Shown here: piece after piece, positions 1 to 64,000 of the stretch | How the letters are laid out: each line of letters opens with the position of its first letter | How positions within the stretch are numbered: the first letter of the stretch is position 1 | Assembly (NCBI GenBank): GCA_001783805.1 | Contig: MFNS01000001.1 | Coordinates: 649-64,648 of the forward strand | DNA: 64,000 nucleotides | Origin: Candidatus Levybacteria bacterium RIFCSPHIGHO2_01_FULL_40_16 | GTDB lineage: Bacteria; Patescibacteriota; Microgenomatia; Levybacterales; UBA12049 | Direction: 5' to 3' | Notes under the pieces: model-generated | The model's input: the letters and a program-made list of their open reading frames with translations, nothing else | Database searches by the model: none | Told to the model about the DNA's origin: nothing | Position numbers and translations under genes: made by a program

Positions 1-39
1 TACGCCAAAGGCTTTGACGGACAAGCAAAACTCCAAATT

Positions 40-1377
40 ATGACGAATAGAATTGTAATTTCAGATGCAGTTAAGCATGTTGGCGAGGTAATTGCTGTTT
101 GCGGATGGGTTTATCTGAGGCGTGATCATGGCAAGCTCATTTTCCTAAGTTTGAGGGATAGATCAGGCATGCTTCAGATAGTTGTGAATGCCAGTGTTTC
201 ACAAAACGCCTATGAAGCGACAAAAGATGTTAGGCCGGAATTCGTAGTCAAGATCGAAGGAATTGTTAAAAAAAGACCTGAAAATGCGATTGACAAAAAT
301 TCTCCTGTTGGCAGTGTCGAGCTTGAAGCCAAAAATATTGAAATTCTGGCCAAAGCGGAAACACTACCCTTTGATATGGGAGGAAAAGATCTGAATCTCG
401 AACTTCCTACGCTATTAGATCATCGGACACTAACCCTTCGTCACCCTTCTGTCTCATTTATTTTTAAGGTGCAGGCAGCAATTAGTGAGGGTTTTCGGAA
501 AACCGCCCAAAGTTTGGGATGTACGGAAATTTTCGTTCCGACAATTGTGTCAAGCGCCACAGAAGGCGGAGCGGATGTATTCGATCTCAATTATTATATT
601 CATAAAGCTTATCTTGCTCAAAGTCCGCAATTGTACAAGCAGATGCTTGTTCCGGTTTTTGAAAGAGTTTTTACGATAGCCCACGCTTATCGCGCAGAGC
701 CTTCTGTAACAACTAAGCATTTATCCGAAATAGTTCAGATGGATTGCGAATTTGGATTTTCTGATTTTCAAACACTACTTGATTATGCGCAGTTGGTCGG
801 AACGCAAACTCTGAAATATGCCCAAGATCAATGCGGCAAAGAGTTTAACGATTTCGGTATAGAGAAAATTTCTTTTGGAGAAATTAAAAGATTAAAATTG
901 CGGGAAGCGCAAGAGATAATTTTCAAAGAAACAGGCAGAGACGCCCGAAAAGAAAAAGACCTAAGTCCGCAAGATGAAATAGATATTTGTAAATGGACGC
1001 TAAAAAATCACAAAAGCGATTTTGTCGCAATTACTCATTTTCCGACCAAATCAAAACCATTTTATACGCATCCGGATCCCGAGAATCCCGAATACAGTTT
1101 GAGTTATGACCTATTATTTAGGGGTGCTGAAATAATGAGCGGAAGCCAGAGGATTAACGATTACCAGCGTCTTGTCTCGGCAATAAAAGACAGAGGTGTG
1201 GATCTTAAAAAATTTGAAATGTACCTGCAAGCTTTTAAATATGGTATGCCTCTGGAAGGAGGCTTTTCTTTTGGATTAGAAAGGACTACAATGAAACTTC
1301 TTAATTTAAAAAATATTAGAGAAGCGAGTCTTTTTCCCCGAGACATGGAGCGCGTAGATGAAAGGTTTTCCCATTAA
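40..1377 (+). CDS. Class IIb aminoacyl-tRNA synthetase, aspartyl- or asparaginyl-tRNA synthetase (archaeal/eukaryal-type AspRS most likely)
   Basis: N-terminal OB anticodon-binding fold (GWVYLRRDHGKLIFLSLRD). Motif 2 'YRAEPSVTTKHLSEIVQMDCEF'. Motif 3 'GGFSFGLERTTMKLLNLKNIREASLFPRD'. Length of 445 aa fits AspRS-type2/AsnRS. AspRS and AsnRS cannot be told apart by eye. Confidence 0.8.
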   Translation: MTNRIVISDAVKHVGEVIAVCGWVYLRRDHGKLIFLSLRDRSGMLQIVVNASVSQNAYEATKDVRPEFVVKIEGIVKKRPENAIDKNSPVGSVELEAKNIEILAKAETLPFDMGGKDLNLELPTLLDHRTLTLRHPSVSFIFKVQAAISEGFRKTAQSLGCTEIFVPTIVSSATEGGADVFDLNYYIHKAYLAQSPQLYKQMLVPVFERVFTIAHAYRAEPSVTTKHLSEIVQMDCEFGFSDFQTLLDYAQLVGTQTLKYAQDQCGKEFNDFGIEKISFGEIKRLKLREAQEIIFKETGRDARKEKDLSPQDEIDICKWTLKNHKSDFVAITHFPTKSKPFYTHPDPENPEYSLSYDLLFRGAEIMSGSQRINDYQRLVSAIKDRGVDLKKFEMYLQAFKYGMPLEGGFSFGLERTTMKLLNLKNIREASLFPRDMERVDERFSH

Positions 1378-2296
1378 TTTCTTCAAAAATAAAAGAAAGC
1401 ACATTCTATACACGTCTATATTGTTGTGTCTTTTAATCTTGGTAGCAGGTGCTTTTTTGGATGTGATTCTAAGGTATTACATTTTTGAAAAAAAGATCAA
1501 AGAATTTCCCTTCCAAATTGCAAATCAACAATATCCGACTTTTAAATCTCCGATAAATCCCGACATCACGGCCAAGGCAGTTGTAATAATGGACAAAGAT
1601 TCGAAAGCCGTGCTTTTTTCAAAAAATCCAAATCTATTATTTTCTATGGCATCAACCACGAAAATTATGACAGCATTGGTTTCGTTAGATTACTACAAAA
1701 TGAACGATGTCTTAACGGTCAGAACAGAACGGGTTGAGGGGGTTAATGTCGGATTCCAAATTGGTGAGCAATTGTTCTTCAGGGATATTTTGTATGCCAT
1801 GCTTCTTCCGTCAGGCAATGATGCGGCCTTAGCTTTGGCCCAGAATTATCCCGGCGGAGAAAAGGCATTCATCAAAAAAATGGATGAAAAAGCTAAATTA
1901 TTACGCCTGACCAATACCAATTTCGCAGATTCAATCGGGCTGGAAGATAGCCGTGATTACACCACTCCTTTAGATTTGGCCAGATTAGCGTCAATCGCTT
2001 TGGAAAATGAAGTATTTGCAAAAATAGTTGCAACCAAAACTTGGGAAATGCAAGACATTGCCGGAGAAAATAAATATTCACTAAATAACCTTAACAAATT
2101 ATTGGGAATCCAAGGGGTAAATGGAGTAAAAACAGGTTATACGACTGAAGCGGGTCAAGTATTGGTTACTTCAAAAAAAGAAGGCGAGCATACCCTAATT
2201 ATTGTTGTGATGGATAGTCAGGATAGATTTTTTGATACAAGTCGTTTATTATACGAAATATCAGAAAACATTAATTACTTATCCATTCATCCTTGA
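1358..2296 (+). CDS. Serine-type D-Ala-D-Ala carboxypeptidase (PBP5/6, DacA family) with N-terminal TM anchor
   Basis: SxxK motif 'SMASTTKIM', SxN motif 'LLPSGNDAA' and KTG motif 'VKTGYTTEAG'. N-terminal hydrophobic segment present. Overlaps upstream gene by 20 nt. Confidence 0.8.
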   Translation: MKGFPINFFKNKRKHILYTSILLCLLILVAGAFLDVILRYYIFEKKIKEFPFQIANQQYPTFKSPINPDITAKAVVIMDKDSKAVLFSKNPNLLFSMASTTKIMTALVSLDYYKMNDVLTVRTERVEGVNVGFQIGEQLFFRDILYAMLLPSGNDAALALAQNYPGGEKAFIKKMDEKAKLLRLTNTNFADSIGLEDSRDYTTPLDLARLASIALENEVFAKIVATKTWEMQDIAGENKYSLNNLNKLLGIQGVNGVKTGYTTEAGQVLVTSKKEGEHTLIIVVMDSQDRFFDTSRLLYEISENINYLSIHP

Positions 2297-3311
2297 CCGC
2301 AGAAACGTAAGCTACAAAATTATTACTTCCTTCAAATACAACAACGGGCATCAGGAAATCTTGCTGATTCTCTCCGATGTAATATCCCAGAAACACTTTT
2401 TTGATAATGAATTCAACCGTGTTGTCGGGTTTGTAGGCAATATAGGCTTTGCCTTTTTGTAATTCCGAAAACGCCTGGCTGGCAGCTTTTATGGCATAGG
2501 TAGAGCTAGTTTGGGAAATATTTTTATGGAAAAAGCGCGCGTCGACAACTTTCAGCTCGTTACTTTCTTTTCCGATCAGGAAATCAATAGTTGAGGATAT
2601 TCCTCTGTCGTAATAAATTGGCAAGCCGTCCAGATTTTTCTGGAAAAAATCGACCCTTACTATTTTGGTGTTGGAAATTTTGGAAGTTGGAATAAGGGCG
2701 CTCCCTGCAATCGAATATAAAGCGACTTTTGTTTTACTTTCGTCAACATCTTGCGGAAATAAGGACATGGAGGATAGAAAAGACCTGGCTACCTCGGCTG
2801 CGCGATCTTTTTGGTCAAGAGTTGAGAATGTCTGGAGAGATTGGGTCACTAAATATGGAGACGAAAGAGTAAAATCAGATGAAAAAATATTCATGGTAAT
2901 CATTCTTTGCAATGAGGCGCCTTGGTCAACCCATTGGTATGTATCTTCAGCGATTTGAACACCGTCTGATTTAAATCCAATGCTAGATACCTTTTGACGT
3001 GTTTTATCAAGCCCTAAAAGCGTAGGGGGTTCGGAGTTTATTTTATATACTTTTGCCCGATCGGAAAAATTCGGAAGAAATCCCGTTAAGGTATCCAGAG
3101 AGTAGGAAATATTTTCTTTCACTTGATTTGGGAAAGGAATTGCCGGCAATTTCCCAAAAGCGGCTTGCGGAGGAGGAGGGGGACTTAGAGAGTCTTTTAA
3201 AAACGATATGAATCTTATCCCCATAAAAAAAAGAAAAATTATAACCAAAGATATTCCGCCCCATTTGAGAATTTCCTGTGTTTCCTTTTTTGCTTTGCTT
3301 AAAGTAGGCAT
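2271..3311 (-). CDS. Hypothetical membrane-anchored extracytoplasmic protein (N-terminal TM, proline-rich linker SPPPPPQ)
   Basis: Long ORF with TM helix at residues ~18-38 followed by a poly-Pro linker and a ~300 aa soluble region. No recognisable catalytic motif. Confidence 0.5.
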   Translation of the reverse strand: MPTLSKAKKETQEILKWGGISLVIIFLFFMGIRFISFLKDSLSPPPPPQAAFGKLPAIPFPNQVKENISYSLDTLTGFLPNFSDRAKVYKINSEPPTLLGLDKTRQKVSSIGFKSDGVQIAEDTYQWVDQGASLQRMITMNIFSSDFTLSSPYLVTQSLQTFSTLDQKDRAAEVARSFLSSMSLFPQDVDESKTKVALYSIAGSALIPTSKISNTKIVRVDFFQKNLDGLPIYYDRGISSTIDFLIGKESNELKVVDARFFHKNISQTSSTYAIKAASQAFSELQKGKAYIAYKPDNTVEFIIKKVFLGYYIGENQQDFLMPVVVFEGSNNFVAYVSAVKDEWISN

Positions 3312-3386
3312 GTCTTGGTACGTTCATGAAACTGAACGTACCTTGAGTATAAAGAAAAATTCAAGTACAATCAATACATCGAAACT

Positions 3387-4625
3387 ATGACTAGAGTTAG
3401 AATTGCGCCCAGTCCTACCGGAATTCCGCACATTGGGAATACGAGAACCGCACTCTTCAATTATCTTTTCGCCAAGCATACTAAGGGTAAATTTATAGTG
3501 CGTGTTGAGGATACTGATCGGGCCAGAATTGTTCTCGGGGCAAAAGAGGCAATTTTCGAAATTCTTACTTGGCTTGGTATTTCCTGGGATGAGGAATATG
3601 TTCAATCGGAAAGAAAAAGTATTTACAAGGAGCAAGTAGGAAATCTTGTTAAAAAGGGATTGGCTTATAAAGACGAAGGAGCGGTAAGGTTTAAGGTGCC
3701 GGCTAATCGGGAAATATCTTGGACAGACGCAATCGGGAATAAAAAAATTTCTTTTAAAACAGATGTCATAGAGGATTTTGTAATTCTTAAATCCGACGGG
3801 TTTCCAACCTACCATTTGGCAAACGTGGTTGATGATTATTTAATGAAAATTTCTCATATAATCCGCGGGGACGAATGGATTTCTTCGACTCCGAAACATA
3901 TTTTGCTTTATGAAGCTTTTGGCTGGGATCTGCCGGTGTTTGCTCATCTGCCTGTTATTTTGGGACCGGATAAGACCAAATTATCAAAACGTCACGGGGC
4001 ACAATCGGTTTTAGATTTAAAAAACGATGGATATTTGAAAGAAGCAATTGTAAATTTTATGGCACTGTTGGGATGGAGCCATCCGGAAGGAAAAGAAATA
4101 TTTTCTCTGACGGAAATAATAAAAACATTTGATTTAAAAGATGTCGGAACAGTTGCACCGATTTTTGATTTACAAAAATTAACTTGGATGAATGGGGAGT
4201 ACATTAGACAAACTCAAAACTCAAAACTCAAAACTCAAATCTGTGAATTTTATGAGAAAGATAAGAATGTATTAGAGTTTTTAAAAAACAATTCAACAAA
4301 ATTAAATCTAATATTGGATTTGGCTAAGACGCGAATGAAAACCTTAAAGGAGTTTAAAGATTTGGTTATCCCAAGAATACCGAAATTATCCCTTGAGAAA
4401 AAAAATATCGCCAAAGCTCTGTCGGAAAATTTTAGCGAAATTAAAAATTGGAATTCCGAGACAATCCTTTCAGCAATGAAAAAAGCTCTAATCTTGCATA
4501 AAGCAAAAGGCAGCGTTTTGTACGAGATTGCAACAGGCTTCGAGAAGGGACTGCCTCTTCCCGATTCTTTAGAAATTTTAGGTAAAGAAAAAACCTTACA
4601 GAGGATTAAGAAAGTAGCTCAATAA
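3387..4625 (+). CDS. gltX: Glutamyl-tRNA synthetase (short/truncated-C-terminus type)
   Basis: HIGH motif 'PSPTGIPHIGNTRTA' and KMSKS motif 'KLSKRHG'. Typical GluRS catalytic core. 412 aa. Confidence 0.9.
   Translation: MTRVRIAPSPTGIPHIGNTRTALFNYLFAKHTKGKFIVRVEDTDRARIVLGAKEAIFEILTWLGISWDEEYVQSERKSIYKEQVGNLVKKGLAYKDEGAVRFKVPANREISWTDAIGNKKISFKTDVIEDFVILKSDGFPTYHLANVVDDYLMKISHIIRGDEWISSTPKHILLYEAFGWDLPVFAHLPVILGPDKTKLSKRHGAQSVLDLKNDGYLKEAIVNFMALLGWSHPEGKEIFSLTEIIKTFDLKDVGTVAPIFDLQKLTWMNGEYIRQTQNSKLKTQICEFYEKDKNVLEFLKNNSTKLNLILDLAKTRMKTLKEFKDLVIPRIPKLSLEKKNIAKALSENFSEIKNWNSETILSAMKKALILHKAKGSVLYEIATGFEKGLPLPDSLEILGKEKTLQRIKKVAQ
4210..4237 (+). repeat. Heptanucleotide tandem repeat (AAACTCA)x4 plus a degenerate fifth unit, in-frame inside gltX
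   Basis: Direct reading: ACAAACTCAAAACTCAAAACTCAAAACTCAAATCTG. It encodes QTQNSKLKTQ. Confidence 0.9.
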
Positions 4626-4628
4626 TTT

Positions 4629-5228
4629 ATGACGGGGCTTGCTAAAGCGATATCGTTTTTTTTGGGTCCGGTTTTTACTCTTCTCCCAATACCTTTTATT
4701 CTAGTTGCAAGATTTAGCCAGGATTATAAATATGTTTTAAAATGGTCTATATTTTCTTATGCTTTTATCCTAGCTGTTGTTTTGTTCGTGATTGCAGGAG
4801 TGATGCTTGGAGTTTTTTCTAATTTTGATGTTTCCAAAAGAGAACAAAGACCGCTTCTTTTTTCATTTTCCGCGTTCGTGATATTTTGTTATTTATTATC
4901 TCTGCTTGTTTTGCGCGGGCCAAAAATTCTTTTTTTGGCTATCTTTGCTGTAATTTTTGGTCTGGTAACTTTTATAATTGCTAACAAGTGGATCAAAGCA
5001 AGCATTCATGTTGCAACAGCCACAGCTGTCCTGCTATTAATAGGAATTATTTATAAAGGATATTTTTTTCTGCTTCTTATCCTTATTCCTCTTCTTGCCT
5101 GGGCACGCGTCAAGACTAAAGAACATTCTGCAACAGAAACAATAATTGGCAGTATCTTAGGGATCATGGTAACATTAACCGTATATCTTATCAGTAAGCA
5201 ATTTCTTTTGGGGATGATTTATAATTAA
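4629..5228 (+). CDS. Hypothetical polytopic membrane protein (about 5 TM helices)
   Basis: Uninterrupted ORF. Hydrophobic segments throughout. Lies between gltX and dgkA. No confident family assignment. Confidence 0.5.
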   Translation: MTGLAKAISFFLGPVFTLLPIPFILVARFSQDYKYVLKWSIFSYAFILAVVLFVIAGVMLGVFSNFDVSKREQRPLLFSFSAFVIFCYLLSLLVLRGPKILFLAIFAVIFGLVTFIIANKWIKASIHVATATAVLLLIGIIYKGYFFLLLILIPLLAWARVKTKEHSATETIIGSILGIMVTLTVYLISKQFLLGMIYN

Positions 5229-5231
5229 AAT

Positions 5232-5600
5232 ATGGATTACGATAAGTCTTTATCAAATTCTTTTAAATATGCGCTTGAAGGTGTTTGGCACGCACTGAAA
5301 AATAATCGCAACTTAAGAATAGATTTTATTGCAGCTTTGATTGTAATTGTTTTAAGCGTAGTTTTTCACACCAATCCATATGAAAAAGGTGTTTTGGGAA
5401 TTACGATCTTATTCGTTATTTGTTCCGAAATGATTAATACTTCGCTGGAGGAAATGGTGAATCTTATTACACAGGAACACAGAAGAGAGGCAAAAATCGC
5501 CAAAGATGTAGCCGCGGGAATGGTTCTGATCGCAGCGATAGGATCTGTGATTGTTGGGATTTTTATATTTTCCCCGTATATATCTAAATTACTTTATTAA
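5232..5600 (+). CDS. dgkA: Diacylglycerol/undecaprenol kinase (DgkA family)
   Basis: ~120 aa with 3 TM helices. Conserved 'EEMVNLITQEHRREAKIAKDVAAGMVL' segment typical of prokaryotic DAGK. Confidence 0.75.
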   Translation: MDYDKSLSNSFKYALEGVWHALKNNRNLRIDFIAALIVIVLSVVFHTNPYEKGVLGITILFVICSEMINTSLEEMVNLITQEHRREAKIAKDVAAGMVLIAAIGSVIVGIFIFSPYISKLLY

Positions 5601-6215
5601 AGAGATCGCGGAAACAAGCAGGAATACCCCGGCTGTATCAAGAATAAAAGATAAAATGACAAACTGATAACTTTTTATTTTACTTACTTCCAATAAACCT
5701 ATTCCTATTTCGTCCGGAAAAGGAGAAGCGATAATTATCGCGCCAATTATAGGCAGACTCCATCTGAAATATCTGTGATACATTAAGCGTGTCAAGTGTC
5801 TGCCTCCAAAACGATTGTAAATTGGCGTAATTTCTTCAATTAAATTACATCTGAAGAAGCGGAAAATAACAAAATCTCCAACAGCGCCACCTAATCCCGC
5901 CAATAAAGCTATTTCTATTGGAGGCAACGTTGTTGCTAAATCCGAAAGCATCAATATTCCAAGCGCAGCCGTGAACGCCGATACGTAAAATACTCCGGCA
6001 ACAAGAGAGCCAATAAAGGGAATATAACGAAGATTAAAAAGACCATCATTAAGGAATTTATATTTTGATAAAAAAATTGCAAGGAGTATGCTTATCGCAA
6101 CAAGGGTGAGGTTTTTATATTTATAATTCTTTAAAAATTTCACTCCCTTAGTATAGCAAATTAATAATAGTCGTTGCCGAATAATATGATAATATGAATA
6201 TGTATGGAGCCGCAA
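5589..6215 (-). CDS. Hypothetical membrane protein
   Basis: 208-aa ORF with several hydrophobic helices. Start overlaps the divergent downstream ORF by 12 nt, so the true start may be an internal Met. Confidence 0.45.
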   Translation of the reverse strand: MRLHTYSYYHIIRQRLLLICYTKGVKFLKNYKYKNLTLVAISILLAIFLSKYKFLNDGLFNLRYIPFIGSLVAGVFYVSAFTAALGILMLSDLATTLPPIEIALLAGLGGAVGDFVIFRFFRCNLIEEITPIYNRFGGRHLTRLMYHRYFRWSLPIIGAIIIASPFPDEIGIGLLEVSKIKSYQFVILSFILDTAGVFLLVSAISLIK

Positions 6216-6548
6216 TTAAATTGTCCGAATTGTAAGCAGAATATTGCTACGTCAGATTATTTTTGTCCGAACTGCGGAAAAAAACTAAAAGATAAACCTT
6301 TATCTACAACAATTGCCAGGCAAATATTCGTTTATTCTTTTAGTCTTTTACTTCCGCCTTTGGGACTTTGGCCGGCAATCAGATATTTAAAACAAGAATC
6401 GGATAAAGCAAGAATGATTGGTTTTATTGCGATTGTTTTGACAATAATCTCTACAGCTGTAGAACTCTGGCTTGGTCTGGGTTTTATAAATACATTTAAT
6501 CAACAATTTAATCAACAGCTCAACAGCAATCTTAATTTGTACCGTTAA
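6204..6548 (+). CDS. Zinc-ribbon domain membrane protein
   Basis: N-terminal CPNC...x12...CPNC zinc ribbon followed by two hydrophobic helices. Confidence 0.5.
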   Translation: MEPQLNCPNCKQNIATSDYFCPNCGKKLKDKPLSTTIARQIFVYSFSLLLPPLGLWPAIRYLKQESDKARMIGFIAIVLTIISTAVELWLGLGFINTFNQQFNQQLNSNLNLYR

Positions 6549-6786
6549 TTAAAGCTTCTTTTTGCGCGTGGGTGAATTTTTTTATTTCAATTTCCCGTTT
6601 CAAAGCTTTAGAAGGGGTAGGTTGGGTTTCTTGATAAACCAATTCAAATGATTTAAAGCTCCGCAGGTATTTTGATGATCTACCTGTTTTATTTTTATGC
6701 TCATTTAATCTCTTTTTCAGATTATTTGTCTGTCCGGTGTAAAGAGTATTTGAAGATGTGCGGAGAATATAGACTGTATAAACCAC
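6532..6786 (-). CDS. GIY-YIG domain protein (UPF0213/YhbQ-like small nuclease-fold protein)
   Basis: 'VYTVYILRTSSNTLYTGQTNNLKKRLNEH' matches the GIY-(x10)-YTG...R...EH signature. 84 aa. Confidence 0.7.
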   Translation of the reverse strand: MVYTVYILRTSSNTLYTGQTNNLKKRLNEHKNKTGRSSKYLRSFKSFELVYQETQPTPSKALKREIEIKKFTHAQKEALINGTN

Positions 6787-6793
6787 CTATTTA

Positions 6794-8011
6794 TTATACC
6801 CCTTCCAGGAAAGTCAGGGCAGTGCCTTTTTTGTCAACTCTGCCGGTCCGGCCGATTCTGTGAATATAAACTTCGTATGATTCAGGCATATCGTAATTGA
6901 TCACGTGACTGACATCCGGAATATCCAGTCCGCGTGAGGCAACATCGGTTGCTAACAGTACTTGGATTTCGTTATTCTTGAATGCATCCAGAATCTTCTG
7001 GCGTTGATTTTGTCTTTTGTTTCCATGAATTGCCCCTGCACTAAATCCGCGTCTAATCAATTCATCGGTTAATTTTTGCACGCCCCATTTAGTTCTCCCA
7101 AAGATAAGTACTTTTCCAAATCCCGGCTGTCTCAAGAGATCATGGAGTTTATCAACTTTGTTGACGCCTGGTTGAACTCTAATCACTTCCTGTTCAATAT
7201 TTTCGGCAGTTTCCTGTTTTTTCACAGAAACAGTAATAGGATTTTTAACAAAAGTTTGCAAAATCTCTTTTACTTTGCCGGAAATGGTTGCCGAGAAAAA
7301 AAGCGACTGTCGGATTGGCGGCATCAGGGAAATAAAATATTTAATGTCTTTAATAAAGCCGATATCAACCATGCGGTCTGCTTCATCCAATACGACATTG
7401 TGAAATTGGGACAGTTGTAAAATTCCGGTTTCAATCAAATCCTTCAATCTTCCGGGAGTACCGATTACAAAATGCGGTTTTTGTCTTAATTGAGAAATCT
7501 GTTTATTCATATTTGCTCCACCAATGCAAAGCGCAGTATATATTCCTAAACCTCTGGCAAAACCGCGCAACTCATCATGAATTTGCAGAACCAATTCATG
7601 AGTCGGGGCAACAATCAATACTCTTTCCTGCTTGTTTCTGAATACTTTGTCAACCAGGGGAATTAAAAAAGCAGCAGTTTTACCTGTTCCCGTATTGGCA
7701 ATACCAATCACGTCCCGTCCCTCAATAATAGGGGCAATTACCTGATCCTGAATTGGAGTAGGAGCAGTGTAGCCTTTAAGTTTAATATTCTCTAAAACCT
7801 GTGGAGAAAGCTTAAGATCCTCGAATTTATTTACCGGAACATAATCTATCTCCGGCTGAGTAAGTTTGATTTCATTCACAGTCTTAGTCGCTTGGATTGC
7901 GCCAATTAGTTCGGAATTAGCCATTACTTTCTGAGGAAATCTTTTAAAATTTCTTCCAAAATTTCTCCTCCCAAAGTTTCGACCTGGATCATTAAATCTT
8001 CGTTTATTCAT
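6794..8011 (-). CDS. DEAD-box ATP-dependent RNA helicase
   Basis: Q-motif region, Walker A 'NTGTGKTAAF', 'PTHEL', DEAD box 'VLDEADRM', 'SAT', 'HRIGRTGR'. Unusual N-terminal RG/FGR-rich extension. Confidence 0.9.
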   Translation of the reverse strand: MNKRRFNDPGRNFGRRNFGRNFKRFPQKVMANSELIGAIQATKTVNEIKLTQPEIDYVPVNKFEDLKLSPQVLENIKLKGYTAPTPIQDQVIAPIIEGRDVIGIANTGTGKTAAFLIPLVDKVFRNKQERVLIVAPTHELVLQIHDELRGFARGLGIYTALCIGGANMNKQISQLRQKPHFVIGTPGRLKDLIETGILQLSQFHNVVLDEADRMVDIGFIKDIKYFISLMPPIRQSLFFSATISGKVKEILQTFVKNPITVSVKKQETAENIEQEVIRVQPGVNKVDKLHDLLRQPGFGKVLIFGRTKWGVQKLTDELIRRGFSAGAIHGNKRQNQRQKILDAFKNNEIQVLLATDVASRGLDIPDVSHVINYDMPESYEVYIHRIGRTGRVDKKGTALTFLEGV

Positions 8012-8202
8012 ATTAAAGGAATAAAACTGCCTAAATAAAGATTGAAGCTGTGAGTAGGGGAAAAGATACGAATTTCAAAAAATTGTATTACTTATTATCT
8101 TTAACTTATCTAATCAGAACTTTTCAAAATTAAGCAGATTTATTTCTTTAAATTAAACCTGCCGGATTTAGATTAGTATTATACCAAAAATGGCTCCAAA
8201 AG

Positions 8203-8463
8203 TCAACCTTTATAGAGTGCTGTTCCGCTTTTGACAACCTCATTTACCTTAATAGCTACTTCTTCGCCCTTTTTCCCCGAAGTTACCTGTTTATGTTCAA
8301 GTTGCATTGATTCGATAGTCTGCTCAAAAGATTTGTCACCTTTTGTAAATTTGACTTTATCCTCCGCTTTTAAGGTCTTCTCAAGCTTTACTACCGCAAC
8401 TCCTATTTTGTCGTAGTAGTGAATAACCTTACCAATAAAATCCTTTTTGTTCATCTCTCTCAC
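8203..8463 (-). CDS. Small hypothetical protein, possibly a beta-barrel (EF-Tu domain-2-like) fold
   Basis: 86-aa ORF upstream of obg. Lys/Glu-rich. 'GKVIHYYDKIGVAVVKLEKTLKAEDKVKF' resembles translation-factor beta-barrel domains. Preceded by a GGGGGTGA Shine-Dalgarno. Confidence 0.4.
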   Translation of the reverse strand: MREMNKKDFIGKVIHYYDKIGVAVVKLEKTLKAEDKVKFTKGDKSFEQTIESMQLEHKQVTSGKKGEEVAIKVNEVVKSGTALYKG

Positions 8464-8565
8464 CCCCTTTACCCGCCGATTCAGCGCTCTTTGAAGCGTG
8501 TATGAATAATACTGAAAAGCTGCAAAGTGAGCTCAGGCGGGCTGCGTTTGTAGTCATCTGCAATT

Positions 8566-8596
8566 CTACTGTAGTACGATTGCACTCACCTGTCAA
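8566..8596 (-). promoter_or_regulatory. Candidate sigma70-like promoter (TTGACA-N17-TACAGT) for the small ORF; ~100-nt leader
   Basis: Reverse-complement reads ttgacaggtgagtgcaatcgtactacagt. The -35 overlaps the obg stop codon. Confidence 0.3.
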
Positions 8597-9549
8597 TAGA
8601 TCTTTTCCAGCTCTTGTTTTAGAATATTCAGGCTTACGGGATTGTAAATGGAAACGGTTAAAACTTTACCTTTTTTCTTCAAAATTTTCATATTCCTTTT
8701 AAAGGTTTTTTCATCAACCAGGTCGGTTTTGGTAAGCAAAATGATTTCCGGCTTGTCCAAAAGTAAAATATTATATTGCTTGAATTCATTGCGCACGGTT
8801 TCGTACGCTTTTTCCGGATTTACTTCGGAAGAGTCTATACAATGAACCAAAACTTTGGTTTTTTCAATATGTTTGAGAAATTCAACCCCCAAGCCTTTTC
8901 CTTTGGATGCGCCTTCAATCAGTCCCGGAATATCCGCAATCGCGTGCCCATTCAGCATTCCAATATTTGGTTCAAGAGTGGTGAATGGATAAGCGCCGAT
9001 TTTGGGAGTCGCATTGGTGAGGACAGAAAGCAGACTGCTTTTGCCTGCATTTGGCAGTCCGATCAGTCCGACATCCGCAATTAGTCTTAGTTCTAAAAAT
9101 AATTTCTTTTCTTTACCCGAAGTTCCTTTTTCGGCGTATCTTGGAGCTTGATTTGTAGCTGATTTAAACTCCGTATTTCCCCGTCCGCCTTTTCCGCCAC
9201 GCGCTGCAAGAATGCGCGTAACCGTATCGGTTATTTCAACTATGCTACCAGAGGTAGTGTCAGTTACGCGTGTTCCTAGGGGTAAATAAATAGTCAGATG
9301 CTCCGCATTTTTCCCAAATAATTTTTTATGTTTACCGGGAGTTCCGCTTTGCGCCTCAATTCTTTTCTTATACCGGAATTCACGCAAATCATTAATATTG
9401 GTTGAACCCTGAAAATAAATGTTTCCGCCGTTTCCGCCATTGCCCCCGTCCGGCCCGCCTTTGGCTTTGCCTTCACTTCGCAAAAAGGTTGCTGCACCGT
9501 CCCCACCGTTACCCGCCTTAACAATTAAATTAATATTATCAACCAACAT
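8593..9549 (-). CDS. obg: GTPase Obg/CgtA
   Basis: N-terminal Gly-rich Obg fold 'AGNGGDGAATFLRSEGKAKGGPDGGNGGNGGNIYF'. G1 'GLIGLPNAGKSSLL', G3 'DIPG', G4 'TKTD'. Confidence 0.9.
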   Translation of the reverse strand: MLVDNINLIVKAGNGGDGAATFLRSEGKAKGGPDGGNGGNGGNIYFQGSTNINDLREFRYKKRIEAQSGTPGKHKKLFGKNAEHLTIYLPLGTRVTDTTSGSIVEITDTVTRILAARGGKGGRGNTEFKSATNQAPRYAEKGTSGKEKKLFLELRLIADVGLIGLPNAGKSSLLSVLTNATPKIGAYPFTTLEPNIGMLNGHAIADIPGLIEGASKGKGLGVEFLKHIEKTKVLVHCIDSSEVNPEKAYETVRNEFKQYNILLLDKPEIILLTKTDLVDEKTFKRNMKILKKKGKVLTVSIYNPVSLNILKQELEKIY

Positions 9550-9613
9550 GTGCGCATTGTACCATTTTTATTGTTAATAGTTAGGAGTTTTGATAAAATC
9601 AACTTGTCTAACA

Positions 9614-10015
9614 ATGTCTGATTTTTTAAGAAAAGCCCAGCTCAAGGATATAGAGACTATTTTTCTTCTAATAAAATCAGTCGCAAAAGAAGGGCAGCTA
9701 CTGCAGAGAGACAGAAAAGATATCAAAGAAAATATTGAAACATTTTTTGTTTGGGATGATCCGGAAAAAGGAGTTGTTGCCTGCTGCGGATTGACGATTT
9801 ACAGCCAAAAACTGGCAGAAATAAGATCGTTAGTTGTAGGAAAGTCTTTTCAAGAACAAGGAATTGGAAGCAAACTAGTCAAGGAATGCTTGAAATTAGC
9901 CAAAGAAAATAAGATTTATGAGGTCTTAGCAATAACCGACAGAGTAGGCTTTTTCAACAATTTGGGATTTAGCAAATGGCTTGGTAATCAGTACCCCATG
10001 ATCATCAGACCATAA
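9614..10015 (+). CDS. GNAT family N-acetyltransferase
   Basis: Acetyl-CoA binding motif 'VVGKSFQEQGIGSKLV'. The ORF-track start at 9590 is a TTG only 2 nt after the AGGAG, so the ATG at 9614 is preferred. Confidence 0.65.
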   Translation: MSDFLRKAQLKDIETIFLLIKSVAKEGQLLQRDRKDIKENIETFFVWDDPEKGVVACCGLTIYSQKLAEIRSLVVGKSFQEQGIGSKLVKECLKLAKENKIYEVLAITDRVGFFNNLGFSKWLGNQYPMIIRP

Positions 10016-10098
10016 AATGCCTCTTGGCTGCGGATGCTAGATGACATCAGAACCTGTTTTATGGCTAATTATACTCTGTAAAACAATTCAGTAGCTTG

Positions 10099-10127
10099 TT
10101 GCAAATATTAGAAGTATAGTATATATT
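10099..10127 (+). promoter_or_regulatory. Candidate promoter TTGCAA-N17-TATATT upstream of the 628-aa ORF
   Basis: Direct reading of the intergenic sequence. Sits ~38 nt upstream of the ATG at 10166. Confidence 0.3.
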
Positions 10128-10165
10128 GTCCTTAATAAAATTAAAGCCTGCCTCATTTAATATTT

Positions 10166-12052
10166 ATGTTAACTCCCGACAGAGAGCATTATAATCCCGG
10201 TGAACCCAGGTCTTTTGGTAAACCTGTTGATCCGTCCGAGCTGGAAGGGTCAATATCGAATTTCTTTAGTCGTTATTCCACTCCTTCTGCGGAAATGAGA
10301 TTATCGCATGGACAAGATCCAACAATACAAGCAGATTTGCAATTAATGCGAAGAGATAGGCTTTTGTCATCGTTCCCCGATGCGCAGGAAGGAGTTCGAT
10401 TTTTGGAAAAAGTCCTGCCTCAATTTATTGTAGAATCGCTTGGCAATCAACTCTTTTTCCCTGGTCTACAATCACCAATTTCTGAACTAGTAACTAACAA
10501 GGATAAGTTTTTCAGTCAACTTTTATTTGATTTTTTTGCTGGAAAAGAAGAAATAGAGGAGGGAGGTCAAGAAACCGGATATATAAATTTTAATAAGCCT
10601 CCAAAAGAACAATCATACGAATATATTGGCGAAAAACTAACCAGACTAATTAGAGAAAGAGTTCATAAGGATAAAGATCCCAAAACACGAGCTTTTTTTG
10701 GCTGGATTGGACGCCACTTAATGAAAAAGATTTATCCGGAAGCAGATTTTTCTTTAGACAGGCATAATAAAATGGTGACTGAAGAAAAAGAAGGAATGAG
10801 AGAAGTATTTAAAAAGTTTAGAGATAGAGTAGAAAAAGGCGCCGAAGGAGACTTAACGTTGGAAAAGACTAATGCATTCTTCAAAGAATTAGCTGATTTA
10901 AAATGGAGTTTTCCAGGGCTAGGCTCGGCCGAAACACCAGTTCAGGATCGTATTGCTTCAAATTTGTCACTATATTTTGATGGCTTCGGCTCTATTAGTG
11001 ATTATTTGCCCTACTATGGCGATGAATTTAATAGAGAAAATTCTTTTTCCTGGTTTGTAGAACGTTGGCAAAAAAAACCAGCCAAAAAAAGTGATTTTAA
11101 TTATAAGGAACACTACGTAAAAAACTTCCCTCAAATTTTTGGCGATCTTCCGAAAGGCAATGCTGCTAGAACAGTATCTAAAGAGAAACTGTTACCAAAA
11201 TGGTTTGAAATGCTTAGAGCAATTTTATTAGAAGGAATAGATCGGACTGCAAAGGATGCTCAAGACTTTAACGTTACCTACTTTCGGTTTATCAACAATC
11301 AGAATGTTGCAGCTGGATATGCCTATGCCGAAGAACACAAAGATGAAGTTCTTGCAAATTTACCTAACATATTGCAACTCACAGAAGAGGAAGTTCAAGC
11401 GCGTTTTATGCAAGGGGAACCCAAAATATTACATGATATTCATGATTTAGGACAGAACACCTCAGACGATCTTTATAAAGATACTAATTTTGAAGAATTA
11501 GAACAACCTTTTACTGAAATGAAGGAAGAAGCGATTCTACCGCCCATTATCTTAACGGAAGCAGAAAAAGCGAGAACGGACGAAGATTGGTTCGACATAA
11601 TTGGCCATGGACCAAACGCTCGAATTTATGAAGAACTGAAAGCATATAAAGTTTTTTCCGATGAGGAATTTCTTTTAGGGGTTGATCCCCTATTCTATGG
11701 AAACTGGTTATCAGATCAATATGCTAATATGGCTATTGCTGGCAATCTGGAAAAATTTTATGAGCAGCGTAGGAATTTACCGCCAATAGAAGCAGAAAGA
11801 GAACGCATTGAGGAATTTAAGACAGGTGTTTTTTCTCTTCCTAAAACCTATAAAGATCTAATTATAAATGCAAATAGACAACTTATTAGATTACAGGATG
11901 AATTTGATAAAGTTAGAGAACAAGTAACAACCTTTAACGTAGATGCTATTACTCAAGCATCAATACTCCAGCAACGAATGATTGCTATTCGACAAGTTAA
12001 AAATACCATAAAGCAGATTATTGCTAAAAAAAAGAACAGTAAGGGTACTTAA
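10166..12052 (+). CDS. Large hypothetical cytoplasmic protein (628 aa, acidic, no TM, no signal peptide, no recognisable domain). Local GC is visibly higher than the neighbours
   Basis: Long uninterrupted ORF with coding-like composition. Coiled-coil-like C-terminus. No motif matching any family I recognise. Confidence 0.6.
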   Translation: MLTPDREHYNPGEPRSFGKPVDPSELEGSISNFFSRYSTPSAEMRLSHGQDPTIQADLQLMRRDRLLSSFPDAQEGVRFLEKVLPQFIVESLGNQLFFPGLQSPISELVTNKDKFFSQLLFDFFAGKEEIEEGGQETGYINFNKPPKEQSYEYIGEKLTRLIRERVHKDKDPKTRAFFGWIGRHLMKKIYPEADFSLDRHNKMVTEEKEGMREVFKKFRDRVEKGAEGDLTLEKTNAFFKELADLKWSFPGLGSAETPVQDRIASNLSLYFDGFGSISDYLPYYGDEFNRENSFSWFVERWQKKPAKKSDFNYKEHYVKNFPQIFGDLPKGNAARTVSKEKLLPKWFEMLRAILLEGIDRTAKDAQDFNVTYFRFINNQNVAAGYAYAEEHKDEVLANLPNILQLTEEEVQARFMQGEPKILHDIHDLGQNTSDDLYKDTNFEELEQPFTEMKEEAILPPIILTEAEKARTDEDWFDIIGHGPNARIYEELKAYKVFSDEEFLLGVDPLFYGNWLSDQYANMAIAGNLEKFYEQRRNLPPIEAERERIEEFKTGVFSLPKTYKDLIINANRQLIRLQDEFDKVREQVTTFNVDAITQASILQQRMIAIRQVKNTIKQIIAKKKNSKGT

Positions 12053-12087
12053 GAGATAGCTTGATTTAGTAGCCTAAACTACGCTTG

Positions 12088-12158
12088 CTGCTGGACCTGG
12101 ATTCGAACCAAGATAAACGGATTCAGAGTCCGTTGTCCTACCATTAGACGATCCAGCA
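12088..12158 (-). tRNA. tRNA-Gln (anticodon CUG)
   Basis: Reverse complement TGCTGGATCGTCTAATGGTAGGACAACGGACTCTGAATCCGTTTATCTTGGTTCGAATCCAGGTCCAGCAG. 7-bp acceptor with U1-A72. D-arm, anticodon stem ACGGA/TCCGT, loop CUCUGAA, T-loop GGTTCGAATCC. CCA not encoded. Confidence 0.85.
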
Positions 12159-12296
12159 AGATAGTCCAATTTTACCAAATAAGAGTACTTACTACAAACA
12201 ATGCGGGAATGAATAAGTTTTGATCTTTTAAAACATTGAAACTTATTCAGAAAATAAATTTGATTTCCCAAATTTGTTCTATAATAATAAAGTCAA

Positions 12297-12806
12297 ATGA
12301 AATACGGGAAGATTTGGCCGCATGTGGTTTTTGTAATTTTGGTTGGGGTTTTTGTTTTTACTCAGCCCCCACCAAAAAATAATCAAATAATCTCCGCAAA
12401 GGAAACTGCAGGAGTTTTAAAAGTTGTGGACGGAGATACGATTGAGGTTAGTTTAAGCGGTAGAACAGAGAGAGTCAGGCTGATTGGGATTGATAGTCCG
12501 GAAGTTTTGGACGATCGAAAGCCTATTCAGTGCTTTGGAGAAGAAGCATCAAACAAAGCGAAAGAAATTTTAACCGGAAAAACAATTACCCTGCAGTCCG
12601 ATTCAACTCAAGAGGAAAGGGATGAATACGCAAGACTTCTGCGTTATATTTTTCTTGACAGTTTAAATTTTAATGAACTTATGCTTAGTGAGGGTTACGC
12701 CCGCGAGTATACGTTTAAAGGCAAAATTTACAAATATCAAACGGAATTTATTCAGGCGGAAAAAGAGGCGAGAAAAGAGAATAAGGGTTTGTGGGGCGCG
12801 TGTTGA
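12297..12806 (+). CDS. Staphylococcal-nuclease-like (SNase/thermonuclease) secreted/membrane-anchored nuclease
   Basis: N-terminal TM or signal segment. SNase signature 'GDTIEV...RVRLIGIDSPE' and C-terminal 'EGYAREY...KGLWG'. Confidence 0.75.
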   Translation: MKYGKIWPHVVFVILVGVFVFTQPPPKNNQIISAKETAGVLKVVDGDTIEVSLSGRTERVRLIGIDSPEVLDDRKPIQCFGEEASNKAKEILTGKTITLQSDSTQEERDEYARLLRYIFLDSLNFNELMLSEGYAREYTFKGKIYKYQTEFIQAEKEARKENKGLWGAC

Positions 12807-12817
12807 GATAGGAAAAA

Positions 12818-13795
12818 TTAAAACCAACGTTTTATTTTAAAGAAAATTATCAAGGGAATAGCAACTGCAAGTATCATCCCGATATGGATTTCAAAGGTCC
12901 ATGGACCTTTTGTAAAAGGTAAACCCTCAACATTCATTCCGTAAAAACCTCCTAGAACTTGTAAGGGCAAAATGATAACTGTTATAACTGTCAGAACCCT
13001 AATGGTTAGATTGGTCTGCGTCATCAAGAGAGACTCGTTACTGTCGGAAATTCCCTCAATTAGCTCTCTGTTATCCTCAACTCTATCCCAAATCTTTTGT
13101 ATATGGTCCAAAACATTGCCCCAGAAAGGCTGCAATCGTCCATTAAAATCTTCATGTTTTCCATCTTCAAGCTCCTTAAGCAAGGGAAGGATGGGTTTAA
13201 TCATGGTGTGGAAAACCACCAAATTCCTTCTAGTGGTTGAAATTTCCTCCAAAGTCTTTTGAGACTGCCTCCCTTCCAACTCCTTATCTATTAAATCTAT
13301 TGTAGAAGTAAGTTCATTGAGCGTAGGAAAGCAGTCGTCAACTAGAGCATCGATAATTTTATAAACGAGAAATGCGGATCCCTGCGACATATATTCTGTG
13401 CGATTATGGAGAGTTTTTTGGCAAAGACTGAATATATGATCGATTTGAGGCAACTCTCCTGCATGAAGAACTATGACGTATTCTTTGGAAACAAAGAAAT
13501 TTACATAGCTACTAACCAACCTCTTTTTTTTGCCTGGCACATTGAGGGTAGGAAGATGAACTCCGTATTGGTGAGAATTTTCAGGCACAGTTTCGCTAAA
13601 AAGCGGAAAGCGAAGAACAATAAGTTCGTATTTTTTATGATTCTCTATTTTTGGTATCTGTGTCCTATGCATGTAATCATCAAGATTGAGGGGATTAAAG
13701 TAGTAAGTGTTCTTGAGATATTTTATCTCGAAATCAGTTGGCTTTTGTACATTTATAAAAGATAAGCCTTGGAAGCTGACTGTTTGTATATTCAT
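12818..13795 (-). CDS. corA: CorA family magnesium/cobalt transporter
   Basis: C-terminal two TM helices with the 'YGMN' signature (GFYGMNVEGLPF). Length of 325 aa. Confidence 0.85.
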   Translation of the reverse strand: MNIQTVSFQGLSFINVQKPTDFEIKYLKNTYYFNPLNLDDYMHRTQIPKIENHKKYELIVLRFPLFSETVPENSHQYGVHLPTLNVPGKKKRLVSSYVNFFVSKEYVIVLHAGELPQIDHIFSLCQKTLHNRTEYMSQGSAFLVYKIIDALVDDCFPTLNELTSTIDLIDKELEGRQSQKTLEEISTTRRNLVVFHTMIKPILPLLKELEDGKHEDFNGRLQPFWGNVLDHIQKIWDRVEDNRELIEGISDSNESLLMTQTNLTIRVLTVITVIILPLQVLGGFYGMNVEGLPFTKGPWTFEIHIGMILAVAIPLIIFFKIKRWF

Positions 13796-13912
13796 ATTTT
13801 AAGATATATAATATAATATTAGTCCTTGGGGAGCGTTTGTCAATCCCTTTTGCGCAAACCCTTATAGGTTCTTGACAATTAGCAGATGATATGATAGATT
13901 GCTAATTAGATT

Positions 13913-16270
13913 ATGGAAAAACTAATCCCATTAATTCCAATCCGAGACGGAGTAATCTTTCCCAACACAGATTCGGTTTTAACCTTTGGCAGGCCGAAAA
14001 GCCTGGCAGCACTGGAATCTTCCTTCACTGGTGCAAGAATTGTTTGTTTTGTACTCCAGAAAAATTCCAAGCTAAATGATCCGACTCCTTCGGATTTGTA
14101 TAGCGTTGGGACATTGTCCCGTATTGAAAGGATGACACGGACAGAAGGGGAAATAATTGCCCAAGTCAGAGGAGTCACCAGGGTCAGAATTGAATCAGTT
14201 TTCGAAGAGAGATCATATCTAATGGCAAAAGTGGTTGAGATACCGGATGTGGTGGACAATAGTCCGCAAGTTAAGGCTTTATGTAATCATTTGACGAACG
14301 AATTCAGACGCGCGATGAACCTTGGAAAAACAGTTGACTTTCTGGTCTTCATGAATATCATGTCTGACAATTCTCCATATGAATTTGCAGATCTGATTGC
14401 CTCGGTTCTGGATATCAAGCCTTCCGAGCGCCAAGGTCTTTTGGAAATTACCGATGTCAAAACCAGACTTGAAAAAATAACCGAGATTCTCTCAAAAGAA
14501 TTAAAAGTATTGGAGTTGGAAAAGCGCATCGCGTCCAAAACGCAGGAAAGATTTGAAAAAGGAGCAAGAGAGACAATCCTTAGGGAAAGGCTTAAGACTA
14601 TAGAAAAAGAACTCGGAGACGAAGATGAAACCGGAACACAGGAGATAATTGACAAAATAAAAAAAGCCAAAATGCCCTCCGAGATTGAAGAAAAAGCCAG
14701 AAAAGAAGCCAAAAAGCTTTCTCAAATGGCTCAATTTAATCCGGAAGCCGGCTACGTTAGAAATTATTTAGAATGGTTAGTTTCGCTCCCCTGGTCAGTA
14801 AAAAGCCAAAATAATGTAGATATTAAAAAAGCGGAAAAAATTTTGGATGAAGACCATTATGGGTTAACAAAAGCCAAAGAAAGAATTGTAGAGTATTTGG
14901 CTGTTCATAAATTGTCCGGAAAAATGAAAGGTCCCATACTTTGTTTTGCCGGTCCTCCGGGCGTTGGCAAAACCTCAATTGGAAAGTCAATTGCGAGAGC
15001 CTTGGGTAGGAAATTCGTCAGAGTTTCTCTTGGAGGAATCAGAGACGAGGCGGAAATCAGAGGGCACAGAAGAACTTATGTTGGCGCACTTCCCGGACGA
15101 ATAATTCAGGGAATAAAAGACGCAAGTACCCGCAACCCTGTTTTTATGCTGGATGAAATTGACAAGGTGGGAGCAGATTTCAGAGGAGACCCGTCATCTG
15201 CGCTTTTGGAAGCATTGGATCCGGAACAGAACAATCAATTCTCCGATCATTATTTGGAAGTTCCTTTTGATTTGTCCGACGTGATGTTTGTGACAACTGC
15301 CAATATTCTGGATACAATTCCGCCTGCTTTAAAAGACAGACTTGAGATCATAAATTTTGCAGGGTATACGCATGATGAAAAGTTTAAGATTGCCCGCGAG
15401 TTTTTACTCAAAAAACAAATTGAAAACCATGGTTTAACCTTGAAAAATGTGGAAATTACCGACGATGCGATCCGCTTTATTATTGAGCACTATACCCGGG
15501 AGGCTGGCGTCAGAAGCCTGGAGCGTCAAATTGCGGCGATTCTTCGGAAAACTGCCAAATTAATCGCGGAGGGCAAAGTAAAAAAACTAAAAGTCAGCGC
15601 AAAAGACGTTACCAAATATTTAGGTCCTATAAAAATCAGCTCCACATTTTTGGAGAAAAAAGACGAGATTGGAATGTCCACCGGTCTTGCCTGGACAGAA
15701 GCCGGAGGAGACATTTTGTTTATTGAGGTTGCATTGATGCCGGGAAAAGGTCAATTGCTTCTGACAGGGCAGCTCGGGGACGTAATGAAAGAATCATGTC
15801 AGGCGGCAATGTCCTATATCAGGGCGCGAGCCAACCAGTTTGGTTTATCGGATAAATTCTACCAAAAAATCGATGTGCACGTGCATGTTCCCGAGGGCGC
15901 AGTTCCCAAAGACGGTCCGTCGGCCGGTATCGCGATAACTTCAGCCATAGTCTCAGCCTTAACAGGAATCCCCGTTAACAGGAAAGTTGGGATGACCGGA
16001 GAGATTACCTTGCGCGGACGCGTTATGGAGATCGGCGGACTCAAAGAAAAAGTTATTGCCGCTCATAGGGCAGGGCTTAAAACAATTATTGTTCCAAAGG
16101 AAAATAAAAAAGATTTGGTGGAATTGCCAAAGGAAGTTTTGAAAGATTTAACCTTCAAATTCGTGTCCCATATGGATGAGGTGATCGGCATTGCCTTCAA
16201 GAAGCCTTTGAAATTGAGGCAAACAACCGGTTCTTCTGCTCAACATCTCCAAGCCGTCCTCCACGCGTAA
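13913..16270 (+). CDS. lon: ATP-dependent Lon protease
   Basis: LON N-domain. AAA+ Walker A 'GPPGVGKTS' and Walker B 'FMLDEIDK'. Protease domain with catalytic Ser 'DGPSAGIA' and Lys. 785 aa. Confidence 0.95.
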   Translation: MEKLIPLIPIRDGVIFPNTDSVLTFGRPKSLAALESSFTGARIVCFVLQKNSKLNDPTPSDLYSVGTLSRIERMTRTEGEIIAQVRGVTRVRIESVFEERSYLMAKVVEIPDVVDNSPQVKALCNHLTNEFRRAMNLGKTVDFLVFMNIMSDNSPYEFADLIASVLDIKPSERQGLLEITDVKTRLEKITEILSKELKVLELEKRIASKTQERFEKGARETILRERLKTIEKELGDEDETGTQEIIDKIKKAKMPSEIEEKARKEAKKLSQMAQFNPEAGYVRNYLEWLVSLPWSVKSQNNVDIKKAEKILDEDHYGLTKAKERIVEYLAVHKLSGKMKGPILCFAGPPGVGKTSIGKSIARALGRKFVRVSLGGIRDEAEIRGHRRTYVGALPGRIIQGIKDASTRNPVFMLDEIDKVGADFRGDPSSALLEALDPEQNNQFSDHYLEVPFDLSDVMFVTTANILDTIPPALKDRLEIINFAGYTHDEKFKIAREFLLKKQIENHGLTLKNVEITDDAIRFIIEHYTREAGVRSLERQIAAILRKTAKLIAEGKVKKLKVSAKDVTKYLGPIKISSTFLEKKDEIGMSTGLAWTEAGGDILFIEVALMPGKGQLLLTGQLGDVMKESCQAAMSYIRARANQFGLSDKFYQKIDVHVHVPEGAVPKDGPSAGIAITSAIVSALTGIPVNRKVGMTGEITLRGRVMEIGGLKEKVIAAHRAGLKTIIVPKENKKDLVELPKEVLKDLTFKFVSHMDEVIGIAFKKPLKLRQTTGSSAQHLQAVLHA

Positions 16271-16359
16271 CATTTATTCATAATGAAGTTAGCTTGTTTG
16301 GGGGGGGTATTTTGGTAGCTCTTACTGAATCCGCGATGGAGCCCACGGTTGCGAATTTG

Positions 16360-16433
16360 TAGCTCTGAGGGGATTCGAACCCCTGATATTTACCTTGAGA
16401 AGGTAACGTCCTAGGCCGCTAGACGACAGAGCC
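16360..16433 (-). tRNA. tRNA-Glu (anticodon CUC)
   Basis: Reverse complement GGCTCTGTCGTCTAGCGGCCTAGGACGTTACCTTCTCAAGGTAAATATCAGGGGTTCGAATCCCCTCAGAGCTA. Cloverleaf with anticodon loop UUCUCAA. G1:U72 wobble. A73. CCA not encoded. Confidence 0.8.
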
Positions 16434-16476
16434 TCACTCGTATTTTACTTTAAAACAAATATCGAAACAAGTTTAA

Positions 16477-16505
16477 TTGTTCTCTTGGGGGATTTCTAGT
16501 ATAAT
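16477..16505 (+). promoter_or_regulatory. Promoter TTGTTC-N17-TATAAT placed 7 nt before the ATG at 16513 (leaderless transcript predicted)
   Basis: Direct reading: ttgttc tcttgggggatttctag tataat ttttggt ATG. Confidence 0.4.
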
Positions 16506-16512
16506 TTTTGGT

Positions 16513-17268
16513 ATGAGTAAAGTCTTTCTTTCCGTAGTAATCCCTTCTTACGACGAAATGGCCAATCTGCAAAAGGGCGTTTTGGATAAGGTCGAACATT
16601 TTTTGAGCAAAGAAAAGTTTCCCTATGAGGTAATCATTGTGGATGACGGATCCGGGGACGGAAGCATTGAATTCGTAAGGCGGTTTATTGAAGAAAATCC
16701 TAACTTTAGGCTAATAGAAAATTCTCATTTAGGAAAAGCAGGAGCAGTAACAGCGGGAGTGCTTAAGTCTCAAGGCGATTATGTGCTTTTTTCCGATATG
16801 GATCAGGCAACCCCAATTGAAGAATTGGATAAGCTTTTGCCATATTTTGATCAGGATTTTGAGGTAGTTATCGGTTCCAGGAGTACGGTAAGAAAGGGAG
16901 CGCCGTTTATCCGTCAATTTGTTTCCCATACGGCGATTATTGCCCGCAAACTAATTGTCGGCCTGCCGGAAATTTCCGATACCCAATGCGGATTTAAAGC
17001 GTTTAAAAAAGAAGCCGCGAGAAAACTATTTACACGCATTGATAAATTACATAACGGTTTCAAAAAGATCTCGGGAAGCTCTGTAAGTTCGGGATTCGAT
17101 GTGGAATTGTTATTCATCGCGGAAAAATTAGGCTACAAAATTAAAGAAGTGCCGGTGAATTGGCTCTATGTTGAGACCAGAAGGGTCAGTCCGATTAAAG
17201 ATTCAGTCGAAGGAATGATGGATCTTTTAAAAATAAAAGTTAAAGCGATGAAGGGGGAATACGATTGA
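16513..17268 (+). CDS. GT2 polyprenyl-phosphate sugar synthase (Dpm1/GtrB-like)
   Basis: 'LSVVIPSYDE', 'IIVDDGSGDGS', 'DMDQATP' (DxD-type). ~250 aa. The ORF-track TTG start at 16477 lies inside the promoter, so ATG 16513 is preferred. Confidence 0.8.
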   Translation: MSKVFLSVVIPSYDEMANLQKGVLDKVEHFLSKEKFPYEVIIVDDGSGDGSIEFVRRFIEENPNFRLIENSHLGKAGAVTAGVLKSQGDYVLFSDMDQATPIEELDKLLPYFDQDFEVVIGSRSTVRKGAPFIRQFVSHTAIIARKLIVGLPEISDTQCGFKAFKKEAARKLFTRIDKLHNGFKKISGSSVSSGFDVELLFIAEKLGYKIKEVPVNWLYVETRRVSPIKDSVEGMMDLLKIKVKAMKGEYD

Positions 17269-18455
17269 AATTCAAAATGCAAAATGTAAAAGTCAAAATT
17301 TTTAACACAGGGTATTTGCTAAGTGCTATTGGGTTGTTTTTTTATTCCTTTACGCAAATTGATTTGGGACTAACGCTTTCTCGAGTATCTGTCTGGCAGA
17401 CAGCAGAGAAATTTTTTAAAAGTATCGGTTATTTCAACCGTCCAATGTCTGCTTTAATATTTATTATCATTACTCTTTTACTTTTCACTTTCTATTTATT
17501 AATTCTAAATAATATTCGCAAAAAAGAGATTTCCAGAAAAACAATTTGGTCTTTGATAATCGCGACAACGGTTATTCTGACTTTCTCATACAACGCTTTT
17601 TCTTACGACCTTTTTAACTATATGTTTGATGCTAAAATTGTGACATTCTACAATCAAAATCCCTTTGTCTATAAGGCATTAGATTTTCCGGGCGATCCGA
17701 TGCTTTCATTTATGCACTGGACCCACAGACTGTATCCATACGGACCGACCTGGCTTGGTTTAACCGTGCCCTTATCCTTCTTGGGGATGCAAGTTTTTCT
17801 ACCGACATTTTTCTTATTCAAAATCATGATTTCAGCAACCTTTTTGGGAACAGTATACTTTATAAGCCGTATTCTGCAAAAAATTTCACCCGAAAACGAA
17901 CTTTTTGGAGTAGCTTTTTTTGCCCTAAATCCGCTGGTTATTATAGAAAGTCTAGTATCTGCACACAACGATATAACTATGATATTCTTTGCGATGTGGG
18001 CACTATATTTATTAATGATAAATAAATATGTTCGTTCAACTATATTGTTCATTTTGTCAGTTGGAACTAAATTTGCAACACTTTTATTGGTACCGGTATT
18101 TGTTGTGATATATTTTCTTAAAAAATATAAAAGAGAAATAAATTGGGAGAGAATGATGCTATTATCCATTGTGTCAATGCTAGCTGCTGTGTTTGTAGTA
18201 ACTTTACGAACAACTTTTCAGCCTTGGTATCTTTTGTATGTTTTGCCGTTTGTCGCTATAGTTCCAAATAAATATTATGTAATTATTCCGACTGTAATCA
18301 TTTCTTTTGCTGCCAGCTTACAATATTTGCCATTTTTATATTTAGGTAATTGGGATAGTCCTGTTCCTTCAATATTATTCTGGATGACAATTGGCTCTTT
18401 CGTTCTATCCTTGCTTTCTACTGTGGCCTGGAAGTTTAAGAAAGTGTTAAGATAG
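17265..18455 (+). CDS. Polytopic membrane protein, putative GT-C-type glycosyltransferase partner of the upstream GT2
   Basis: ~10 hydrophobic helices. Overlaps the upstream stop (TTGA). An ATG at 17277 is an alternative start. No confident family assignment. Confidence 0.5.
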   Translation: MKFKMQNVKVKIFNTGYLLSAIGLFFYSFTQIDLGLTLSRVSVWQTAEKFFKSIGYFNRPMSALIFIIITLLLFTFYLLILNNIRKKEISRKTIWSLIIATTVILTFSYNAFSYDLFNYMFDAKIVTFYNQNPFVYKALDFPGDPMLSFMHWTHRLYPYGPTWLGLTVPLSFLGMQVFLPTFFLFKIMISATFLGTVYFISRILQKISPENELFGVAFFALNPLVIIESLVSAHNDITMIFFAMWALYLLMINKYVRSTILFILSVGTKFATLLLVPVFVVIYFLKKYKREINWERMMLLSIVSMLAAVFVVTLRTTFQPWYLLYVLPFVAIVPNKYYVIIPTVIISFAASLQYLPFLYLGNWDSPVPSILFWMTIGSFVLSLLSTVAWKFKKVLR

Positions 18456-18459
18456 ACCT

Positions 18460-19974
18460 ATGGATTTCTTCAGAAAACATAAATTTGAGATTATTATTTT
18501 ATCAGCCTTAGCATTAACATATTTTGTCTCCCGTTTCTTTAGCATTTTATCTTTGCCAATTTTTACCGATGAGGCAATTTATGTCCGTTGGGCGCAAATT
18601 GCCAAACAGGATGCCAACTGGCGTTTTATTTCTTTAACGGACGGAAAACAGCCAATGCTTATCTGGTTAATGATGGTTTCCCTACGTATCATTGCGGATC
18701 CTTTATTGGCAGGAAGAATCGTTTCTGTGGGAGCAGGTTTTTTAACCTTAATAGGAATATATTTTTTGGGGAGAGAAGTTTTTAAAAGCAATAAGATCGG
18801 ATTGATCTCATGCGCTTTATATGTAATTTTTCCAATGGCTTTAGTTTATGACAGGATGGCCCTCTACGACAGTCTTGTCGGAACATTTGCAGTTTGGGCT
18901 TTATTATTAATTGTTCTTTTGGTTCGAAAAGTTCGAATGGATATTGCCCTTATTTTGGGAATGGTGATTGGAGGAGGAGCGCTTACTAAAACAAACGCAT
19001 TCTTCAGTATTTATCTACTGCCATTTTCTCTGCTGCTTTTCGATTGGAGCAAGAAAACGGCAAGAAGCAGATTATTGAGATGGGTTGGCTTGTGTCTTAT
19101 TTCGGTTATGCTTACTTATGGTATTTATTCAGTTCTAAGGTTATCTCCCTTTTTTCATATAATAGATGAAAAAAATGCAATTTTCGTATATCCTTTTAAG
19201 GAATGGCTGAATCATCCTTTTGAGTTTTTCATCGGCAATATGCGGGCATTCCTAGACTGGATTAGCAGGTATTTAACATGGCCGCTTTTGAGTATTGCTT
19301 TCTTATCTTTCTTTCTTTCGAAAACCTTTACGCGAGAAAAGATTACACTTCTTCTTTGGTTTATTCTTCCAATTATTGCTTTAGGATTTTTTGGAAGAAC
19401 TTTATATCCCCGTTTTATTTTCTTCATGATTCTTCCTCTGCTTTCCCTAATTGCATATTCTTTAGAAAATATTTATTTAAGATTTAATAAAACCTATCTG
19501 TTTGTTATTTTTTGTTTCTTGTTTTTCTTTTTAGCTTTTAAAACCGATTATCTGATTCTGACTGACTTTACCAAAGCAAATATTCCCGGCTCCGACATAA
19601 ATCAGTATCTGGCCAGCTGGCCGGCAGGAGGAGGCATAAAAGAGTCGGTTGAATTTTTTGAAAGGGAAGCAAAAAAAGGAAAGATATATATTGCCACAGA
19701 GGGCACTTTTGGGTTAATGCCCTACGCATATGAAATATATCTTGTTAATAATCCCAATATTAAAATTGAAGGATACTGGCCGATAGGAGACGTTCTGCCG
19801 GCAAAAGTAACTGAAGAAAGTAAAAAAATTCCGACTTATTTTGTCTTTTATCAGTCATGCGACAGTTGTATTGGGACCGAAGCCCCAAGAACATGGCCGT
19901 TAACACAAGTTTTGAAAATAAAAAAGGGAGAAGACGGATCCTATCTCACGGTATATAAAGTCAATAAGATTTAA
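18460..19974 (+). CDS. PMT/ArnT-family (GT39/GT83-like) GT-C glycosyltransferase
   Basis: First extracytoplasmic loop 'PIFTDEAIYVRWAQ' carrying the DE motif. >10 TM helices. C-terminal soluble domain. Confidence 0.7.
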   Translation: MDFFRKHKFEIIILSALALTYFVSRFFSILSLPIFTDEAIYVRWAQIAKQDANWRFISLTDGKQPMLIWLMMVSLRIIADPLLAGRIVSVGAGFLTLIGIYFLGREVFKSNKIGLISCALYVIFPMALVYDRMALYDSLVGTFAVWALLLIVLLVRKVRMDIALILGMVIGGGALTKTNAFFSIYLLPFSLLLFDWSKKTARSRLLRWVGLCLISVMLTYGIYSVLRLSPFFHIIDEKNAIFVYPFKEWLNHPFEFFIGNMRAFLDWISRYLTWPLLSIAFLSFFLSKTFTREKITLLLWFILPIIALGFFGRTLYPRFIFFMILPLLSLIAYSLENIYLRFNKTYLFVIFCFLFFFLAFKTDYLILTDFTKANIPGSDINQYLASWPAGGGIKESVEFFEREAKKGKIYIATEGTFGLMPYAYEIYLVNNPNIKIEGYWPIGDVLPAKVTEESKKIPTYFVFYQSCDSCIGTEAPRTWPLTQVLKIKKGEDGSYLTVYKVNKI

Positions 19975-20595
19975 AACCGTTGCATACTCCTTTATTACGG
20001 TAACATTGAACCAATTTTTATTTTCCACCAGAAGCTTATCCTTCTCTCCATAATCAAAATAACCATTCGCTATTCTCATTTTGCTGTTATCCATCAGGAA
20101 AATTATTTTTATAGTTTTTGAGTCTTCCCGATAGATCAAACTATTTTTATCTGCGAATATAAAATTTTCTTTGGAAAATTGTTTGAGATCTACTATTTTA
20201 TTTAAATCTGATTCCGTTGTTAGAATATCCAGACTATTAGCCAGAGGAGAGGAGAAAACCAAAAAGGTCAAGCTGAGCTGTTTTTCGTCGTATTTTATTC
20301 CTATTTTCTCATTTGACTGCTGAACTGAAGATTTTTCAATTCCTGTCCTTGAAAAGATAAAATATCCGGGTGAGTAAAATTCTCTGAATTGCCAATATTC
20401 TTGCGGATCAATGGATCCTCTCTGCTTGGTAGCGTTGATAAACTCGTTTAGAATAGCCTGCCTTTTGAAAGGGAAGACTTGGCTGGATATTTTTGGAGAA
20501 AGGAAAGTAAACAAGCTGATGATAGTAATTAAAATTAGGGCAAAGAAGGATAGATCGCTTCTAATAAGCCTTAAAATGCTTTGAGTTTTGCTCAT
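19900..20595 (-). CDS. Hypothetical protein with N-terminal TM anchor, antisense within the plus-strand cluster
   Basis: 231-aa ORF. Overlaps the 3' end of the 18460 gene by 75 nt and the 20581 start by 15 nt. No homology clues. Confidence 0.35.
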   Translation of the reverse strand: MSKTQSILRLIRSDLSFFALILITIISLFTFLSPKISSQVFPFKRQAILNEFINATKQRGSIDPQEYWQFREFYSPGYFIFSRTGIEKSSVQQSNEKIGIKYDEKQLSLTFLVFSSPLANSLDILTTESDLNKIVDLKQFSKENFIFADKNSLIYREDSKTIKIIFLMDNSKMRIANGYFDYGEKDKLLVENKNWFNVTVIKEYATVLNLIDFIYREIGSVFSLFYFQNLC

Positions 20596-22302
20596 GCTTA
20601 CATTATAATAAATTTACTTGTTTTAATGAAATTAGTTAAATTGGACATTTTGCTCTGCATCTTGATATCAATTATATCATTATTTTTTGTTTTGGAATTA
20701 TTTATGTTTCCAGGTCGCCCGGCCACCTTCGACGCCGTTGTCCACATCTCGGTTATTGCTCAATTCTCGGAAATTATTAAGGCAGGGGAATTTCCTGTAA
20801 TTTGGATGAATAATTTCGCAAATTATGGAATCCCAGTAGGCCGTTTTACCCATCAAACCACAAATTATTTGGGAGGACTGATAACTCTTTTCATCCATGA
20901 TCCTGTCCTAGTTTTTAATTTGCTTACGTTTGCTGAAGTTTTTCTTACCAATATTCTCCTTTACCTTTTTTTGCGGCTTTACTTTTCTCCCTTAGCCTCA
21001 TTTCTCGGGATATTTATTTTTTGCTTTACTCCTTATCGCATTCTTAATGTTTATACTAGGGGTGCATTGCCAGACGTTTTTGCTGGCATATTTTTACCGT
21101 TAATACTAGTTGTTCTTTATTTGCTGATTGTTAAGAAAAAGCTTTATGCTTTTTTCCTGCTTACCCTGTTTATTGTGGGGCTTACCCTAACTCATCCCAT
21201 GATGCTTGTTGTCTTTTCCTCGCTCTTTGTTCCCTATTTAATCTACCTTTTAATCGTTTCAAATTTATCAATAAAATCAAGGATTAAGATATTTGTTGCG
21301 TCTACTTTCTTCATGCTGCTGGGTCTTTTAATTTGCTCCTATTACGCTGTACCTTTGAATTTGGAAATTAAGTACTTTTATTTTGGGTTGGAAGATAGTC
21401 ATCAAATGGCAAATAGCTACTTAACATTTATGAATTTTTTCAGCACAAAATGGTATTACTTTACAAATACTGAAGTCTTCACAAGGGGACACATAATATT
21501 GTTTGGATTGATAGAAACAGTAACCTTGATACTGGGTTTTGTGTATTTTTTATACAAAAAAATTGTCAAAAAGAACAAAGAGAATATGCAGATTCTTACA
21601 TTTTGTTTAATAGTGGCTGCGTTAATGATCTATTTTACTACACAATATGCAGATATATTTTTTCAAAAATTGTTTTTCTTAAACAACATTCAATTTCCTT
21701 GGCGCTTTTTGTCTGTCTTAATCTTTATACCGGCTATTGTGGCAGCATTTTTATATGACAGATTCCCAAAGAGAATAATTTTTGTTGTAGTAATTATGGT
21801 TGTTGCTTACTTTTCATTCCCCCAAATTTATGGGAAAAATTACACTATGTATCCAATCCAATCATACTTTATTACCAAGGAAAATGTGCATTCTGTAGAA
21901 ATGAATACAATCTGGACCGGTAAGAGCGAAGACTATCCGGATAAAGATAAGCAAGGCGAAATCATTGAGGGCACGGGAAAGATTGTTAACCAAACGCTTA
22001 GGAATTCTTCTCGAAATTACCAGGTAGCTGCAACGACTCCGCTGCGAATGGTTGACCGCACTTTTTATTTCCCGGGATGGAACGTTTATATAGACAATGT
22101 TAAGACAAATATTGAATTCCAGGACCCCAATTACCGCGGGGTAATTACGTATCGTGTTCCCGCCGGATTCCACGCGGTTAAAGTTGTTTTTGAAAATACA
22201 AAGGTTAGATCAATTGCGAATGGCATGAGTATTTTGTTTTTGTTCATAACAATAGCCCTTTTTGTAAGAAGAAAGTGTATTGGAAAATATATTTTTGGGT
22301 AG
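20581..22302 (+). CDS. YfhO-like GT-C membrane glycosyltransferase family protein
   Basis: N-terminal loop 'FMFPGRPATFDAVVH...GEFPVIWMNNFANYG', paralogous to the 25641 and 27268 genes. C-terminal 'FYFPGWNVYIDNV...' beta-domain shared with 25641 and 34939. Confidence 0.55.
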   Translation: MSFAHAYIIINLLVLMKLVKLDILLCILISIISLFFVLELFMFPGRPATFDAVVHISVIAQFSEIIKAGEFPVIWMNNFANYGIPVGRFTHQTTNYLGGLITLFIHDPVLVFNLLTFAEVFLTNILLYLFLRLYFSPLASFLGIFIFCFTPYRILNVYTRGALPDVFAGIFLPLILVVLYLLIVKKKLYAFFLLTLFIVGLTLTHPMMLVVFSSLFVPYLIYLLIVSNLSIKSRIKIFVASTFFMLLGLLICSYYAVPLNLEIKYFYFGLEDSHQMANSYLTFMNFFSTKWYYFTNTEVFTRGHIILFGLIETVTLILGFVYFLYKKIVKKNKENMQILTFCLIVAALMIYFTTQYADIFFQKLFFLNNIQFPWRFLSVLIFIPAIVAAFLYDRFPKRIIFVVVIMVVAYFSFPQIYGKNYTMYPIQSYFITKENVHSVEMNTIWTGKSEDYPDKDKQGEIIEGTGKIVNQTLRNSSRNYQVAATTPLRMVDRTFYFPGWNVYIDNVKTNIEFQDPNYRGVITYRVPAGFHAVKVVFENTKVRSIANGMSILFLFITIALFVRRKCIGKYIFG

Positions 22303-23987
22303 AGGATTTGGTAAGATATATAGAGCGAATTATGTTTAAAAATAAAAATTTAATTACTTATCTTTTGTTGATTTTTGTTTTTATGCTCGCGGCTTTTCTT
22401 CGTTTTTATAATTTGAGCTCTTTTCCCGTTGGATTTCATCAAGACGAAGCTTCCCTTGGCTATAACGGTTATTCTTTAATGCTAACCGGTAAGGATGACA
22501 ATAGCAACAAATTTCCTCTTTACATAGATATGTTTGGGGATAATAGGCCTTCAGGTTACCACTATTTAACTATTCTGCCAATTAAGCTATTTGACTTAAA
22601 TGAATTTGCAACCAGGCTTCCCGGGGCGTTATTCGGCTCGATAACTATTTTTGCGATATATTTATTGACGTACGCAATTTTCAAAAATAAAAAATTAAGC
22701 TTGTTAAGCAGTTTATTTATTGCTATTTCCCCCTGGCATGTCTCCGTATCCAGGGCAAGTTCGGAAACTATTGTTGCTTTATTTTTTATAATTTTAGGAT
22801 TTTCTTTATTAATTTACAGTCTGCAAAATGAGAGATTGAAATATGTTCTCCTGGGGACAATTTCTTTGGGTTTAAGTTTTTTCTTTTACCATACTCCGCG
22901 GGTTTTTGCTCCTCTTCTTTATTTAGCGTTAATAATTTATTTATTTTCATTTGGCAGAGAAGTTGGTAAGCGTTTAAAAAATAGCTTTATTTTATCTTTT
23001 CTATTCTTATCAATTTTCGCTTTAGTTTTAATTTTTGCAATAAAAGGAGGAACGGGCCGTTTCAGCCAGGTGAATATTTTCGGTTTTCCGGAAACAAAAT
23101 TAATAATGGAGGAACAGATAAAAGAAGATGGAGTTGCGAGAACAAACATTCCAACTACCCGCTTATTCCATAATAAAATTATTAATTATTCATTTTCTTT
23201 TCTCTCAAATTATTTTGATTATTTTACAGGACAATTTTTATTTATGAAAGGCGGTTTGCCAATTTGGTACCGGGTTCCGGGAATGGGACTTGTTTATCTG
23301 ATAGAGTTTCCTTTTATTGTGATTGGCGCAATTCTTCTGGTAATAAATAAAAATAAGCTGTATAAAATTCCGATAATCTGGATTCTGATTGCTCCTGTAG
23401 TAACGTCAATAACCATGGATGATATTCCCAATCTGCAAAGAACAATAGTTATGCTTCCTGCCATAGAAATAATTGCAGCTTTTGGTTTATATAATTTCAT
23501 AAATTCAAGGCGGGGAATATTGAAACCGGTGGTGGCATCGATTTTAACAATATTATTTATATTTAATTTTGCTTATTTTCTGCATCAATATTTTATTCAT
23601 GCCAAATTACATAGGACCTGGTACAGAAATAACGGTTTTAAAGAAGTGATCAGAACCGTTTATAAAGATTATGCCGGTTATGACAGCATAATTATTACGA
23701 AAAGCGAGGGGGGAATTTACCCTCTGATACTTTTTTACACAAAATATGGCCCGGCGCTATATCAAAAAGAAGGTTCACCTAAGGATAGGGAGTATGCCGG
23801 ATTTGGTAAATTTTTCTTTGTACCGCAATCCTGTCCGTCTGTAGACAAGGACAATAGGTTTCCAAAAGGGAAATCTATTTATGTAGATAATGGGACGTGT
23901 CCGGATAATGCGGCGCTAGATAATAAAAAAGAAACTGTCATAAACAGAGAGGACGGAACAAGAGCCTTCAGGATCATTTATGATTAA
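22275..23987 (+). CDS. PMT/ArnT-family GT-C glycosyltransferase
   Basis: 'FHQDEASLGYNGYSLMLTGKDDNSNKFPLYIDMFGDNRPSGYHYL' DE-loop. Polytopic. C-terminal soluble domain. Confidence 0.75.
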   Translation: MYWKIYFWVEDLVRYIERIMFKNKNLITYLLLIFVFMLAAFLRFYNLSSFPVGFHQDEASLGYNGYSLMLTGKDDNSNKFPLYIDMFGDNRPSGYHYLTILPIKLFDLNEFATRLPGALFGSITIFAIYLLTYAIFKNKKLSLLSSLFIAISPWHVSVSRASSETIVALFFIILGFSLLIYSLQNERLKYVLLGTISLGLSFFFYHTPRVFAPLLYLALIIYLFSFGREVGKRLKNSFILSFLFLSIFALVLIFAIKGGTGRFSQVNIFGFPETKLIMEEQIKEDGVARTNIPTTRLFHNKIINYSFSFLSNYFDYFTGQFLFMKGGLPIWYRVPGMGLVYLIEFPFIVIGAILLVINKNKLYKIPIIWILIAPVVTSITMDDIPNLQRTIVMLPAIEIIAAFGLYNFINSRRGILKPVVASILTILFIFNFAYFLHQYFIHAKLHRTWYRNNGFKEVIRTVYKDYAGYDSIIITKSEGGIYPLILFYTKYGPALYQKEGSPKDREYAGFGKFFFVPQSCPSVDKDNRFPKGKSIYVDNGTCPDNAALDNKKETVINREDGTRAFRIIYD

Positions 23988-25644
23988 TTTTTTAAATAAG
24001 AAATTAAATGCTTATATTGTTTTAGCTGCAATAATCCTGATTGGAGTAATTCTGCGTTTTTATCAATTGGGCGAAAATCCTCCCAGTCTCGATTGGGATG
24101 AGGCAAGCATAGGGTACAATGCTTATTCGATTTTAAAAACAGGCGCAGATGAATACGGAAACCGTCTTCCCATAGCCTTCCGTTCTTTTGATGACTATAA
24201 ACCTCCGGTATATATTTACTTAACTGCTACTTCGGTTGCCTTATTTGGTTTAAGCGAATTTGCAGTACGGTTTCCGGCAGCGTTAATTGGGATTGCGGCG
24301 ATTGTGGTGGTTTATTTTCTTGTTAAAGAAATTTTATTGAATTGGGATAAAAATAAACGCGAGCTTATTGCTCTTACATCAGCTTTTTTTATGGCTATTT
24401 CACCGTGGCATTTGCAATTTTCCCGCGCTGCATTTGAAGGTAATGTGGGGATGTTTTTTCTAATTTTATCACTTCTATTTTTTTTCAAAGGCCTGAAGAA
24501 TAAGTATTTTTATCTTCCTTTTGCGTTCTCGTTTGTATTGAGTATATATTCCTATCACAGCTTTAAACTAATTAATCCAGTCTTACTATTAATCTTATTA
24601 AATCTTTTTAATAAACAATTAATTAAACAGAAAATCGCAGTTGTAATTTCGCTGATTATAATTGTGATTCTTTCGGCAGCTATTTATTTTAGTTTTTTTT
24701 CTTCCACAGGAGCCGGTGCAAGACTTTCAATGGTAACTGTTTTTTCAGATCCGGAATTACAAATGAAATCTGCAATAAATGTTGAGAATGCGAAAAAGAG
24801 CGATGATTTGATCGGGCAAATCATTAACAATAGAAGATTTATTTTTATTCCCTCGATAATTAAGGGTTATTTTGATCATTTTAATTTTGATTTCCTATTT
24901 GTACATGGGGATGGAGGAGTGCAACATCATGCGTATAATATGGGAATGCTCTATCTTTGGGATTTTCCGTTTGTAATATTGGGAATTATATTCTTACTCA
25001 AAAAAATTGACCGGAGGATTTTGTTGTTAATTATCTTATTTTTACTAGCGCCTATTCCTGCGGCAATTGCAACCGGCACTCCGCATCCTGTCCGGGCCAT
25101 CGCTATGATTCCCGGATTTCAAATTTTCTCCTCTGTTGGATTTATTTTAATTCTATCAATGATATTTCAAAAAAAATACAAACCGGTTGGGATAATTATT
25201 GTTTTTCTAATTATTGCTGCCTTAGCATTAAACATTAAATATTATTTAGAAAGTTATTACGTTACTACTCCAATTAAATATGGATATTTTTGGCAATATG
25301 GATACAAGGAAGCACTAGCTTATGCAAAAGAGAACGAAGGAAAGTTTAATAATATTATCATGACCTATGAATATGACCAGCCCTATATTTATTACCTTTT
25401 TTATAATAAAATAGATCCTGGCTGGTATCAAAAAAATTGGGACTATAATAAAAATGGAGCAATTGACAGATTCAAGCGAGTTATTGGAAAATATACATTT
25501 AGAAATATTGATTATTCTAAAGATGTCAATCTCCAAAAATCTCTTCTTATCGGCGCCCCCAAAGAAATACCGGATAATGCAAAAGTTGTAAAAACTATAG
25601 AATATTTAGATGGAAAGGTAGCCTTTAAAATCGTTAAGACATGA
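23980..25644 (+). CDS. PMT/ArnT-family GT-C glycosyltransferase
   Basis: 'LDWDEASIGYNAYSILKTGADEYGNRLPIAFRSFDDYKPPVYIYL' DE-loop. Polytopic. Confidence 0.75.
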   Translation: MINFLNKKLNAYIVLAAIILIGVILRFYQLGENPPSLDWDEASIGYNAYSILKTGADEYGNRLPIAFRSFDDYKPPVYIYLTATSVALFGLSEFAVRFPAALIGIAAIVVVYFLVKEILLNWDKNKRELIALTSAFFMAISPWHLQFSRAAFEGNVGMFFLILSLLFFFKGLKNKYFYLPFAFSFVLSIYSYHSFKLINPVLLLILLNLFNKQLIKQKIAVVISLIIIVILSAAIYFSFFSSTGAGARLSMVTVFSDPELQMKSAINVENAKKSDDLIGQIINNRRFIFIPSIIKGYFDHFNFDFLFVHGDGGVQHHAYNMGMLYLWDFPFVILGIIFLLKKIDRRILLLIILFLLAPIPAAIATGTPHPVRAIAMIPGFQIFSSVGFILILSMIFQKKYKPVGIIIVFLIIAALALNIKYYLESYYVTTPIKYGYFWQYGYKEALAYAKENEGKFNNIIMTYEYDQPYIYYLFYNKIDPGWYQKNWDYNKNGAIDRFKRVIGKYTFRNIDYSKDVNLQKSLLIGAPKEIPDNAKVVKTIEYLDGKVAFKIVKT

Positions 25645-27281
25645 AGAAAATATTAACAATATTGTTTTTTTCTTTTTGCATAAGCATTCCGGTTATTTTG
25701 CCGTTTTTCCATGCAGGTTTTTTCCCGACGCATGATGGGGAATGGGCGGTAGTTAGGCTTGGTGATATGTTCCGCACCCTTCGTGATTTGCAAATCCCGG
25801 CAAGATATAGCGGAAATTTAAATTTTGGATACGGGTATCCTTTGTTTAATTTTGCTTACCCCTTTCCTTATTATCTCGGGATTATCTTAAACCTTCTAGG
25901 CTTTGGATTTGTGAATACGATAAAAATACTTTTCGCGGGAAGCGTTGTTTTTTCGGCATTCTTTATGTTTCTTGCCTCAAGAGCATTATGGAAAAACAGT
26001 TGGGCAGGAATTGCTTCTTCGATATTTTATGTTTATTTTCCGTATCGCATGGTTGATTTATATGTCAGGGGTTCTATAGGAGAGTCTCTTTCATTTGTTT
26101 TATTTCCTTTAATGTTTTATCTTGCGATTAAGTTAATTAATAAGCCCTCGGTTTTACTAATTGGAGGCATTGGAATTTGCGTAGCATTCCTTATCATGAC
26201 GCATAACATAATGACAGTTCTTTTTCTGCCGCTTTATGCTGTATTTATGTTAATTCAAGCAGTTTTAAAAAATAAAACAGCAGTTAAAGATTTTTTTATA
26301 AGCATTCTTTTGGGTTTTGGTTTGTCCGCGTTTTTCTGGATTCCGGCACTTCTTGAAAAAAGCAATATTTTGCTTTCAAAAATTCCCATTGCGGATAGAA
26401 ATTTATATTTCGTGAAGCTTGAGCAATTTATCTTTCCAAGATGGGGATATGATATTCCGACAAGCATTAACGGATTTAGCTATCAACTTGGGTTAGCGCA
26501 TCTGGCAATATTGTTAATATTAGTTTTATTTTTAAGTTTAAATTTCATTAATAACAAGCAAAATTTAAAAGATTATTATGCAAAAAATGCGTTGTTGTTG
26601 ACCATATTTACGGCATTTTATATTTTCTTGCTTTTTAAACCTTCGGAATTATTGTGGAAGTTTACACCTTTATTGTCAGAGATTAATTATCCATGGATAG
26701 CGCTTGGCATATTGGGTTTTTTGCTAAGTTTATCGGCCGGGTTTTTGTGCAAAAGCACTCTTGGGAAGCATTCTACAGTTATTCTTGCAATAATTGGCGT
26801 GTTAATTGTCCTGCCTTATGCCAAGCCGGAGAAATATATTAATAATCCCGACAGTTATTACCTAACTAATGATGCAACGACGACTTCTTCTAATGAACTA
26901 ATGCCGTTATGGGTCAAGAAAATGCCCTTGCAACGATCGAAGAATAAAGTAGAAATAGTAAGCGGAAATGGGATCATTAAAAACATTTCTGCTAATTCAA
27001 AACAAATTAAATTCTCCGTTGATGCATTGTCGCAAAGCATAATTAGAGTGAATACGATCTATTTTCCCGGATGGAGCGCGTCTGTTGATGGGATTAATGT
27101 GCCCATTTCTTACGCAAATGAAAAGGGAGTAATGGATGTTTCCATTTCTTCAGGTAAACATCTTGTTCAGGCGAATTTTGGAGAAACTCCGCTAGGATTG
27201 GCAAGCGATATAATTTCCTTATTAAGTTTTTTTATACTTTTGTTATTGATAATAAGAAGGAATAGATATGCAATTTTTTAA
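25641..27281 (+). CDS. YfhO-like GT-C membrane protein
   Basis: 'FFPTHDGEWAVVRLGDMFRTLRDLQIPARYSGNLNFGYGYPLFNFAYPFPYY'. C-terminal 'IYFPGWSASVDG' domain followed by a terminal TM. Confidence 0.55.
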   Translation: MKKILTILFFSFCISIPVILPFFHAGFFPTHDGEWAVVRLGDMFRTLRDLQIPARYSGNLNFGYGYPLFNFAYPFPYYLGIILNLLGFGFVNTIKILFAGSVVFSAFFMFLASRALWKNSWAGIASSIFYVYFPYRMVDLYVRGSIGESLSFVLFPLMFYLAIKLINKPSVLLIGGIGICVAFLIMTHNIMTVLFLPLYAVFMLIQAVLKNKTAVKDFFISILLGFGLSAFFWIPALLEKSNILLSKIPIADRNLYFVKLEQFIFPRWGYDIPTSINGFSYQLGLAHLAILLILVLFLSLNFINNKQNLKDYYAKNALLLTIFTAFYIFLLFKPSELLWKFTPLLSEINYPWIALGILGFLLSLSAGFLCKSTLGKHSTVILAIIGVLIVLPYAKPEKYINNPDSYYLTNDATTTSSNELMPLWVKKMPLQRSKNKVEIVSGNGIIKNISANSKQIKFSVDALSQSIIRVNTIYFPGWSASVDGINVPISYANEKGVMDVSISSGKHLVQANFGETPLGLASDIISLLSFFILLLLIIRRNRYAIF

Positions 27282-28713
27282 AAAATATTACGGATTAGTT
27301 TTAATTTTGATTTTATCTTTCTGGGCGGTAAAGCCCTTCTTCGTTTCGGGTTTTTTTCCAATACATGATGATACGCAAATTGCTAGAGTTTTTGAGATGG
27401 GAAAAGTTCTTCAAAATGGCGTTTTTCCGGTACGCGTTGTTCCTGATTTGGGATACGGATACGGATATCCGATTTTTAATTTTTATGCTCCTCTGGCTTA
27501 CTATGTAGGCGCAGCCTTTATGTTCTTGGGATTTGATGCTCTTGTTGCCGCGAAAATAATGATGGCTCTAGGGATTATTTTGGCCGGTATTTTTATGTAC
27601 TTCTTAGCGAGAGAATTTTTTGGAGAATTTGGTGGTATAGCCTCAGGACTATTTTATCTCTATGCTCCTTATCACGCAGTCGATATTTATGTTCGAGGTG
27701 ATGTTGCAGAATTTTGGGCATACGCTTTTATTCCCCTGGCATTCCTGGGTTTTTATAAGAGAAATATACTTTTGGGAACAATAGGATTTGCAGGATTAAT
27801 TCTTTCGCATAATTTAACAGCAATGATGATCACTCCATTTCTGTTAATTGTTGTATTGCTAAATTGTTATATTGCTTTTAAGAATAAGAAATCATTTATC
27901 TTTAATCATCCATCATTAATCTTTATCTTGAGTCTGGCAATTTCTGCATTTTATTGGATTCCGGCACTTGCTGAAATGAAATATACCAATGTTCTTTCAC
28001 AAATTGGAGGAGGAGCCGATTTTCGCGATCACTTTGTTTGCATAGAACAACTTTGGAATAGTGTGTGGGGATTTGGAGGTTCGGTTGCAGGATGCATTGA
28101 TGGACTTTCTTTCAAAATAGGCAAACTTCACATTTTGGCGTCCATAGCAGCGTTTGTTCTGACACTCTGTGTTAATAAAATAAGAAAAAGTAAAAATGGG
28201 GAAATTATTTTTCTTTCTTTTTTGGGATTTTTTCTGTCAGTTTTTCTTACACTTGAAGTTTCAAAATCTATTTGGGAAGCAATTCCGGCGATGGCTTTTT
28301 TCCAATACCCATGGAGATTTTTAATACTTATATCTTTCTTTGCTTCTTTACTCGCAGGGTCTTTAATTTATTTATTAAAGCAAATTAAGATTAAACCTTA
28401 TTTAACCGCAACAGCATTGGTCTTTTTTCTCTTATTTTTTGATTTAAAACTTTTTGTTCCGCAAACTATTCTTTCAAAAACCGCAGAAAATTATACAAAT
28501 GAAATAACCCTTAAGTGGAATGTTTCAAAAATTTCAGATGAGTATCTTCCTCCTAACTTTAAAAAACCAAAGAACCCAAGCGAGGTACGCAAGGGACCTC
28601 CTATTATTGGTATTAAGGAAACAGATGTTGAAAAGGCTTCAAACGTAGTCTCTTTGGGCGGGCTATTAGCCTTGGTTCTTGGTATAATTCTTCTTAAGAA
28701 AGGATATGAATAA
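27268..28713 (+). CDS. YfhO-like paralog lacking the C-terminal beta-domain
   Basis: 'FFPIHDDTQIARVFEMGKVLQNGVFPVRVVPDLGYGYGYPIFNFYAPLAYY' aligns with the 25641 N-terminus. Ends after the TM core at 481 aa. Confidence 0.55.
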   Translation: MQFFKKYYGLVLILILSFWAVKPFFVSGFFPIHDDTQIARVFEMGKVLQNGVFPVRVVPDLGYGYGYPIFNFYAPLAYYVGAAFMFLGFDALVAAKIMMALGIILAGIFMYFLAREFFGEFGGIASGLFYLYAPYHAVDIYVRGDVAEFWAYAFIPLAFLGFYKRNILLGTIGFAGLILSHNLTAMMITPFLLIVVLLNCYIAFKNKKSFIFNHPSLIFILSLAISAFYWIPALAEMKYTNVLSQIGGGADFRDHFVCIEQLWNSVWGFGGSVAGCIDGLSFKIGKLHILASIAAFVLTLCVNKIRKSKNGEIIFLSFLGFFLSVFLTLEVSKSIWEAIPAMAFFQYPWRFLILISFFASLLAGSLIYLLKQIKIKPYLTATALVFFLLFFDLKLFVPQTILSKTAENYTNEITLKWNVSKISDEYLPPNFKKPKNPSEVRKGPPIIGIKETDVEKASNVVSLGGLLALVLGIILLKKGYE

Positions 28714-29422
28714 AGTTCCGGAATTATCAATATTTTTTCCTTTTTGGAATGAGGAAAAAAATATAGTCAAAGTGGTAAATAGCGCAATCTCCGTTGCTTC
28801 AAAAATTGCTGAAAAATGGGAAATAATTATGATTGATGACGGATCTTCCGACAAGACTATAGAAATTGCTAAAAAATTACTAGAGTCAAGTCTCGGACTG
28901 AGACTCATCGCGCATAAGCCTAACCGTGGATATGGTGCGGCACTTAAGGAAGGCTTAAATAATGCAAGATATAAATTAATTGTTTTTACAGATGGTGATG
29001 GACAATTTGATTTTTCGGAAGTCGTAAGATTTATAGAAAAAATAAATAAAGCCGATATGGTGATTGGCTATAGACAAAAAAGGAGGGATCATCCCTTCAG
29101 GCATTTTTTGATGATTCTTTTAAAAATTTGGGATTTTATTTTCTTCGGATTTTACTTCAGGGATATAGATTGCGGCTTCAAGATGTTCAAAAAGGATTCA
29201 CTCAAAAAGATATTGCCGCTAAGATCCGAAGGGGCGATGATTACTACGGAAATTTTGGCCCGCGCGAAAAAGGCAAATCTTAAGATAGAACAGGTGAGAG
29301 TAACTCATTATCCAAGAATTTATGGCGATCAAAGCGGAGGGAATTTGAGAGTAATTATAAGGGCAATTAGAGAAAGTTTTTTTCTTTGGTCAGATCTTAA
29401 TTTTAATTATGGAAGAAATTGA
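28706..29422 (+). CDS. GT2 polyprenyl-phosphate sugar synthase (Dpm1-like)
   Basis: 'IIMIDDGSSDKT' and 'TDGDGQFD' motifs. 238 aa. Confidence 0.8.
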   Translation: MNKVPELSIFFPFWNEEKNIVKVVNSAISVASKIAEKWEIIMIDDGSSDKTIEIAKKLLESSLGLRLIAHKPNRGYGAALKEGLNNARYKLIVFTDGDGQFDFSEVVRFIEKINKADMVIGYRQKRRDHPFRHFLMILLKIWDFIFFGFYFRDIDCGFKMFKKDSLKKILPLRSEGAMITTEILARAKKANLKIEQVRVTHYPRIYGDQSGGNLRVIIRAIRESFFLWSDLNFNYGRN

Positions 29423-30863
29423 CATTGCGTTAGTAACCAAAAGGTCAATCCGTGGAATTTTTGCCTTAGCTTCAAGGACTTTTTTCTTGCAAATTGTCAA
29501 TTTCACAGGAAATCTTTTGCTCACCATATTCTTATCACCTTCTTCTTTTGGAATATTCTTTGTTGTTTCGGCCGCGATTGCTTTTCTATCTTACTTTTCG
29601 GATATTGGGTTAGCTGCGGCACTTATTCAGAAAAAAGAAGCGATTACCCAAAAAGATCTAAAGACGACTTTTACCATACAGCAAATATTGGTAATAACGG
29701 TTGTAGTTATTGCCCTTTTGTCAGCTAAATCTATTGGCTCTTTTTATAATTTAACTGGCGACGGCGTGGTATTATTTCAAGCCCTGGCAATTTCATTCTT
29801 CTTCTCTTCTTTAAAGACTATTCCCTCCATTCTTCTTGAAAGAGAGCTTAGGTTTGAGAAACTTGTTTTACCTCAAATTGTGGAAACGTTATTTTTCAAT
29901 GTTACGGCGGTAGTTTTAGCGATTAATGGTTTTGGAATTTCCAGTTTTACCTATGCGGTATTAGCCAGAGGACTCTCCGGCCTTATTGTTATTTACTTAA
30001 TAAGTCCTTGGAGAATTGGGTTCGGACTCTACAGGGAATGCACTTCTAAACTTTTATCGTTCGGTGTTCCGTTTCAACTGAATAGCTTCCTAGCTTTGGT
30101 TAAGGATGATTTGCTTATTGCGTATCTGGGAAAAGTTTTGCCAATTGCTCAAGTAGGATACATCGGGTTCGCGCAAAAATGGGCATTTACCCCATTGAGA
30201 TTGATTATGGACAATGTTATCAGAATTACTTTTCCTTCTTTTTCCAGGCTTCAGGAGAATAAGGACATCCTGAAAAAAGCCATAGAAAAATCGATCTACG
30301 CGGCGTGTTTTTTGATATTTCCTTCGATCGTAGGCTTGGTTATGCTTTCTCCGTATTTTATTAATTTGATTCCAAAATATATCAAATGGGAACCTGCACT
30401 TTTATCCCTAGCTTTTTTCTCAATAAATGCGGCTTTGTCTTCAATTTCAACTCCCTTAACCAATGCTTTAAATGCGATAGGAAAAATAAAAACAACGCTA
30501 TATTTAATGATTTTTTGGACGATAGCAACTTGGGTTATTACACCACTTGCGATTTTTATTTTAGGTTTTAACGGTGTGGCAATTGCCTCCGCGGTAATTT
30601 CCTGTTCAGTTATTGCCGTTGTTTATTTGGTAAAGAAATACATTGAATTTGATTTAGCGAAAACAATATTTTTTCCTTTTTTAGGCTCGGTTATTATGGG
30701 TTTGGCAATTTATTTCCTAAGTCCAATTTTCATTAAGGACATTATTTCACTGATTCTTATGATTTTGCTAGGCGCTGTGATATACTTTTTTACGATATTA
30801 CTTTTTGCCAGAAAGCAATTTATGGATGATTTGAAGCTAATTAAGGAGAATATCAAGAATTAA
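29409..30863 (+). CDS. Wzx-like oligosaccharide flippase (MOP superfamily polysaccharide biosynthesis protein)
   Basis: 484 aa, ~12-14 TM helices. Typical PST-family N-terminus. Confidence 0.7.
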   Translation: MEEIDIALVTKRSIRGIFALASRTFFLQIVNFTGNLLLTIFLSPSSFGIFFVVSAAIAFLSYFSDIGLAAALIQKKEAITQKDLKTTFTIQQILVITVVVIALLSAKSIGSFYNLTGDGVVLFQALAISFFFSSLKTIPSILLERELRFEKLVLPQIVETLFFNVTAVVLAINGFGISSFTYAVLARGLSGLIVIYLISPWRIGFGLYRECTSKLLSFGVPFQLNSFLALVKDDLLIAYLGKVLPIAQVGYIGFAQKWAFTPLRLIMDNVIRITFPSFSRLQENKDILKKAIEKSIYAACFLIFPSIVGLVMLSPYFINLIPKYIKWEPALLSLAFFSINAALSSISTPLTNALNAIGKIKTTLYLMIFWTIATWVITPLAIFILGFNGVAIASAVISCSVIAVVYLVKKYIEFDLAKTIFFPFLGSVIMGLAIYFLSPIFIKDIISLILMILLGAVIYFFTILLFARKQFMDDLKLIKENIKN

Positions 30864-30864
30864 A

Positions 30865-31779
30865 ATGAATAAAATTTCAGCTGTAGTTTCGGTTTACAAT
30901 GAAGAAAAAAATATTGAGAGATGCCTGCTGTCCCTGGCTTTCGCGGATGAAATAGTAATTGTAGATAATAACTCCACGGACAAAACAGTAGAGATTGCCA
31001 AGAAATTTACAGACAAAATATATAGTCAAAAAAATGACCCCTCAAAAATTGATATCCAGAAAAATTTTGGTTTTGATAAAGCAACGGGCAATTGGATTTT
31101 GAGTATCGATGCGGATGAGGAGGTTAGTCCCAAACTTGCGGAAGAAATTAAAAAAGAAATGAAAAAAGAATTTAAAAATTCCGTAAATGGTTATTATCTG
31201 TCTCGAAAAAATATAATTTTCGGAAAATGGATTGCGCATTCGGGTTGGTATCCTGATTTTCAGCTGCGGCTTTTTAAAAAAGGAAAAGGGAAATTTACAA
31301 AAGCCCATGTGCATGAACCTTTATCTTTGAATGGAGAAACAAAATATCTCAAAAATGAGGTTGTTCATCATAATTACAATACCCTGACCCAATTTCTACA
31401 AAAAGCAATTAATATTTATGTTCCCAGCGAAGCTAAAAACAGACTTGATAGCGGATATGTTTTTTCTTATGCAGATGCGATCCGTTTTCCTTTGAAAGAA
31501 TTTTTAAGCAGATTTTTTTCCAGAAAAGGATACAAAGACGGGTTTCATGGATTAATGTTGTCAATGTTAATGGCCTTTTATCATTTTCTAGTATTTGCGA
31601 AAATCTGGGAGATTAATAAATTTAAAGATTTGGATGAAAGGCAAACGCGAGAATTCATTAAAAATGAATTTAAAAAATCAAAAAAAGAATTATCGTTTTG
31701 GTTTACAAAAGAAAAAATTGATGAGATTAAGAATCCTTTAAAGAAAGTGATCCATAAATTATTTAATAAAATCTCCTAA
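30865..31779 (+). CDS. GT2 glycosyltransferase (Leloir-type)
   Basis: 'SAVVSVYNEEKNIERCL', 'IVDNNSTDKT', 'DADE'. Confidence 0.8.
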   Translation: MNKISAVVSVYNEEKNIERCLLSLAFADEIVIVDNNSTDKTVEIAKKFTDKIYSQKNDPSKIDIQKNFGFDKATGNWILSIDADEEVSPKLAEEIKKEMKKEFKNSVNGYYLSRKNIIFGKWIAHSGWYPDFQLRLFKKGKGKFTKAHVHEPLSLNGETKYLKNEVVHHNYNTLTQFLQKAINIYVPSEAKNRLDSGYVFSYADAIRFPLKEFLSRFFSRKGYKDGFHGLMLSMLMAFYHFLVFAKIWEINKFKDLDERQTREFIKNEFKKSKKELSFWFTKEKIDEIKNPLKKVIHKLFNKIS

Positions 31780-31789
31780 ATATAATTTT

Positions 31790-32707
31790 ATGAGAAGTGT
31801 CTTCGTTTCAATATTAAATTTCAATGGAAGCAATAATACTTTGGATTGCCTGGAATCTTTAAGAAAAATAAATACCTCGGATTTTAAACTGACAATTCTT
31901 GTAATAGATAATAATTCTTCGGAAAAACTTAATATGCAAAACGGATCATTTGGGGAAATTAAGCTTAAAGTAATTAAAAATAAACAAAATCTTGGTTTTT
32001 CCGGCGGTCATAATATCGGAATTAAATATGCTTTAGAATGTGGCGCAGATTACATATTGATTCTAAACAATGATACTTATGTAGATAATAATTTCCTCGT
32101 GGAACTGCTTAGGGTAATGGGGGAAAATAAAAATGTGGGAATTGTGGTTCCCAAGATTTATTTTGCGCCGGGATTTGAATATCATAAGGATAGATATTCA
32201 GAAAAGGAAAAGGGGAAAGTATTGTGGTATGCCGGAGGAAAAATGGACTGGAACAACGTTATCGGGCACAATCGGGGCGTAGATGAATTAGATAAGGGAC
32301 AATTTGACAAAGTTGAAGAAACAGAATTTGCGACAGGCTGTTGTATGCTAATAAAAAAAGAAGTCTTTGAAAAGATTGGCAGTTTTGATGATAAATATTT
32401 TCTATATTACGAGGATGCCGACTTCACTGTGAAGGCAAAAAAGAAAGGCTTTAGGATTTATTATGTACCAAAATCTATAATCTGGCACAAAAATGCCGAG
32501 TCAGCGGGAGGATCAGGCTCTGTTCTCCAAGATTATTACATAACCAGAAACCGCTTGTTGTTTGGATTTAGGTATGCTCCGGCTCGTTCCCGATTGGCGC
32601 TTTTTAGAGAAAGTCTATCTTTACTTTTGAAGGGAAGGCAATGGCAGAAGCAAGGAATAAAGGATTTTTATCTGGGCAAATTTGGAAAGGGGAGCTATAA
32701 TTTATGA
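31790..32707 (+). CDS. GT2 glycosyltransferase (rhamnosyltransferase-like)
   Basis: 'VSILNFNG', 'VIDNNSS', 'YYEDAD'. Confidence 0.75.
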   Translation: MRSVFVSILNFNGSNNTLDCLESLRKINTSDFKLTILVIDNNSSEKLNMQNGSFGEIKLKVIKNKQNLGFSGGHNIGIKYALECGADYILILNNDTYVDNNFLVELLRVMGENKNVGIVVPKIYFAPGFEYHKDRYSEKEKGKVLWYAGGKMDWNNVIGHNRGVDELDKGQFDKVEETEFATGCCMLIKKEVFEKIGSFDDKYFLYYEDADFTVKAKKKGFRIYYVPKSIIWHKNAESAGGSGSVLQDYYITRNRLLFGFRYAPARSRLALFRESLSLLLKGRQWQKQGIKDFYLGKFGKGSYNL

Positions 32708-33456
32708 TTAAAATTTCGGGAGTTGTAATTGCGAAAAACGCAGAAAATTTGATTGCAGATTGCCTGGATTCATTATCTTTTTGCGATGAGATTATAGTTA
32801 TTGATAATAAATCCGAGGATAGAACCGGAGAAATCGCAGAGAAAATGGGAGCCAAGGCTTATGAGTATTCTTCAGATGATTTCTCAGATATGAGAAATAT
32901 GGGCATGAGAAAAGCAACCGGCGAATGGATCTTATACGTAGACGTAGATGAAAGAGTAACTAAGAAGCTGGCATTGTGCATCAAGAGTCAAATAGCAAGC
33001 GCTGAAGATAATAATGTTTCCGCCTATAAAATTCAGAGAAAGAATTTTTATTTTGGCAATCATGAATGGCCATACATCGAGCATAAAGAAAGATTGTTTA
33101 AAAAGGATAAGTTGGATGGATGGCATGGCAAATTACATGAAGGCCCGCGGATTAGAGGCAATATTGGAATGCTTGAGGGATATCTTCTTCACTACACTCA
33201 TCGCGATTTAAAATCAATGGTAGAAAAGACAATGGAATGGTCAAAAGTCGAAGCTGAACTACGCTATAAGTCTGGACATCCTAAAATAACCTGGTGGAGG
33301 TTTCCCCGCGTCATGCTAACTGCTTTCTTTGATTCATACATAAGGCAGGGAGGATGGAAAGCTGGAGCAGTAGGACTAATAGAGAGCATGTATCAATCTT
33401 TTAGCATTTTCGTTACTTATGCCAGATTATGGGAAATGCAACAGGAAAAGAAATAA
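32704..33456 (+). CDS. GT2 glycosyltransferase (Leloir-type)
   Basis: 'ISGVVIAKNAENLIADCL', 'IVIDNKSEDRT', 'DVDE'. Confidence 0.8.
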   Translation: MIKISGVVIAKNAENLIADCLDSLSFCDEIIVIDNKSEDRTGEIAEKMGAKAYEYSSDDFSDMRNMGMRKATGEWILYVDVDERVTKKLALCIKSQIASAEDNNVSAYKIQRKNFYFGNHEWPYIEHKERLFKKDKLDGWHGKLHEGPRIRGNIGMLEGYLLHYTHRDLKSMVEKTMEWSKVEAELRYKSGHPKITWWRFPRVMLTAFFDSYIRQGGWKAGAVGLIESMYQSFSIFVTYARLWEMQQEKK

Positions 33457-33466
33457 AATATTGAGA

Positions 33467-33733
33467 TTATGACTTTGACTTCCAGAACCGCAAATCGTTC
33501 AAAACCATCCTCTTTTTAGCGAAGCGGAAGAGATAAGCAATTTCCAGAATTCCAACGGTATTTACAACTAGTATTACAATAAACCAATTCTTTTGACTAT
33601 TTTTTGATGCATTCCACAGGGCAAGGCCTTTCCAGGCAACTGACCAAGCCAGCAAAGTAAGCTGCAAAAGAGGCGAGATAAAAGGAAATGAATCCATAAC
33701 TCTTAGATTATCATAGCTCTGTGAGCTTTGCAA
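33467..33733 (-). CDS. Small hypothetical membrane protein
   Basis: 88-aa ORF (TTG start; internal ATG alternative) with two hydrophobic helices. Antisense to the cluster. Confidence 0.35.
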   Translation of the reverse strand: MQSSQSYDNLRVMDSFPFISPLLQLTLLAWSVAWKGLALWNASKNSQKNWFIVILVVNTVGILEIAYLFRFAKKRMVLNDLRFWKSKS

Positions 33734-33763
33734 GAGCAGTAAAAGTTGATAGAATTGAATGAT

Positions 33764-33816
33764 GACCCCACTTCGTCCCGATCAGCGGGACTTCGAGGGG
33801 TCATGCCTCCGAAGCG
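33764..33816. promoter_or_regulatory. GC-rich imperfect palindrome GACCCC-ACTTCG-TCCCG-atcag-CGGGA-CTTCGA-GGGGTC with an overlapping alternative stem (CTTCGAGG...CCTCCGAAG)
   Basis: Direct reading. Sits in a 132-nt divergent intergenic region that is otherwise AT-rich. Confidence 0.4.
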
Positions 33817-33865
33817 GAAATTATTATTTACAGTATATGTTTAAAATAAAAAGGAGCGAAGAGGC

Positions 33866-34942
33866 ATGAGGATTGGGATCTACGATCCGTATCTGGATAC
33901 CTTGAGTGGAGGAGAAAAATATATGCTATCAGCGGCATCATGTTTGGCTAAGGAACATAAAGTATTTATTTTTTGGGATAAGGATAAAGAAACCGAAATA
34001 AAGCAAACGGCCGTCAAAAAACTAGGAATAAATTTATCTTCCGTTGAACTTTATAGGAACATATTTGATAAGAATGTCTCTTCGACAACTCGTTTTATTG
34101 AATCTGGGAAGTTTGATGCGATAATCTATTTAAGCGATGGAAGTATTCCGCTTGTTCGAACAAAATTATACGTCCATTTTCAGTTCCCAATAGAGTGGGT
34201 TGATGGCAATTCATTGAGAACTAAATTTAAATTAATTTTTGTTAAAGACATATTCTGCAATTCTTATTTCACAAAGGATCTTATAGACAAAAAACTACAT
34301 GTCAATAGTAAAGTTATTTATCCACCCGTTGTTCTCAATAGGGATAAAAAAATCAAAAAAGAAAATATTATCCTACATGTCGGTAGACTTTCTGTGAATG
34401 AGAGCGGAGTAAATTATAAAAAACAAGATATTATGATTAAGGCTTTTAAAAAATTGATAGATGGAGGTTTGAAAAATTGGGAGTTTGTGATTGTGATAGG
34501 AGTTAAGGGTGAAGATAGAACAGCTCTTAATAAACTTAAGGAAATGTCCAAAGGATATCTGATTAAAATTCTAGATAATCCTTCGAACAAAACTCTTTGG
34601 GAAAATTATTCAAAGGCAAGAATTTATTGGCATGCGACCGGATACGGTGAAAATCTGCAAAAATATCCCGAAAGAGCAGAGCATTTTGGGATTTCCACGG
34701 TTGAAGCAATGGGGTCGGGTTGTGTGCCGGTGGTATTCAATGCAGGAGGACAAAAAGAAATAGTTGAAGATAATAAGAGTGGATATCTGTGCAACGGCAT
34801 GGAAGATTTTATAGTAAAAACTAATGGATTAATTGGGAATGAAGATTTACTAAGGAGAATGTCTTTGGAATCAATAAAAAGATCGGATGTATTTAGTTTA
34901 GATAAGTTCTGCAGCAGCCTAAAAACGTTATTAACTAAATGA
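33866..34942 (+). CDS. GT4 (GT-B fold) glycosyltransferase
   Basis: C-terminal 'EHFGISTVEAMGSGCVPVVFNAGGQKEIV' EX7E-type motif. Confidence 0.8.
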   Translation: MRIGIYDPYLDTLSGGEKYMLSAASCLAKEHKVFIFWDKDKETEIKQTAVKKLGINLSSVELYRNIFDKNVSSTTRFIESGKFDAIIYLSDGSIPLVRTKLYVHFQFPIEWVDGNSLRTKFKLIFVKDIFCNSYFTKDLIDKKLHVNSKVIYPPVVLNRDKKIKKENIILHVGRLSVNESGVNYKKQDIMIKAFKKLIDGGLKNWEFVIVIGVKGEDRTALNKLKEMSKGYLIKILDNPSNKTLWENYSKARIYWHATGYGENLQKYPERAEHFGISTVEAMGSGCVPVVFNAGGQKEIVEDNKSGYLCNGMEDFIVKTNGLIGNEDLLRRMSLESIKRSDVFSLDKFCSSLKTLLTK

Positions 34943-37185
34943 AAAGAATATTGCCGTATTTATCTATAATTTTACTGGCTTTTGTGTTTTTTTGGCAATT
35001 TTTTATTAAGGGATTGTTTCCAATTCCGGCAGATACAATTGTTGGGCTTTACTATCCGTTTAGAGATTTATATGCAAAAGATTATCCAAATGGTATTCCG
35101 TTCAAAAATTTTTTAATAACAGATCCTGTTAGACAGCAATATCCTTGGCGGAAATTAGCAATCTCAGCGGAAAAAAATTTCGAATTACCGTTATGGAATC
35201 CATATAATTTTTCAGGAACTCCGCTTTTGGCTAATTTTCAGTCAGCCTCTCTTTATCCGCTTAATATTTTATTTTTTTTAATGCCATTTGATGTTGGATG
35301 GAGTTTGGTAATCTTTCTGGGACCATTATTAAGTGGGCTATTTTTATTTCTATATCTTAACAATTTTAAACTTAATAAATGGGCGAGTTTATTGGGAGCA
35401 TTTGCGTTTGCTTTCTCGGGTTTTTTCATATCCTGGTTAGAATGGGGAACGATAACTCATGTTGGATTATGGTTACCGTTAATTCTTCTTTCAATTGATA
35501 AACTTGTATCAAGTATCAAGTATCAAGTATTAAGTATAAGAAATAAAAAGCTTGTTGCATGGATTATTATTTATTTATTCTCTTTAACGTCTTCATTTTT
35601 TGCAGGCCATCTCCAAATATTTTTCTACCTTTTTATTCTTTCGTGGGTTTATTTTTTAGCTCGATGGGTTCAATGCAAAGCACAGAAAAAGACACTATTT
35701 TTATTCATAATTCTTAATTCATTATTCATAATTCTTGCTTCTGTTCAGTGGATTCCAACTTTTCAATTTATTTCTTTATCAGCTCGAAATATAGATGTAG
35801 TAAATCTTAACAATTCCGGCTGGTTTATTCCCTGGCAGCATCTTACTCAATTTGTCGTTCCCGATTTCTTTGGTAATCCTACGACACTTAATTATTGGGG
35901 AGTATGGAATTATGGAGAGCTTGTTGGCTATATCGGAATAATTCCTTTTATTTTGGCATTATTTGCCATGTTTTTCAGGAGAGATAAGAAAACTCTGTTT
36001 TTTGGAACAATCTTTTTCATGGGTATAATTTTTGCTTTCCCCACCTTTTTTGCAAAAATTCCATATCTTCTTAAAATTCCCTTTCTTAGTACTGCGCAAC
36101 CGACGCGTTTAATATTCATAATAGATTTTGCTTTGGCTGTTTTATCCGCTTTGGGATTTGACTATCTGCTAAAAACAAAAAATAAAAAGACAATAATTTA
36201 CCCTTTGAGTTTCCTTCTAGTTATTTTGGTAAGTCTTTGGATCTTTATTCCTAAAGAGCACCTAGCGGTTATAAAAAGCAATTTAATATTCCCCACTCTT
36301 CTTTTTACATTTTCTTTAATTTTATTTATTGTCCTAACAATTTTTCAAAATAAAAAGTTTATCACGATAACGTGTCTGGCTATATTAATAGTTACCGCGT
36401 TTGATTTATTACGTTTTGGTTGGAAATTTACACCGTTTACTAATAATAATTATCTTTTTTCCATTACTCAATCTATCTCATTTTTACAGAAGCAAAAAGG
36501 GCAGTTTAGAATTGCAGCTACAGATCCGAAAATACTTCCGCCTAATTTCTCCAGTATCTATTTGATTCAGAGCGTTGATGGATATGATCCTCTTTATCTT
36601 CAGCGCTATGGAGAATTAATTATAGCAATGGAACGTAATAGACCAGACATTGAGCCACCATTTGGGTTCAATAGAATTATCACCCCTCATAACTATGACT
36701 CAAGAATAATGGACTTGTTGGGAGTTAAATATGTCTTAAGTCTTTCTGCACTTAATTCTCCAAAGCTCACTAAAGTGTTTCAAGAGGGGCAGACGCTGAT
36801 TTATGAGAACAAGAATGTCATGCCTAGAACATTTTTCGTAAAGATGGTAAAAACAGTTAAGAATAAAGAAGATGCTATGAAAATTCTTTTTGATTCTTCG
36901 ATTGATTTAGTTCAGACAGGAATTGTGGAAAATCAAAACGAAGAATTAGCCGCAAGCTGGTCGGTCGGATCGACGAATATAACTCGATATTCTGCAAATA
37001 AAATAATTATTGATACGATAAACGAAGGTACGGGATTTCTTATTTTAACTGACACATTTTATCCAACATGGAGGGTGTCCATAGATGGTAAATCAGCAAA
37101 GTTATATATAGTGGATTATAATTTCAGAGGAGCCGTTGTGCCGTCGGGAGAACACAGTGTAGAATTTTATAATACTTTATTTTAA
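34939..37185 (+). CDS. YfhO-family GT-C membrane glycosyltransferase
   Basis: 748 aa. 'DPVRQQYPWRKL' (YfhO D..QY.P motif). Many TM helices. C-terminal 'FYPTWRVSIDGKSAKL' domain. Confidence 0.7.
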   Translation: MKRILPYLSIILLAFVFFWQFFIKGLFPIPADTIVGLYYPFRDLYAKDYPNGIPFKNFLITDPVRQQYPWRKLAISAEKNFELPLWNPYNFSGTPLLANFQSASLYPLNILFFLMPFDVGWSLVIFLGPLLSGLFLFLYLNNFKLNKWASLLGAFAFAFSGFFISWLEWGTITHVGLWLPLILLSIDKLVSSIKYQVLSIRNKKLVAWIIIYLFSLTSSFFAGHLQIFFYLFILSWVYFLARWVQCKAQKKTLFLFIILNSLFIILASVQWIPTFQFISLSARNIDVVNLNNSGWFIPWQHLTQFVVPDFFGNPTTLNYWGVWNYGELVGYIGIIPFILALFAMFFRRDKKTLFFGTIFFMGIIFAFPTFFAKIPYLLKIPFLSTAQPTRLIFIIDFALAVLSALGFDYLLKTKNKKTIIYPLSFLLVILVSLWIFIPKEHLAVIKSNLIFPTLLFTFSLILFIVLTIFQNKKFITITCLAILIVTAFDLLRFGWKFTPFTNNNYLFSITQSISFLQKQKGQFRIAATDPKILPPNFSSIYLIQSVDGYDPLYLQRYGELIIAMERNRPDIEPPFGFNRIITPHNYDSRIMDLLGVKYVLSLSALNSPKLTKVFQEGQTLIYENKNVMPRTFFVKMVKTVKNKEDAMKILFDSSIDLVQTGIVENQNEELAASWSVGSTNITRYSANKIIIDTINEGTGFLILTDTFYPTWRVSIDGKSAKLYIVDYNFRGAVVPSGEHSVEFYNTLF
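35504..35538 (+). repeat. Degenerate heptanucleotide tandem repeat TTGTATC-AAGTATC-AAGTATC-AAGTATT-AAGTATA inside the YfhO-family CDS
   Basis: Direct reading. It encodes KLVSSIKYQVLSIRNKK. Confidence 0.85.
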
Positions 37186-37191
37186 AGCAAT

Positions 37192-38142
37192 ATGAATTTA
37201 AGCATAGTTATTCCTAATTACAATGGGAAAGATTTATTAAGGAAAAATTTGCCTAAAGTTATTGAAGCATTGAAGACTTACGGGAGCGGGGAACCAGAAA
37301 TTATTATAGTTGATGATCATTCAACCGATAATTCCATTAAGATAATAGATAAACTTATCGTCAGCAAGTTGCCGGGTTGGAGAGATAGAATAAGGGTTTT
37401 AAAAAATGAGAAAAATTTAGGGTTTGCTAAAACTGTAAATAAAGGCGTAGGACGCGCAAAGGAAAAAGTTGTGATCCTCTTAAATACGGATGTTACTCCG
37501 GAGAAAGATTTTTTAGAGCCTCTTTTGAAACATTTTAAGGATGAAAAAATTTTTGCAGTTGGCTGTATGGATAAAAGCATTGAAGGCAATAAAATTATTC
37601 TTAGGGGCAGAGGATTAGGCAAATGGGAAAAAGGATTATTTGTACATTCGCGCGGAGAAGTTGATAAAACGAGCACTTTTTGGGTCAACGGCGGAAGCGG
37701 AGCGTTTAGGAAAAACATCTGGGAAAAATTAGAAGGATTTAACGAGCTTTACAGTCCTTTTTATTGGGAAGACATAGACTTGTCATATCGAGCGTTGAAA
37801 TCGGGATACAAAATAACTTTTGAGCCCAAAAGCATTGTAATGCATGAACACGAAAAGGGATCAATAAAGAGTACTTATTCAGATTTTGAAGTAAAAACAA
37901 TCGCTTACAGAAATCAGTTTATTTTTGTTTGGGAAAATGCAACAGATTATTCCTTGCAATTTCTCCATCTGGTTTTTCTTCCATATCATTTTATTAAAGC
38001 ATTGTTGGGATTTGATTTGGCATTTTTTATAGGTTTTTTCGAGGCTTTTATTTTGCTTCCGAGAATAATAATTTCCAGCCTTAATTATCAAAAGTTATTT
38101 ATTAAAAAAGATGGAGAAGTTATGAAGGAATTTTTGAAATGA
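37192..38142 (+). CDS. GT2 glycosyltransferase
   Basis: 'LSIVIPNYNGKDLL', 'IIIVDDHSTDNS', 'YWEDIDLSYR'. Confidence 0.8.
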   Translation: MNLSIVIPNYNGKDLLRKNLPKVIEALKTYGSGEPEIIIVDDHSTDNSIKIIDKLIVSKLPGWRDRIRVLKNEKNLGFAKTVNKGVGRAKEKVVILLNTDVTPEKDFLEPLLKHFKDEKIFAVGCMDKSIEGNKIILRGRGLGKWEKGLFVHSRGEVDKTSTFWVNGGSGAFRKNIWEKLEGFNELYSPFYWEDIDLSYRALKSGYKITFEPKSIVMHEHEKGSIKSTYSDFEVKTIAYRNQFIFVWENATDYSLQFLHLVFLPYHFIKALLGFDLAFFIGFFEAFILLPRIIISSLNYQKLFIKKDGEVMKEFLK

Positions 38143-38846
38143 AATTATCAATTATTGTTCCGGTTTTTAACGAGGAGAAGACAATACTTCAAGCTATAGA
38201 TAGAGTTATAGAAGCAAAAATTCCCGATTTTGAAAAAGAAATTATCGTTGTTGATGACGGATCAACAGATGGTACTATTAATGAACTTAAAAAAGCAAAA
38301 GGCAATATAAAAATTATCTATCACAAAGTAAATCAAGGGAAAGGAGCGGCGGTCAAAACCGGCATGAAAAACGCGACGGGAGATTATATAATTATTCAAG
38401 ATGCTGATTTGGAATATAACCCGAAACAGATAAAGCTCTTAACGGAAAAGGTTATAAAAAAGAATGCGAAGGTTGTTTATGGAACCAGATTAAATCGTAT
38501 GCCGCATTTAGACAAAGAAGAAAGTAAGCATTTATTTATTTTTCATTATCTGGGGAATAGATTTCTAAGTTTGATTACCAGTTTGCTTTATGGGCAGTGG
38601 ATCACGGATATGGAAACGTGTTATAAATTATTTCCGAAGAGCGCGCTAGCAAATATCAAGCTCAACGCAAGGGGATTTGAATTTGAACCGGAAATTACGG
38701 CTAAATTGTTAAAAAAAGGCTATAAAATTTTAGAAATTCAAATTTCTACCAAGCCAAGAGGATATGATGAGGGCAAAAAACTAAATACGGTAAAAGATGG
38801 TTTAAAAGCTTTATGGTCGTTAATAAAGTATCGCTTCCTAGATTGA
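38139..38846 (+). CDS. GT2 polyprenyl-phosphate sugar synthase (Dpm1-like)
   Basis: 'LSIIVPVFNEEKTI', 'IIVVDDGSTDGT', 'QDADLEY'. Confidence 0.8.
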   Translation: MKLSIIVPVFNEEKTILQAIDRVIEAKIPDFEKEIIVVDDGSTDGTINELKKAKGNIKIIYHKVNQGKGAAVKTGMKNATGDYIIIQDADLEYNPKQIKLLTEKVIKKNAKVVYGTRLNRMPHLDKEESKHLFIFHYLGNRFLSLITSLLYGQWITDMETCYKLFPKSALANIKLNARGFEFEPEITAKLLKKGYKILEIQISTKPRGYDEGKKLNTVKDGLKALWSLIKYRFLD

Positions 38847-39065
38847 AAGTAATGATTGTTTTTTTAAAAGAATAAAAGTTGGAAGATAAAAATTTTCCTT
38901 CAAAGATAATTTTTGACGCAATAATAATGTTTGTCGTTTTCGATCATAAACACAACTCGACGCATAAAGGGATTAAGGAATATCTTAAGGAGGTGGGGTT
39001 TTCCGATAATAAAATCCCGCATGGTTTTTTGAGCTTTATTTAAGCACATGGTTTAAAACAGAAAA

Positions 39066-40703
39066 ATGAAGAAAATATTAAATTGGAAACTTGGCTTAGC
39101 ATTAATTATTTTTCTCGCTGCCTTCTTAAGGTTATGGAAATTAGGCAATGTACCAAGCGGGATACCGGATGATGAAGCATATTATGTCTATAACGCTTAT
39201 AGCATTTGGTATACGGGAAAAGATATTCTAGGAAATTTCCTACCTCTCTCGTTTAACTCTCATTCCTCAATGTCTCCGGTAGTTATTTATGTAACCGCTC
39301 CTTTTGTAGGGATAATGGGTCTTAGTGCCTTTTCAGGAAGATTGCCTGCGGCACTTGCGAGCATCGGGTCGGTCTTTCTGCTATTCTTGTTGGTAAAAAA
39401 TATTTTTAAAGATAAAAGAATAGCATTATTTAGCTCTTTACTGTTCGCAATTTCCCCCTGGGCGCTCCAAATAGGAAGAGGAGCAATTCTGGATACGGAC
39501 TTCGCCTTATTCTTCTTGCTGCTTGGAATCTACGTTTTTATTGCAAGAATTGATAGTCGAAAATTTTTATGGTCTCTTATTCCTTTCGCAATTGCTTTTT
39601 ATAGTTATCACGCAACCAAAGTCTTTTTTGTTTTTTTAATACCCGTTTTAATATTTTTCTTTAGGGAAAAATTATTAATAAGGAAAAAAGAAACAGCGTT
39701 TTTTTTGATAGGATGTTTGTTGTTAATAATATCCTTCTTATTTATAATTAAAACACAAAAAGTTACTAGGCAGGACAATGTCTTCTTGCTTAACGGTCCC
39801 GCAGCTACTACTCAAGTTAATTGGGAAAGGCAATATAATACGGCTCCATGGATACTACGGGTTATTTTTAGCAATAAACCATTATATTATCTGAAAGCAA
39901 TTAGAGAAAATTATCTTAAAGCTTTTTCTCCTGAATTTTTATTTTTATCGGGAGAAGGAGGTACTCCTTCACAAATAGTAAACATCTATTATAGGGGGGA
40001 GTTGTACATCATTGAACTGCCATTATTGCTTCTTGGAATTTACACTCTTTTTAAAAATAAAGATAAATTTTCAAGAAATTTTCTAGTAACATTATTATTG
40101 ATAAGTGCTTTACCTTCTACATTTACTCTTGATAGGAATTTCGTAAACAGAGACATAATGATGCTGCCAATATTGTTAATAATAGTTGCTTGTGGGCTGA
40201 CGTACTTGTTGGAACGAGTAGCATTATATAAAAAAATATACAGATACATTTTTATATCTGTTTTTGTTTTGATTTATTTATTTTTATTTATAGGGTATCT
40301 TTATCAATATTATTATAGGTGGACGGTATATGGGTCGGAAGCATGGGGAACAAGCTCTAAGGAATTAGTAGAATTTGTATCGAAAGTAAAAGGAGAGTAT
40401 GAGAATGTGTATATAAGTAATTCTTATAGAAATTTCCTAATGCAATATGCTGTCTTTGAAAAGATTGATCCAAGAATAGTGCAAAAGGCTTGGAACACTA
40501 ATCCAATTAAAATTTATAATATTACTATGCTTCTGGAATGCTTAAACAACGGAGTAGGGATAGTAAAAGATTTTATTCCCCCAAAAACGCTTTATATTTA
40601 CTCGGCGAGTGATTGTAAGTATAGTTCTAGTACGCCAACGGCAAGAATAATCGACAAAGGTGAATTACTTCACGTAATTTGGGATATATATGAAAATAAG
40701 TAG
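39066..40703 (+). CDS. PMT/ArnT-family GT-C glycosyltransferase (tandem paralog 1 of 4)
   Basis: 'PDDEAYYVYNAYSIWYTGKDILGNFLPLSF' DE-loop. Polytopic. 545 aa. Confidence 0.75.
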   Translation: MKKILNWKLGLALIIFLAAFLRLWKLGNVPSGIPDDEAYYVYNAYSIWYTGKDILGNFLPLSFNSHSSMSPVVIYVTAPFVGIMGLSAFSGRLPAALASIGSVFLLFLLVKNIFKDKRIALFSSLLFAISPWALQIGRGAILDTDFALFFLLLGIYVFIARIDSRKFLWSLIPFAIAFYSYHATKVFFVFLIPVLIFFFREKLLIRKKETAFFLIGCLLLIISFLFIIKTQKVTRQDNVFLLNGPAATTQVNWERQYNTAPWILRVIFSNKPLYYLKAIRENYLKAFSPEFLFLSGEGGTPSQIVNIYYRGELYIIELPLLLLGIYTLFKNKDKFSRNFLVTLLLISALPSTFTLDRNFVNRDIMMLPILLIIVACGLTYLLERVALYKKIYRYIFISVFVLIYLFLFIGYLYQYYYRWTVYGSEAWGTSSKELVEFVSKVKGEYENVYISNSYRNFLMQYAVFEKIDPRIVQKAWNTNPIKIYNITMLLECLNNGVGIVKDFIPPKTLYIYSASDCKYSSSTPTARIIDKGELLHVIWDIYENK

Positions 40704-42318
40704 GTATTTAAACAAAAATATAATTCTATTTTTTATAGTTTTAATTGCTTTTTTCTTAAGGATTTATGCTTTGGATAAAATTCCGGATAGTCTTAATCCT
40801 GACGAAGCGGCAATAGGCTATACTTCTTATTCATTTTTAATGTCGGGAGCAGATGAGCATGGTAAATTTTTACCTTTATCTACGCAATCTTTTGGCGACT
40901 GGAAATTATCTCTTTATTCATACATTGGAATTCTGCCGGTAGCGTTGTTTGGCTTAAATGAATTTTCTGTAAGATCTGTAAGCATGCTATCCGGAATTAT
41001 TGGAGTTCTATTAATTTATTTCATAAGCAACACGCTTTTTGGCAAAAGATCAATTGCCTTGCTTTCTGCTTTATTCTTTGCCATTTCTCCTTGGAACATT
41101 TATTTCTCGCGTGCAGCTTATGAGGTTAATTTAGCAACAACGATTTTTCTGGGAGGACTATTGGTTTTCTTAAAATATGTTTATTCTGATAAAAAAAACG
41201 TAAAACTGCTGACGATATCCTTAGTACTTTTTGCTCTTACAATGTTTACTTATCATAGCTATATATTATTTACTCCCGTTTTTGTTTTAGCACTGATAAT
41301 ATTTTTTAGAGAATCAATTTTTATAAATAAAAAATCCTATTTATCAATCACAATTTTTATTATTTTGAGTATTATTTCTATCTTTAGTGCCTCTTCAGGA
41401 GGTAATAAGTTATCGACATTGATAATTAATGATAGAAATATAATTTATGAGCGGGTAGAAAAATTAAGAGGAGATAATGCTCTGAAAAATCTTCTTTTTG
41501 AAAAGCTATTGTTAAATAAATATTTTGGTGTTTCTTATCAAGTTGCACAAAATTATATTAATTCTTTTTCTCCAAGTTTTCTTTTTGATAAAGGAGGAGA
41601 AAAATTGGTACATAATATCGGAGCGTTTGGTAATATATATATATTTGACGCCTTATTCCTTTTAGCCGGTTTTGCCGGATTATTTTGGAATAGAGAGAAA
41701 TCCCTAAGATTGCTTATTCTTTGGTTAATTGTTGCGCCAATATCTTCTGCTATAACTAAAGATGCTCCTAACTCAACCCGCTTATTTGTTTTGATGCCTC
41801 TTTTTGTGCTGGTTGCGTCCTATGGCGCTTATCAAATTTTCGTTTTTTTGAAAAAAAACACAGTTATAAACCTTGCTATAAAAGGATTATTAATTTTCCT
41901 TTTCCTATTAAATGTGTTGTTTTTTCTAGACGTCTATTTTGTCCATTTCAACGTACAAAGAGCCAGATTTTGGCATTTTGGATATCGTGAAGCAGTAAAA
42001 TTAACCGATAAATACTCCACATATAACGTAGCAATGCGGGGACCGGAAAATTTTCCTTACATATATTTTTTGTTTTACGAAAAATATAATCCTTATCAAT
42101 TCAGGAAAGAGGTGACTTATTATCCTCCAACCTCCGAGGGGTTTTATTATGTAAAAAGTTTTGGAAGATATCAATTTGTCGACAAAATCGATTACTCGCA
42201 CCTTGCAAAAAACACAATCTATATAGACGATACCCGTTTGGATGATAAAAAACATTCAATATTTCTACCGTCTGGTGAGCCCATTCTTGGCTACTATATA
42301 GTAGGAAATAATAAATGA
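40690..42318 (+). CDS. PMT/ArnT-family GT-C glycosyltransferase (tandem paralog 2 of 4)
   Basis: 'NPDEAAIGYTSYSFLMSGADEHGKFLPLS'. 542 aa. Contains an A9 homopolymer at ~41861. Confidence 0.75.
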   Translation: MKISRYLNKNIILFFIVLIAFFLRIYALDKIPDSLNPDEAAIGYTSYSFLMSGADEHGKFLPLSTQSFGDWKLSLYSYIGILPVALFGLNEFSVRSVSMLSGIIGVLLIYFISNTLFGKRSIALLSALFFAISPWNIYFSRAAYEVNLATTIFLGGLLVFLKYVYSDKKNVKLLTISLVLFALTMFTYHSYILFTPVFVLALIIFFRESIFINKKSYLSITIFIILSIISIFSASSGGNKLSTLIINDRNIIYERVEKLRGDNALKNLLFEKLLLNKYFGVSYQVAQNYINSFSPSFLFDKGGEKLVHNIGAFGNIYIFDALFLLAGFAGLFWNREKSLRLLILWLIVAPISSAITKDAPNSTRLFVLMPLFVLVASYGAYQIFVFLKKNTVINLAIKGLLIFLFLLNVLFFLDVYFVHFNVQRARFWHFGYREAVKLTDKYSTYNVAMRGPENFPYIYFLFYEKYNPYQFRKEVTYYPPTSEGFYYVKSFGRYQFVDKIDYSHLAKNTIYIDDTRLDDKKHSIFLPSGEPILGYYIVGNNK

Positions 42319-43934
42319 AGAGACAATATCTAATTTTAATATTAATAATTCTATTGGCAGCTTTTCTAAGATTTTGGCAATTGGGTGAAAATCCCCCCTC
42401 GTTAACCTGGGATGAAGCAGCATGGGGATACAATGCTTATTCTTTGGGGATAGATGGAAAAGATGAATTTGGAAGATTTTTGCCGCTTAACTATTTAGAG
42501 TCGTTTGGTGATTTCAAACCACCGATGTATGCATACTTAGATATTATTCCCGTTAAGCTGTTTGGGTTGAATGAATTTGCAACAAGATTTCCTTCGGCAT
42601 TTTTTGGAGTATTGACAGTCCTAATCACTTATTTTTTAACAAAAAGAATTTTTTGGAATTCCAGATCAAGAGAAACGTACGCTTTACTTTCCGCTCTTTT
42701 TCTGGCAATTTCACCTTGGTATATTTTGTTGTCGCGAGCTGCATTTGAGGCAAATGTGGCGAATTTTTTTATAGTTTTTGGAGTTTTTGCATTTTTGGAA
42801 GGAGTGTTGAATAAAAAATGGCTTCTAGTCTTATCGGCAATTTCCTTCGCGCTTTCTTTTTACACATTTAACACGGCAAGGGTTGTTTCTCCGATTATGG
42901 TTATTTTACTTGCTATTATATTTAGGAAAAATCTCTGGAAAATAAAAAAAACAGTTATTCTCTCGGCAATTATTGGTTTTTTGGTTTTTTTGCCTACCTT
43001 CGGGTTTCTGCTAAGTCCGCAGGCGAGCCTAAGGTTTCAAGAAGTTAATATTTTTTCCGATACGGCAATCATTAAAGAGTCAAATCAAGAAATCGTCAAT
43101 GACAATAACGCTTGGTGGTCAAAGATAATCCACAATAGAAGATTTCTATATGGACTTGATTATCTAAAACACTATTTTGACAATTTTAATCCGGGGTTCT
43201 TATTTATAACAGGGGATGGTAACCCAAAGTTTTCTACACAAACAGTCGGGCAAATGTATGTCTGGGATATAATATTCTTTGTTTCCGGTTTAGTTTTTTT
43301 ATTCAAAAAAAAGGAGGGTAATTGGTGGATTATTCCTTCGTGGCTTTTGATAGGAATTATACCGGCTGCTTTGGCCAAAGAAACTCCTCATGCCTTAAGG
43401 ATTGAATCCTCCTTGCCTACATTTCAAATTATCGTAGCGTATGGCTTTATTCAATTAATAGATAAAATTAATAAATACAAAAAAACAATTATTTATTGCC
43501 TACTACTTCCTTTGTTTGTCAATTTTTTCTATTTTTTTCATGATTATTTTTATAGTTATAAGTATGAATATTCCGGTGAATGGCAGTATGGCTATAAACA
43601 ATCAATTGATTATGTAAAGTCAGTAGAGGATAATTATGATTTCATACAGGCATCAAATTATTTAGGCAGAGCTTATGTCTACTACCTTTTTTATACAAAA
43701 ACAGATCCGAATTATTTTAGAGAGACTGTAAATATAAGTAGAGACATATTTGGTTTCGTTTCGGTTAACAGTTTTGGGAAGTATATTTTTCCTCAAAATT
43801 TTAATCATAGCCTAAGCGCTACGAAGAAAGTTTTATATATAGATAATTCAAAAAATCTGCCGGGCAACGCTAAGGTATTGAAAAGATTTTACCTTCTGAA
43901 CGGCGAAGAAAAATTAGTCGCATACACAATATGA
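42315..43934 (+). CDS. PMT/ArnT-family GT-C glycosyltransferase (tandem paralog 3 of 4)
   Basis: 'LTWDEAAWGYNAYSLGIDGKDEFGRFLPLNY'. 539 aa. Confidence 0.75.
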   Translation: MKRQYLILILIILLAAFLRFWQLGENPPSLTWDEAAWGYNAYSLGIDGKDEFGRFLPLNYLESFGDFKPPMYAYLDIIPVKLFGLNEFATRFPSAFFGVLTVLITYFLTKRIFWNSRSRETYALLSALFLAISPWYILLSRAAFEANVANFFIVFGVFAFLEGVLNKKWLLVLSAISFALSFYTFNTARVVSPIMVILLAIIFRKNLWKIKKTVILSAIIGFLVFLPTFGFLLSPQASLRFQEVNIFSDTAIIKESNQEIVNDNNAWWSKIIHNRRFLYGLDYLKHYFDNFNPGFLFITGDGNPKFSTQTVGQMYVWDIIFFVSGLVFLFKKKEGNWWIIPSWLLIGIIPAALAKETPHALRIESSLPTFQIIVAYGFIQLIDKINKYKKTIIYCLLLPLFVNFFYFFHDYFYSYKYEYSGEWQYGYKQSIDYVKSVEDNYDFIQASNYLGRAYVYYLFYTKTDPNYFRETVNISRDIFGFVSVNSFGKYIFPQNFNHSLSATKKVLYIDNSKNLPGNAKVLKRFYLLNGEEKLVAYTI

Positions 43935-45586
43935 AAAAAATTATTTGGATATTATTAGCTGCAATTATTTTGGGAGGCGCATTGAGATTGTGGCAGCTTG
44001 GAAACATTCCTCCTTCTCCTGATTGGGATGAAGCTTCTCTAGGATATGATGCATATTCAATCCTCCAAACCGGGAAGGACCAATTTGGAGAGTTCTTGCC
44101 GGTTGTTCTTCGCTCTTTTAATGATTATAAGCCTGCATTCTACGCATATCTAGCCATACCTTCAATCTTTGTGTTTGGTTTAAATACTCTTGCAGTTAGG
44201 TTCCCTTCGGCTATTTTTGGAATATTATCAATCATTGCTGTATTTTATTTGGTAAAAGAAATATTTGAAAATTATAAATATAAAGATTATCTGGCCGTTA
44301 TTTCCAGTTTTTTACTGGCAATTTCTCCTTTGTCCATTCAATTTTCAAGGGTGGGGTTTGAGTCAAATGTCGGGACCGCCTTTAATATTTTTGCAGCTCT
44401 TTTTTTTCTGAAAGGTCTTAAAAAGCCATGGCTTTTGTCTCTTTCGGCAATTTGTGCGGGACTTGCTATCTACACTTATCAAAGCGAAAAAGTTTTCACA
44501 CCTTTACTTTTGCTCGTAATGGTTTTGCTGTTCAGGAAAAAACTATTTTCAATAAATAAAAAATATCTAGCTTCAGCTTTTGTTATTGGAGCGATAATTG
44601 TTCTGTCAATGATTTTTTATACATTTACGGACAAGTCTTCCTTAGAAAGACTGCGGGGAACGAGTGTTTTTTCTTCCCAGACAGAACTTCTTAAAGCAAA
44701 TTTAAGAAAATTGGATAGGGATCAGCAAAACAATGATAAGTTGGGATTATTTCTGGATAATAGGAGAATTGTTTATGCCAAGACTATTCTTCAAAGTTAT
44801 TTAACTCATTTTGATTTAAACTGGCTATTTATTCAGGGTGATATCGCCAGGCATCATGCTCATGGAATGGGGATAATGTATCTGTTTGAGTTTCCGCTTT
44901 TACTTTTGGGGATTTACAGCCTGCTATTCGGGCAATTCGATAGGAGAACAAAATTACTTATATTTTTATGGGTTCTAATTACTCCTATTCCGGCTTCGGT
45001 TACAATGGGAGTTCCTAGCGCGGTCAGGACGCTTAATTTTTTGCCGGCAGTTCAAATACTAACTGCTTTAGGAGTTTTGTCGGCAATAAAACTTGTATCA
45101 GATATTGAATATCAAGTATTAGGTTTACGATTAAAATATCTTATTTTTTTCTTTTCTTTTTGTTTTTTCATATTTAATTTTTCATATTATCTTAACCAAT
45201 ATTTTGTCCAATCAAATTATTATGACTCGGCCTACTGGCAATATGGCTATAAACAGGCAGTTGATGAGTCTTTGAAATTGCAAGATAAATATCAGAAAAT
45301 AATTGTATCGAACAATGAGTCAATGAACCAGTCATATATATATTTCTTATTTTATTTAAGATACCCGCCTCAAGATTATCAGAAAATTGTCAATAATAAA
45401 CCTAAAGGCACTTTTGATAATTCCTTTGGAGAGTATATTTTTAAGAAAATTGATTGGGGAAAAGACTCTTTAATAAAAAATGTTTTATATATTGCAAATC
45501 CAAACGAAATTCCGGATAGGGTACAAACAATAAAAACCATTTATAATTTAAATGGAACACCGGCAATTAAGATCGTCGGCACGTAG
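43931..45586 (+). CDS. PMT/ArnT-family GT-C glycosyltransferase (tandem paralog 4 of 4)
   Basis: 'PDWDEASLGYDAYSILQTGKDQFGEFLPVVL'. 551 aa. Carries the shared nucleotide module at 45089-45121. Confidence 0.75.
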   Translation: MKKIIWILLAAIILGGALRLWQLGNIPPSPDWDEASLGYDAYSILQTGKDQFGEFLPVVLRSFNDYKPAFYAYLAIPSIFVFGLNTLAVRFPSAIFGILSIIAVFYLVKEIFENYKYKDYLAVISSFLLAISPLSIQFSRVGFESNVGTAFNIFAALFFLKGLKKPWLLSLSAICAGLAIYTYQSEKVFTPLLLLVMVLLFRKKLFSINKKYLASAFVIGAIIVLSMIFYTFTDKSSLERLRGTSVFSSQTELLKANLRKLDRDQQNNDKLGLFLDNRRIVYAKTILQSYLTHFDLNWLFIQGDIARHHAHGMGIMYLFEFPLLLLGIYSLLFGQFDRRTKLLIFLWVLITPIPASVTMGVPSAVRTLNFLPAVQILTALGVLSAIKLVSDIEYQVLGLRLKYLIFFFSFCFFIFNFSYYLNQYFVQSNYYDSAYWQYGYKQAVDESLKLQDKYQKIIVSNNESMNQSYIYFLFYLRYPPQDYQKIVNNKPKGTFDNSFGEYIFKKIDWGKDSLIKNVLYIANPNEIPDRVQTIKTIYNLNGTPAIKIVGT

Positions 45587-45594
45587 GGGAACAT

Positions 45595-47097
45595 ATGGGA
45601 AGATTTATAAAAAAAGAGCTGTTGATATTGTATCTAATTATTTTTGTGGGTTTATTTTTAAGAGTGCAGGGAATTTTTACAAATTCTTTTGCTTTTACTT
45701 ATGATGTCGGGCGGGATATGCTTGCTGTTAGCGACATTGTCCATTTGGGTAAAATTCTCCTTATCGGTCAAACGACCGGGCTTCCCGGATTATTCTATGG
45801 GCCGTGGTGGTATTATATCCTAATTCCTCCATTTGTTTTGGCTTCCGGAGATCCGGCCGGCGTAGCATTATTTATAGCTTTAAGCGGGGCTGTAACTGTC
45901 CTTTTGGGATTTAAATTGGGGAAAGGTATTGGGGGAACAGTTCTTGGTTTAGTATTTGCTTCTTTTCTATCTTTTTCTCCTGTAATGGTTGGGCTAACAA
46001 GTCAGATTTGGAACCCCAACCTTATACCTCTTTTTATAATCATTTTTATGTACTGCCTTCATCGGATTTTCGTTTTCTTGGAGAAGAAAAAGGGTATAGG
46101 AGTAGCGTATCTCTTGTTTCTAGGCTTACTTTTGGGACTTATCTTAGATCTTGAAGTTGTCTTTGGTCTGCTTTTTCTTGTTGGCGCAATTATTTCAATA
46201 ATTTTATTTTTAGGTAAACGAATTAAATTGAAAGATTACCTATTTATTATTTTAGGATTTTTCATAATTATGTTTCCCCGCATAGTATTTGAATTAAGAC
46301 ATAATTTTTTAATGACTAATGCCCTGATGTCATTTGTTGGGAATACTTTGTCATCGTCAAATGGGAGTCAAAGCTCTTTTGCGCCTGTTAATAGTTTTAT
46401 TAGATTGTATGGGTTGTGGACGGATACTATTTCGATGGGAAACGTATTTTGGGGTTTTGTTTTATTATTTTTATTAGCATTTGGTTTAATTTCATTACAT
46501 AAAAAAATGGAAAAAGAGAAAAAGTTTTTTTTATTAATTAATTTAATAATTTTAACAACGTTTCTGATTGGTCTTAGTTTTTTTCCAGGAGCCATTTGGA
46601 GTCATTATATTGTAGGAATTCCGGTTCTTTACATTTTCATTCTAAGTATTGCAGTTTCGAAACTTCTACATCTTAAGAAAACAAGATTCATTATTGTTTT
46701 GGCATTTGTTATTCTATTGGCGTCATATGTGAATCCAATACGAATAATAAGTGAATACCAAAAGCCATTATGGGAAGGGGACGCGTCCGTGTATAGAAAT
46801 CAACTTGTAATTGTAGACTATATTTATAAAGAGGCTCAGGGAAAAGAGTTTAAATATGTAGTTTATACGCCGCCGGTTCACGATTACACATACAAGTATC
46901 TTTTTAAATGGTATGGTCTGAATAAATATAATTATTTACCAAGTAGCAATTCTCGTCTTGCATATTTTATCCTTGAACCGGATTTGCAATATCCCTCAAG
47001 ACTTACGGATTGGTTAAGATTAAGGGAAAAGGATGGCAGAATAATAAAAGCAGAAAAATTTAAAAGCGGAATTATTGTTCAGACGAGAATCCATTAA
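45595..47097 (+). CDS. Polytopic membrane protein with C-terminal soluble domain, putative GT-C-like
   Basis: 500 aa, ~11 TM helices. No confident family assignment. Confidence 0.5.
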   Translation: MGRFIKKELLILYLIIFVGLFLRVQGIFTNSFAFTYDVGRDMLAVSDIVHLGKILLIGQTTGLPGLFYGPWWYYILIPPFVLASGDPAGVALFIALSGAVTVLLGFKLGKGIGGTVLGLVFASFLSFSPVMVGLTSQIWNPNLIPLFIIIFMYCLHRIFVFLEKKKGIGVAYLLFLGLLLGLILDLEVVFGLLFLVGAIISIILFLGKRIKLKDYLFIILGFFIIMFPRIVFELRHNFLMTNALMSFVGNTLSSSNGSQSSFAPVNSFIRLYGLWTDTISMGNVFWGFVLLFLLAFGLISLHKKMEKEKKFFLLINLIILTTFLIGLSFFPGAIWSHYIVGIPVLYIFILSIAVSKLLHLKKTRFIIVLAFVILLASYVNPIRIISEYQKPLWEGDASVYRNQLVIVDYIYKEAQGKEFKYVVYTPPVHDYTYKYLFKWYGLNKYNYLPSSNSRLAYFILEPDLQYPSRLTDWLRLREKDGRIIKAEKFKSGIIVQTRIH

Positions 47098-47113
47098 ATT
47101 TCCTCATTTTGGT

Positions 47114-47142
47114 TTGTAAATAGGTTATTTTATTGTTATGAT
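47114..47142 (+). promoter_or_regulatory. Promoter TTGTAA-N17-TATGAT placed 8 nt before the ATG at 47151 (leaderless or near-leaderless)
   Basis: Direct reading: ttgtaa ataggttattttattgt tatgat agttcagt ATG. Confidence 0.35.
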
Positions 47143-47150
47143 AGTTCAGT

Positions 47151-47927
47151 ATGGCAAGGATGACCCTTTCTGTTGTCTTGGCGACCCATAATGAGGAAGA
47201 AAATTTACCCGGATGTTTGGATTCTGTTCGCAATTTGGCAGATGAAATAATTATTGTTGATGGATCATCTATGGATAGGACAGTAGAAATCGCCAAAAAA
47301 TACGGCGCAAAAATAAAAATAACCACAAATAAGCCAAATTTTCATATCAATAAGCAAATGGCAATTGATATGGCAACCGGTGATTGGATTCTGCAATTGG
47401 ACGCCGATGAAAAGGTTTCGCCTGAACTTGTTCAGGAAATTAAATCCGAAATCCGAAATCCGAAATCCGAAATAAATGGTTATTGGATGCCGAGAAAAAA
47501 TTGGTTTTTGGGGAGATTCTTAATGAAAGGCGGTCAGTATCCTGATTATACTTTGCGGCTTTATCGCAAGGGCAAAGGACGCCTTCCTCAGGCACACGTT
47601 CATGAGCAGGCGGAGGTTATGGGTCGTGTTGAATATTTAAAACAAGCTCTCCTGCATTATCCATATAAAAATTTTGCGTCTTATCTTTTGAAGTGGAATA
47701 GATACAATGATCTTTTGGTAATGCAAATTAAAGAAAGTTTGGAAAATAAAAATTTTATTGCGAAAATTGGTTATGGGATTGGGTATTCGATAATTAAACC
47801 GGCGCATTGGTTCTTAACAACCTACATAAGGCATAAGGGATTTGTGGATTCGTGGTCCGGATTCATTTTCTCTCTTTTCTCCGCGTTAAGATTTCCTGTA
47901 TCATATATTAGATACCTATCCTTATGA
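47151..47927 (+). CDS. GT2 glycosyltransferase (Leloir-type)
   Basis: 'LSVVLATHNEEENLPGCL', 'IIIVDGSSMDRT', 'DADE'. Confidence 0.8.
   Translation: MARMTLSVVLATHNEEENLPGCLDSVRNLADEIIIVDGSSMDRTVEIAKKYGAKIKITTNKPNFHINKQMAIDMATGDWILQLDADEKVSPELVQEIKSEIRNPKSEINGYWMPRKNWFLGRFLMKGGQYPDYTLRLYRKGKGRLPQAHVHEQAEVMGRVEYLKQALLHYPYKNFASYLLKWNRYNDLLVMQIKESLENKNFIAKIGYGIGYSIIKPAHWFLTTYIRHKGFVDSWSGFIFSLFSALRFPVSYIRYLSL
47442..47469 (+). repeat. Heptanucleotide tandem repeat (AAATCCG)x4 in-frame inside the GT2 CDS
   Basis: Direct reading: GAAATTAAATCCGAAATCCGAAATCCGAAATCCGAAATAAATGG. It encodes KSEIRNPKSEI. Confidence 0.9.
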
Positions 47928-48895
47928 AAATTTTGGTGACCGGTGGAGCAGGCTATATAGGAAGCATTATGACCAAACGTCTTCTCGAAAGAGGAGATGA
48001 GGTAGTTGTTGTGGATAGTTTGGAAAGGGGACATAGGGAGACTGTGGATCCGAAAGCTAAATTAATGATTGGTAATCTCTTAGATAAGGCATTTGTTTCT
48101 TTAGCGTTTCAAGAAAGTCGTTTTGATGCCGTTATTCATTTTTCAGGCTATATTTCCATGGGAGAATCTATGGAAAATCCATATCTCTATTTTCAAAACA
48201 ATATTTTTTCCTCGCTTAATTTAATGGAGGAGATGGTAAAAACAAAAACGGATAACTTAATCTTTTCTTCAACAGCAGGTGTTTATGGAAATCCCGTAAA
48301 ACTTCCTATTCCGGAGGATCATCCTAGGAATCCGGAAAATCCATATGGTGAGAGTAAGTTGATGGTTGAAAAATTAATGTCATGGTATCAAAAAACTCAT
48401 GGTTTAAATTCAGTAGCTCTAAGATATTTTAATGCTTCGGGGGCATCCCTTGACGGAAAGCTTGGGGAAAACCATAATCCTGAAAGTCATATTATTCCCA
48501 ATATAATGAAGGCTATTTTAGCAGGAGAAAGTTTTAAATTGTTTGGTACAGATTACAAAACAAAAGATGGGACTTGCGTGCGTGACTATATTCACGTGAT
48601 TGATCTGGTAGGAGCACATGTTTTAGCAATTGATAAATTAATGAAAGACAAAGGAATGTTTTCATATAATGTGGGAACCGGTAACGGATATTCCAACAGA
48701 GAAGTTATTGAGATGGCTAAAAGAATTTCGGGCAAAGATTTTCAAGTTGAGGAATCAGCGAGAAGACCCGGAGATGCGGATACATTGATAGCGGATGCTT
48801 CAAAAATAAAAGAAGAACTTGGTTTTAATCCTAAATATTCAGACCTTGAGACAATTGTTAATTCCGCTTGGCAGTGGCACAAGAAACAAAGTTGA
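47924..48895 (+). CDS. galE: UDP-glucose (or UDP-hexose) 4-epimerase
   Basis: 'MKILVTGGAGYIGS' Rossmann motif. Catalytic 'YGESK'. ~323 aa, typical GalE. Confidence 0.8.
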   Translation: MKILVTGGAGYIGSIMTKRLLERGDEVVVVDSLERGHRETVDPKAKLMIGNLLDKAFVSLAFQESRFDAVIHFSGYISMGESMENPYLYFQNNIFSSLNLMEEMVKTKTDNLIFSSTAGVYGNPVKLPIPEDHPRNPENPYGESKLMVEKLMSWYQKTHGLNSVALRYFNASGASLDGKLGENHNPESHIIPNIMKAILAGESFKLFGTDYKTKDGTCVRDYIHVIDLVGAHVLAIDKLMKDKGMFSYNVGTGNGYSNREVIEMAKRISGKDFQVEESARRPGDADTLIADASKIKEELGFNPKYSDLETIVNSAWQWHKKQS

Positions 48896-50028
48896 AAACA
48901 ATTAAATTTTGGAAAATTATTCAAGTAATTCTTCTTCTAATTATTATTTATAATTTCTCTTTGGTTGTCTGGCAAAATAAGGACAAATATCTATCAAAGA
49001 ATTATTGGCAGCAATATCCAAATTTAAAACAAATATATTATGGGTCAATCTACAAAAATAAGTACGGAACATGGGTGCACGATGAAATACTATATTCGTA
49101 TATAGGAGGAGCGTTAATCAAGGGAGCGAATCCAATATTGCTTAATCCGGAAGTTCCGCCGCTTGGAACATATCTTATTGGAGCTTCCATACTAATATTT
49201 AGCAATCAAAATGTTGTAATCGCTATTTCTGGAGCATTTGCTTTATTCTTAATGTATCTCATTGGCAAACAAATTTATAGTTCAAATTTCATTGCTCTTT
49301 TACCTCCATTTTTTTTAAGTTTTGAGCCTATTTTTAGAAATCAACTGGTTTACACGCCACTTCTTGATATTATGCAACTTACTTTTTTACTTTCGATTTT
49401 TTATTTTTTCAATAAATCAATTTCTGCAGACAATTATGGAAAATATTATTTGGTTACAATTGTTTTATTAGGCTTTTTTATATCAACAAAATTTTTTGGT
49501 ACAGGAATTGCTGTGGTTGGGGCTCTTATTATTACACTTCTTTTAAACTTTAACGAAAAACGTTTTATGTTTTTCCTCGGCATGATTCCCCTGTCTATTG
49601 TAATTTTATATTCAACCTACTTTAGAGTATTGATTGACGGATATCCATTTCACAAGTTTTTAGGTATTCAGAAGTGGATTTATTTATACAACACGGGTCA
49701 TCTTACCCAGCCTTTTACGCTTTGGCCCCTGTTATTTCTTAATCAATGGCATGTATGGTTTGGTGACAAACCCATAATAACAGATCCGCAGTGGTTAATA
49801 ACATGGCCCATATTCACGACCTTATCGCTTTTAACAATATTTTTATATTTTTTTATTTTTAGAACGAAGAAAAAAGAGGCTGAAATATTGTTCTTGTGGA
49901 TTGTAATGTATCTAATACTTATGAGTTTCGTTCAGATTTCCGCACGATATTTTGTTATACTTATTCCCATATTGTATCTCGTAGGCGTGTACGGTTTATT
50001 GGAGTTCATAAGATTTATTAAAAAATGA
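48868..50028 (+). CDS. Polytopic membrane protein (hypothetical, possibly glycan polymerase or GT-C-like)
   Basis: 386 aa, ~10 TM helices. Confidence 0.45.
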   Translation: MAVAQETKLKTIKFWKIIQVILLLIIIYNFSLVVWQNKDKYLSKNYWQQYPNLKQIYYGSIYKNKYGTWVHDEILYSYIGGALIKGANPILLNPEVPPLGTYLIGASILIFSNQNVVIAISGAFALFLMYLIGKQIYSSNFIALLPPFFLSFEPIFRNQLVYTPLLDIMQLTFLLSIFYFFNKSISADNYGKYYLVTIVLLGFFISTKFFGTGIAVVGALIITLLLNFNEKRFMFFLGMIPLSIVILYSTYFRVLIDGYPFHKFLGIQKWIYLYNTGHLTQPFTLWPLLFLNQWHVWFGDKPIITDPQWLITWPIFTTLSLLTIFLYFFIFRTKKKEAEILFLWIVMYLILMSFVQISARYFVILIPILYLVGVYGLLEFIRFIKK

Positions 50029-51092
50029 AGATTGCAGTTGACATATCTCCGCTCAAAAGTGAACATTATTTACAACATCGGGTAAGAGGAACGGGATTTT
50101 ATCTAGAGAATTTGAAAAGTTCGTTTTTAAAGTATTATTCTCACAATAAGTACATATTTTTTACTCGAGGTGAAAAATTACCCAATGACATCGATGTTGT
50201 TCATTATCCTTATTTTGAACCATTTTTTCTGACGCTTCCGGTATTCTCCAAAAATAAAACAATTGTTACGGTTCATGACCTAACTCCCTTAGTCTTCCCC
50301 GATCATTTTAAATCGGGATTAAAAGGCAATCTCAAATGGCAAATTCAAAAACTGGCATTAAGGAATGCGGGTACGATAATTACCGATTCTGAATCTTCAA
50401 AAAAAGATATCATTAAATACGCTGGGATTAGCTCAGCAAAAATTAGGGTTGTATATTTGGCCGCAGGAGAAGAATTCGAAAGATTTAAGACGGATGATTT
50501 AAGAGTAAGGAAGATAAAAGAAAAATATCATTTGCCGGAGAAATTTTCGTTGTATGTTGGAGATGCAACTTGGAATAAAAATTTACCAAGATTAATAGAA
50601 GCTGCCTCTAAAGCTAAAGCGCCGCTTGCAATGGTAGGAAAAGCCTTAATTGATAAAGATATTGACATTCATAATCCTTGGAATGAGGATTTGGTAAGAA
50701 TTCAAGAGTTGTCAGAAAAAGACAAAAATGTTTTCCGTCTGGGTTTTATCCCTCAAGAAGATTTAGTTGCTCTATATAATACAGCGACCCTTTTTGTTAT
50801 GCCCTCCATTTATGAAGGCTTTGGGTTGCCAATCCTTGAAGCAATGAGCTGCGGATGCCCTGTGGTGGCGTCAAAAGGAGGCTCCTTGCCAGAGGTGGTG
50901 GGGGAAGCCGGAAGATTCGTAGATCCTTACGATGTTGAAAGTATTGCTAATGGAATTAAAGAAGTGTTTAATGATCCAAGTTTGCAAAAAGAACTTTCAC
51001 AAAAGGGAATAATTCAAGCAAAAAAATTCACTTGGGAAAAAACAGTGGAGAAAACAATGGGTGTATACAAAAGCGTTGTAGCAAATATTTAA
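50025..51092 (+). CDS. GT4 (GT-B) glycosyltransferase
   Basis: 'EGFGLPILEAMSCGCPVVASKGGSLPEVVGEAG' EX7E motif. Confidence 0.85.
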   Translation: MKIAVDISPLKSEHYLQHRVRGTGFYLENLKSSFLKYYSHNKYIFFTRGEKLPNDIDVVHYPYFEPFFLTLPVFSKNKTIVTVHDLTPLVFPDHFKSGLKGNLKWQIQKLALRNAGTIITDSESSKKDIIKYAGISSAKIRVVYLAAGEEFERFKTDDLRVRKIKEKYHLPEKFSLYVGDATWNKNLPRLIEAASKAKAPLAMVGKALIDKDIDIHNPWNEDLVRIQELSEKDKNVFRLGFIPQEDLVALYNTATLFVMPSIYEGFGLPILEAMSCGCPVVASKGGSLPEVVGEAGRFVDPYDVESIANGIKEVFNDPSLQKELSQKGIIQAKKFTWEKTVEKTMGVYKSVVANI

Positions 51093-51095
51093 GGC

Positions 51096-52043
51096 CTACT
51101 TCTTCGCAGCATTTGAGTTCTTCATAATACTTTTAACAATGTATTTGGGCCTCTGCTTTACTTCTTCAAATATTTTTCCGATATATTCTCCTAAAACGCT
51201 TATGCCCAAAAGCTGGATTGCTCCTACAAATAATACGGAAATTAATATCGTAGTTGATCCTTGAGGAGTATTCGGTAATAAAATTCTTAATATTATTTGT
51301 ACGATTATTGCGGTAAGAGCAATGAGAAAAACAACAAAAGAAACCATTGTTATAATTTGAAGAGGAACATAAGAAAAAGAGAATATTCCTTTTGTAGCCC
51401 AATTTATATTTTTCAGTAAATTATTGGTTGTTTTCCCGAACATTCTTTCAGGGCGCATATAGGGAATTCCCATTTGTTTGAATCCAACCCATGCCCGTAG
51501 TCCTCTTAAGAATCTATCTCTTTCAGGAAAAGTTTTTAGTATTTGAACAACTTTATTGTCGATTAAAGAAAAATCGCCGGCATCCAAAGGGATTTTGATG
51601 TAAGACATTTTATGAAATACCCGGTAGAAGAGTTTGTACAGTATTGTCATGTAAAGAGGGGTTTCTCTTTTTGTCCGTACTCCGTATACGACATCGTATC
51701 CTTCAAGCCATTTTCGGTAGAATTTTTCAATTATTTCCGGAGGATCTTGTAAATCTCCGTCAAGCAGAACTACGGCATCCGATTTGGCAATCTCCATCCC
51801 GCTGGTAAAAGCCATTTGGGAGCTAAAATTCCTTGAGTGATTAATTCCTATTACGCGAGAATCTTTTGAAACTATTTTTCTCAAAACATCCTCTGTATTG
51901 TCAGGACTTCCATCATTTACAAAAATTATTTCATAGTCCACACCAATTTTTTTAAATACTTTCGTAAGTCTGTCATGCATTATGGGAATCGCTTGGGCAT
52001 CTTTATAGCAGGCAATAATCGCTGATATTTTTTTATTTTTCAT
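51096..52043 (-). CDS. GT2 polyprenyl-phosphate glycosyltransferase with C-terminal TM helices (GtrB/ArnC-like)
   Basis: 'ISAIIACYKDAQAI', 'IFVNDGSPDNT', 'DGDLQDPPE'. Two C-terminal TM helices. Confidence 0.8.
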   Translation of the reverse strand: MKNKKISAIIACYKDAQAIPIMHDRLTKVFKKIGVDYEIIFVNDGSPDNTEDVLRKIVSKDSRVIGINHSRNFSSQMAFTSGMEIAKSDAVVLLDGDLQDPPEIIEKFYRKWLEGYDVVYGVRTKRETPLYMTILYKLFYRVFHKMSYIKIPLDAGDFSLIDNKVVQILKTFPERDRFLRGLRAWVGFKQMGIPYMRPERMFGKTTNNLLKNINWATKGIFSFSYVPLQIITMVSFVVFLIALTAIIVQIILRILLPNTPQGSTTILISVLFVGAIQLLGISVLGEYIGKIFEEVKQRPKYIVKSIMKNSNAAKK

Positions 52044-52060
52044 ATTCTAGCTTCTACCCC

Positions 52061-52573
52061 TCATCTTCTAAGGTTAACATACCACGGCTTATCGCTTTTT
52101 ATCATATCATCCAGAAGGCTAGATATTTCTTCCATCTTTTCTGGCCACTTCGCCTTAATGTTTTTAAATATACGTATTATTTTCCTATCTTCTTCTGCCC
52201 AGTGAGAAATTCCATCATGTGCATAATCTTTATCTCTTCCGGAACCTATAAGTTTGACCGGTATTTTTTCATGGTTAATATAATTTCTTATTGTCTCAAA
52301 AGGCCTATATAGCAAGAAAGTAGTTATAGAATAAACAATTGGGATTTTACCCTCCAAACTTAATCCAACTGCTATGCCCATCATAGCTTGTTCTGAAGCG
52401 CCTGTATTTATAAACCGCTGTGGAAAATCTCTCCTTATATAGTCAAACATCTTATATCCCAAATCACCCACTACTAGCCAAATTTTGTCGTTTTTTGCCA
52501 TTTGCTTATATAATTCATAGGCAAACCATCCCCGCATACTATGATGTCTGTATTTGATATCTAGTTTTTTCAT
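52061..52573 (-). CDS. Transketolase-family C-terminal subunit, Pyr (pyrimidine-binding) domain only; lacks the TKC domain
   Basis: 'GASEQAMMGIAVGLSLEGKIPIVYSITTFLL'. The start ATG overlaps the upstream stop (ATGA). The ORF-track start at 52624 is probably too long. Confidence 0.65.
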   Translation of the reverse strand: MKKLDIKYRHHSMRGWFAYELYKQMAKNDKIWLVVGDLGYKMFDYIRRDFPQRFINTGASEQAMMGIAVGLSLEGKIPIVYSITTFLLYRPFETIRNYINHEKIPVKLIGSGRDKDYAHDGISHWAEEDRKIIRIFKNIKAKWPEKMEEISSLLDDMIKSDKPWYVNLRR

Positions 52574-53301
52574 AATTCTAAAGATTTTATTGCTTCTTCG
52601 TAATTTTGCTGAGTCATCGTGCAATAATGAGCGTCTTGATCCTTGAGAAAAGGAAGTTGATCGCTACGGGTCATGGCAAAAATTATTTCCGGTTTGCCTT
52701 TTGTAGTAGATTTCAATGCGCTATCTATGGCTTTTGTATCATGTCCGTCTATTTCTTTAACTTTATACCCAAATCCTGAAAATTGTTCAATGAGAGAAGG
52801 GGAGGACTGATCGTATCCCGCCCATCCATTATAGTTTACTATTATTTTAAGATTATATATTTTCTTCTCTTTTGCTATTCGTAAAGCTTCCCAAATACTT
52901 CCCTCGGCGCATTCACCATCGGAAATCATGCAATACGCATTTTTTTTATGATTGGCAATTGCCATCCCCAATGCTATCGGTAGTCCCTGGCCAAGGCTGC
53001 CTGTTGAAACATGAATGTTTAGTTTTTTATTTCGATCAGGATGTATGTATAGTTTTTTTATGTCATTTTTTTGTATCAACTTATTTTTTTCCAATACTAC
53101 GTATAAAGCTATTCCTGCATGTCCATTTGAGAGGATAAATTTTTCGTCCGGCTTTTTGATTTTGTAGACTCTATCTATTAAGTCTATGGTTGAAAGACAG
53201 GAGCCGATATGAGAAAGATGAGATTCATGACTTATTTCAAGGACTCTTCGCCTTATGCTTTTTTGTTCTTTAGATAATGATTTTATGTTAAAGGTATTCA
53301 T
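52570..53301 (-). CDS. Transketolase-family N-terminal subunit (TPP-binding)
   Basis: 'GHAGIALYVVLE', 'GSLGQGLPIALGMA', 'DGECAEGSIWEA'. Confidence 0.75.
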   Translation of the reverse strand: MNTFNIKSLSKEQKSIRRRVLEISHESHLSHIGSCLSTIDLIDRVYKIKKPDEKFILSNGHAGIALYVVLEKNKLIQKNDIKKLYIHPDRNKKLNIHVSTGSLGQGLPIALGMAIANHKKNAYCMISDGECAEGSIWEALRIAKEKKIYNLKIIVNYNGWAGYDQSSPSLIEQFSGFGYKVKEIDGHDTKAIDSALKSTTKGKPEIIFAMTRSDQLPFLKDQDAHYCTMTQQNYEEAIKSLEL

Positions 53302-53302
53302 T

Positions 53303-54256
53303 TTAAAGGAGGTTAGACTTTCTATACCAAAGATAGGTTTTTCTTAGGCCGTCTTCTAAGGAAAATTTTGGTCTCCAGTTTAGCGTCTTTTTTGTTTTTG
53401 AAATATCTGCTACCCAATGGGGAGTATCCCACAATCTTTTTGGAAATGCACCTTTTTCAACTTTGACTTTTTTTCCCGTAACTTTGAAAAGAGTTTTTAC
53501 TACCTCATCATTCGTATATTCTTTTCCTGTTCCCATGTTTAATATTTTTCCTGACATTTTTTTGCCTTTAGACATAGCTTTGATATAAATATCTACAATA
53601 TCCTCAATGTAAATAAAATCTCTTCTTTGAGTGCCTGCTGTAAGCTTAATTGTCTTGTTTTCGATAACCGCTTTTATTATGGTTGGTATAAAACGCTTAT
53701 TTTCTTCGTAAGGTCCGTAAACGGAAAAAGGTCTTAGTGTGACGATAGGCTTTTGATATTCTCTTGCGAATACCTGACACAAAAGCGATGCGGATGCTTT
53801 TGTGGCAGCATAAAAACTTATTGGTTCCAATAAGTCCATTTCCCTCATGGGATTATTTTTAATTCCATATTCGGAAGATGATCCCGTGTTTATAAAAATA
53901 TCGTAATTTATATTCTTAGAAGCAATTAATAAATTTAAAGTGCCTGCAATATTTGCTTCTATCATTTGCGATACTGCTTCTTGGTCTCTGTATGCGCTGT
54001 ACGTCGCTAAGTGAATAATTATCGATGGATTAATCTTGCGAATTACTTTTTGTAGATTAGTTTTATCTAAAAGATCAACTTTATAAAGATTGATTTTAGT
54101 AAGGACATTTTTTAATTGTCCAAGGTCAGTAGAATCTTTGATAATAAGATTAATATTTTTATATCCTAGATTCAGGAGCTTGTTAATTATATTTGTGCCA
54201 ATAAATCCCGCACCACCCGTGATTAAGATGCCTTTTCGTGGTAGAATATCTTTCAT
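53303..54256 (-). CDS. NAD-dependent sugar epimerase/dehydratase (extended SDR)
   Basis: 'ILITGGAGFIGTN' and catalytic 'YAATKA'. 317 aa. Confidence 0.8.
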   Translation of the reverse strand: MKDILPRKGILITGGAGFIGTNIINKLLNLGYKNINLIIKDSTDLGQLKNVLTKINLYKVDLLDKTNLQKVIRKINPSIIIHLATYSAYRDQEAVSQMIEANIAGTLNLLIASKNINYDIFINTGSSSEYGIKNNPMREMDLLEPISFYAATKASASLLCQVFAREYQKPIVTLRPFSVYGPYEENKRFIPTIIKAVIENKTIKLTAGTQRRDFIYIEDIVDIYIKAMSKGKKMSGKILNMGTGKEYTNDEVVKTLFKVTGKKVKVEKGAFPKRLWDTPHWVADISKTKKTLNWRPKFSLEDGLRKTYLWYRKSNLL

Positions 54257-55157
54257 GGTTGATATTATATGTGCTTTGTGCGGCCAAAAGCAACAAATTA
54301 AAGTGCTTTACGAAGCAACCCTTGACAAGAGAAATCTTACCAAGAAAACGTATTCTGCTCGGCGTATGCCGGACAAAGTTCACTACAGAATTCTTAAATG
54401 CGTAAGATGTAGTCTAGTTTTCTCTTCTCCGATTTTTCCGGCTGAAAAGCTGTCAAAATTTTATAGAAAGAGTGTATGTAGTTATGGAGATCAAATCCCA
54501 TATTTAATTAAAACTTACCTTAAAATAGTAGAGCAAATCAAGAAAGATCTACCGAAAAATCCAAAAATTTTAGAAGTTGGCTGTGGAAATGGATTTTTTC
54601 TTAAAGCTCTTATCGATTTAGGTTTCACAAAAAATGTTTTTGGAGTTGAGCCGAGCTCTAAAATGGTTTCAGAATCAAATTCGGCTTTGAAAGACAAAAT
54701 CAAGATCAATGTTTTTAAATCAAGCCTATTTCCAAAAAATAGTTTCAATCTGATTCTCTGCTTCCACACCTTAGACCATATGTTTGATCCTGATGAATTT
54801 GTTAGGGGTGCTTATTCAATGCTTAAGAAAAATGGATACGCTGCTGTGGTTGTGCACGATACGCAGGGTTTATCGGTAAGATTATTTGGGGAAAGATCGG
54901 CTATTTTTGATATAGAGCATATTTATTTATTTAATAAAAAAACTTTGAAAAAAATATTCGCGCGCAGCGGTTTCAAAATTATCGGAGTGTCAAATCTTGT
55001 TAATAGCTACCCCTTAAACTATTGGGTGCAAATGAGTGGTTTCCCTAATGTTGTAAAAAAATTTGTTAAATATATTTTTGACGTATTCATGATAGGTAAA
55101 AAAGAGATATCTATTCCGGCCGGAAACATTGCGCTTATTACTAAGAAGAATGTATGA
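54255..55157 (+). CDS. Class I SAM-dependent methyltransferase with N-terminal Cys4 zinc ribbon
   Basis: 'CALCGQ...CVRCSLVF' zinc ribbon. 'ILEVGCGNGFFL' SAM motif I. The ORF-track start at 54090 overlaps the antisense epimerase, so the ATG at 54255 (CATG shared with the epimerase start) is preferred. Confidence 0.7.
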   Translation: MVDIICALCGQKQQIKVLYEATLDKRNLTKKTYSARRMPDKVHYRILKCVRCSLVFSSPIFPAEKLSKFYRKSVCSYGDQIPYLIKTYLKIVEQIKKDLPKNPKILEVGCGNGFFLKALIDLGFTKNVFGVEPSSKMVSESNSALKDKIKINVFKSSLFPKNSFNLILCFHTLDHMFDPDEFVRGAYSMLKKNGYAAVVVHDTQGLSVRLFGERSAIFDIEHIYLFNKKTLKKIFARSGFKIIGVSNLVNSYPLNYWVQMSGFPNVVKKFVKYIFDVFMIGKKEISIPAGNIALITKKNV

Positions 55158-56475
55158 TTTAATTATGAAAAAAAAGCTTCTGTCTTTGGGAAATAATTTT
55201 CTAAAACACGAATTGGTAACTGGTAGTATTTATATTTTTGCAGGCTCCATAATTGCTAACCTATTTAACTTTTTTTTCAGTATATTCATGAGCAGAAATT
55301 TGTCCGTGGAGGGATTCGGTATTTTGGCAAGTACATTTTCTTTAATTAGTCTCATGGGGATTCCTGCCGGATCAATCATCCCTACAATCGTAAATTTTGC
55401 AGGTTCTCATTTTGCAAAAGATGATTACGGATCCGTTAAGGCGCTTTTTTTTAAAATTATAAAACCTCTCTTGCTTGTTAGTGTTCTTGTGTTTTTTTCT
55501 TTTTTCTTTTTCGCAGGCTATATTGGAGATTTTTTTAAGATTGCAGATCGGTCAATAGTCGTGATAATTGGAATTAGCGTTGCACTTGCATATATCGTAA
55601 TAGTGAGTACGGGTTTATTGCAGGCAAAATTAGCTTTTAGATATATTTCCTTTTTAAGTCTTACAGGATCTATATTGAAATTTGCGATTGGAGCCGGATT
55701 GGTTTTCTTGGGTTTTGGCGTGAGAGGCGCGATATGGGCAGTATTTATTGCGGGAATAATTCCGTCTATTCTTGGTTTTATTTATCTTAGATCTGTTTTT
55801 ATAAGTAAAATAAATAAGGCGAGTAAAATAAATTTTAAAAGTATAATTTCTTATGGATTTCCTTCCTCCCTTGCAGTATTGGGAATGACGTCTTTAATTT
55901 CTACAGACATTTTACTAGTAAAACATTTCTTTGATCCCCGGCAGGCCGGTGTTTATGCGGGACTATCTCTGGTCGGAAAAGTGATATTCTTTTTCACAGG
56001 TTCTATTGGGGGAGTAATGTTCCCTCTTATTGTAAAAAAACATGCCAAAAATGAAAATTACAACAATATTTTTAAAATGGCAATTGCTGTAGTACTTATT
56101 CCATCAGTCTTTATTTCTACATTTTATTTTTTATATCCTGATTTTTCGATAAATTTTTTCATTAAAAATGAAATATATAGATCTGCATCCGGATTACTTG
56201 GATTATTTGGAGTATTTATAACAATTTATTCTTTGATTTCACTTTTTGTTTATTATTTCTTATCTATAAAAAAAACCAACGTATATATTCCGGTTCTTCT
56301 TGCGGCTTTGAGTCAATTATTGCTCATTACTTTTTATCATAGCTCTCTTTTTATTGTTGTTATAACCTCTCTTTTAGTATCATTAATTCTTCTCGCAACC
56401 CTTGTAATTTACTACATAAAAACTTATGGTGAGCATAAAGGAATTAATAACGTGGCAGGAATACTTAATATCTGA
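55129..56475 (+). CDS. Wzx-like flippase (MOP/PST family)
   Basis: 448 aa, ~12 TM helices. True start is possibly an internal Met at ~55153-55165. Confidence 0.65.
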   Translation: MRLLLRRMYDLIMKKKLLSLGNNFLKHELVTGSIYIFAGSIIANLFNFFFSIFMSRNLSVEGFGILASTFSLISLMGIPAGSIIPTIVNFAGSHFAKDDYGSVKALFFKIIKPLLLVSVLVFFSFFFFAGYIGDFFKIADRSIVVIIGISVALAYIVIVSTGLLQAKLAFRYISFLSLTGSILKFAIGAGLVFLGFGVRGAIWAVFIAGIIPSILGFIYLRSVFISKINKASKINFKSIISYGFPSSLAVLGMTSLISTDILLVKHFFDPRQAGVYAGLSLVGKVIFFFTGSIGGVMFPLIVKKHAKNENYNNIFKMAIAVVLIPSVFISTFYFLYPDFSINFFIKNEIYRSASGLLGLFGVFITIYSLISLFVYYFLSIKKTNVYIPVLLAALSQLLLITFYHSSLFIVVITSLLVSLILLATLVIYYIKTYGEHKGINNVAGILNI

Positions 56476-56490
56476 TAAAATCAAATTGTC

Positions 56491-57045
56491 ATGGAATTGA
56501 TAACTTTAGAAAATAAAAACAAAGTTAAATTGATAAAAGATGTAGTAATGCATCCTTATAAAGTTAATGAAGATTCTTCGGGAATTTTGATTGAGACAAT
56601 GAGGAGGGATTGGGACGATGTCTATGGTCAAGGACGGGAATTCTTCATGCAGTATTATTCGGAAACTCCTTCGGGCATGATTAGGGACGAAGGTGTTTGG
56701 CACTACCATCCGACTACACAAGATGATCGGTTTTCAGTTGTAAAAGGAGAAATAGTAGTAGCAATTAGCGATAACAGGAAAGACTCAGAGACTAAAGGAC
56801 TCTTGAACCTTTTTTATATAAATGCAAGAAAAAATCCATACATGGTACTAATTCCCAGGAAAACTTTGCATGGATTTATGGTTGTCTCCAAAGAACCGGC
56901 AATTCTAATTAATTTCCCCACGGGTTTGTATAATCCTAAAGAAGAAGGAAGAATTCCATATCAAGACGTTCAGGTAAAGACGTCGGACGGTACTGTTTTT
57001 TCTTGGGATTTAGTACGCAAAGAGTTTTCTGATCTATCTTCTTAA
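56491..57045 (+). CDS. Cupin-fold sugar epimerase/isomerase (dTDP-4-dehydrorhamnose 3,5-epimerase RmlC-like)
   Basis: 184 aa. 'VNEDSSGILIETMRRDW' (D.RG.F.E-like) and 'GMIRDEGVWHYHP' (RGLH-like) segments. Confidence 0.5.
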   Translation: MELITLENKNKVKLIKDVVMHPYKVNEDSSGILIETMRRDWDDVYGQGREFFMQYYSETPSGMIRDEGVWHYHPTTQDDRFSVVKGEIVVAISDNRKDSETKGLLNLFYINARKNPYMVLIPRKTLHGFMVVSKEPAILINFPTGLYNPKEEGRIPYQDVQVKTSDGTVFSWDLVRKEFSDLSS

Positions 57046-57804
57046 ATGGAAAAAATAAAGTTATTATCCCTCGTCGTTCCTGCCTACAAGCAAGAAAAAA
57101 CAATCGTAAAAGATATAGAAAACCTGAATAAGATTTTATCTTCGATGCAATGTAAGTATGAAATATTGGTAGTTGTTGATGGATTTTTGGATAAAACCTA
57201 CGACATCCTCCAAGACCTAACATCTAAAATCAAAAATCTAAAGGTACTGTTTTATGAGAAAAATCATGGAAAAGGTTATGCGGTAAGATATGGTGTGTCG
57301 AAGGCAATGGGAGATGTGATAGGTTTTATTGATGCGGGAATGGACATTGAAACAAGTGGAATAGGCATATTGCTTGACTATATGTTGCTTCATGATGCGG
57401 ATATAGTTATTGGAAGCAAATTGCATCCCGATTCAATTGTTGAATATCCGATGCAAAGAAAGATTCTATCTTGGGGATATAGGGCAATAACGCAGACTCT
57501 CTTTGGCTTTAGCGTGAGAGATACGCAAGTTGGCTTAAAGTTATTCAGGAAAAAGGTAATAAAAGAGGTATTCCCCTTGTTGGCTGTTAAGAGGTTTGCA
57601 TTTGACGTGGAGATACTTGCCGTTTCCTACGCAAGAGGATACAGGAAAATATATGAAGCTCCTGTAAAGCTAACGTATAATTGGGGGAGTACGATTGCAA
57701 ATTTTACCTCTGTAAGCTTTTGGAATGTAATATTTTCCATGCTTTGGGATACCGCTGCGGTTTTTTACAGGTTAAAAATCCTCCATTATTACGATAGAAA
57801 ATAA
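57046..57804 (+). CDS. GT2 polyprenyl-phosphate sugar synthase (Dpm1-like)
   Basis: 'LSLVVPAYKQEKTI', 'LVVVDGFLDKT', 'IDAGMDIE'. Confidence 0.75.
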   Translation: MEKIKLLSLVVPAYKQEKTIVKDIENLNKILSSMQCKYEILVVVDGFLDKTYDILQDLTSKIKNLKVLFYEKNHGKGYAVRYGVSKAMGDVIGFIDAGMDIETSGIGILLDYMLLHDADIVIGSKLHPDSIVEYPMQRKILSWGYRAITQTLFGFSVRDTQVGLKLFRKKVIKEVFPLLAVKRFAFDVEILAVSYARGYRKIYEAPVKLTYNWGSTIANFTSVSFWNVIFSMLWDTAAVFYRLKILHYYDRK

Positions 57805-57901
57805 GTTCATAAAGTAGAAAGTTTGTAAAGTTTGTAAAGTACTTCATAACATTATAACTTTATGAACATTAAACCTTATAACATTATAGTCTTATAGCTA
57901 A
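57805..57901. terminator. AT-rich convergent intergenic region with 11-bp inverted repeat (GTTCATAAAGT/ACTTTATGAAC) and direct repeats (AGTTTGTAA x2.3)
   Basis: Direct reading. Lies between convergent genes ending at 57804 (+) and 57902 (-). No classical GC hairpin. Confidence 0.3.
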
Positions 57902-59131
57902 TCAGGGATATATTCCAAAGAGCGGATATATTTCCCAAATGCTGTCTGTGTAGACACAGTTAAATATTACGCCAATTATGATAAGCGTAATTGCGGTTTT
58001 TGATAATTTTGGGGAAAGAGAAGGAATTAAAAGTAAAAAGATAAAAGGAAGAAAATCCAAAGTATAACGGTATCCAATCTGAGCATAGCCTATGCTGTAC
58101 CAAAGGAATACAGGAAACGCCAGCGCAATACTTGCCAAGCTGGCAGAAAGCGTATAAATACCTTTTCTAAATCTGCAAAGCAATAAAAGAAATAGCGGTG
58201 AAGTAAACCAAATGGCTGCTCCCCAGGGATTTAACTTGAGATATGGGAATTTGAGAACGAATCCATCATCGGGATCTTTTAATAATGGCTCAGGGGACAT
58301 AAACAAGAAGCTGTAAAGATTAGTCGGGATATGCATCATACTTGCGTCTCCATATTTGAGATTTGCTCCGATAGGAAGATCGCGGATTGAAATATTATAG
58401 TTATATCCGGTTTCAAAAATTGAATGAAAACGTCGATTATTATATGCGCCCAAAAGAGATAATGCAAGAATAATTGGTATTAACATTATTAAAAATTGTT
58501 TGATAGAAAACCTTTTTTGTATTAATTCGAAAAAGAAAAAAACAACAGCTAGCATTAAAGTAAGTCTCGTCATGGTTGCCAGTCCTATAAATAAGCCGAT
58601 TAATAGCGGATGTTTTTTAGCTAGATATGCCCAAATTGCCAGTAGAATAAATGGTACTCCCAATGCTTCTACTTGATAAGCAGTGATGTTGATTACGCTT
58701 GAGCTAAATAGAACAGTTGAGATAACAAAAAAGAGAGAAAGCCATAATGAATCAAGAGAGCTAAATTTGAATTTTTTCGAGATAAAGTAAACCGCTATAA
58801 AAGATGTGATCATTGATCCTACTCCAATGGTCACTTGCGGAAAAGAATCTTTGAAAAAAAAGGCAAAAGGCATCAGCAGAATTGAAGAAAGAGGACCAAA
58901 ATAGACATAAAAATTGTTGTAGTAAGCAGAAATGTCTCTTATGGGCAAATTATAGATGGGGAGTGCTATGTGACCGTTAACGAATTGATATGAGAGGCTG
59001 ATAAGAACTTTATCGAACCCTCTTTGTCCAACGGTTAGATAAAGATAGGTTGAGTATAAGGAAAATAAAGAAAATAAAACAAAAAGCATTAACTTGCCGT
59101 GGCGTCTTAAAAAAGAAAGAAAATCTTGCAT
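57902..59131 (-). CDS. Polytopic membrane protein (hypothetical, GT-C-like candidate)
   Basis: 409 aa, ~11 TM helices. Confidence 0.5.
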   Translation of the reverse strand: MQDFLSFLRRHGKLMLFVLFSLFSLYSTYLYLTVGQRGFDKVLISLSYQFVNGHIALPIYNLPIRDISAYYNNFYVYFGPLSSILLMPFAFFFKDSFPQVTIGVGSMITSFIAVYFISKKFKFSSLDSLWLSLFFVISTVLFSSSVINITAYQVEALGVPFILLAIWAYLAKKHPLLIGLFIGLATMTRLTLMLAVVFFFFELIQKRFSIKQFLIMLIPIILALSLLGAYNNRRFHSIFETGYNYNISIRDLPIGANLKYGDASMMHIPTNLYSFLFMSPEPLLKDPDDGFVLKFPYLKLNPWGAAIWFTSPLFLLLLCRFRKGIYTLSASLASIALAFPVFLWYSIGYAQIGYRYTLDFLPFIFLLLIPSLSPKLSKTAITLIIIGVIFNCVYTDSIWEIYPLFGIYP

Positions 59132-59252
59132 GAAAAATTAATTATTCTTAGATTGATAATACCAATAATCTGGAAATTTTGATAGATATCTGCTATACCT
59201 TCAAGTATCAGCCTTGATTATTGGGTTCTGAAAACGTATACTTTAGAAGTAA

Positions 59253-61021
<1,769 letters not shown>

Positions 61022-61022
61022 T

Positions 61023-61790
61023 ATGTCTGAAAAAAAAGTTGTTTTAATCACCGGGGGAAATTCTGGATTAGGAAAAATTATTGCCCAAAATTTAATTTCA
61101 AAAGGATATGTAGTGTACGGAACCTCGCGTAATGCTGAATTGCCCAAAATTGCGGGCATGCATTTTTTAAAATTAAATATAACCTCGGATACGGAAACAA
61201 AAGACGCAATTAACGAAATCATAAAGAAGGAAAAACGAATTGACATTATTATCAATAATGCAGGGATAACGTTAACAGGTCCGACGCTTGGATTTTCTGC
61301 AGAAGATTTTAAAAATATTTTGGACACCAACCTTATTGGACCGTTTCGTTTGCTTAAGGCAGCCTTATCGCTTCCAAATAAACCAAAGCTGGTAATAAAT
61401 ATTACATCTCTTAACGGATTTCTATCTTTGCCAAATTTTGGACTATATTGTGCATCTAAATTTGCCATGGAAGGCCTAGGATTGGCGCTTCGATATGAAT
61501 TGGGCCCCTTAACAAAAGTGGTAAATGTTGCGCCTGGGGCTTTATTTATGGAATCAGCAAAAAAAATGCCTCACAAGCCGGCGAGAGAAAAATTTCCATT
61601 ACTAAGTTGGCTAATGCCCCTTACCTTTCCGGAAGATGTTTCGGTAGTGATTGAAAAATTAATTAATGCATCATCTGTGCCCCCAAGAGTTTTAGTTGGT
61701 AGAGATGCTTATATTATTAACTTAATGCAGAAAATACTACCATCCTCAATTTTTGACAGAATAGTGTTTTATATTTGGAGAAAAAAATAA
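61023..61790 (+). CDS. Short-chain dehydrogenase/reductase (SDR)
   Basis: 'KVVLITGGNSGLGK' and 'YCASKFAMEG'. Confidence 0.8.
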   Translation: MSEKKVVLITGGNSGLGKIIAQNLISKGYVVYGTSRNAELPKIAGMHFLKLNITSDTETKDAINEIIKKEKRIDIIINNAGITLTGPTLGFSAEDFKNILDTNLIGPFRLLKAALSLPNKPKLVINITSLNGFLSLPNFGLYCASKFAMEGLGLALRYELGPLTKVVNVAPGALFMESAKKMPHKPAREKFPLLSWLMPLTFPEDVSVVIEKLINASSVPPRVLVGRDAYIINLMQKILPSSIFDRIVFYIWRKK

Positions 61791-61792
61791 CA

Positions 61793-62608
61793 ATGATTAT
61801 AGTTAATCTTACCGGAGGTTTGGGTAACCAAATGTTTCAATATGCATTTGGCAAGGCAATTGCAATTAAGCACAAGACGAGTCTCAAGCTTCACTTTACC
61901 AACGCATTATTTAATACGCAAAGATCTTATGAGCTGGACGTTTTTAACATTTCGGCCGATATAGCAACCGCAGAAAATTTGCGAAAACTTGGTATCATGC
62001 AAAATAACATTATCAATCGTCTTCTATATCTTCTTGATGAAAGGTATGGGATTCAATTCAACAAACATATTGTGACGCAAGGGTATCCATATAATTTTAA
62101 TCCAAGTTATCTTTCTGCAAAAAATGATTCATATATTCAGGGTTACTGGGCGGACGAACGTTATTTTAAGGAAATAGAAGATATAATAAGAAAAGAGTTT
62201 ACGCCAAAGAAAAGACTTGATGAGAGAAATCAAAAAATACTTAGCCTAATACAGACATCGACATCTGTAAGTATTCATGTAAGAAGAGGAGATTACATAA
62301 CTAACAAAGCGAATGTATTGAAATTTATTGGCCTTAATTACTATTTAAATTCTATTAACGAAATTAAAAAGCTAATACCCAATCCTGTATTTTTTGTTTT
62401 TTCCGATGATATTCCATGGTGCAAAAATAACTTAAAACAAATTTTAAATAAAGCTTATTTTATTGATTATAATAAGGGAAAAGAATCTTATAAGGATATT
62501 GTGTTGATGGGCACTTGTAAACACAATATTATTGCTAATAGTACGTTTAGCTGGTGGGGCGGGTGGCTGAATCAAAATATAAACAAGATATGCATTAGAC
62601 CAAACTGA
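61793..62608 (+). CDS. GT11 alpha-1,2-fucosyltransferase
   Basis: 'MIIVNLTGGLGNQMFQYAFG' (GT11 motif I), 'HVRRGDY' and 'NSTFSWWGGWL'. The ORF-track start at 61775 overlaps the SDR, so the ATG at 61793 (immediately after the SDR stop) is preferred. Confidence 0.85.
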   Translation: MIIVNLTGGLGNQMFQYAFGKAIAIKHKTSLKLHFTNALFNTQRSYELDVFNISADIATAENLRKLGIMQNNIINRLLYLLDERYGIQFNKHIVTQGYPYNFNPSYLSAKNDSYIQGYWADERYFKEIEDIIRKEFTPKKRLDERNQKILSLIQTSTSVSIHVRRGDYITNKANVLKFIGLNYYLNSINEIKKLIPNPVFFVFSDDIPWCKNNLKQILNKAYFIDYNKGKESYKDIVLMGTCKHNIIANSTFSWWGGWLNQNINKICIRPN

Positions 62609-62627
62609 CGGTAAGTTTAGATATTTT

Positions 62628-63479
62628 ATGGATATTTTAGATAAAACAAAAACAAAGCTCGACAAAAACGGGATATGGGTAACAAATGTTAGTTTATTAG
62701 AAGAAGAATCGGTGTCTCAAAGCGCTTGGGAAAAAATATATAATTACGATCTTAAAAAACTCGTAAGTAATAGAGAAAGTTTCAATAAAGATAAGTTGGC
62801 CGATCATATAGTCTACATAGACGATTCGTATAAGTTCACATCGCAAACAAACTACTTGGAGATAGGATGCGGACCGGCCTACATAGGTGAGTACCTAATG
62901 AAGACTCATAACTGTTATTTTATTGGAGTAGACTTCAATTACCCTATGTTACTTACACTCAAAAAATATTTCAATACAAAAGGATATAAAAAATATTTGT
63001 TAATTTACGCAGACATAAATGATATGCCGATTAAAAATAATACCATTGATTATATTTACGGAGGGGGAGTCATAGAGCATCTTCCCGACACTAATCATAT
63101 TGTGGAAGAACTTTATCGAGTTCTGAGAAGGGGTGGAGTTGCGTTTAATACCGTTCCGGCATTCTCTTTGTGGTGGATTACGAGATGCTTTAATAACATC
63201 CCTTCTTTAAAAGGAATTAGGAAAATATTTGAATTTATGCACCTTAAGCTTTTAAAAGGCAGAATATTAGAAAAATACTATGGTTATGAGCTTAGCTTTA
63301 CGGTTAACAATTTAAGAAATTTACATAAAAAGAGCGGTTTTTGCGACATAAAAATAGGAGCATTTGCCTTTCATCCGTCGACAAATAAGCTGAAGAATGT
63401 GCTTTTAAGAAATTTATATTATAAAACTCAAACTAGCATTTTTACGACTGCTATGTATTTCGTGTCTGCTAAAAAATAA
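62628..63479 (+). CDS. Class I SAM-dependent methyltransferase
   Basis: 'LEIGCGPAYIGE' motif I and 'GGGVIEHLPD' motif II region. Confidence 0.7.
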   Translation: MDILDKTKTKLDKNGIWVTNVSLLEEESVSQSAWEKIYNYDLKKLVSNRESFNKDKLADHIVYIDDSYKFTSQTNYLEIGCGPAYIGEYLMKTHNCYFIGVDFNYPMLLTLKKYFNTKGYKKYLLIYADINDMPIKNNTIDYIYGGGVIEHLPDTNHIVEELYRVLRRGGVAFNTVPAFSLWWITRCFNNIPSLKGIRKIFEFMHLKLLKGRILEKYYGYELSFTVNNLRNLHKKSGFCDIKIGAFAFHPSTNKLKNVLLRNLYYKTQTSIFTTAMYFVSAKK

Positions 63480-63482
63480 TTT

Positions 63483-64000
63483 ATGAGAATTCTTTACCAA
63501 ATTCCTTCTATTAATACCATTTATGCCGGCAGGACTATATATTACGGTTACAGACATGCATTTGAAGATCTGGGTCACGCATTTCGGCCCTTAACGGCAG
63601 ATGACAATCCGAAAGAAATTCTAACTGAGTTTAAGCCTGACGTCCTCTTTACAAGCCTTAATTCTTATAATTTAAAATACCTTCCTGCAGAGAGTGTAAA
63701 AATATATAAAAAACATGGTACAAAAATATTTGTGAATATTCCTTTTTGGAAGTCTCCAATGTCCAAGCTTCGCATAAATGAGACTCCCAGTATTTCCGAA
63801 AAAGAAGATTACGTAAAATTAATAAAATCAGGGGATTACGGTGATGTTTATTTCAACAACTGTGAGCGGGGCGATTGCAGAATGGAAGATTTTGAAAAAA
63901 CCACCGGATATCGCCATTACACAGTTCTACTAGCTGCCGACAAAACCATTTCTGCTCCAAAGTTTTCAAAAAAGTTCGCTTGCGACGTATCGTTTATTGG
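63483..64000 (+). CDS. Partial CDS (runs off window), possibly CgeB/DUF3880-like glycosyltransferase-associated protein
   Basis: ORF begins with an ATG at 63483 and continues to the window end. Weak family guess only. Confidence 0.35.
   Translation, partial: MRILYQIPSINTIYAGRTIYYGYRHAFEDLGHAFRPLTADDNPKEILTEFKPDVLFTSLNSYNLKYLPAESVKIYKKHGTKIFVNIPFWKSPMSKLRINETPSISEKEDYVKLIKSGDYGDVYFNNCERGDCRMEDFEKTTGYRHYTVLLAADKTISAPKFSKKFACDVSFI

Follow-up and report, generated by a model that had tools for sequence, protein, structure and literature searches.

Heptanucleotide arrays of about four units inside protein-coding genes of a Levybacteria (CPR) genome: probable slippage products filtered by the reading frame

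Introduction

Heptanucleotide repeats are the commonest long SSRs of prokaryotes and the most abundant class with units of 5-11 nt (Mrazek et al. 2007, as cited in PMC4679880 and PMC4692102); they are little understood, and coding regions are considered to be mostly free of them. A polymerase-contact explanation of the 7-nt preference has been proposed, which the same two papers attribute to Mrazek et al. 2007. STRR heptamers have been placed inside an RNase P RNA gene (Vioque 1997, as cited in PMC4748335), and 7-bp repeats at hmw1A and hmw2A participate in SSR-mediated phase variation (PMC8262952). Our literature search returned no report of heptamer repeats in CPR or Patescibacteria.

Here, three heptamer arrays are described from a 64,000-nt stretch of the genome of Candidatus Levybacteria bacterium RIFCSPHIGHO2_01_FULL_40_16 (contig MFNS01000001.1), which is referred to as the window. 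The heptamer SSR class itself is known; new are the position of the arrays inside genes, their quantised copy number and their recurrence at orthologous sites in CPR.

Heptamer arrays in the window

The window contains three near-perfect arrays of 4.3-5 units each, and the host ORFs of gltX, a YfhO-family gene and a GT2 gene remain open. gltX (3387..4625, + strand; PF00749 and PF19269) encodes the glutamate--tRNA ligase of 412 aa and is presumably an essential, single-copy gene. Its array is situated at 4210..4242 (+) and reads, after AGA, C(AAACTCA)x4 AAATCT, which is (AAAACTC)x4 in register. AAACTCA is repeated 4.3 times without error over 4210-4239, one mismatch takes the array to 4242, and the encoded peptide is QTQNSKLKTQI (residues 275-285). 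The gene for a YfhO-family membrane protein of 748 aa (34939..37185, + strand; PF09586) carries its array at 35503..35539 (+). This array is composed of GTATCAA x3, GTATTAA and GTATAAG, is translated as (L)VSSIKYQVLSI, and contains 4.6 units of GTATCAA over 35506-35537 with 96% matches. The initial annotation credited this tract with two perfect units, which is an undercount, the perfect run being 25 nt or ~3.6 units long (35506-35530). The third array, a perfect (AAATCCG)x4.6, is located at 47442..47473 (+) in the gene for a family-2 glycosyltransferase (GT2) of 258 aa (47151..47927, + strand; PF00535) and is translated as KSEIRNPKSE(I), residues 98-108. We also note that the GT2 and YfhO genes are part of a cell-envelope glycosylation cluster.

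On the coding strand, all three units are rich in A; in other respects they are unrelated to one another. Three heptamer tracts within coding sequences had been annotated initially, and their positions agree with ours exactly or within a few bases. The accompanying remark that all of them begin with AA is uninformative, because the rotation of each unit is an arbitrary choice and the starting letter is set by it.

The three repeats are confirmed as real and far above chance. Stretches of 14 or more consecutive lag-7 matches number three in the window versus 0.0 in 100 dinucleotide shuffles, and each of the other periods from 4 to 12 gives 0-1 runs of that length. The scan of period and copy number covered 290 kb of Levybacteria-type DNA, the whole source genome being 776 kb, and gave 17 heptamer arrays versus one for periods 5-12 other than 7 combined. 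Perfect lag-7 arrays of two copies occur 22 times in the 290 kb, where 20.4 are expected by chance; those of three copies occur twice and those of four copies 11 times, and perfect arrays of at least three copies at any other period are absent from this DNA. The genomes concerned are almost entirely coding, and the comparison of arrays is therefore confined to genes. The array length is nearly constant at about 30-34 nt. As is characteristic of long SSRs, array length exceeds the composition expectation and, in the 290 kb, heptamers predominate.

Decayed heptamer arrays are present elsewhere in the window. One of 32 nt (AAATTCA AAATGCA AAATGTA AAAGTCA AAAT; 17268..17299, +) lies at the N-terminus of ORF 17265-18455, another of 32 nt (ATTCATA ATTCTTA ATTCATT ATTCATA ATTC; 35703..35734, +) falls in a predicted membrane segment of the YfhO gene, and a third (CTAACAT CTAAAAT CAAAAAT CTAAA; 57217..57242, +) is found in ORF 57046-57804. 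Variant units are also observed at array edges in L001. When the window was searched for GC-rich hairpin inserts of the kind present in relatives, only ordinary coding segments came up.

Protein sites of the arrays

The AlphaFold2 models predict that the gltX array residues form the end of a helix, a turn and the start of the next helix, and that those of GT2 form a helix end and a loop. The YfhO site appears to be a loop, its length being variable among orthologues. The CTC of the unit is the codon of Leu281, an invariant residue of the gltX product.

Stability of the arrays among close relatives

The encoded gltX is full-length in all 24 contigs carrying the gltX neighbour, as is GT2 in all 23 carrying the GT2 neighbour; these contigs stem from independent assemblies, and the neighbouring proteins are unchanged in both sets. 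The arrays are identical, at the level of the assembly consensus, in the six of six contig sequences inspected. Members of the 90%-identity clusters share the same repeat peptide, save for a single Q-to-K replacement at the edge of the gltX array in one member. Copy-number polymorphism was found neither on these contigs nor in the six sequences or the clusters, at consensus level. The products of 120 orthologues for each of the three genes contain no out-of-frame allele, in a protein search that under-samples truncated products; length differences at the array sites correspond to whole codons, amounting to +7 aa where traceable.

Array sites in distant orthologues

The array site and the copy number are conserved in orthologues as distant as 36-59% identity. 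The gltX scans of genome and metagenome contigs listed mostly distant gltX, alongside at least ~10 Levybacteria loci; these matches doubled as the control set, and it is there that the arrays of distant gltX surfaced. Among the matches listed, gltX genes at 36-44% identity carry the units AAAGATC (L092), ATTACGA (L156) and AAAACTC (L100). (AAAGCTC)x4 and (AAATCTC)x4 are also seen at the site, and the DNA pattern across orthologues is AGA (AAANCTC)x4 AAAT, in which N is A, G or T.

The array peptides are the unit read in all three frames. The gltX peptide variants KTQNSKL, KSQISNL and KAQSSKL represent correlated triplets arising from a one-base change of the unit, and the DNA agrees. At least nine of ten residues fit such a heptamer read-out in 20 of the 120 gltX orthologues and in 26 of 120 for both GT2 and YfhO, as compared with 0 of 150 random segments; the fitting orthologues represent three distinct units in gltX and ten each in GT2 and YfhO. 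Arrays of AAAATTG have TGC (Cys) where the unit would give a TGA stop. Many close orthologues are devoid of any array. P0012, which is 87% identical and has no array, was left out as a close array-free relative; it is a chimera or recombinant that matches P0001 in its N-terminal part and P0032 in its C-terminal part, each at 100% identity.

For GT2 and YfhO, the array-free orthologue DNA contains a two-unit proto-repeat, and the arrays are longer by exactly 21 nt (three units, 7 aa). Array-free GT2 in L172 reads AAAATTGG followed directly by GAATTCC, and array-bearing L168 reads AAAATTGG (AAATTGG)x3 AAATTCC; the 7-aa step is visible in the protein as EKIGN[WKLEIGN]SVNGYW. Unexpanded YfhO in L173 reads GTATCAA GTATTAA AGAT in place of the five units of the window, and the step is visible in array-bearing orthologues as VSSIK[YQVLSIK]NKK (window: VSSIKYQVLSIRNKK). 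The length of the gltX product is the same in array-bearing orthologues, array-free orthologues and the T. maritima enzyme. Comparison with orthologues, as suggested initially, thus shows an added 21 nt in GT2 and YfhO and no net insertion in gltX. Local codons match the units at all three sites: Leu-Lys or Leu-Arg at gltX 281-282, GTATCAA in unexpanded YfhO and AAATTGG in unexpanded GT2.

The arrays are not palindromic, and some units recur at unrelated sites while the arrays match local proto-repeats. An identical 32-mer, (AAATCCG)x4.6, is present in the GT2 gene of the window and in the gltX of L096, AAAATCA arrays occur twice within one recJ-like gene, and arrays in two different genes are split at their exact centre, at the junction of units 2 and 3, by a related 18-nt insert of the form ACCTGTYCC...GG. 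In the neighbour-joining tree, array-bearing gltX sequences are scattered, yet share a common downstream block, so that the tree fits recurrent origin and recombination alike.

Origin of the arrays

The arrays are probably heptanucleotide SSRs that arose by slippage and passed a reading-frame filter at tolerant protein sites of the Levybacteria (CPR) lineage. The array would begin inside a gene, when strands slip and misalign at a proto-repeat as short as one or two imperfect units, with local codons seeding the unit. Since a 7-nt step breaks the frame, purifying selection would purge gains and losses of one or two units; three-unit changes (21 nt, 7 codons) alone would survive, and the arrays would therefore be quantised at about 4-5 units (28-37 nt). 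Translation through the three frames of the unit would yield a peptide of 7-residue period, and the arrays would persist only where the protein accepts almost any hydrophilic sequence. Such tolerant sites being few, the same ones would be hit or kept across many lineages. Point mutation would erode the array edges while the cores stay homogeneous. The initial argument that gaining or losing a single unit puts the gene out of frame is arithmetically sound, and only three-unit (21-nt) changes are fixed among orthologues. The suggestion, made alongside it, of a process that leaves heptamer arrays survives in spirit, in that slippage-type expansion appears to be at work, judging from the +21-nt growth of local proto-repeats.

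Several observations sit uneasily with slippage and a frame filter. The gltX array overwrote 21 nt instead of adding 21, which would require a compensating 21-nt deletion or a length-neutral conversion, neither of which was observed. Simple stepwise slippage does not predict a jump of three units from a proto-repeat of one or two; the three units may have been added in one event or stepwise, and the cores would have to be kept homogeneous afterwards. No intermediates between proto-repeat and array were seen among the sequences compared, and in gltX, as a presumably essential gene, an intermediate could not persist. A four-unit preference is also reported for heptamers of Xanthomonas and Nostoc (PMC4692102), which the reading frame cannot explain because those heptamers are intergenic. 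The identical 32-mer in GT2 of the window and gltX of L096 places the same unit at unrelated sites, and the 18-nt insert at the exact array centre in two genes is not predicted by plain slippage.

Some of these observations would be expected from a dedicated or mobile process, either an activity in repair or replication, specific to the lineage, by which heptamer patches of ~32 nt are written, or a small selfish element that inserts in frame and moves from gene to gene and genome to genome, after the fashion of Rickettsia palindromic elements. The steady array length, the overwriting of gltX at unchanged length, the 32-mer shared by unrelated genes, the two AAAATCA arrays of the recJ-like gene and the insert between units 2 and 3 all favour it, and the scattered array-bearing gltX with their common downstream block suggest mosaic exchange. 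On the other hand, the units agree with local ancestral codons, which indicates that the arrays are made from local sequence and not imported; recurrence of units is expected anyway, because few A-rich, stop-free heptamers exist; and no associated enzyme was identified. We assign a small though appreciable probability to such a process and to the arrays being the signature of CPR machinery that writes or homogenises ~32-nt, four-unit, in-frame heptamer patches. If true, heptamer writing could overwrite without length change as in gltX, preserve perfect arrays in essential genes at orthologous positions over very deep divergence and make array centres preferred targets for a small GC-rich insert, and it would represent a novel in-frame genomic element or a novel mutational mechanism. 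The footprint of an inserting and excising element with a 7- or 14-bp target-site duplication was rejected, as 14 or 14+18 nt would be out of frame, and is also contradicted by the zero net insertion in gltX.

Phase variation, in which gain or loss of single units toggles GT2, YfhO and even gltX within the population, was the initial interpretation. In its favour, the unit length is not divisible by 3, the tracts sit within coding sequences, a cell-envelope glycosylation cluster is the usual place of contingency genes, and one Logan contig begins within the GT2 array. GT2 and YfhO match the profile of such genes (surface-type, dispensable), whereas gltX, presumably essential and single-copy, does not. 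Moreover, the arrays hold just ~4 units, no copy-number difference was seen, at consensus level, across the 24 and 23 contigs, the six sequences and the 90%-identity clusters, the 120 orthologues per gene are in frame only, and position and copy number are kept over deep divergence. Phase-variable contingency loci are not borne out by these data and are very improbable. Selection for functional nucleic-acid elements, such as mRNA or ssDNA sites for Csp/S1-type OB-fold proteins contacting ~7 nt per domain or translation-pausing signals at domain boundaries, finds support in the perfect arrays of fixed site and unit number in gltX genes of 36-100% identity, whose unit changes in concert, in the location of the sites at boundaries of secondary-structure elements or domains, and in the Csp binding to heptamer repeats discussed in PMC4679880. 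It is nevertheless quite improbable, for numerous close orthologues are entirely array-free, decayed arrays are common, and the reading frame alone accounts for the +21-nt pattern and the four-copy peak. A sequence-specific binding site is ruled out, because the units of one genome (AAACTCA, GTATCAA, AAATCCG) are unrelated and no single sequence-specific binder fits them. That peptide selection alone produced repeat-like DNA, the encoded segments being rich in Lys, Asn, Ser and Gln as is usual in AT-rich genomes, can hardly be credited: the 7-nt periodicity is perfect across 28-32 nt, the orthologue peptides change as three-frame correlated triplets, as confirmed on the DNA, and stop codons are patched.

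Slippage under a frame filter, if it is the correct reading, makes these genes a natural experiment, in which the filter leaves three-unit changes alone visible and thereby gives the four-copy quantisation and the traceable +21-nt events. The gltX case shows that a DNA repeat, read in three frames, can set the sequence of a structured segment even in an aminoacyl-tRNA synthetase. For uncultivated bacteria, a non-triplet repeat within a gene warrants annotation as phase-variable only on population evidence, and such repeats can also break assemblies. If the pattern is genome-wide in CPR, the copy-number spectra of genic and intergenic arrays could test the polymerase-contact explanation.

Comparison with known systems

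STRR of the cyanobacteria Calothrix and Nostoc have the sequences CCCCAGT, TTGGTCA and CAACAGT. They likewise form heptamer arrays and can occupy a structurally tolerant spot in a functional gene. This is in contrast to the Levybacteria arrays in that STRR are a few fixed sequences dispersed genome-wide, while the Levybacteria units vary by site and follow local codons, being site-specific, locally derived and translated. The long SSRs of Mrazek et al. 2007, as far as the citing papers describe them, share tandem 7-nt units beyond chance, the dominance of 7 among 5-11 nt and slippage as the proposed origin. By the same accounts, they are mostly intergenic and found in large genomes, with few non-triplet units in coding regions; the Levybacteria arrays are genic and in frame, belong to a small CPR genome, contain ~4 units and recur at orthologous sites. 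GGGNATC repeats of Xanthomonas and Nostoc (PMC4692102) resemble them in the heptamer unit and a marked four-unit preference, and TAACTGA repeats of Beggiatoaceae and cyanobacteria (PMC4679880) occur reversed inside ORFs, where they are read as the heptapeptide repeat LSVISYQ. Each of these two families has one specific unit in 2 to 43 copies and is mostly intergenic and regulatory (PMC4692102, PMC4679880); the rationale given for them, G-quadruplex formation or regulator binding, is inapplicable to the A-rich, variable units of Levybacteria.

Contingency loci of Haemophilus, Neisseria and Campylobacter have in common with the present arrays a frame-shifting unit and, in part, envelope-glycosylation genes. 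Unlike those loci, the Levybacteria tracts are short, showed no copy-number polymorphism in the assemblies compared, include one presumably essential gene and have orthologues that are all in frame. Rickettsia palindromic elements are reportedly selfish insertions that lie in frame within protein genes. They offer a parallel in that DNA not driven by the protein is accommodated in frame on the surface of housekeeping proteins, aminoacyl-tRNA synthetases among them; they are, however, dispersed, palindromic and about 100-150 bp long, whereas the Levybacteria arrays are local tandem repeats of 30 nt. A closer analogue of the Rickettsia elements is provided by the GC-rich hairpin inserts at the GT2 array loop of relatives.

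Heptamer arrays and their host genes

All three tandem tracts reported by the initial annotation are present in the window where it placed them. gltX (3387-4625, 412 aa, PF00749 + PF19269) carries a perfect (AAACTCA)x4.3 array at 4210-4239, the YfhO-family membrane protein gene (34939-37185, 748 aa, PF09586) carries a (GTATCAA)x4.6 array at 35506-35537 that has a single mismatch and is perfect over 25 nt, and the family-2 glycosyltransferase (GT2) gene (47151-47927, 258 aa, PF00535) carries a perfect (AAATCCG)x4.6 array at 47442-47473. In the window, whose G+C content is 30-43%, perfect runs of at least 25 nt occur at period 7 only, and at three places lag-7 matches continue for 14 or more positions without a break, against 0.0 such runs in 100 dinucleotide shuffles. 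The host ORFs stay open across the arrays and encode QTQNSKLKTQI, VSSIKYQVLSI, and KSEIRNPKSEI, respectively, with the seven-residue period of one 7-nt unit read in all three frames. Decayed arrays of 26-32 nt lie at 17268-17299, 35703-35734, and 57217-57242. The three proteins recur verbatim in the MAGs Candidatus Levybacteria bacterium RIFCSPLOWO2_01_FULL_39_24 and RIFCSPHIGHO2_01_FULL_40_16, and the longest contig bearing them is 776 kb.

Long series of consecutive ORFs of ~480-570 aa fill 20581-30863 and 39066-47097. Their counterparts in syntenic relatives are PMT_2/ArnT-like (GT-C) glycosyltransferase paralogues and PTPS_related proteins, and the series appears to be a very large envelope-glycosylation cluster surrounding YfhO and GT2. 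We also note an 84-aa GIY-YIG ORF, which may be a homing-endonuclease-like gene, called in the relative contig L165 (4404-4658; window about 6532-6786) and absent from the L164 calls at the same place; contig L162 has a GIY-YIG gene at the homologous position.

Orthologous sites

Comparison with orthologues, proposed in the initial annotation as a check on whether the repeats are insertions, gave that answer for YfhO and GT2 (+21 nt on the DNA) and the opposite for gltX, where the alignment is ungapped. Unexpanded YfhO relatives read …DKIVSSIKDKK… (GTATCAA GTATTAA AGAT in contig L173), and the window gene reads GTATCAA x3 GTATTAA GTATAAG, exactly +21 nt or +7 aa; the YfhO array is an insertion. 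Other orthologues have other units and longer arrays in this loop, e.g., SKLKSQNSKL, KSKIKNQKSK, and ISNIKYQISN.

The GT2 site follows the DADE motif helix and precedes NGYW, and corresponds in the structure model to the last residues of helix 91-101 together with loop 102-107 (window residues 98-108). Read-outs of at least 10 different units are found among 120 orthologues, including KSEIRNPKSE (AAATCCG), KSKIQNPKSE (AAATCCA), IGNWKLEIGN (AAATTGG), KFEIRNS (AAATTCG), and ENCKLKIENC (AAAATTG), the would-be TGA of the last being TGC in the DNA of contig L161; other orthologues are without an array. The unexpanded gene of L172, AAAATTGG GAATTCC (…EKIGNSVNGYW), differs from the expanded gene of L168, AAAATTGG (AAATTGG)x3 AAATTCC (…DKIGNWKLEIGNSVNGYW), by exactly 21 nt.

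The gltX site is directly 3' of the conserved W-x-N-G-x-Y-I-R motif, and the best 120 relatives, most of which are also 412 aa long, fall into two groups there. One is array-free (R-M-M-D-N-K-x-L-K-S-x-L), and the other shows the three-frame read-outs RQTQNSKLKTQI, RKSQISNLKSQI, and RKAQSSKLKAQI, confirmed on DNA as 'AGA (AAANCTC)x4 AAAT', in which N is A in the window, L164, and L165, G in L166 (perfect), and T in L167 (perfect); L001 combines three A-units with one T-unit. Distant gltX genes (36-44% identity) on metagenome contigs have arrays at the identical site and register, such as AAAACTC in L100; the units AAAGATC of L092 and ATTACGA of L156 encode KTQRSKIKDQI and TTNYELRITI, respectively. 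The codons of a conserved Leu/Ile-Lys/Arg pair always fall within the unit, and Leu281 is invariant in alignment A4. The alignment of the array with NMPIEKLAELAKPF of T. maritima enzyme 2o5r, and with the array-free orthologues, is ungapped. In an AlphaFold2 model (pLDDT 94), residues 275-285 run from the last part of helix 262-275 through a turn of two residues into the beginning of helix 278-288. Read-outs matching at least 9 of 10 residues occur in 20 of 120 gltX, 26 of 120 YfhO, and 26 of 120 GT2 orthologues, versus 0 of 150 random segments.

Inserts of other kinds were also observed. Four-unit arrays are split exactly at the junction of units 2 and 3 by related 18-nt inserts in two genes whose units differ, gltX of L162 (ACCTGTCCCTAGTGGGGG, encoding PVPSGG; approximately 10839-10856) and GT2 of L169 (ACCTGTTCCCGAAGATGG, encoding PVPEDG; approximately 1816-1833); the gltX protein P0058 has the same peptide insert. 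The GT2 loop of relatives also houses in-frame, GC-rich palindromes: CCGCCTGCC…GGCAGGCG in L170 (GT2 gene at 203-1009; -38 kcal/mol for the folded segment including flanks), the nested GTCATTCTGG…CCAGAATGAC of about 75 nt in L171 (GT2 gene at 240-1088), and in L161 (GT2 gene at 146-952) a hairpin of 21 nt whose loop is GCGA. The palindromes are reminiscent of REP- or RPE-like elements that are accommodated in frame.

Distribution and copy number

With at least four units and at most two mismatches required, 290 kb of Levybacteria-type DNA (the window and fetched relatives) holds 17 heptamer arrays versus one for all other periods of 5-12 combined; 335 kb of mostly non-CPR genomes holds one heptamer array, and 620 kb of other metagenome contigs holds 11. 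The 15 arrays examined are all within long ORFs, on the coding strand, and recJ-like genes (L082, L162, L167, and probably L090) account for three of the sites. The copy numbers of perfect arrays are bimodal, with 22 at two copies (20.4 expected by chance), two at three, and 11 at four, and no other period attains three copies in this spectrum.

These recJ-like genes, positioned immediately upstream of the gltX neighbourhood, have up to three array sites. AAAATCA arrays occur twice in one gene of L082 (3350-3392 and 4290-4323), AAAAGTC x5 lies around aa 314-332 in L162 (5516-5553) and L167 (3432-3468), a site whose L082 counterpart is residue ~327, and TACGATT-type arrays are found near the C-terminus in L167 (3954-3981) and in an unannotated 586-aa ORF of L090 (4690-4718). 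A T-rich (GCTATTT)x5 array in a PMT_2 membrane-protein gene (L173, 19861-19895) indicates that arrays are not confined to A-rich hydrophilic segments.

Stability across assemblies

Within its 90%-identity cluster each of the three proteins keeps the same repeat peptide throughout, except for a Q-to-K change in a single member at the edge of the gltX array. gltX is 412 aa in 24 of 24 contigs from independent assemblies found through its adjacent gene, with identical arrays in both sequences read; the corresponding look-up for GT2 gave 23 contigs, with 258 aa wherever the whole gene was included and identical arrays in all four sequences read. [quoted passage not shown] The other proposal, a process that leaves heptamer arrays, holds in a general sense.

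The 41-kb Logan contig SRR3990171_290338 (L178) starts at its position 1 within the GT2 array, about window 47446, probably as an assembly break at array k-mers common to co-occurring relatives. The YfhO cluster member P0009, otherwise almost identical, is missing 23 residues (VPDFFGNPTTLNYWGVWNYGEL, window-protein residues 306-328) and has one substitution adjoining the gap; whether an in-frame deletion polymorphism or an artefact of assembly, the gap has no connection with the heptamer array.

Origin of the arrays

The simplest account is that the arrays are heptanucleotide simple-sequence repeats arising from slipped misalignment at local proto-repeats, with local codons seeding the units and the reading frame acting as a filter through which three-unit changes alone would survive. 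Such survival would account for three observations: the arrays stand at +21 nt to unexpanded orthologues, copy numbers peak at about 4-5 units (1-2 plus 3), and out-of-frame alleles are absent. On this account arrays last only at sequence-tolerant helix ends and loops, so that many lineages have them at the same sites. Their cores are homogeneous and their edges vary, as tandem repeats usually do.

Several features leave a low probability to a mechanism that is more active or mobile. For gltX to have gained its array at constant length, either 21 nt were lost in compensation or a conversion was length-neutral; no intermediate of 405 aa was seen. Three units appear to be added at once to a 1-2-unit seed, and stepwise addition in gltX would traverse lethal frameshifts. 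That one gltX site has perfect arrays of differing units implies that arrays are homogenised or repeatedly renewed. Array-bearing gltX genes are scattered in the neighbour-joining tree, yet have the downstream block EFY.KDK..LEFLK in common, which suggests a mosaic exchange between lineages that co-occur. Certain units turn up again at unrelated sites, among them the 32-mer of the window GT2 and the L096 gltX, and the insertion of 18 nt exactly between units 2 and 3 in two genes counts in the same direction.

Two gltX homologues may be noted here. L096 (42% identity) carries at 3815-3846 an (AAATCCG)x4.6 32-mer that matches the window GT2 array exactly; it lies at a different gltX site, after …GLCR and before PYVIRL. 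P0012, from a 5.3-kb ENA contig, is a chimeric or recombinant sequence: it matches the window protein at 100% identity over ~300 N-terminal alignment columns and, in its C-terminal part, P0032 from another Levybacteria genome, again at 100%, with the switch near the array site.

Relation to known repeats

Units of 7 nt are described as dominant among prokaryotic repeats of 5-11 nt, with a proposed link to the length of polymerase-contacted DNA (Mrazek et al. 2007, as summarised in PMC4679880 and PMC4692102). No paper linking heptamer repeats with CPR or Patescibacteria was found in the literature searched. The arrays, well suited to genome-wide follow-up, belong to the known class of heptanucleotide simple-sequence repeats, and are new in being inside genes, frame-quantised, recurrent at orthologous sites, and in a CPR lineage.

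Follow-up and report, generated by a model that had tools for sequence, protein, structure and literature searches.

This study provided evidence that the four consecutive genes at 39066-45586 of the window (the whole 64-kb stretch of DNA analysed here), designated paralogs A to D, encode membrane GT-C glycosyltransferases that are ArnT-like, match Pfam PMT_2 and belong to one large subfamily. The genes come from the genome of an uncultured member of the Levybacteria (CPR). C and D are a translationally coupled core pair that is fixed in nearly all relatives, and A and B are optional cassettes. The four enzymes are probably lipid-phosphate-sugar-dependent glycosyltransferases that act on the outer face of the membrane, with an acceptor or linkage that differs from one paralog to the next. 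The results obtained directly concern the family, the fold, the conservation of motifs, the orthogroups and the synteny, and the donor, acceptor, topology and catalysis in this reading are inferred. The locus is large but fairly ordinary for surface glycans, and an array of this sort is to be expected in it and is not a new type of system.

All four genes lie on the forward strand: A at 39066-40703 (545 aa), B at 40690-42318 (542 aa), C at 42315-43934 (539 aa) and D at 43931-45586 (551 aa). The initial annotation had described four consecutive PMT/ArnT-like paralogs of about 540-550 aa that are coupled by ATGA/4-14 nt overlaps and carry a DE string in loop 1, and this description was borne out: the same-strand reading frames span 539-551 aa, the overlaps measure 14 nt (A/B), 4 nt (B/C, ATGA) and 4 nt (C/D, ATGA), the loop-1 strings DDEAYYVYNAYS, PDEAAIGYTSYS, WDEAAWGYNAYS and WDEASLGYDAYS are all present, and the paralogs are real, intact, diverged and above the PMT_2 threshold. 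They also share a common hydrophobic layout. Array proteins were indexed in 34 blocks and gene order was read in 24 contigs, in all of which (24/24) the order of the array was identical. Since this layout was kept throughout and the paralogs are only 29-36% identical, the array is not an assembly artefact.

The family assignment was supported by PMT_2 (PF13231) scores of 44.3 (A), 47.6 (B), 46.6 (C) and 45.6 bits (D), against a gathering threshold of 26.1 bits. The AlphaFold2 model of C (pLDDT 88.5, pTM 0.88) showed a GT-C fold, and a Foldseek search of the PDB with this model gave 24 matches at E≤1e-3, every one a GT-C enzyme. The best structural matches were ArnT, STT3/PglB/AglB, ALG9/12, EmbC and Pmt4, with ArnT 5ezm at the top (E 2e-7, TM 0.58, 11% identity). 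Identity to the solved GT-C enzymes is about 11% at best, and a sequence-profile search of the PDB returned only ArnT, marginally (E 9e-4), and one STT3 match. On the helices of the C model and analogy with ArnT, rather than on a dedicated topology predictor, the proteins would have about 11 transmembrane helices with the DE loop facing outward. They probably also carry a soluble, family-specific C-terminal domain of about 120 aa, which when modelled alone (pLDDT 90.2) was a soluble alpha/beta domain with no match in the PDB (best E 0.087, TM up to 0.16) and nothing significant in Pfam. The subfamily comprises 6,502 clusters at 50% identity (E≤1e-30). Neither a characterised member nor literature on it was found, and literature searches combining CPR, Patescibacteria or Levybacteria with GT-C, PMT or glycosyltransferase returned nothing on such GT-C arrays.

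We consider it highly improbable that A-D are orthologs of ArnT and decorate lipid A with aminoarabinose or a related sugar. Although ArnT is the best structural match, homologs are annotated as "ArnT-like" by JGI and ArnC-like GT2 genes lie nearby, the ArnT equivalog model NF009784 scored only 23.2 bits for A and 19.1 bits for C against a cut-off of 567, and left B and D unmatched, and identity to ArnT is only 11%. Genes resembling arnA, arnB and arnD were absent from the 64-kb window. The CPR are reported to be monoderm and one CPR genome examined was without lipid A genes (10.1101/2021.05.31.446380, PMC5220378), which likewise argues against ArnT. In the reading that we favour, lipid A is not the acceptor.

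The loop-1 DE is a known active-site motif, represented by D55/E56 in ArnT and D77/E78 in Pmt1 (PMC7801869), and the D-E of the window family corresponds to it. This pair was invariant in six window paralogs (A-D and the genes at 22275 and 23980), and about ten further loop residues were invariant as well. Among 219 family members, the DE, Y39, D50, P57, R91, R141, E145 and R362 were at least 90% conserved; a conserved Arg ahead of TM10 is typical of the GT-C clan (PMC7801869). The initial annotation had spoken of divergent catalytic loops. However, conservation along the protein was highest in loop 1 (mean 0.86 for clade C, 0.83 for clade D), and at only one position of its motif have the two clades become fixed for different residues (W37 in C, L in D). 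The residues fixed differently between these two clades cluster instead in a long extracytoplasmic loop and the adjoining helices, with the clade-specific differences concentrated at 295-309 and 348-364. Every paralog defines a separate orthogroup, recognisable by a conserved loop-1 signature that is particular to it. The separate orthogroups and the C/D differences in the extracytoplasmic loop fit separate specificities and not one housekeeping enzyme, so that the earlier proposal of multiple specificities in place of a single housekeeping PMT retains this support.

The four genes were also thought to be a locally amplified family, and being adjacent, similar in length, on one strand and overlapping, they could suggest recent local tandem amplification in this lineage, or else collapse or duplication in the assembly, with rapid divergence thereafter. 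This explanation is barely credible. Pairwise alignment showed that the 29-36% identical paralogs are not near-identical recent duplicates, A being the most divergent (29-30% identity to B, C and D) and C and D sharing 36%. For each paralog, the orthologs in other species are much closer than any paralog; those of C, for instance, keep 55-80% identity in dozens of species, as against about 30% between paralogs. In a neighbour-joining tree, computed without support values, A-D did not form a single group, and each fell in its own deep clade with orthologs from other Levybacteria. The dS between paralogs was saturated (1.8-3.0), the 24 contigs read all kept the layout, and GC and GC3 per gene showed no anomaly and no indication of a foreign origin of A or B. 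Recent local amplification is refuted by the orthogroup structure.

The low identity, the saturated dS, the deep separate clades and the closer relationship of the 23980 gene to C and D thus speak against local amplification, and A-D are four anciently diverged paralogs whose duplications are older than the spread of the Levybacteria. Two more full-length members of the subfamily are encoded on the forward strand at 22275-23987 and 23980-25644, with 29-40% full-length identity to A-D. Within the window, C and D each have their closest relative in the gene at 23980 (39-40% identity), which is nearer to either of them than they are to one another. In the proposed comparison with the other DE-loop genes of the window, these two held as members of the same subfamily, but the gene at 18460, with a TDEAIY loop, proved only distantly related. 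The proposed dN/dS analysis across the four paralogs was uninformative owing to the saturated dS, leaving dN alone usable; dS to the closest ortholog set (locus L005) was uncomputable. The dN values against L005, 0.35 for B, 0.19 for C and 0.21 for D, set against saturated dS indicate purifying selection.

The comparison of related loci separated the array into two parts. D was found directly downstream of the C ortholog in all 57 loci with room for it (52 full-length and five fragmentary), most commonly with a 4-nt overlap, and clade C has 65 members. A and B, by contrast with this core, are accessory genes carried by few relatives: clade A has only four members among 76 related loci (about 90 orthologs at ≥40% identity exist database-wide), and B orthologs (52-63% identity) are restricted to loci L005, L006, L019, L033 and L063, in the last of which the A ortholog sits elsewhere in the island. 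The gene directly upstream of C was the small GT2 itself in 15 of 55 loci; in the remainder this place was taken by a GT-C gene, of which at least 15 other types occurred. A and B occupy a variable slot between the GT2 gene at 38139 and C, where other genomes have different GT-C genes or none. The product of C-D should be one that all Levybacteria share, and the slot genes should explain strain differences in the surface glycan. It is possible, though we would not expect it, that C-D constitute an obligate two-subunit GT-C enzyme universal in Levybacteria, in the manner of Pmt1-Pmt2 or EmbA-EmbB, next to a slot that swaps GT-C cassettes such as A and B so that the surface glycan is rewritten between strains. 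If true, O-antigen serotype conversion would have its CPR counterpart here, and these reduced episymbionts could thereby change how they attach to hosts or escape phages. The split between fixed pair and variable slot offers a concrete starting point.

By profile comparison the array extends to five GT-C genes in a row. The fifth gene (45595-47097, forward strand), a remote homolog without a Pfam match and with YDV...GRD replacing WDE...GKD, aligned with the A-D family in hhalign at a probability of 99.1% (E 1.6e-18, 380 columns), and in relatives its family occurs in as many as three or four copies in tandem. Other window genes, compared as single sequences with the family profile, gave lower probabilities (52% for 48868, 12% for 57902 and 7% for 17265). 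Upstream, on the forward strand, a conserved backbone (34939-38142) of a YfhO-type GT-C (34939-37185) and a GT2 (37192-38142) is followed by a small GT2 (38139-38846) that precedes the variable slot in most of the related loci; downstream, a GT2 (47151-47927) and a gene of the NAD-dependent sugar epimerase/dehydratase family (47924-48895) form the other backbone segment (47151-48895, forward strand). Both segments were identified by Pfam matches and synteny, which in the upstream one extends over most related loci. Close to the array, only one intergenic gap is of appreciable size (38847-39065, forward strand), and it marks the boundary between conserved backbone and variable slot. It contains a hairpin and T-run at 38993-39030, a terminator-like signal that we note only as a lead; in a promoter and terminator scan of 33-52 kb the counts were not above those of shuffled controls, and Rfam matched only two tRNAs.

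The surrounding glycan island of about 40 kb holds two Wzx-like flippases, GT1, GT2 and GT4 genes, and sugar-nucleotide enzymes. The genome is small (longest contig 776 kb), yet at least 12 GT-C genes, which together amount to about 19 kb of coding DNA, are gathered in this one island. Candidate synthase genes in the window are those at 38139, 28706 and 51096. The 38139 gene, a candidate polyprenyl-phosphate-sugar synthase for donor supply, matched the AglJ, PpgS and dolichyl-phosphate hexose transferase models over nearly their full length, all below the equivalog cut-offs. The second donor candidate, a PgfS/ArnC-like polyprenyl-phosphate-sugar synthase on the reverse strand (51096-52043), gave a full-length PgfS match of 247 bits (E 2e-73) and an ArnC match of 156 bits, again both below the equivalog cut-offs. 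In the proposed pathway, a cytoplasmic GT2 (38139, possibly 28706 and 51096) would charge polyprenyl phosphate with a sugar, and the lipid-linked sugar would then be flipped across the membrane. On the outer face, each GT-C would move the sugar to a cell-surface acceptor, with the loop-1 Asp taking part in catalysis and the acceptor site or linkage differing per paralog.

The flipping step bears on the idea that one paralog, for example a partner in the C-D pair, is a lipid-linked-sugar flippase like the archaeal PMT_2-like Agl23, or else a non-catalytic heterodimer partner. Agl23 translocates lipid-linked sugars in reconstituted liposomes (PMC11182771), which counts for this idea, as do weak matches of C (47 bits) and D (28.7 bits) to TIGR03663 ("flippase activity-associated protein Agl23") and the strict co-inheritance and translational coupling of the two genes. 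A GtrA-type flippase, too, was not seen in the window, where the Pfam scan covered ORFs of ≥80 aa with a minority of the small ones; the sole stand-alone small multi-pass ORF in the island encodes a DUF5652 protein (33467-33733). However, the Agl23 matches are far below the 126-bit cut-off and confined to the generic N-terminal GT-C region, all paralogs retain the full catalytic-type residue set including DE, and the two Wzx-like genes of the island could do the flipping, so that we regard a flippase or inactive partner among A-D as improbable.

For transferases of this kind, the most likely acceptor is the surface glycopolymer of the surrounding island, and surface proteins are less likely. 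A precedent exists in pairs of a GT-A Und-P-sugar synthase and a GT-C enzyme, SccN/SccM and SccP/SccQ, which put different linkages on one polymer (PMC11754754). The less favoured but still appreciable alternative is that A-D are PMTs in the strict sense, that is, protein O-glycosyltransferases transferring sugar from polyprenyl-phosphate-sugar to Ser/Thr of differing sets of secreted or surface proteins. Against a PF02366 (PMT) gathering threshold of 22.7 bits, C scored 53.9 and A 26.1 bits, a YfhO-type GT-C stands within the conserved backbone, and in streptococci pairs of a GT-C and an Und-P-sugar synthase glycosylate Ser/Thr-rich regions of membrane proteins (PMC12041528), all of which count for protein O-glycosylation. 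On the other hand, B (17.8 bits) falls below the threshold and D had no PF02366 match, and the Pfam matches of A-D include neither a MIR domain nor a C-terminal PMT_4TMC module, the C-terminus being the soluble domain unmatched in the PDB. The setting is an island of the polysaccharide type that also encodes Wzx-like flippases and numerous glycosyltransferases of the cytoplasm, and a candidate acceptor protein was not found. Proteins named as possible acceptors for strict-sense PMTs are S-layer proteins, pilins and disordered Ser/Thr-rich regions. On glycan versus protein as acceptor the sequence is silent, and the PF02366 matches of C and A lean to protein O-glycosylation.

A-D share features with several systems described before. 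The lipid A aminoarabinose transferase ArnT (GT83; PDB 5ezm/5f15) resembles them in GT-C fold, length, a DE motif in the first loop that faces outward, a soluble C-terminal domain on the outside and an ArnC-like donor synthase near the array, but differs in the 11% identity, the equivalog scores (19-23 bits versus 567) and the monoderm CPR host here, LPS genes being absent from the CPR genomes examined; the C-terminal domain modelled alone, moreover, has no PDB match, ArnT's own domain included. GT39 enzymes (yeast Pmt1-Pmt2 and Pmt4, actinobacterial Pmt) belong to the same Pfam clan, carry the loop-1 DE and are represented by PF02366, whose threshold C and A exceed, and the obligate paralog pair Pmt1-Pmt2 resembles the fixed C-D pair. 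They differ in that MIR and PMT_4TMC are missing here and B and D fail PF02366, and the Pmt structural matches span only about 270 residues.

The mycobacterial EmbA/B/C, AftA-D, PimE and Mpt enzymes of arabinogalactan/LAM synthesis are likewise a set of many GT-C paralogs, in which one or two lipid-linked donors are common to all and the wall polymer is built stepwise outside the membrane. EmbA-EmbB is a heterodimer of adjacent paralogs, and EmbC and AftD were among the structural matches of the C model. However, these proteins are much larger and have carbohydrate-binding domains, the relationship is at the level of the fold only, and an arabinan- or mannan-type product is not indicated here.

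In the GtrA/GtrB/GtrC, CsbB-YfhO and SccN/SccM plus SccP/SccQ systems, a GT2 synthase gene adjoins GT-C genes, and the position of 38139 directly upstream of the array, kept in relatives, is such a Gtr-type GT2/GT-C adjacency. In gtr clusters the GT-C partner is the variable component, which matches the variable slot found here. Several GT-C enzymes of different linkage specificity can serve one surface polymer (PMC11754754), as we propose for the array. The GT-C enzymes of these systems, in contrast, are drawn from other families (GtrC types, YfhO), a GtrA-type flippase was not found in the window, and GT-C genes are far more numerous here, with at least 12 in one island beside few donor synthases.

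The array at window positions 39066–45586 consists of four same-strand genes, A (39066–40703, +, 545 aa), B (40690–42318, +, 542 aa), C (42315–43934, +, 539 aa) and D (43931–45586, +, 551 aa), coupled by overlaps of 14 nt (A/B), 4 nt (B/C), and 4 nt (C/D), the latter two being ATGA junctions. This arrangement and the four loop-1 strings quoted in the initial annotation were all found as described. Each product exceeded the Pfam PMT_2 gathering score of 26.1 bits (44–48 bits), and A and C also passed the threshold of PMT PF02366. The contig collection lists the exact protein C in 34 blocks, and NCBI labels it a hypothetical protein from Candidatus Levybacteria bacterium RIFCSPLOWO2_01_FULL_39; the organism belongs to the CPR/Patescibacteria. 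Since the gene order around C was the same in all 24 contigs read, assembly collapse is excluded, and the paralogs are not near-identical duplicates, sharing only 29–36% identity. The array itself was confirmed, and its interpretation was partly supported.

The view that the family was locally amplified was not supported. A neighbour-joining tree, together with average-linkage clusters, of 219 subfamily ORFs (PMT_2 GT-C proteins related to A–D), drawn from the window plus 76 related genome loci, placed each paralog in its own deep clade (C, 65 members; D, 54; B, 6; A, 4), with about 40 clades in total. C branches beside a group that joins D with the 23980 clade, followed by B, the 22275 group, and then A. 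Comparison with the other DE-loop paralogs revealed two further full-length members upstream of A–D, at 22275 and 23980; the latter is nearest to C (39%) and D (40%), whereas C and D share only 36% identity. The dN/dS test across the paralogs is uninformative because dS between all pairs (1.8–3.0) is saturated. Since the paralogs are this divergent, C orthologs in other species are closer (55–80% identity), and each paralog has its own deep clade, the duplications predate the Levybacteria radiation. Against L005, the nearest sampled species, dN rose from 0.19 for C and 0.21 for D to 0.35 for B, and dS was past saturation; B, C, and D are all under purifying selection, B being the fastest-changing.

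ORFs called in the related loci (L005–L080) were matched to the window proteins by blastp. The conserved backbone comprises GT1 (33866), a YfhO-type GT-C gene (34939), GT2 (37192), and a small GT2 (38139), after which come a variable slot, the C and D genes, another variable stretch, GT2 (47151), and an epimerase-family gene (47924). In 57 of 57 loci that extended far enough beyond C, the next gene was of D type (52 of them full-length D-clade genes, 5 fragments), most commonly with a 4-nt overlap. The gene upstream of C was the small GT2 itself in 15 of 55 loci; in the remainder it came from at least 15 other GT-C types, YfhO-like genes in reverse orientation among them. Orthologs of A and of B were each found in five loci. 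Therefore, C and D are a fixed core pair, with A and B as accessory genes in the slot. For A and B, per-gene GC and GC3 were unremarkable. Full 21.6-kb loci carried 2–5 subfamily genes among 5–11 GT-C-like genes in all.

In the Levybacteria genome L063 (10001–13251 and 15809–17368), the A ortholog lies at another place in the glycan-gene island, downstream of the 47151-type GT2. The C and D positions there are taken by a far more divergent pair (38–39% identity), with the B and A orthologs at 55–56%; this arrangement suggests mosaic exchange of cassettes. A hairpin with a 10-bp stem followed by a T-run (38993–39030) was observed in the sole sizeable gap, between the small GT2 and A (38847–39065), exactly on the slot edge; terminator-like sites in the surrounding region were overall not above chance. 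Many loci, including L009, L017, L018, and L020–L022, come from assemblies titled 'uncultured Gammaproteobacteria bacterium' with a Levybacteria-type locus (orthologs at 55–69% identity), and these organism labels look wrong.

The AlphaFold2 model of C was confident (pLDDT 88.5, pTM 0.88), and Foldseek against the PDB returned GT-C enzymes only at E ≤ 1e-3, with ArnT as the top match (E 2e-7, TM 0.58, 11% identity), ahead of STT3, AglB, PglB, ALG9/12, EmbC, and Pmt4. Since a six-paralog sequence profile reached just ArnT (E 9e-4) and a single STT3 entry in the PDB, the subfamily is remote from every solved enzyme. Lipid A modification by A–D is very unlikely, because the ArnT equivalog model scores only 19–23 bits against a cut-off of 567, CPR bacteria are monoderms, and lipid A genes are absent from a CPR genome analysed in the literature (10.1101/2021.05.31.446380, PMC5220378). 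The model's helices, together with a short basic N-terminus and the layout of ArnT, predict 11 transmembrane helices for C with the N-terminus inside, placing loop 1 (residues 21–70, with the DE motif), a long loop (233–317), and a C-terminal domain (about 420–539) outside. All paralogs have the same hydrophobic layout. Modelled alone, the soluble C-terminal domain, roughly 120 aa long (C residues 419–539, window 43569–43931) and with an equivalent part in A, B, and D, reached pLDDT 90.2, but Foldseek matched it to no PDB structure (best E 0.087) and Pfam to no family; the domain opens with an EWQYGYK-type motif. When 1.84 billion cluster representatives were searched by profile, 6,502 proteins came up at E ≤ 1e-30, the best 150 listed being about 500–600 aa long and nearly all aligned end to end. 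The subfamily is very large, and no characterised member was found.

Residues conserved in at least 90% of the 219 members were D33, E34, Y39, D50, P57, Y74, R91, R141, E145, N274, R362 (C numbering), and a few others. ArnT and Pmt1 both have DE in loop 1 as their active-site motif, and the clan is also characterised by an Arg that precedes TM10 (PMC7801869). The catalytic loops had been called divergent; loop 1 was instead the most conserved region (0.86 in the C clade, 0.83 in the D clade), and the sole fixed C/D difference within the DE motif is W37 in C versus L in D. Given this conservation, the predicted catalytic apparatus is kept in all paralogs, which argues against the minor rival that one of them flips a lipid-linked sugar. 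Flipping would fit the weak matches of C and D to TIGR03663. This model takes its name from Agl23, a PMT_2-like protein of archaea that reportedly flips such sugars (PMC11182771). No GtrA-type flippase was seen within the 64-kb window either. The TIGR03663 matches are, however, far below the cut-off. In total, 21 positions are fixed differently in C and D, with clusters at 295–309, in the long outer loop, and at 348–364, around R362. GT-C enzymes are expected to bind substrates at these places, which supports the proposal of distinct specificities.

The island spans about 16.4 to 57 kb of the window, with GT-C-type genes starting at 18460, 20581, 22275, 23980, 25641, 27268, 34939, 39066, 40690, 42315, 43931, and 45595. 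Other genes there encode two Wzx-like flippases, glycosyltransferases of families GT1, GT2, and GT4, sugar-nucleotide epimerases/dehydratases, and a methyltransferase. The small GT2 at 38139 aligned nearly end to end with models of AglJ, PpgS, and dolichyl-phosphate hexose transferase, 28706 gave similar matches, and 51096 (minus strand) matched PgfS (247 bits) and ArnC at full length; with all matches under equivalog cut-offs, these three are candidate polyprenyl-phosphate-sugar synthases. The 500-aa membrane protein at 45595–47097, from a family with no Pfam or NCBIfam match, is remotely homologous to the PMT_2 subfamily (hhalign 99.1%, E 1.6e-18) and carries YDV...GRD in place of the WDE...GKD of the other paralogs, and its family occurs as three tandem copies in some relatives (e.g., L019 14582–19176, L078 5263–9838). 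Two multi-pass membrane proteins with no significant family match, at 57902–59131 (−; GT87 22.5 bits, just under the 25-bit threshold) and 17265–18455 (+), may be further GT-C enzymes.

Several other genes were observed. In a 386-aa multi-pass membrane protein (48868–50028), whose gene is conserved in both L005 and L015, the first helix is followed by a WVHDEILYSY loop that resembles the DE loop; the protein has no family match, and its hhalign probability against the subfamily is only 52%. An 88-aa two-helix tryptophan-rich DUF5652 protein (33467–33733, −; 81 bits) sits in a 410-nt gap where the island is otherwise on the plus strand, and a putative 231-aa ORF (19900–20595, −), which has an N-terminal membrane anchor but lacks a family match, fills the gap between two plus-strand GT-C genes. 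A split transketolase-like pair (52061–53301, −), with TPP-binding N-terminal and pyrimidine-binding parts in separate overlapping ORFs, adjoins a sugar epimerase/dehydratase inside the island and may belong to an unusual sugar pathway. Outside it, a 628-aa soluble protein with no Pfam match (10166–12052) lies between housekeeping genes and tRNA-Gln.

A–D are most probably GT-C glycosyltransferases of a surface-glycan island, of a kind already known, with these members being new. No published literature on such arrays in CPR/Patescibacteria/Levybacteria was found. Several features merit further attention: the invariant C–D pair, the variable GT-C slot beside a candidate donor synthase gene, a C-terminal domain without matches, and how densely GT-C genes are packed in a small CPR genome. 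Protein O-glycosylation by A–D is a serious alternative for their role, as it is seen with YfhO-type enzymes in streptococci (PMC12041528). The favoured acceptor would nevertheless be a surface glycopolymer, since few donor synthases accompany many GT-C enzymes here. Such a combination resembles mycobacterial wall assembly. It is likewise comparable with the streptococcal rhamnopolysaccharide side-chain system (PMC11754754).

Follow-up and report, generated by a model that had tools for sequence, protein, structure and literature searches.

A group of five genes in the window (the whole 64-kb stretch of DNA analysed here), encoding a methyltransferase (MT), an extended SDR, the PP and Pyr subunits of a transketolase and a GtrB-like GT2 glycosyltransferase, is a functional unit. 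With confidence somewhat short of even, we regard it as a self-contained and horizontally mobile cassette whose most likely product is a modified sugar, supplied to periplasmic GT-C enzymes as a polyprenyl-phosphate-linked donor. More doubtfully, its transketolase pair may be a natural 'minimal' transketolase (PP and Pyr, without TKC) recruited to C-glycolylate a sugar linked to a nucleotide or a lipid, or to lengthen it by two carbons. Alongside a dedicated reductase, an enzyme resembling C-methyltransferases and a loader of the GtrB type, it would then yield an undescribed branched or higher-carbon surface sugar. If true, such a sugar would be displayed by CPR bacteria, Omnitrophota and other uncultivated lineages.

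Gene order and conservation of the cassette

An earlier note had called four genes on the minus strand, and all four ORFs were found there. The first gene of this operon encodes the SDR (53303-54256, 317 aa, PF01370) and is followed by those for the PP, or ThDP/Mg-binding, subunit of the transketolase (52570-53301, 243 aa; PF00456, also PF13292), the Pyr-only subunit (52061-52573, 170 aa from its ATG; PF02779 only) and the GT2 (51096-52043, 315 aa, PF00535). The tight coupling described for these genes holds, as does the single ATGA overlap, which joins the PP stop to the Pyr start, but the reported 2-nt gaps do not: read from the sequence, 1 nt lies between the SDR stop and the PP ATG (TAAAATG), and 17 nt, with a purine-rich GGGGTAGAAG ahead of the GT2 ATG, separate Pyr from GT2. 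The mechanical ORF for the Pyr subunit begins at a TTG at 52624; the ATG start was taken here, the close homologues all being 170 aa long. A module of only four genes overlooks a fifth member, the plus-strand gene at 54255-55157 for a zinc-ribbon and class I SAM methyltransferase (300 aa; PF13489 and others), which is divergent from the SDR gene such that the two ATGs overlap within a CATG.

That the four minus-strand genes form one conserved unit is borne out by the recurrence of the identical gene order in dozens of genomes, and because of this recurrence the arrangement is far above chance expectation. Among 82 loci counted, from more than ten phyla (CPR phyla, Omnitrophota, Elusimicrobia, Planctomycetes and others), PP and Pyr genes are each present in 81, the SDR in 58–68, the GT2 in 61–66 and the MT in 52. 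The GT2 gene directly follows the Pyr gene in 45/82 loci, and in about 21 loci of other genomes an MT homologue separates the SDR gene from the PP gene. Neighbours flanking the cassette vary from locus to locus, with no further gene family shared by more than 11 of the 82. The surroundings are a glycan cluster in 82/82 loci examined, the pair lying outside a pentose-phosphate context, and large polytopic membrane proteins occur in the flanks of 58/82. Genes for a nucleotidyltransferase or a keto-generating dehydratase are absent from the cassette and from the 64-kb window, and lie within 6 kb in only 5–7 of the 82 loci.

A cultured relative of the cassette is found at 44-52 kb on plasmid NZ_CP054609.1 of Paenibacillus cellulosilyticus KACC 14175. 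This cluster comprises rfbF, rfbG (CDP-glucose 4,6-dehydratase), a TylC3-type C-methyltransferase, an SDR::TK-N fusion placed directly after the dehydratase gene, a transketolase Pyr+TKC subunit, an O-methyltransferase and glycosyltransferases including a GT2-GtrA fusion. Like the window cassette it has genes for a C-methyltransferase-type MT, an SDR, TK-N, TK-Pyr and a GT2; its TK-N part and the PP subunit of the window share 33% identity (E 1e-44), and an NGW motif and the unusual GSxxEYG motif of the SDR are common to both. Unlike the window cassette, it includes rfbF and rfbG, its SDR is fused to TK-N, its Pyr subunit retains TKC, its MT keeps a C-terminal Methyltransf_14 domain, and its GT2, encoded on the opposite strand, is fused to GtrA and shows only weak similarity. 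A second fusion (P0213) joins Pyr+TKC to a Zn-ADH, so that a transketolase is again tied to a carbonyl reductase, and the closest relative of about 300 aa (L087) is also flanked by an SDR and a GT2.

Transketolase subunits without a TKC domain

The PP subunit matches PF00456 and, at 146 bits against a 488-bit cutoff, NF004559, its best NCBIfam transketolase model; the best such score for the Pyr subunit is 54 bits. The best PDB matches are the two chains of a split transketolase, the N chain for PP (6YAK, E 1e-22) and the C chain for Pyr (6YAJ, E 2e-19), the latter aligned to its Pyr domain only. PF02779 spans residues 13-169 of the 170 in the Pyr subunit, which thus stops at the domain boundary, and its AF2 model is a complete Pyr domain (pLDDT 95) that, when compared with larger chains, fits only their Pyr domain (TMq 0.82–0.88, TMt 0.24–0.48). 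Of its 3392 database relatives the nearest are all about 170 aa long. The earlier description of a subunit of some 170 aa ending after the Pyr domain is therefore upheld by both Pfam, with no PF02780 match, and a TKC profile, for which 56 long C-subunits and E. coli TktA supplied the sequences. This profile detected both positive controls (L087 and L088) and was empty in the six frames of the window and in 86 related loci, and so the separate TKC reading frame that the note had named as evidence against its own proposal is absent from the window. The pair does not, then, have the three-domain PP-Pyr-TKC architecture, and neither its family scores nor its genomic context are those of a central-metabolic transketolase (EC 2.2.1.1).

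Judged by alignment, the pair keeps all of the catalytic and cofactor residues. The ThDP-Mg motif GDG-X(25-30)-N is present in the window PP subunit as SDGECAEG...NYNG, with D128 (D155 in E. coli), G129 and N158 (N185) kept in 99% of the 82 members of the family. At least 98% of these retain equivalents of E. coli H26, H66, H100, H261, D155, N185, E160, G114 and L116, and H31, H61, H87 and H225 of the PP subunit are conserved in 98–99% of members. In the Pyr subunit, E61 (the cofactor-activating Glu, E411), F86 and H124 (H473) are invariant, completing the set of catalytic histidines (H26, H66, H100, H261, H473) with the cofactor Glu, and the D469 equivalent is conserved in the family. Two of the four phosphate-binding residues R358, S385, H461 and R520 are lost: the arginines are kept as R14 (R358, assigned manually in a gapless register) and, at the C-terminus, R170 (R520), while 96% of members have Gly in place of H461, and S385 lacks conservation. 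This pattern resembles the direction of the S385D/H462I/R521H changes that open transketolase to long unphosphorylated aldoses (PMC11997939). With D469, R358 and R520 kept, however, the site appears so canonical that ordinary aldose-phosphate acceptors may still be used.

An ordinary, miniaturised pentose-phosphate transketolase would show the same catalytic residues, D469 and both phosphate-binding arginines, and could be linked to glycan genes by chance, or supply sedoheptulose-7-phosphate or pentose phosphate without acting on a glycan sugar. Split transketolases are housekeeping enzymes of many archaea and thermophiles, TKC is regarded as dispensable for catalysis, CPR genomes are streamlined, and no second transketolase was found within the 64-kb window. 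This explanation is nevertheless improbable, and the least likely of those considered here, given that in many phyla, and amid changing neighbours, the pair is strictly linked in operons to the SDR, the MT and the GtrB-like GT2, and given the SDR::TK and TK::ADH fusions in relatives, and the losses of H461 and S385 from the phosphate site. Moreover, several lineages that carry the cassette (Planctomycetes, Maricaulis and Bacteroidales) normally have a full-length tkt.

It is also distinctly unlikely that the pair behaves in the manner of DXS or YerE, decarboxylating pyruvate or another 2-oxo acid and transferring an acetyl or hydroxyethyl group, which the SDR would reduce, leaving the sugar with a branch of the C-acetyl or 1-hydroxyethyl kind known from yersiniose or aldgarose. 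The PP subunit does have secondary matches to DXP_synthase_N (E 1e-10), E1_dh and TPP_enzyme_C, the Pyr model fits DXS as well as transketolase (TMq 0.85–0.88), the experimentally supported ThDP sugar-branching enzymes all use 2-oxo acids, and a ThDP enzyme with a reductase is the logic of YerE/YerF. Similarity is clearly higher to transketolase, however, both in the PDB matches and in the profile scores, the PP subunit reaching only 37 bits against the dxs model. Furthermore, both H100 and H473 must be replaced for an engineered Geobacillus stearothermophilus transketolase to favour pyruvate (PMC11997939); they are retained throughout this family, and a hydroxylated donor is therefore favoured.

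Candidate tailoring enzymes and the polyprenyl-phosphate glycosyltransferase

The SDR has the hallmarks of an extended SDR (a TGGAGFIG Rossmann GxxGxxG motif, S127/128 and Y148-x3-K152), a Pfam Epimerase score of 173 bits, and UDP-Glc and UDP-GlcA 4-epimerases and dTDP-Glc dehydratases as its best PDB relatives. Of its earlier naming as an epimerase/dehydratase, the extended SDR fold stands and the dehydratase probably does not. In RmlB/GMD-type 4,6-dehydratases the catalytic Thr is followed by an Asp/Glu pair (TDE or TSE); here GSSSEYG aligns with VSTDEVYG of dTDP-glucose 4,6-dehydratase, with Ser-Ser replacing the Asp-Glu pair, and the SSSEYG motif is kept across the SDR family. A role as a 4,6-dehydratase is accordingly unlikely. 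At the end of beta-2 the family has Arg or Lys (consensus Arg) rather than the Asp of NAD-dependent enzymes, and the SDR is probably an NADP(H)-dependent ketoreductase or 4-oxidoreductase.

The MT begins with a four-Cys zinc domain (C6, C9, C49 and C52, all invariant) and continues as a class I SAM core, both in the register of C-methyltransferases. Over its whole length it is structurally closest to three NDP-sugar C3-methyltransferases, KijD1, MtmC and TcaB9 (TMq 0.57–0.61), and positions 38-248 of the family profile align with residues 43-253 of TcaB9/KijD1. Alignment with the Paenibacillus TylC3/TcaB9-type enzyme (E 1e-15), whose place in that family Pfam confirms, begins at the CxxC, and the invariant E221-H222 falls on an E-H pair of that homologue and is a candidate counterpart of the catalytic Glu-His pair of TcaB9 (E224/H225). 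At 300 aa the MT is shorter than the roughly 410–440 aa of the NDP-hexose C-methyltransferase family; neither a Methyltransf_13 match nor a C-terminal Methyltransf_14 domain was found in it, the Pfam matches being to generic methyltransferase families. The MT thus appears to resemble NDP-sugar C-methyltransferases, which act on NDP-4-keto sugars, although the match is weak (23% identity).

The GT2 is, on sequence grounds, a GtrB/ArnC-type polyprenyl-phosphate glycosyltransferase, as had been proposed. It matches Synechocystis GtrB (5EKP) over residues 5-306 (E 2e-71) and ArnC over residues 4-311 (E 7e-39), and aligns end-to-end with the NCBIfam models for PgfS (247 bits) and ArnC (156 bits), below their equivalog cutoffs. 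A hydropathy scan, which is a crude predictor, places two C-terminal TM segments near residues 221 and 262. The GT-C transferases invoked earlier are also present, with at least 12 GT-C-type genes in the window, including PMT_2, PTPS_related, YfhO and GT87-like members, and several of these are candidate partners.

The closest match of the GT2, Synechocystis GtrB, is an enzyme that we take to use UDP-glucose, and this closeness would also be compatible with the loading of a simple hexose ahead of its modification. In that case the GT2 would make a polyprenyl-P-hexose, and the soluble SDR, transketolase and MT would remodel the lipid-linked sugar at the cytoplasmic face of the membrane, much as DprE1/DprE2 epimerise decaprenyl-P-ribose and ArnD deformylates Und-P-Ara4FN. 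The scarcity of nucleotidyltransferase and dehydratase genes in and near the cassette agrees with this order of events, the kept R358/R520 pair could bind the C1 phosphate and so put the distal end of the sugar at the ThDP, and a bulky substrate might gain access to a site that has neither TKC nor the PP-Pyr linker. We nevertheless consider it unlikely. The Paenibacillus relative lies directly behind rfbF/rfbG and beside a bona fide NDP-sugar C-methyltransferase, the window MT itself resembles NDP-sugar-binding enzymes, and the SDR, PP, Pyr and MT proteins have no predicted membrane segments; nor do we know of any ThDP enzyme that acts on a sugar while it is lipid-linked.

Proposed pathway and comparison with known systems

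From the solid ground of gene content, conservation, domain architecture, intact catalytic residues and a GtrB-type GT2, we infer the chemical steps of a pathway, their order, and its donor, acceptor and nucleotide. By analogy with split transketolases, PP and Pyr would assemble into an alpha2beta2 ThDP enzyme that naturally lacks TKC. A ketose phosphate or hydroxypyruvate would serve this enzyme as donor of a two-carbon, hydroxylated (glycolaldehyde/ketol) unit, which it would add to a carbonyl of a sugar intermediate, the likeliest acceptor being an NDP-4-keto(-6-deoxy)hexose from outside the cassette, to give a C-hydroxyacetyl branch; a sugar aldehyde, leading to chain extension, is a less probable acceptor. 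The NADP(H)-type SDR would reduce either the new ketone or the remaining ring ketone, the C-methyltransferase-like MT would add a methyl group, and the GT2 would move the finished sugar onto polyprenyl phosphate. Nearby in the window are genes for an RmlC-like cupin (56491-57045) and for an SDR resembling GDP-fucose synthase (59268-60200), which imply that NDP-4-keto-6-deoxyhexoses exist in the cell. Against the pathway count the lack of a nucleotidyltransferase or keto-generating dehydratase of the cassette's own and the ring ketone, which to our knowledge is an unproven acceptor for any transketolase. As a whole, the sequence of ketol addition, reduction, methylation and polyprenyl-phosphate loading for GT-C enzymes has, in our estimate, not quite an even chance of being correct. 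The earlier suggestion of an unusual sugar loaded onto polyprenyl phosphate is thus supported as to the GtrB/ArnC-type GT2, with a chain-extended and a branched sugar both as candidates.

A close known system, and the source of the best PDB match for both subunits, is the split-gene transketolase of Carboxydothermus hydrogenoformans (ChTK; 6YAK/6YAJ; PMC7661550). The two are alike in lacking a long PP-Pyr linker, a loss that the ChTK authors suggest leaves more room, and in having the same catalytic residues. However, the C chain of ChTK has a TKC domain (residues 164-312), which its authors describe as a later evolutionary addition (PMC7661550), whereas the window protein ends with the Pyr domain. 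ChTK is the pentose-phosphate enzyme of its cell, and a glycan cassette is the setting of the window pair; this pair has lost H461 and S385, and its PP subunit is 243 aa long compared with about 280 aa.

That split transketolases in sugar clusters transfer ketol units had been put forward as established knowledge, which overstates the case: addition of a hydroxyacetyl unit to keto sugars is only proposed, for miharamycin, amipurimycin and 13 Streptomyces clusters, with none shown in vitro (PMC12247030). As described there, these clusters are like the window in placing a split transketolase beside an oxidoreductase in a sugar-tailoring cluster (PMC12247030), but they belong to actinomycete secondary metabolism and are not linked to a polyprenyl-phosphate GT2. 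YerE/YerF (yersiniose A), ErwE and the alpha-KADH2 enzymes of aldgamycin and kibdelomycin share the logic of the proposed pathway, in which an NDP-4-keto-deoxyhexose, a ThDP carboligase and a ketoreductase produce a C-branched sugar for a surface glycan. Those carboligases are 2-oxo acid users of the decarboxylase (ALS-like, FAD-containing) or E1 alpha/beta superfamilies, whereas the window enzyme is of the transketolase family with residues that favour a hydroxylated donor.

The final step has its counterparts in GtrB/GtrA/Gtr(type), ArnC/ArnT, CsbB/YfhO and PgfS/PgfM, in which one sugar is put on polyprenyl phosphate by a GT2 that has C-terminal TM helices, for use outside the membrane by a GT-C enzyme. 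The GT2 of the window is like GtrB, ArnC and PgfS over its full length and lies amid PMT_2, YfhO, PTPS_related and GT87-like GT-C genes. Unlike the window cassette, the GtrB, ArnC, CsbB and PgfS systems contain no ThDP enzyme, and where the Arn system tailors its sugar with ArnA, ArnB and ArnD, the corresponding set in the window is the SDR, the transketolase and the MT.

Organisation and conservation of the cassette

Direct reading of the sequence and the ORF listing agree on four co-directional, tightly coupled genes at 51096–54256 of the minus strand, as the earlier note had described. They encode an SDR of 317 aa (53303–54256, Pfam Epimerase), the transketolase PP subunit of 243 aa (52570–53301, Pfam Transketolase_N with DXP_synthase_N), the transketolase Pyr subunit of 170 aa counted from its ATG (52061–52573, Pfam Transket_pyr alone, over residues 13–169 of 170) and a GT2 of 315 aa (51096–52043, Pfam Glycos_transf_2). 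Both the composition of the window and the labels of its nearest homologues suggest a CPR (Candidate Phyla Radiation) genome of Levybacteria type. SDR and PP are separated by 1 nt, PP and Pyr overlap in ATGA, and Pyr and GT2 stand 17 nt apart; the '2-nt gaps' of that description are approximate, while its tight coupling and ATGA overlap stand. A promoter and terminator scan found no minus-strand terminator-like site inside the four-gene block, and promoter-like matches at the operon did not rise above shuffled expectation. At the downstream end, a GT4 gene (50025–51092, plus strand) converges on the GT2 gene with 3 nt between the stop codons and no terminator-like structure between them (51090–51098). 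At the other end, the SDR start codon overlaps that of a plus-strand gene (MT, 54255–55157; a Zn-ribbon and class I SAM methyltransferase) in the palindrome CATG at 54254–54257, with no room for a promoter between the two genes; MT and SDR starts overlap divergently by 2 nt at two further loci as well, L001 and L002 (6339/6340).

The order SDR, PP, Pyr, GT2 recurred around three homologues with differing neighbours in context look-ups. A genome scan seeded with an alignment of 10 close sequences returned 80 loci, every one from MAGs or SAGs, with hosts in many phyla of the Candidate Phyla Radiation (CPR), Omnitrophota, Elusimicrobia, Planctomycetes, Ratteibacteria and Eisenbacteria, and further in Cloacimonas, Bacteroidales, Actinomarina, Maricaulis, Thaumarchaeota and Euryarchaeota. 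Family counts over 82 loci came from scoring every ORF for similarity to the four proteins of the window and from clustering all those in the flanks. PP and Pyr were each present in 81 of the 82, SDR in 68 and GT2 in 66. Clustering brought out a fifth family of ~300 aa in 52/82 loci, the next commonest flanking family reaching only 11/82. This family is a Zn-ribbon and class I SAM methyltransferase, its gene having SDR on one side and PP on the other at about 21 loci; the window MT is homologous to it and has the motif FSARR-PDK-HYR-KC in common. Homologous modules, for which the earlier note proposed a search, exist in other genomes, and we regard the five-gene cassette with high confidence as one functional unit. 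Nucleotidyltransferases and dehydratases were ruled out as hidden members, since they lie near only 5–7 of the 82 loci and are absent from the window.

Two groups of loci call for separate comment. A distant marine clade (L072–L074, L076, L079, L081, L084; MAGs of Thaumarchaeota, Maricaulis, Planctomycetaceae TMED10, Euryarchaeota TMED129 and Actinomarina) carries a smaller pair, with PP of ~213 aa and Pyr of ~157–158 aa, in glycan clusters containing short RmlD-like SDRs, a DegT aminotransferase, a GMD-type dehydratase, FkbM methyltransferases and a PfkB kinase; the GtrB-like GT2 is absent from these loci. Cassette proteins 64–71% identical to those of the window occur on MAG contigs labelled 'uncultured Gammaproteobacteria/Pseudomonadales' (L009, L011, L013, L014, L028, L047–L049, L054, L066), where the CPR-like gene content suggests that the taxonomic labels may be unreliable.

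A transketolase pair without the TKC domain

The Pyr subunit lacks the third transketolase domain, TKC, and this absence is real and ancient, not a truncation. A length of ~170 aa is shared by nearly all of the best 120 of 3392 database relatives. When 1.84 billion cluster representatives were searched with the Pyr query, the best ~40–60 Pyr representatives measured 150–180 aa, and TKC-bearing C-subunits of ~300 aa first appeared below ~44% identity. All members of a 31-sequence alignment stop just past a conserved L-x-R. The best PDB match is the split transketolase of Carboxydothermus hydrogenoformans, in whose C-subunit the Pyr domain spans residues 1–162 and TKC residues 164–312 (PMC7661550); the window protein ends at this boundary. 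AlphaFold predicts a full Pyr domain for it (pLDDT 95), and where the model matches larger chains it does so in their Pyr part alone. A separate TKC ORF nearby, the finding that the earlier note held would overturn its reading, did not appear: a custom TKC profile HMM, run in six frames over the window and all family loci, detected both long-subunit controls but no TKC in either the window or the family loci. The 64-kb window likewise holds no second or canonical transketolase and no other transketolase-like ORF. One database relative, P0240, carries PP and Pyr in a single transketolase-like chain of 427 aa, also without TKC.

Sequence and catalytic residues alike place the pair in the transketolase family. 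Two classical features are missing, namely TKC and a complete phosphate-binding set, and its scores fall far below curated transketolase cutoffs. When 82 family members were aligned to E. coli TktA, conservation was at least 98% at H26, H66, H100, H261, D155, G156, E160, N185, G114 and L116 and complete at E411, F434 and H473, with D469 kept in 78% and R520, whose equivalent is the C-terminal residue of Pyr, in 77%. R358 corresponds to the nearly invariant R14 in a gapless manual register (ASRKAS...ADL against SMRGWF...GDL), 96% of members have Gly in place of H461, and S385 is not retained. With catalytic and cofactor residues intact, PP and Pyr together should be catalytically competent, and the transketolase is probably an active C2-transferring enzyme.

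The same residues bear on the donor. In the engineered transketolase TKgst, H100 and H473 must be replaced to promote pyruvate use, and the S385D/H462I/R521H variant takes long unphosphorylated aldoses (PMC11997939). That H100 and H473 are kept speaks for a hydroxylated (glycolaldehyde) donor, and the partial loss of the phosphate site runs in the direction of that variant; both indications, read from the alignment, are supportive and not decisive. Transfer of an acetyl unit from pyruvate, as in DXS or YerE, would fit the fold and all proven precedents, but it is at odds with the sequence affinities of the pair as well as with H100 and H473, and we consider it improbable.

Partner enzymes, fused relatives and the acceptor

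The structures nearest to the SDR are UDP-Glc and UDP-GlcA 4-epimerases and dTDP-Glc dehydratases. Its motif GSSSEYG places Ser-Ser at the dehydratase Asp-Glu positions, and on this missing Asp/Glu motif we reject the reading as a 4,6-dehydratase or decarboxylase. Of the earlier label 'epimerase/dehydratase', the dehydratase half is thus unlikely. In SDRs, an Arg or Lys at the end of beta-2 indicates NADP(H); the family consensus here is LILRKES, and LIIKDS in the window, which by established SDR knowledge would point to NADP(H) and a reductase. The GT2 is homologous over its full length to Synechocystis GtrB (E 2e-71), ArnC (7e-39) and PgfS, with two predicted C-terminal TM segments, in keeping with the membrane-anchored GtrB/ArnC-like enzyme first recognised from the sequence. 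It is the only GT2 of GtrB-like type within the window, and very likely makes a polyprenyl-P-monosaccharide. MT has as invariant residues four Cys and an E221-H222 pair. Its alignment to a C-methyltransferase of TylC3/TcaB9 type, confirmed as such by Pfam, begins at the CxxC (E 1e-15), positions 38–248 of the family profile aligning to residues 43–253 of TcaB9/KijD1. The best whole-length matches of its model (pLDDT 81) are KijD1, MtmC and TcaB9 (TMq 0.57–0.61, against 0.42–0.51 for generic methyltransferases); the C-terminal domain of these enzymes is absent from MT.

Relatives that retain TKC are informative. The matches of a tblastn search of plasmids were all below 35% identity, all with TKC and none of them Pyr-only, but they included a cluster in the cultured Paenibacillus cellulosilyticus (L091, NZ_CP054609.1, 2816–12306). 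It comprises, in order, rfbF (glucose-1-P cytidylyltransferase), rfbG (CDP-glucose 4,6-dehydratase), a 437-aa TylC3-type C-methyltransferase (Methyltransf_13/23/14), a 635-aa SDR::Transketolase_N fusion, a Pyr+TKC subunit, a TylF-type O-MT and glycosyltransferases including a hexapeptide-GT2 and a GT2-GtrA fusion. The window PP and the Transketolase_N portion of the fusion share 33% identity (E 1e-44) and an NGW-type Mg-loop; GSxxEYG occurs in the SDR portion as in the window SDR. In another relative, P0213, a Pyr+TKC subunit is fused to a Zn-ADH. That this transketolase branch cooperates with a carbonyl reductase in NDP-keto-sugar chemistry is indicated most strongly, though indirectly, by the SDR and Zn-ADH fusions and by the location of the Paenibacillus genes behind a 4,6-dehydratase. 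An ordinary pentose-phosphate transketolase in miniature, as the canonical active site would allow, is very improbable given these fusions, the operonic conservation and the remodelled phosphate site. The closest ~300-aa relative, P0156, lies in a metagenomic locus (L087, 1176–5795) in the order SDR, YerE/ALS-like ThDP enzyme (597 aa), TK-N, TK-Pyr(+TKC), GT2 (384 aa), where two different ThDP carboligases stand side by side within one sugar cluster. On an Azospirillum plasmid, a related pair lies beside B12-radical-SAM proteins, an MT, a kinase and an RmlD-like SDR.

Within the window, an RmlC-like cupin (56491–57045) and a GDP-fucose-synthase-like SDR with the motif GTVCAYP (59268–60200) imply that NDP-4-keto-6-deoxyhexoses are available; a GT11 fucosyltransferase-like gene follows at 61775–62608. 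The window contains no 4,6-dehydratase or nucleotidyltransferase gene and such genes are rarely near the other loci; a keto-sugar acceptor would have to be supplied from outside the cassette.

A possible route and its place among known systems

PP and Pyr would assemble as a TKC-less ThDP enzyme, with a ketose phosphate or hydroxypyruvate as donor of a glycolaldehyde unit and a sugar carbonyl as its acceptor. A ketone would be reduced by the NADP(H) SDR, methylation would be carried out by MT, and the product would be loaded on polyprenyl phosphate by the GtrB-like GT2. We tentatively place the acceptor carbonyl on a nucleotide sugar, which would yield a branched or extended product. The alternative of a sugar modified once it is already on the lipid, which fits both the similarity of the GT2 to GtrB and the missing activation genes, seems unlikely. 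The lipid-linked product of the route would then be used by one of the many neighbouring GT-C enzymes (PMT_2, PTPS_related, YfhO or GT87-like). At least 12 GT-C candidates lie in the 64 kb: two tandem arrays of paralogous membrane proteins of ~480–570 aa (PMT_2/PTPS_related; 18460–28713 and 39066–47097), a YfhO-type gene (34939–37185) and a GT87-like gene (57902–59131, minus strand). Pfam returned no match for the 500-aa ORF at 45595–47097 or the 386-aa ORF at 48868–50028. CPR genomes give large GT-C arrays to extracytoplasmic glycosylation.

If the route is correct, this would be the first enzymatically tractable transketolase in glycan sugar tailoring, a role so far put forward only for a handful of antibiotic clusters. 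A natural two-domain transketolase would bear on the evolution of the TK/DXS/E1 group and on the purpose of TKC, and its small size is attractive for biocatalysis. The cassette would also point to a surface sugar widespread in CPR bacteria, whose envelopes are, to our knowledge, essentially uncharacterised. Being compact (~4 kb, five genes), it could be reconstituted directly in E. coli; it is widespread and experimentally accessible, and occurs in lineages of uncharted surface chemistry. The Paenibacillus cluster offers a tractable model for transketolase-dependent sugar tailoring. Neither a TKC-less transketolase nor the five-gene cassette turned up in the searchable literature, which is incomplete in coverage. 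Sugar building by split transketolases, initially taken as established, is in fact an untested proposal for actinomycete antibiotics (PMC12247030). Set against known systems, the cassette joins two themes, ThDP-dependent sugar tailoring and the GtrB-type lipid-linked donor system.
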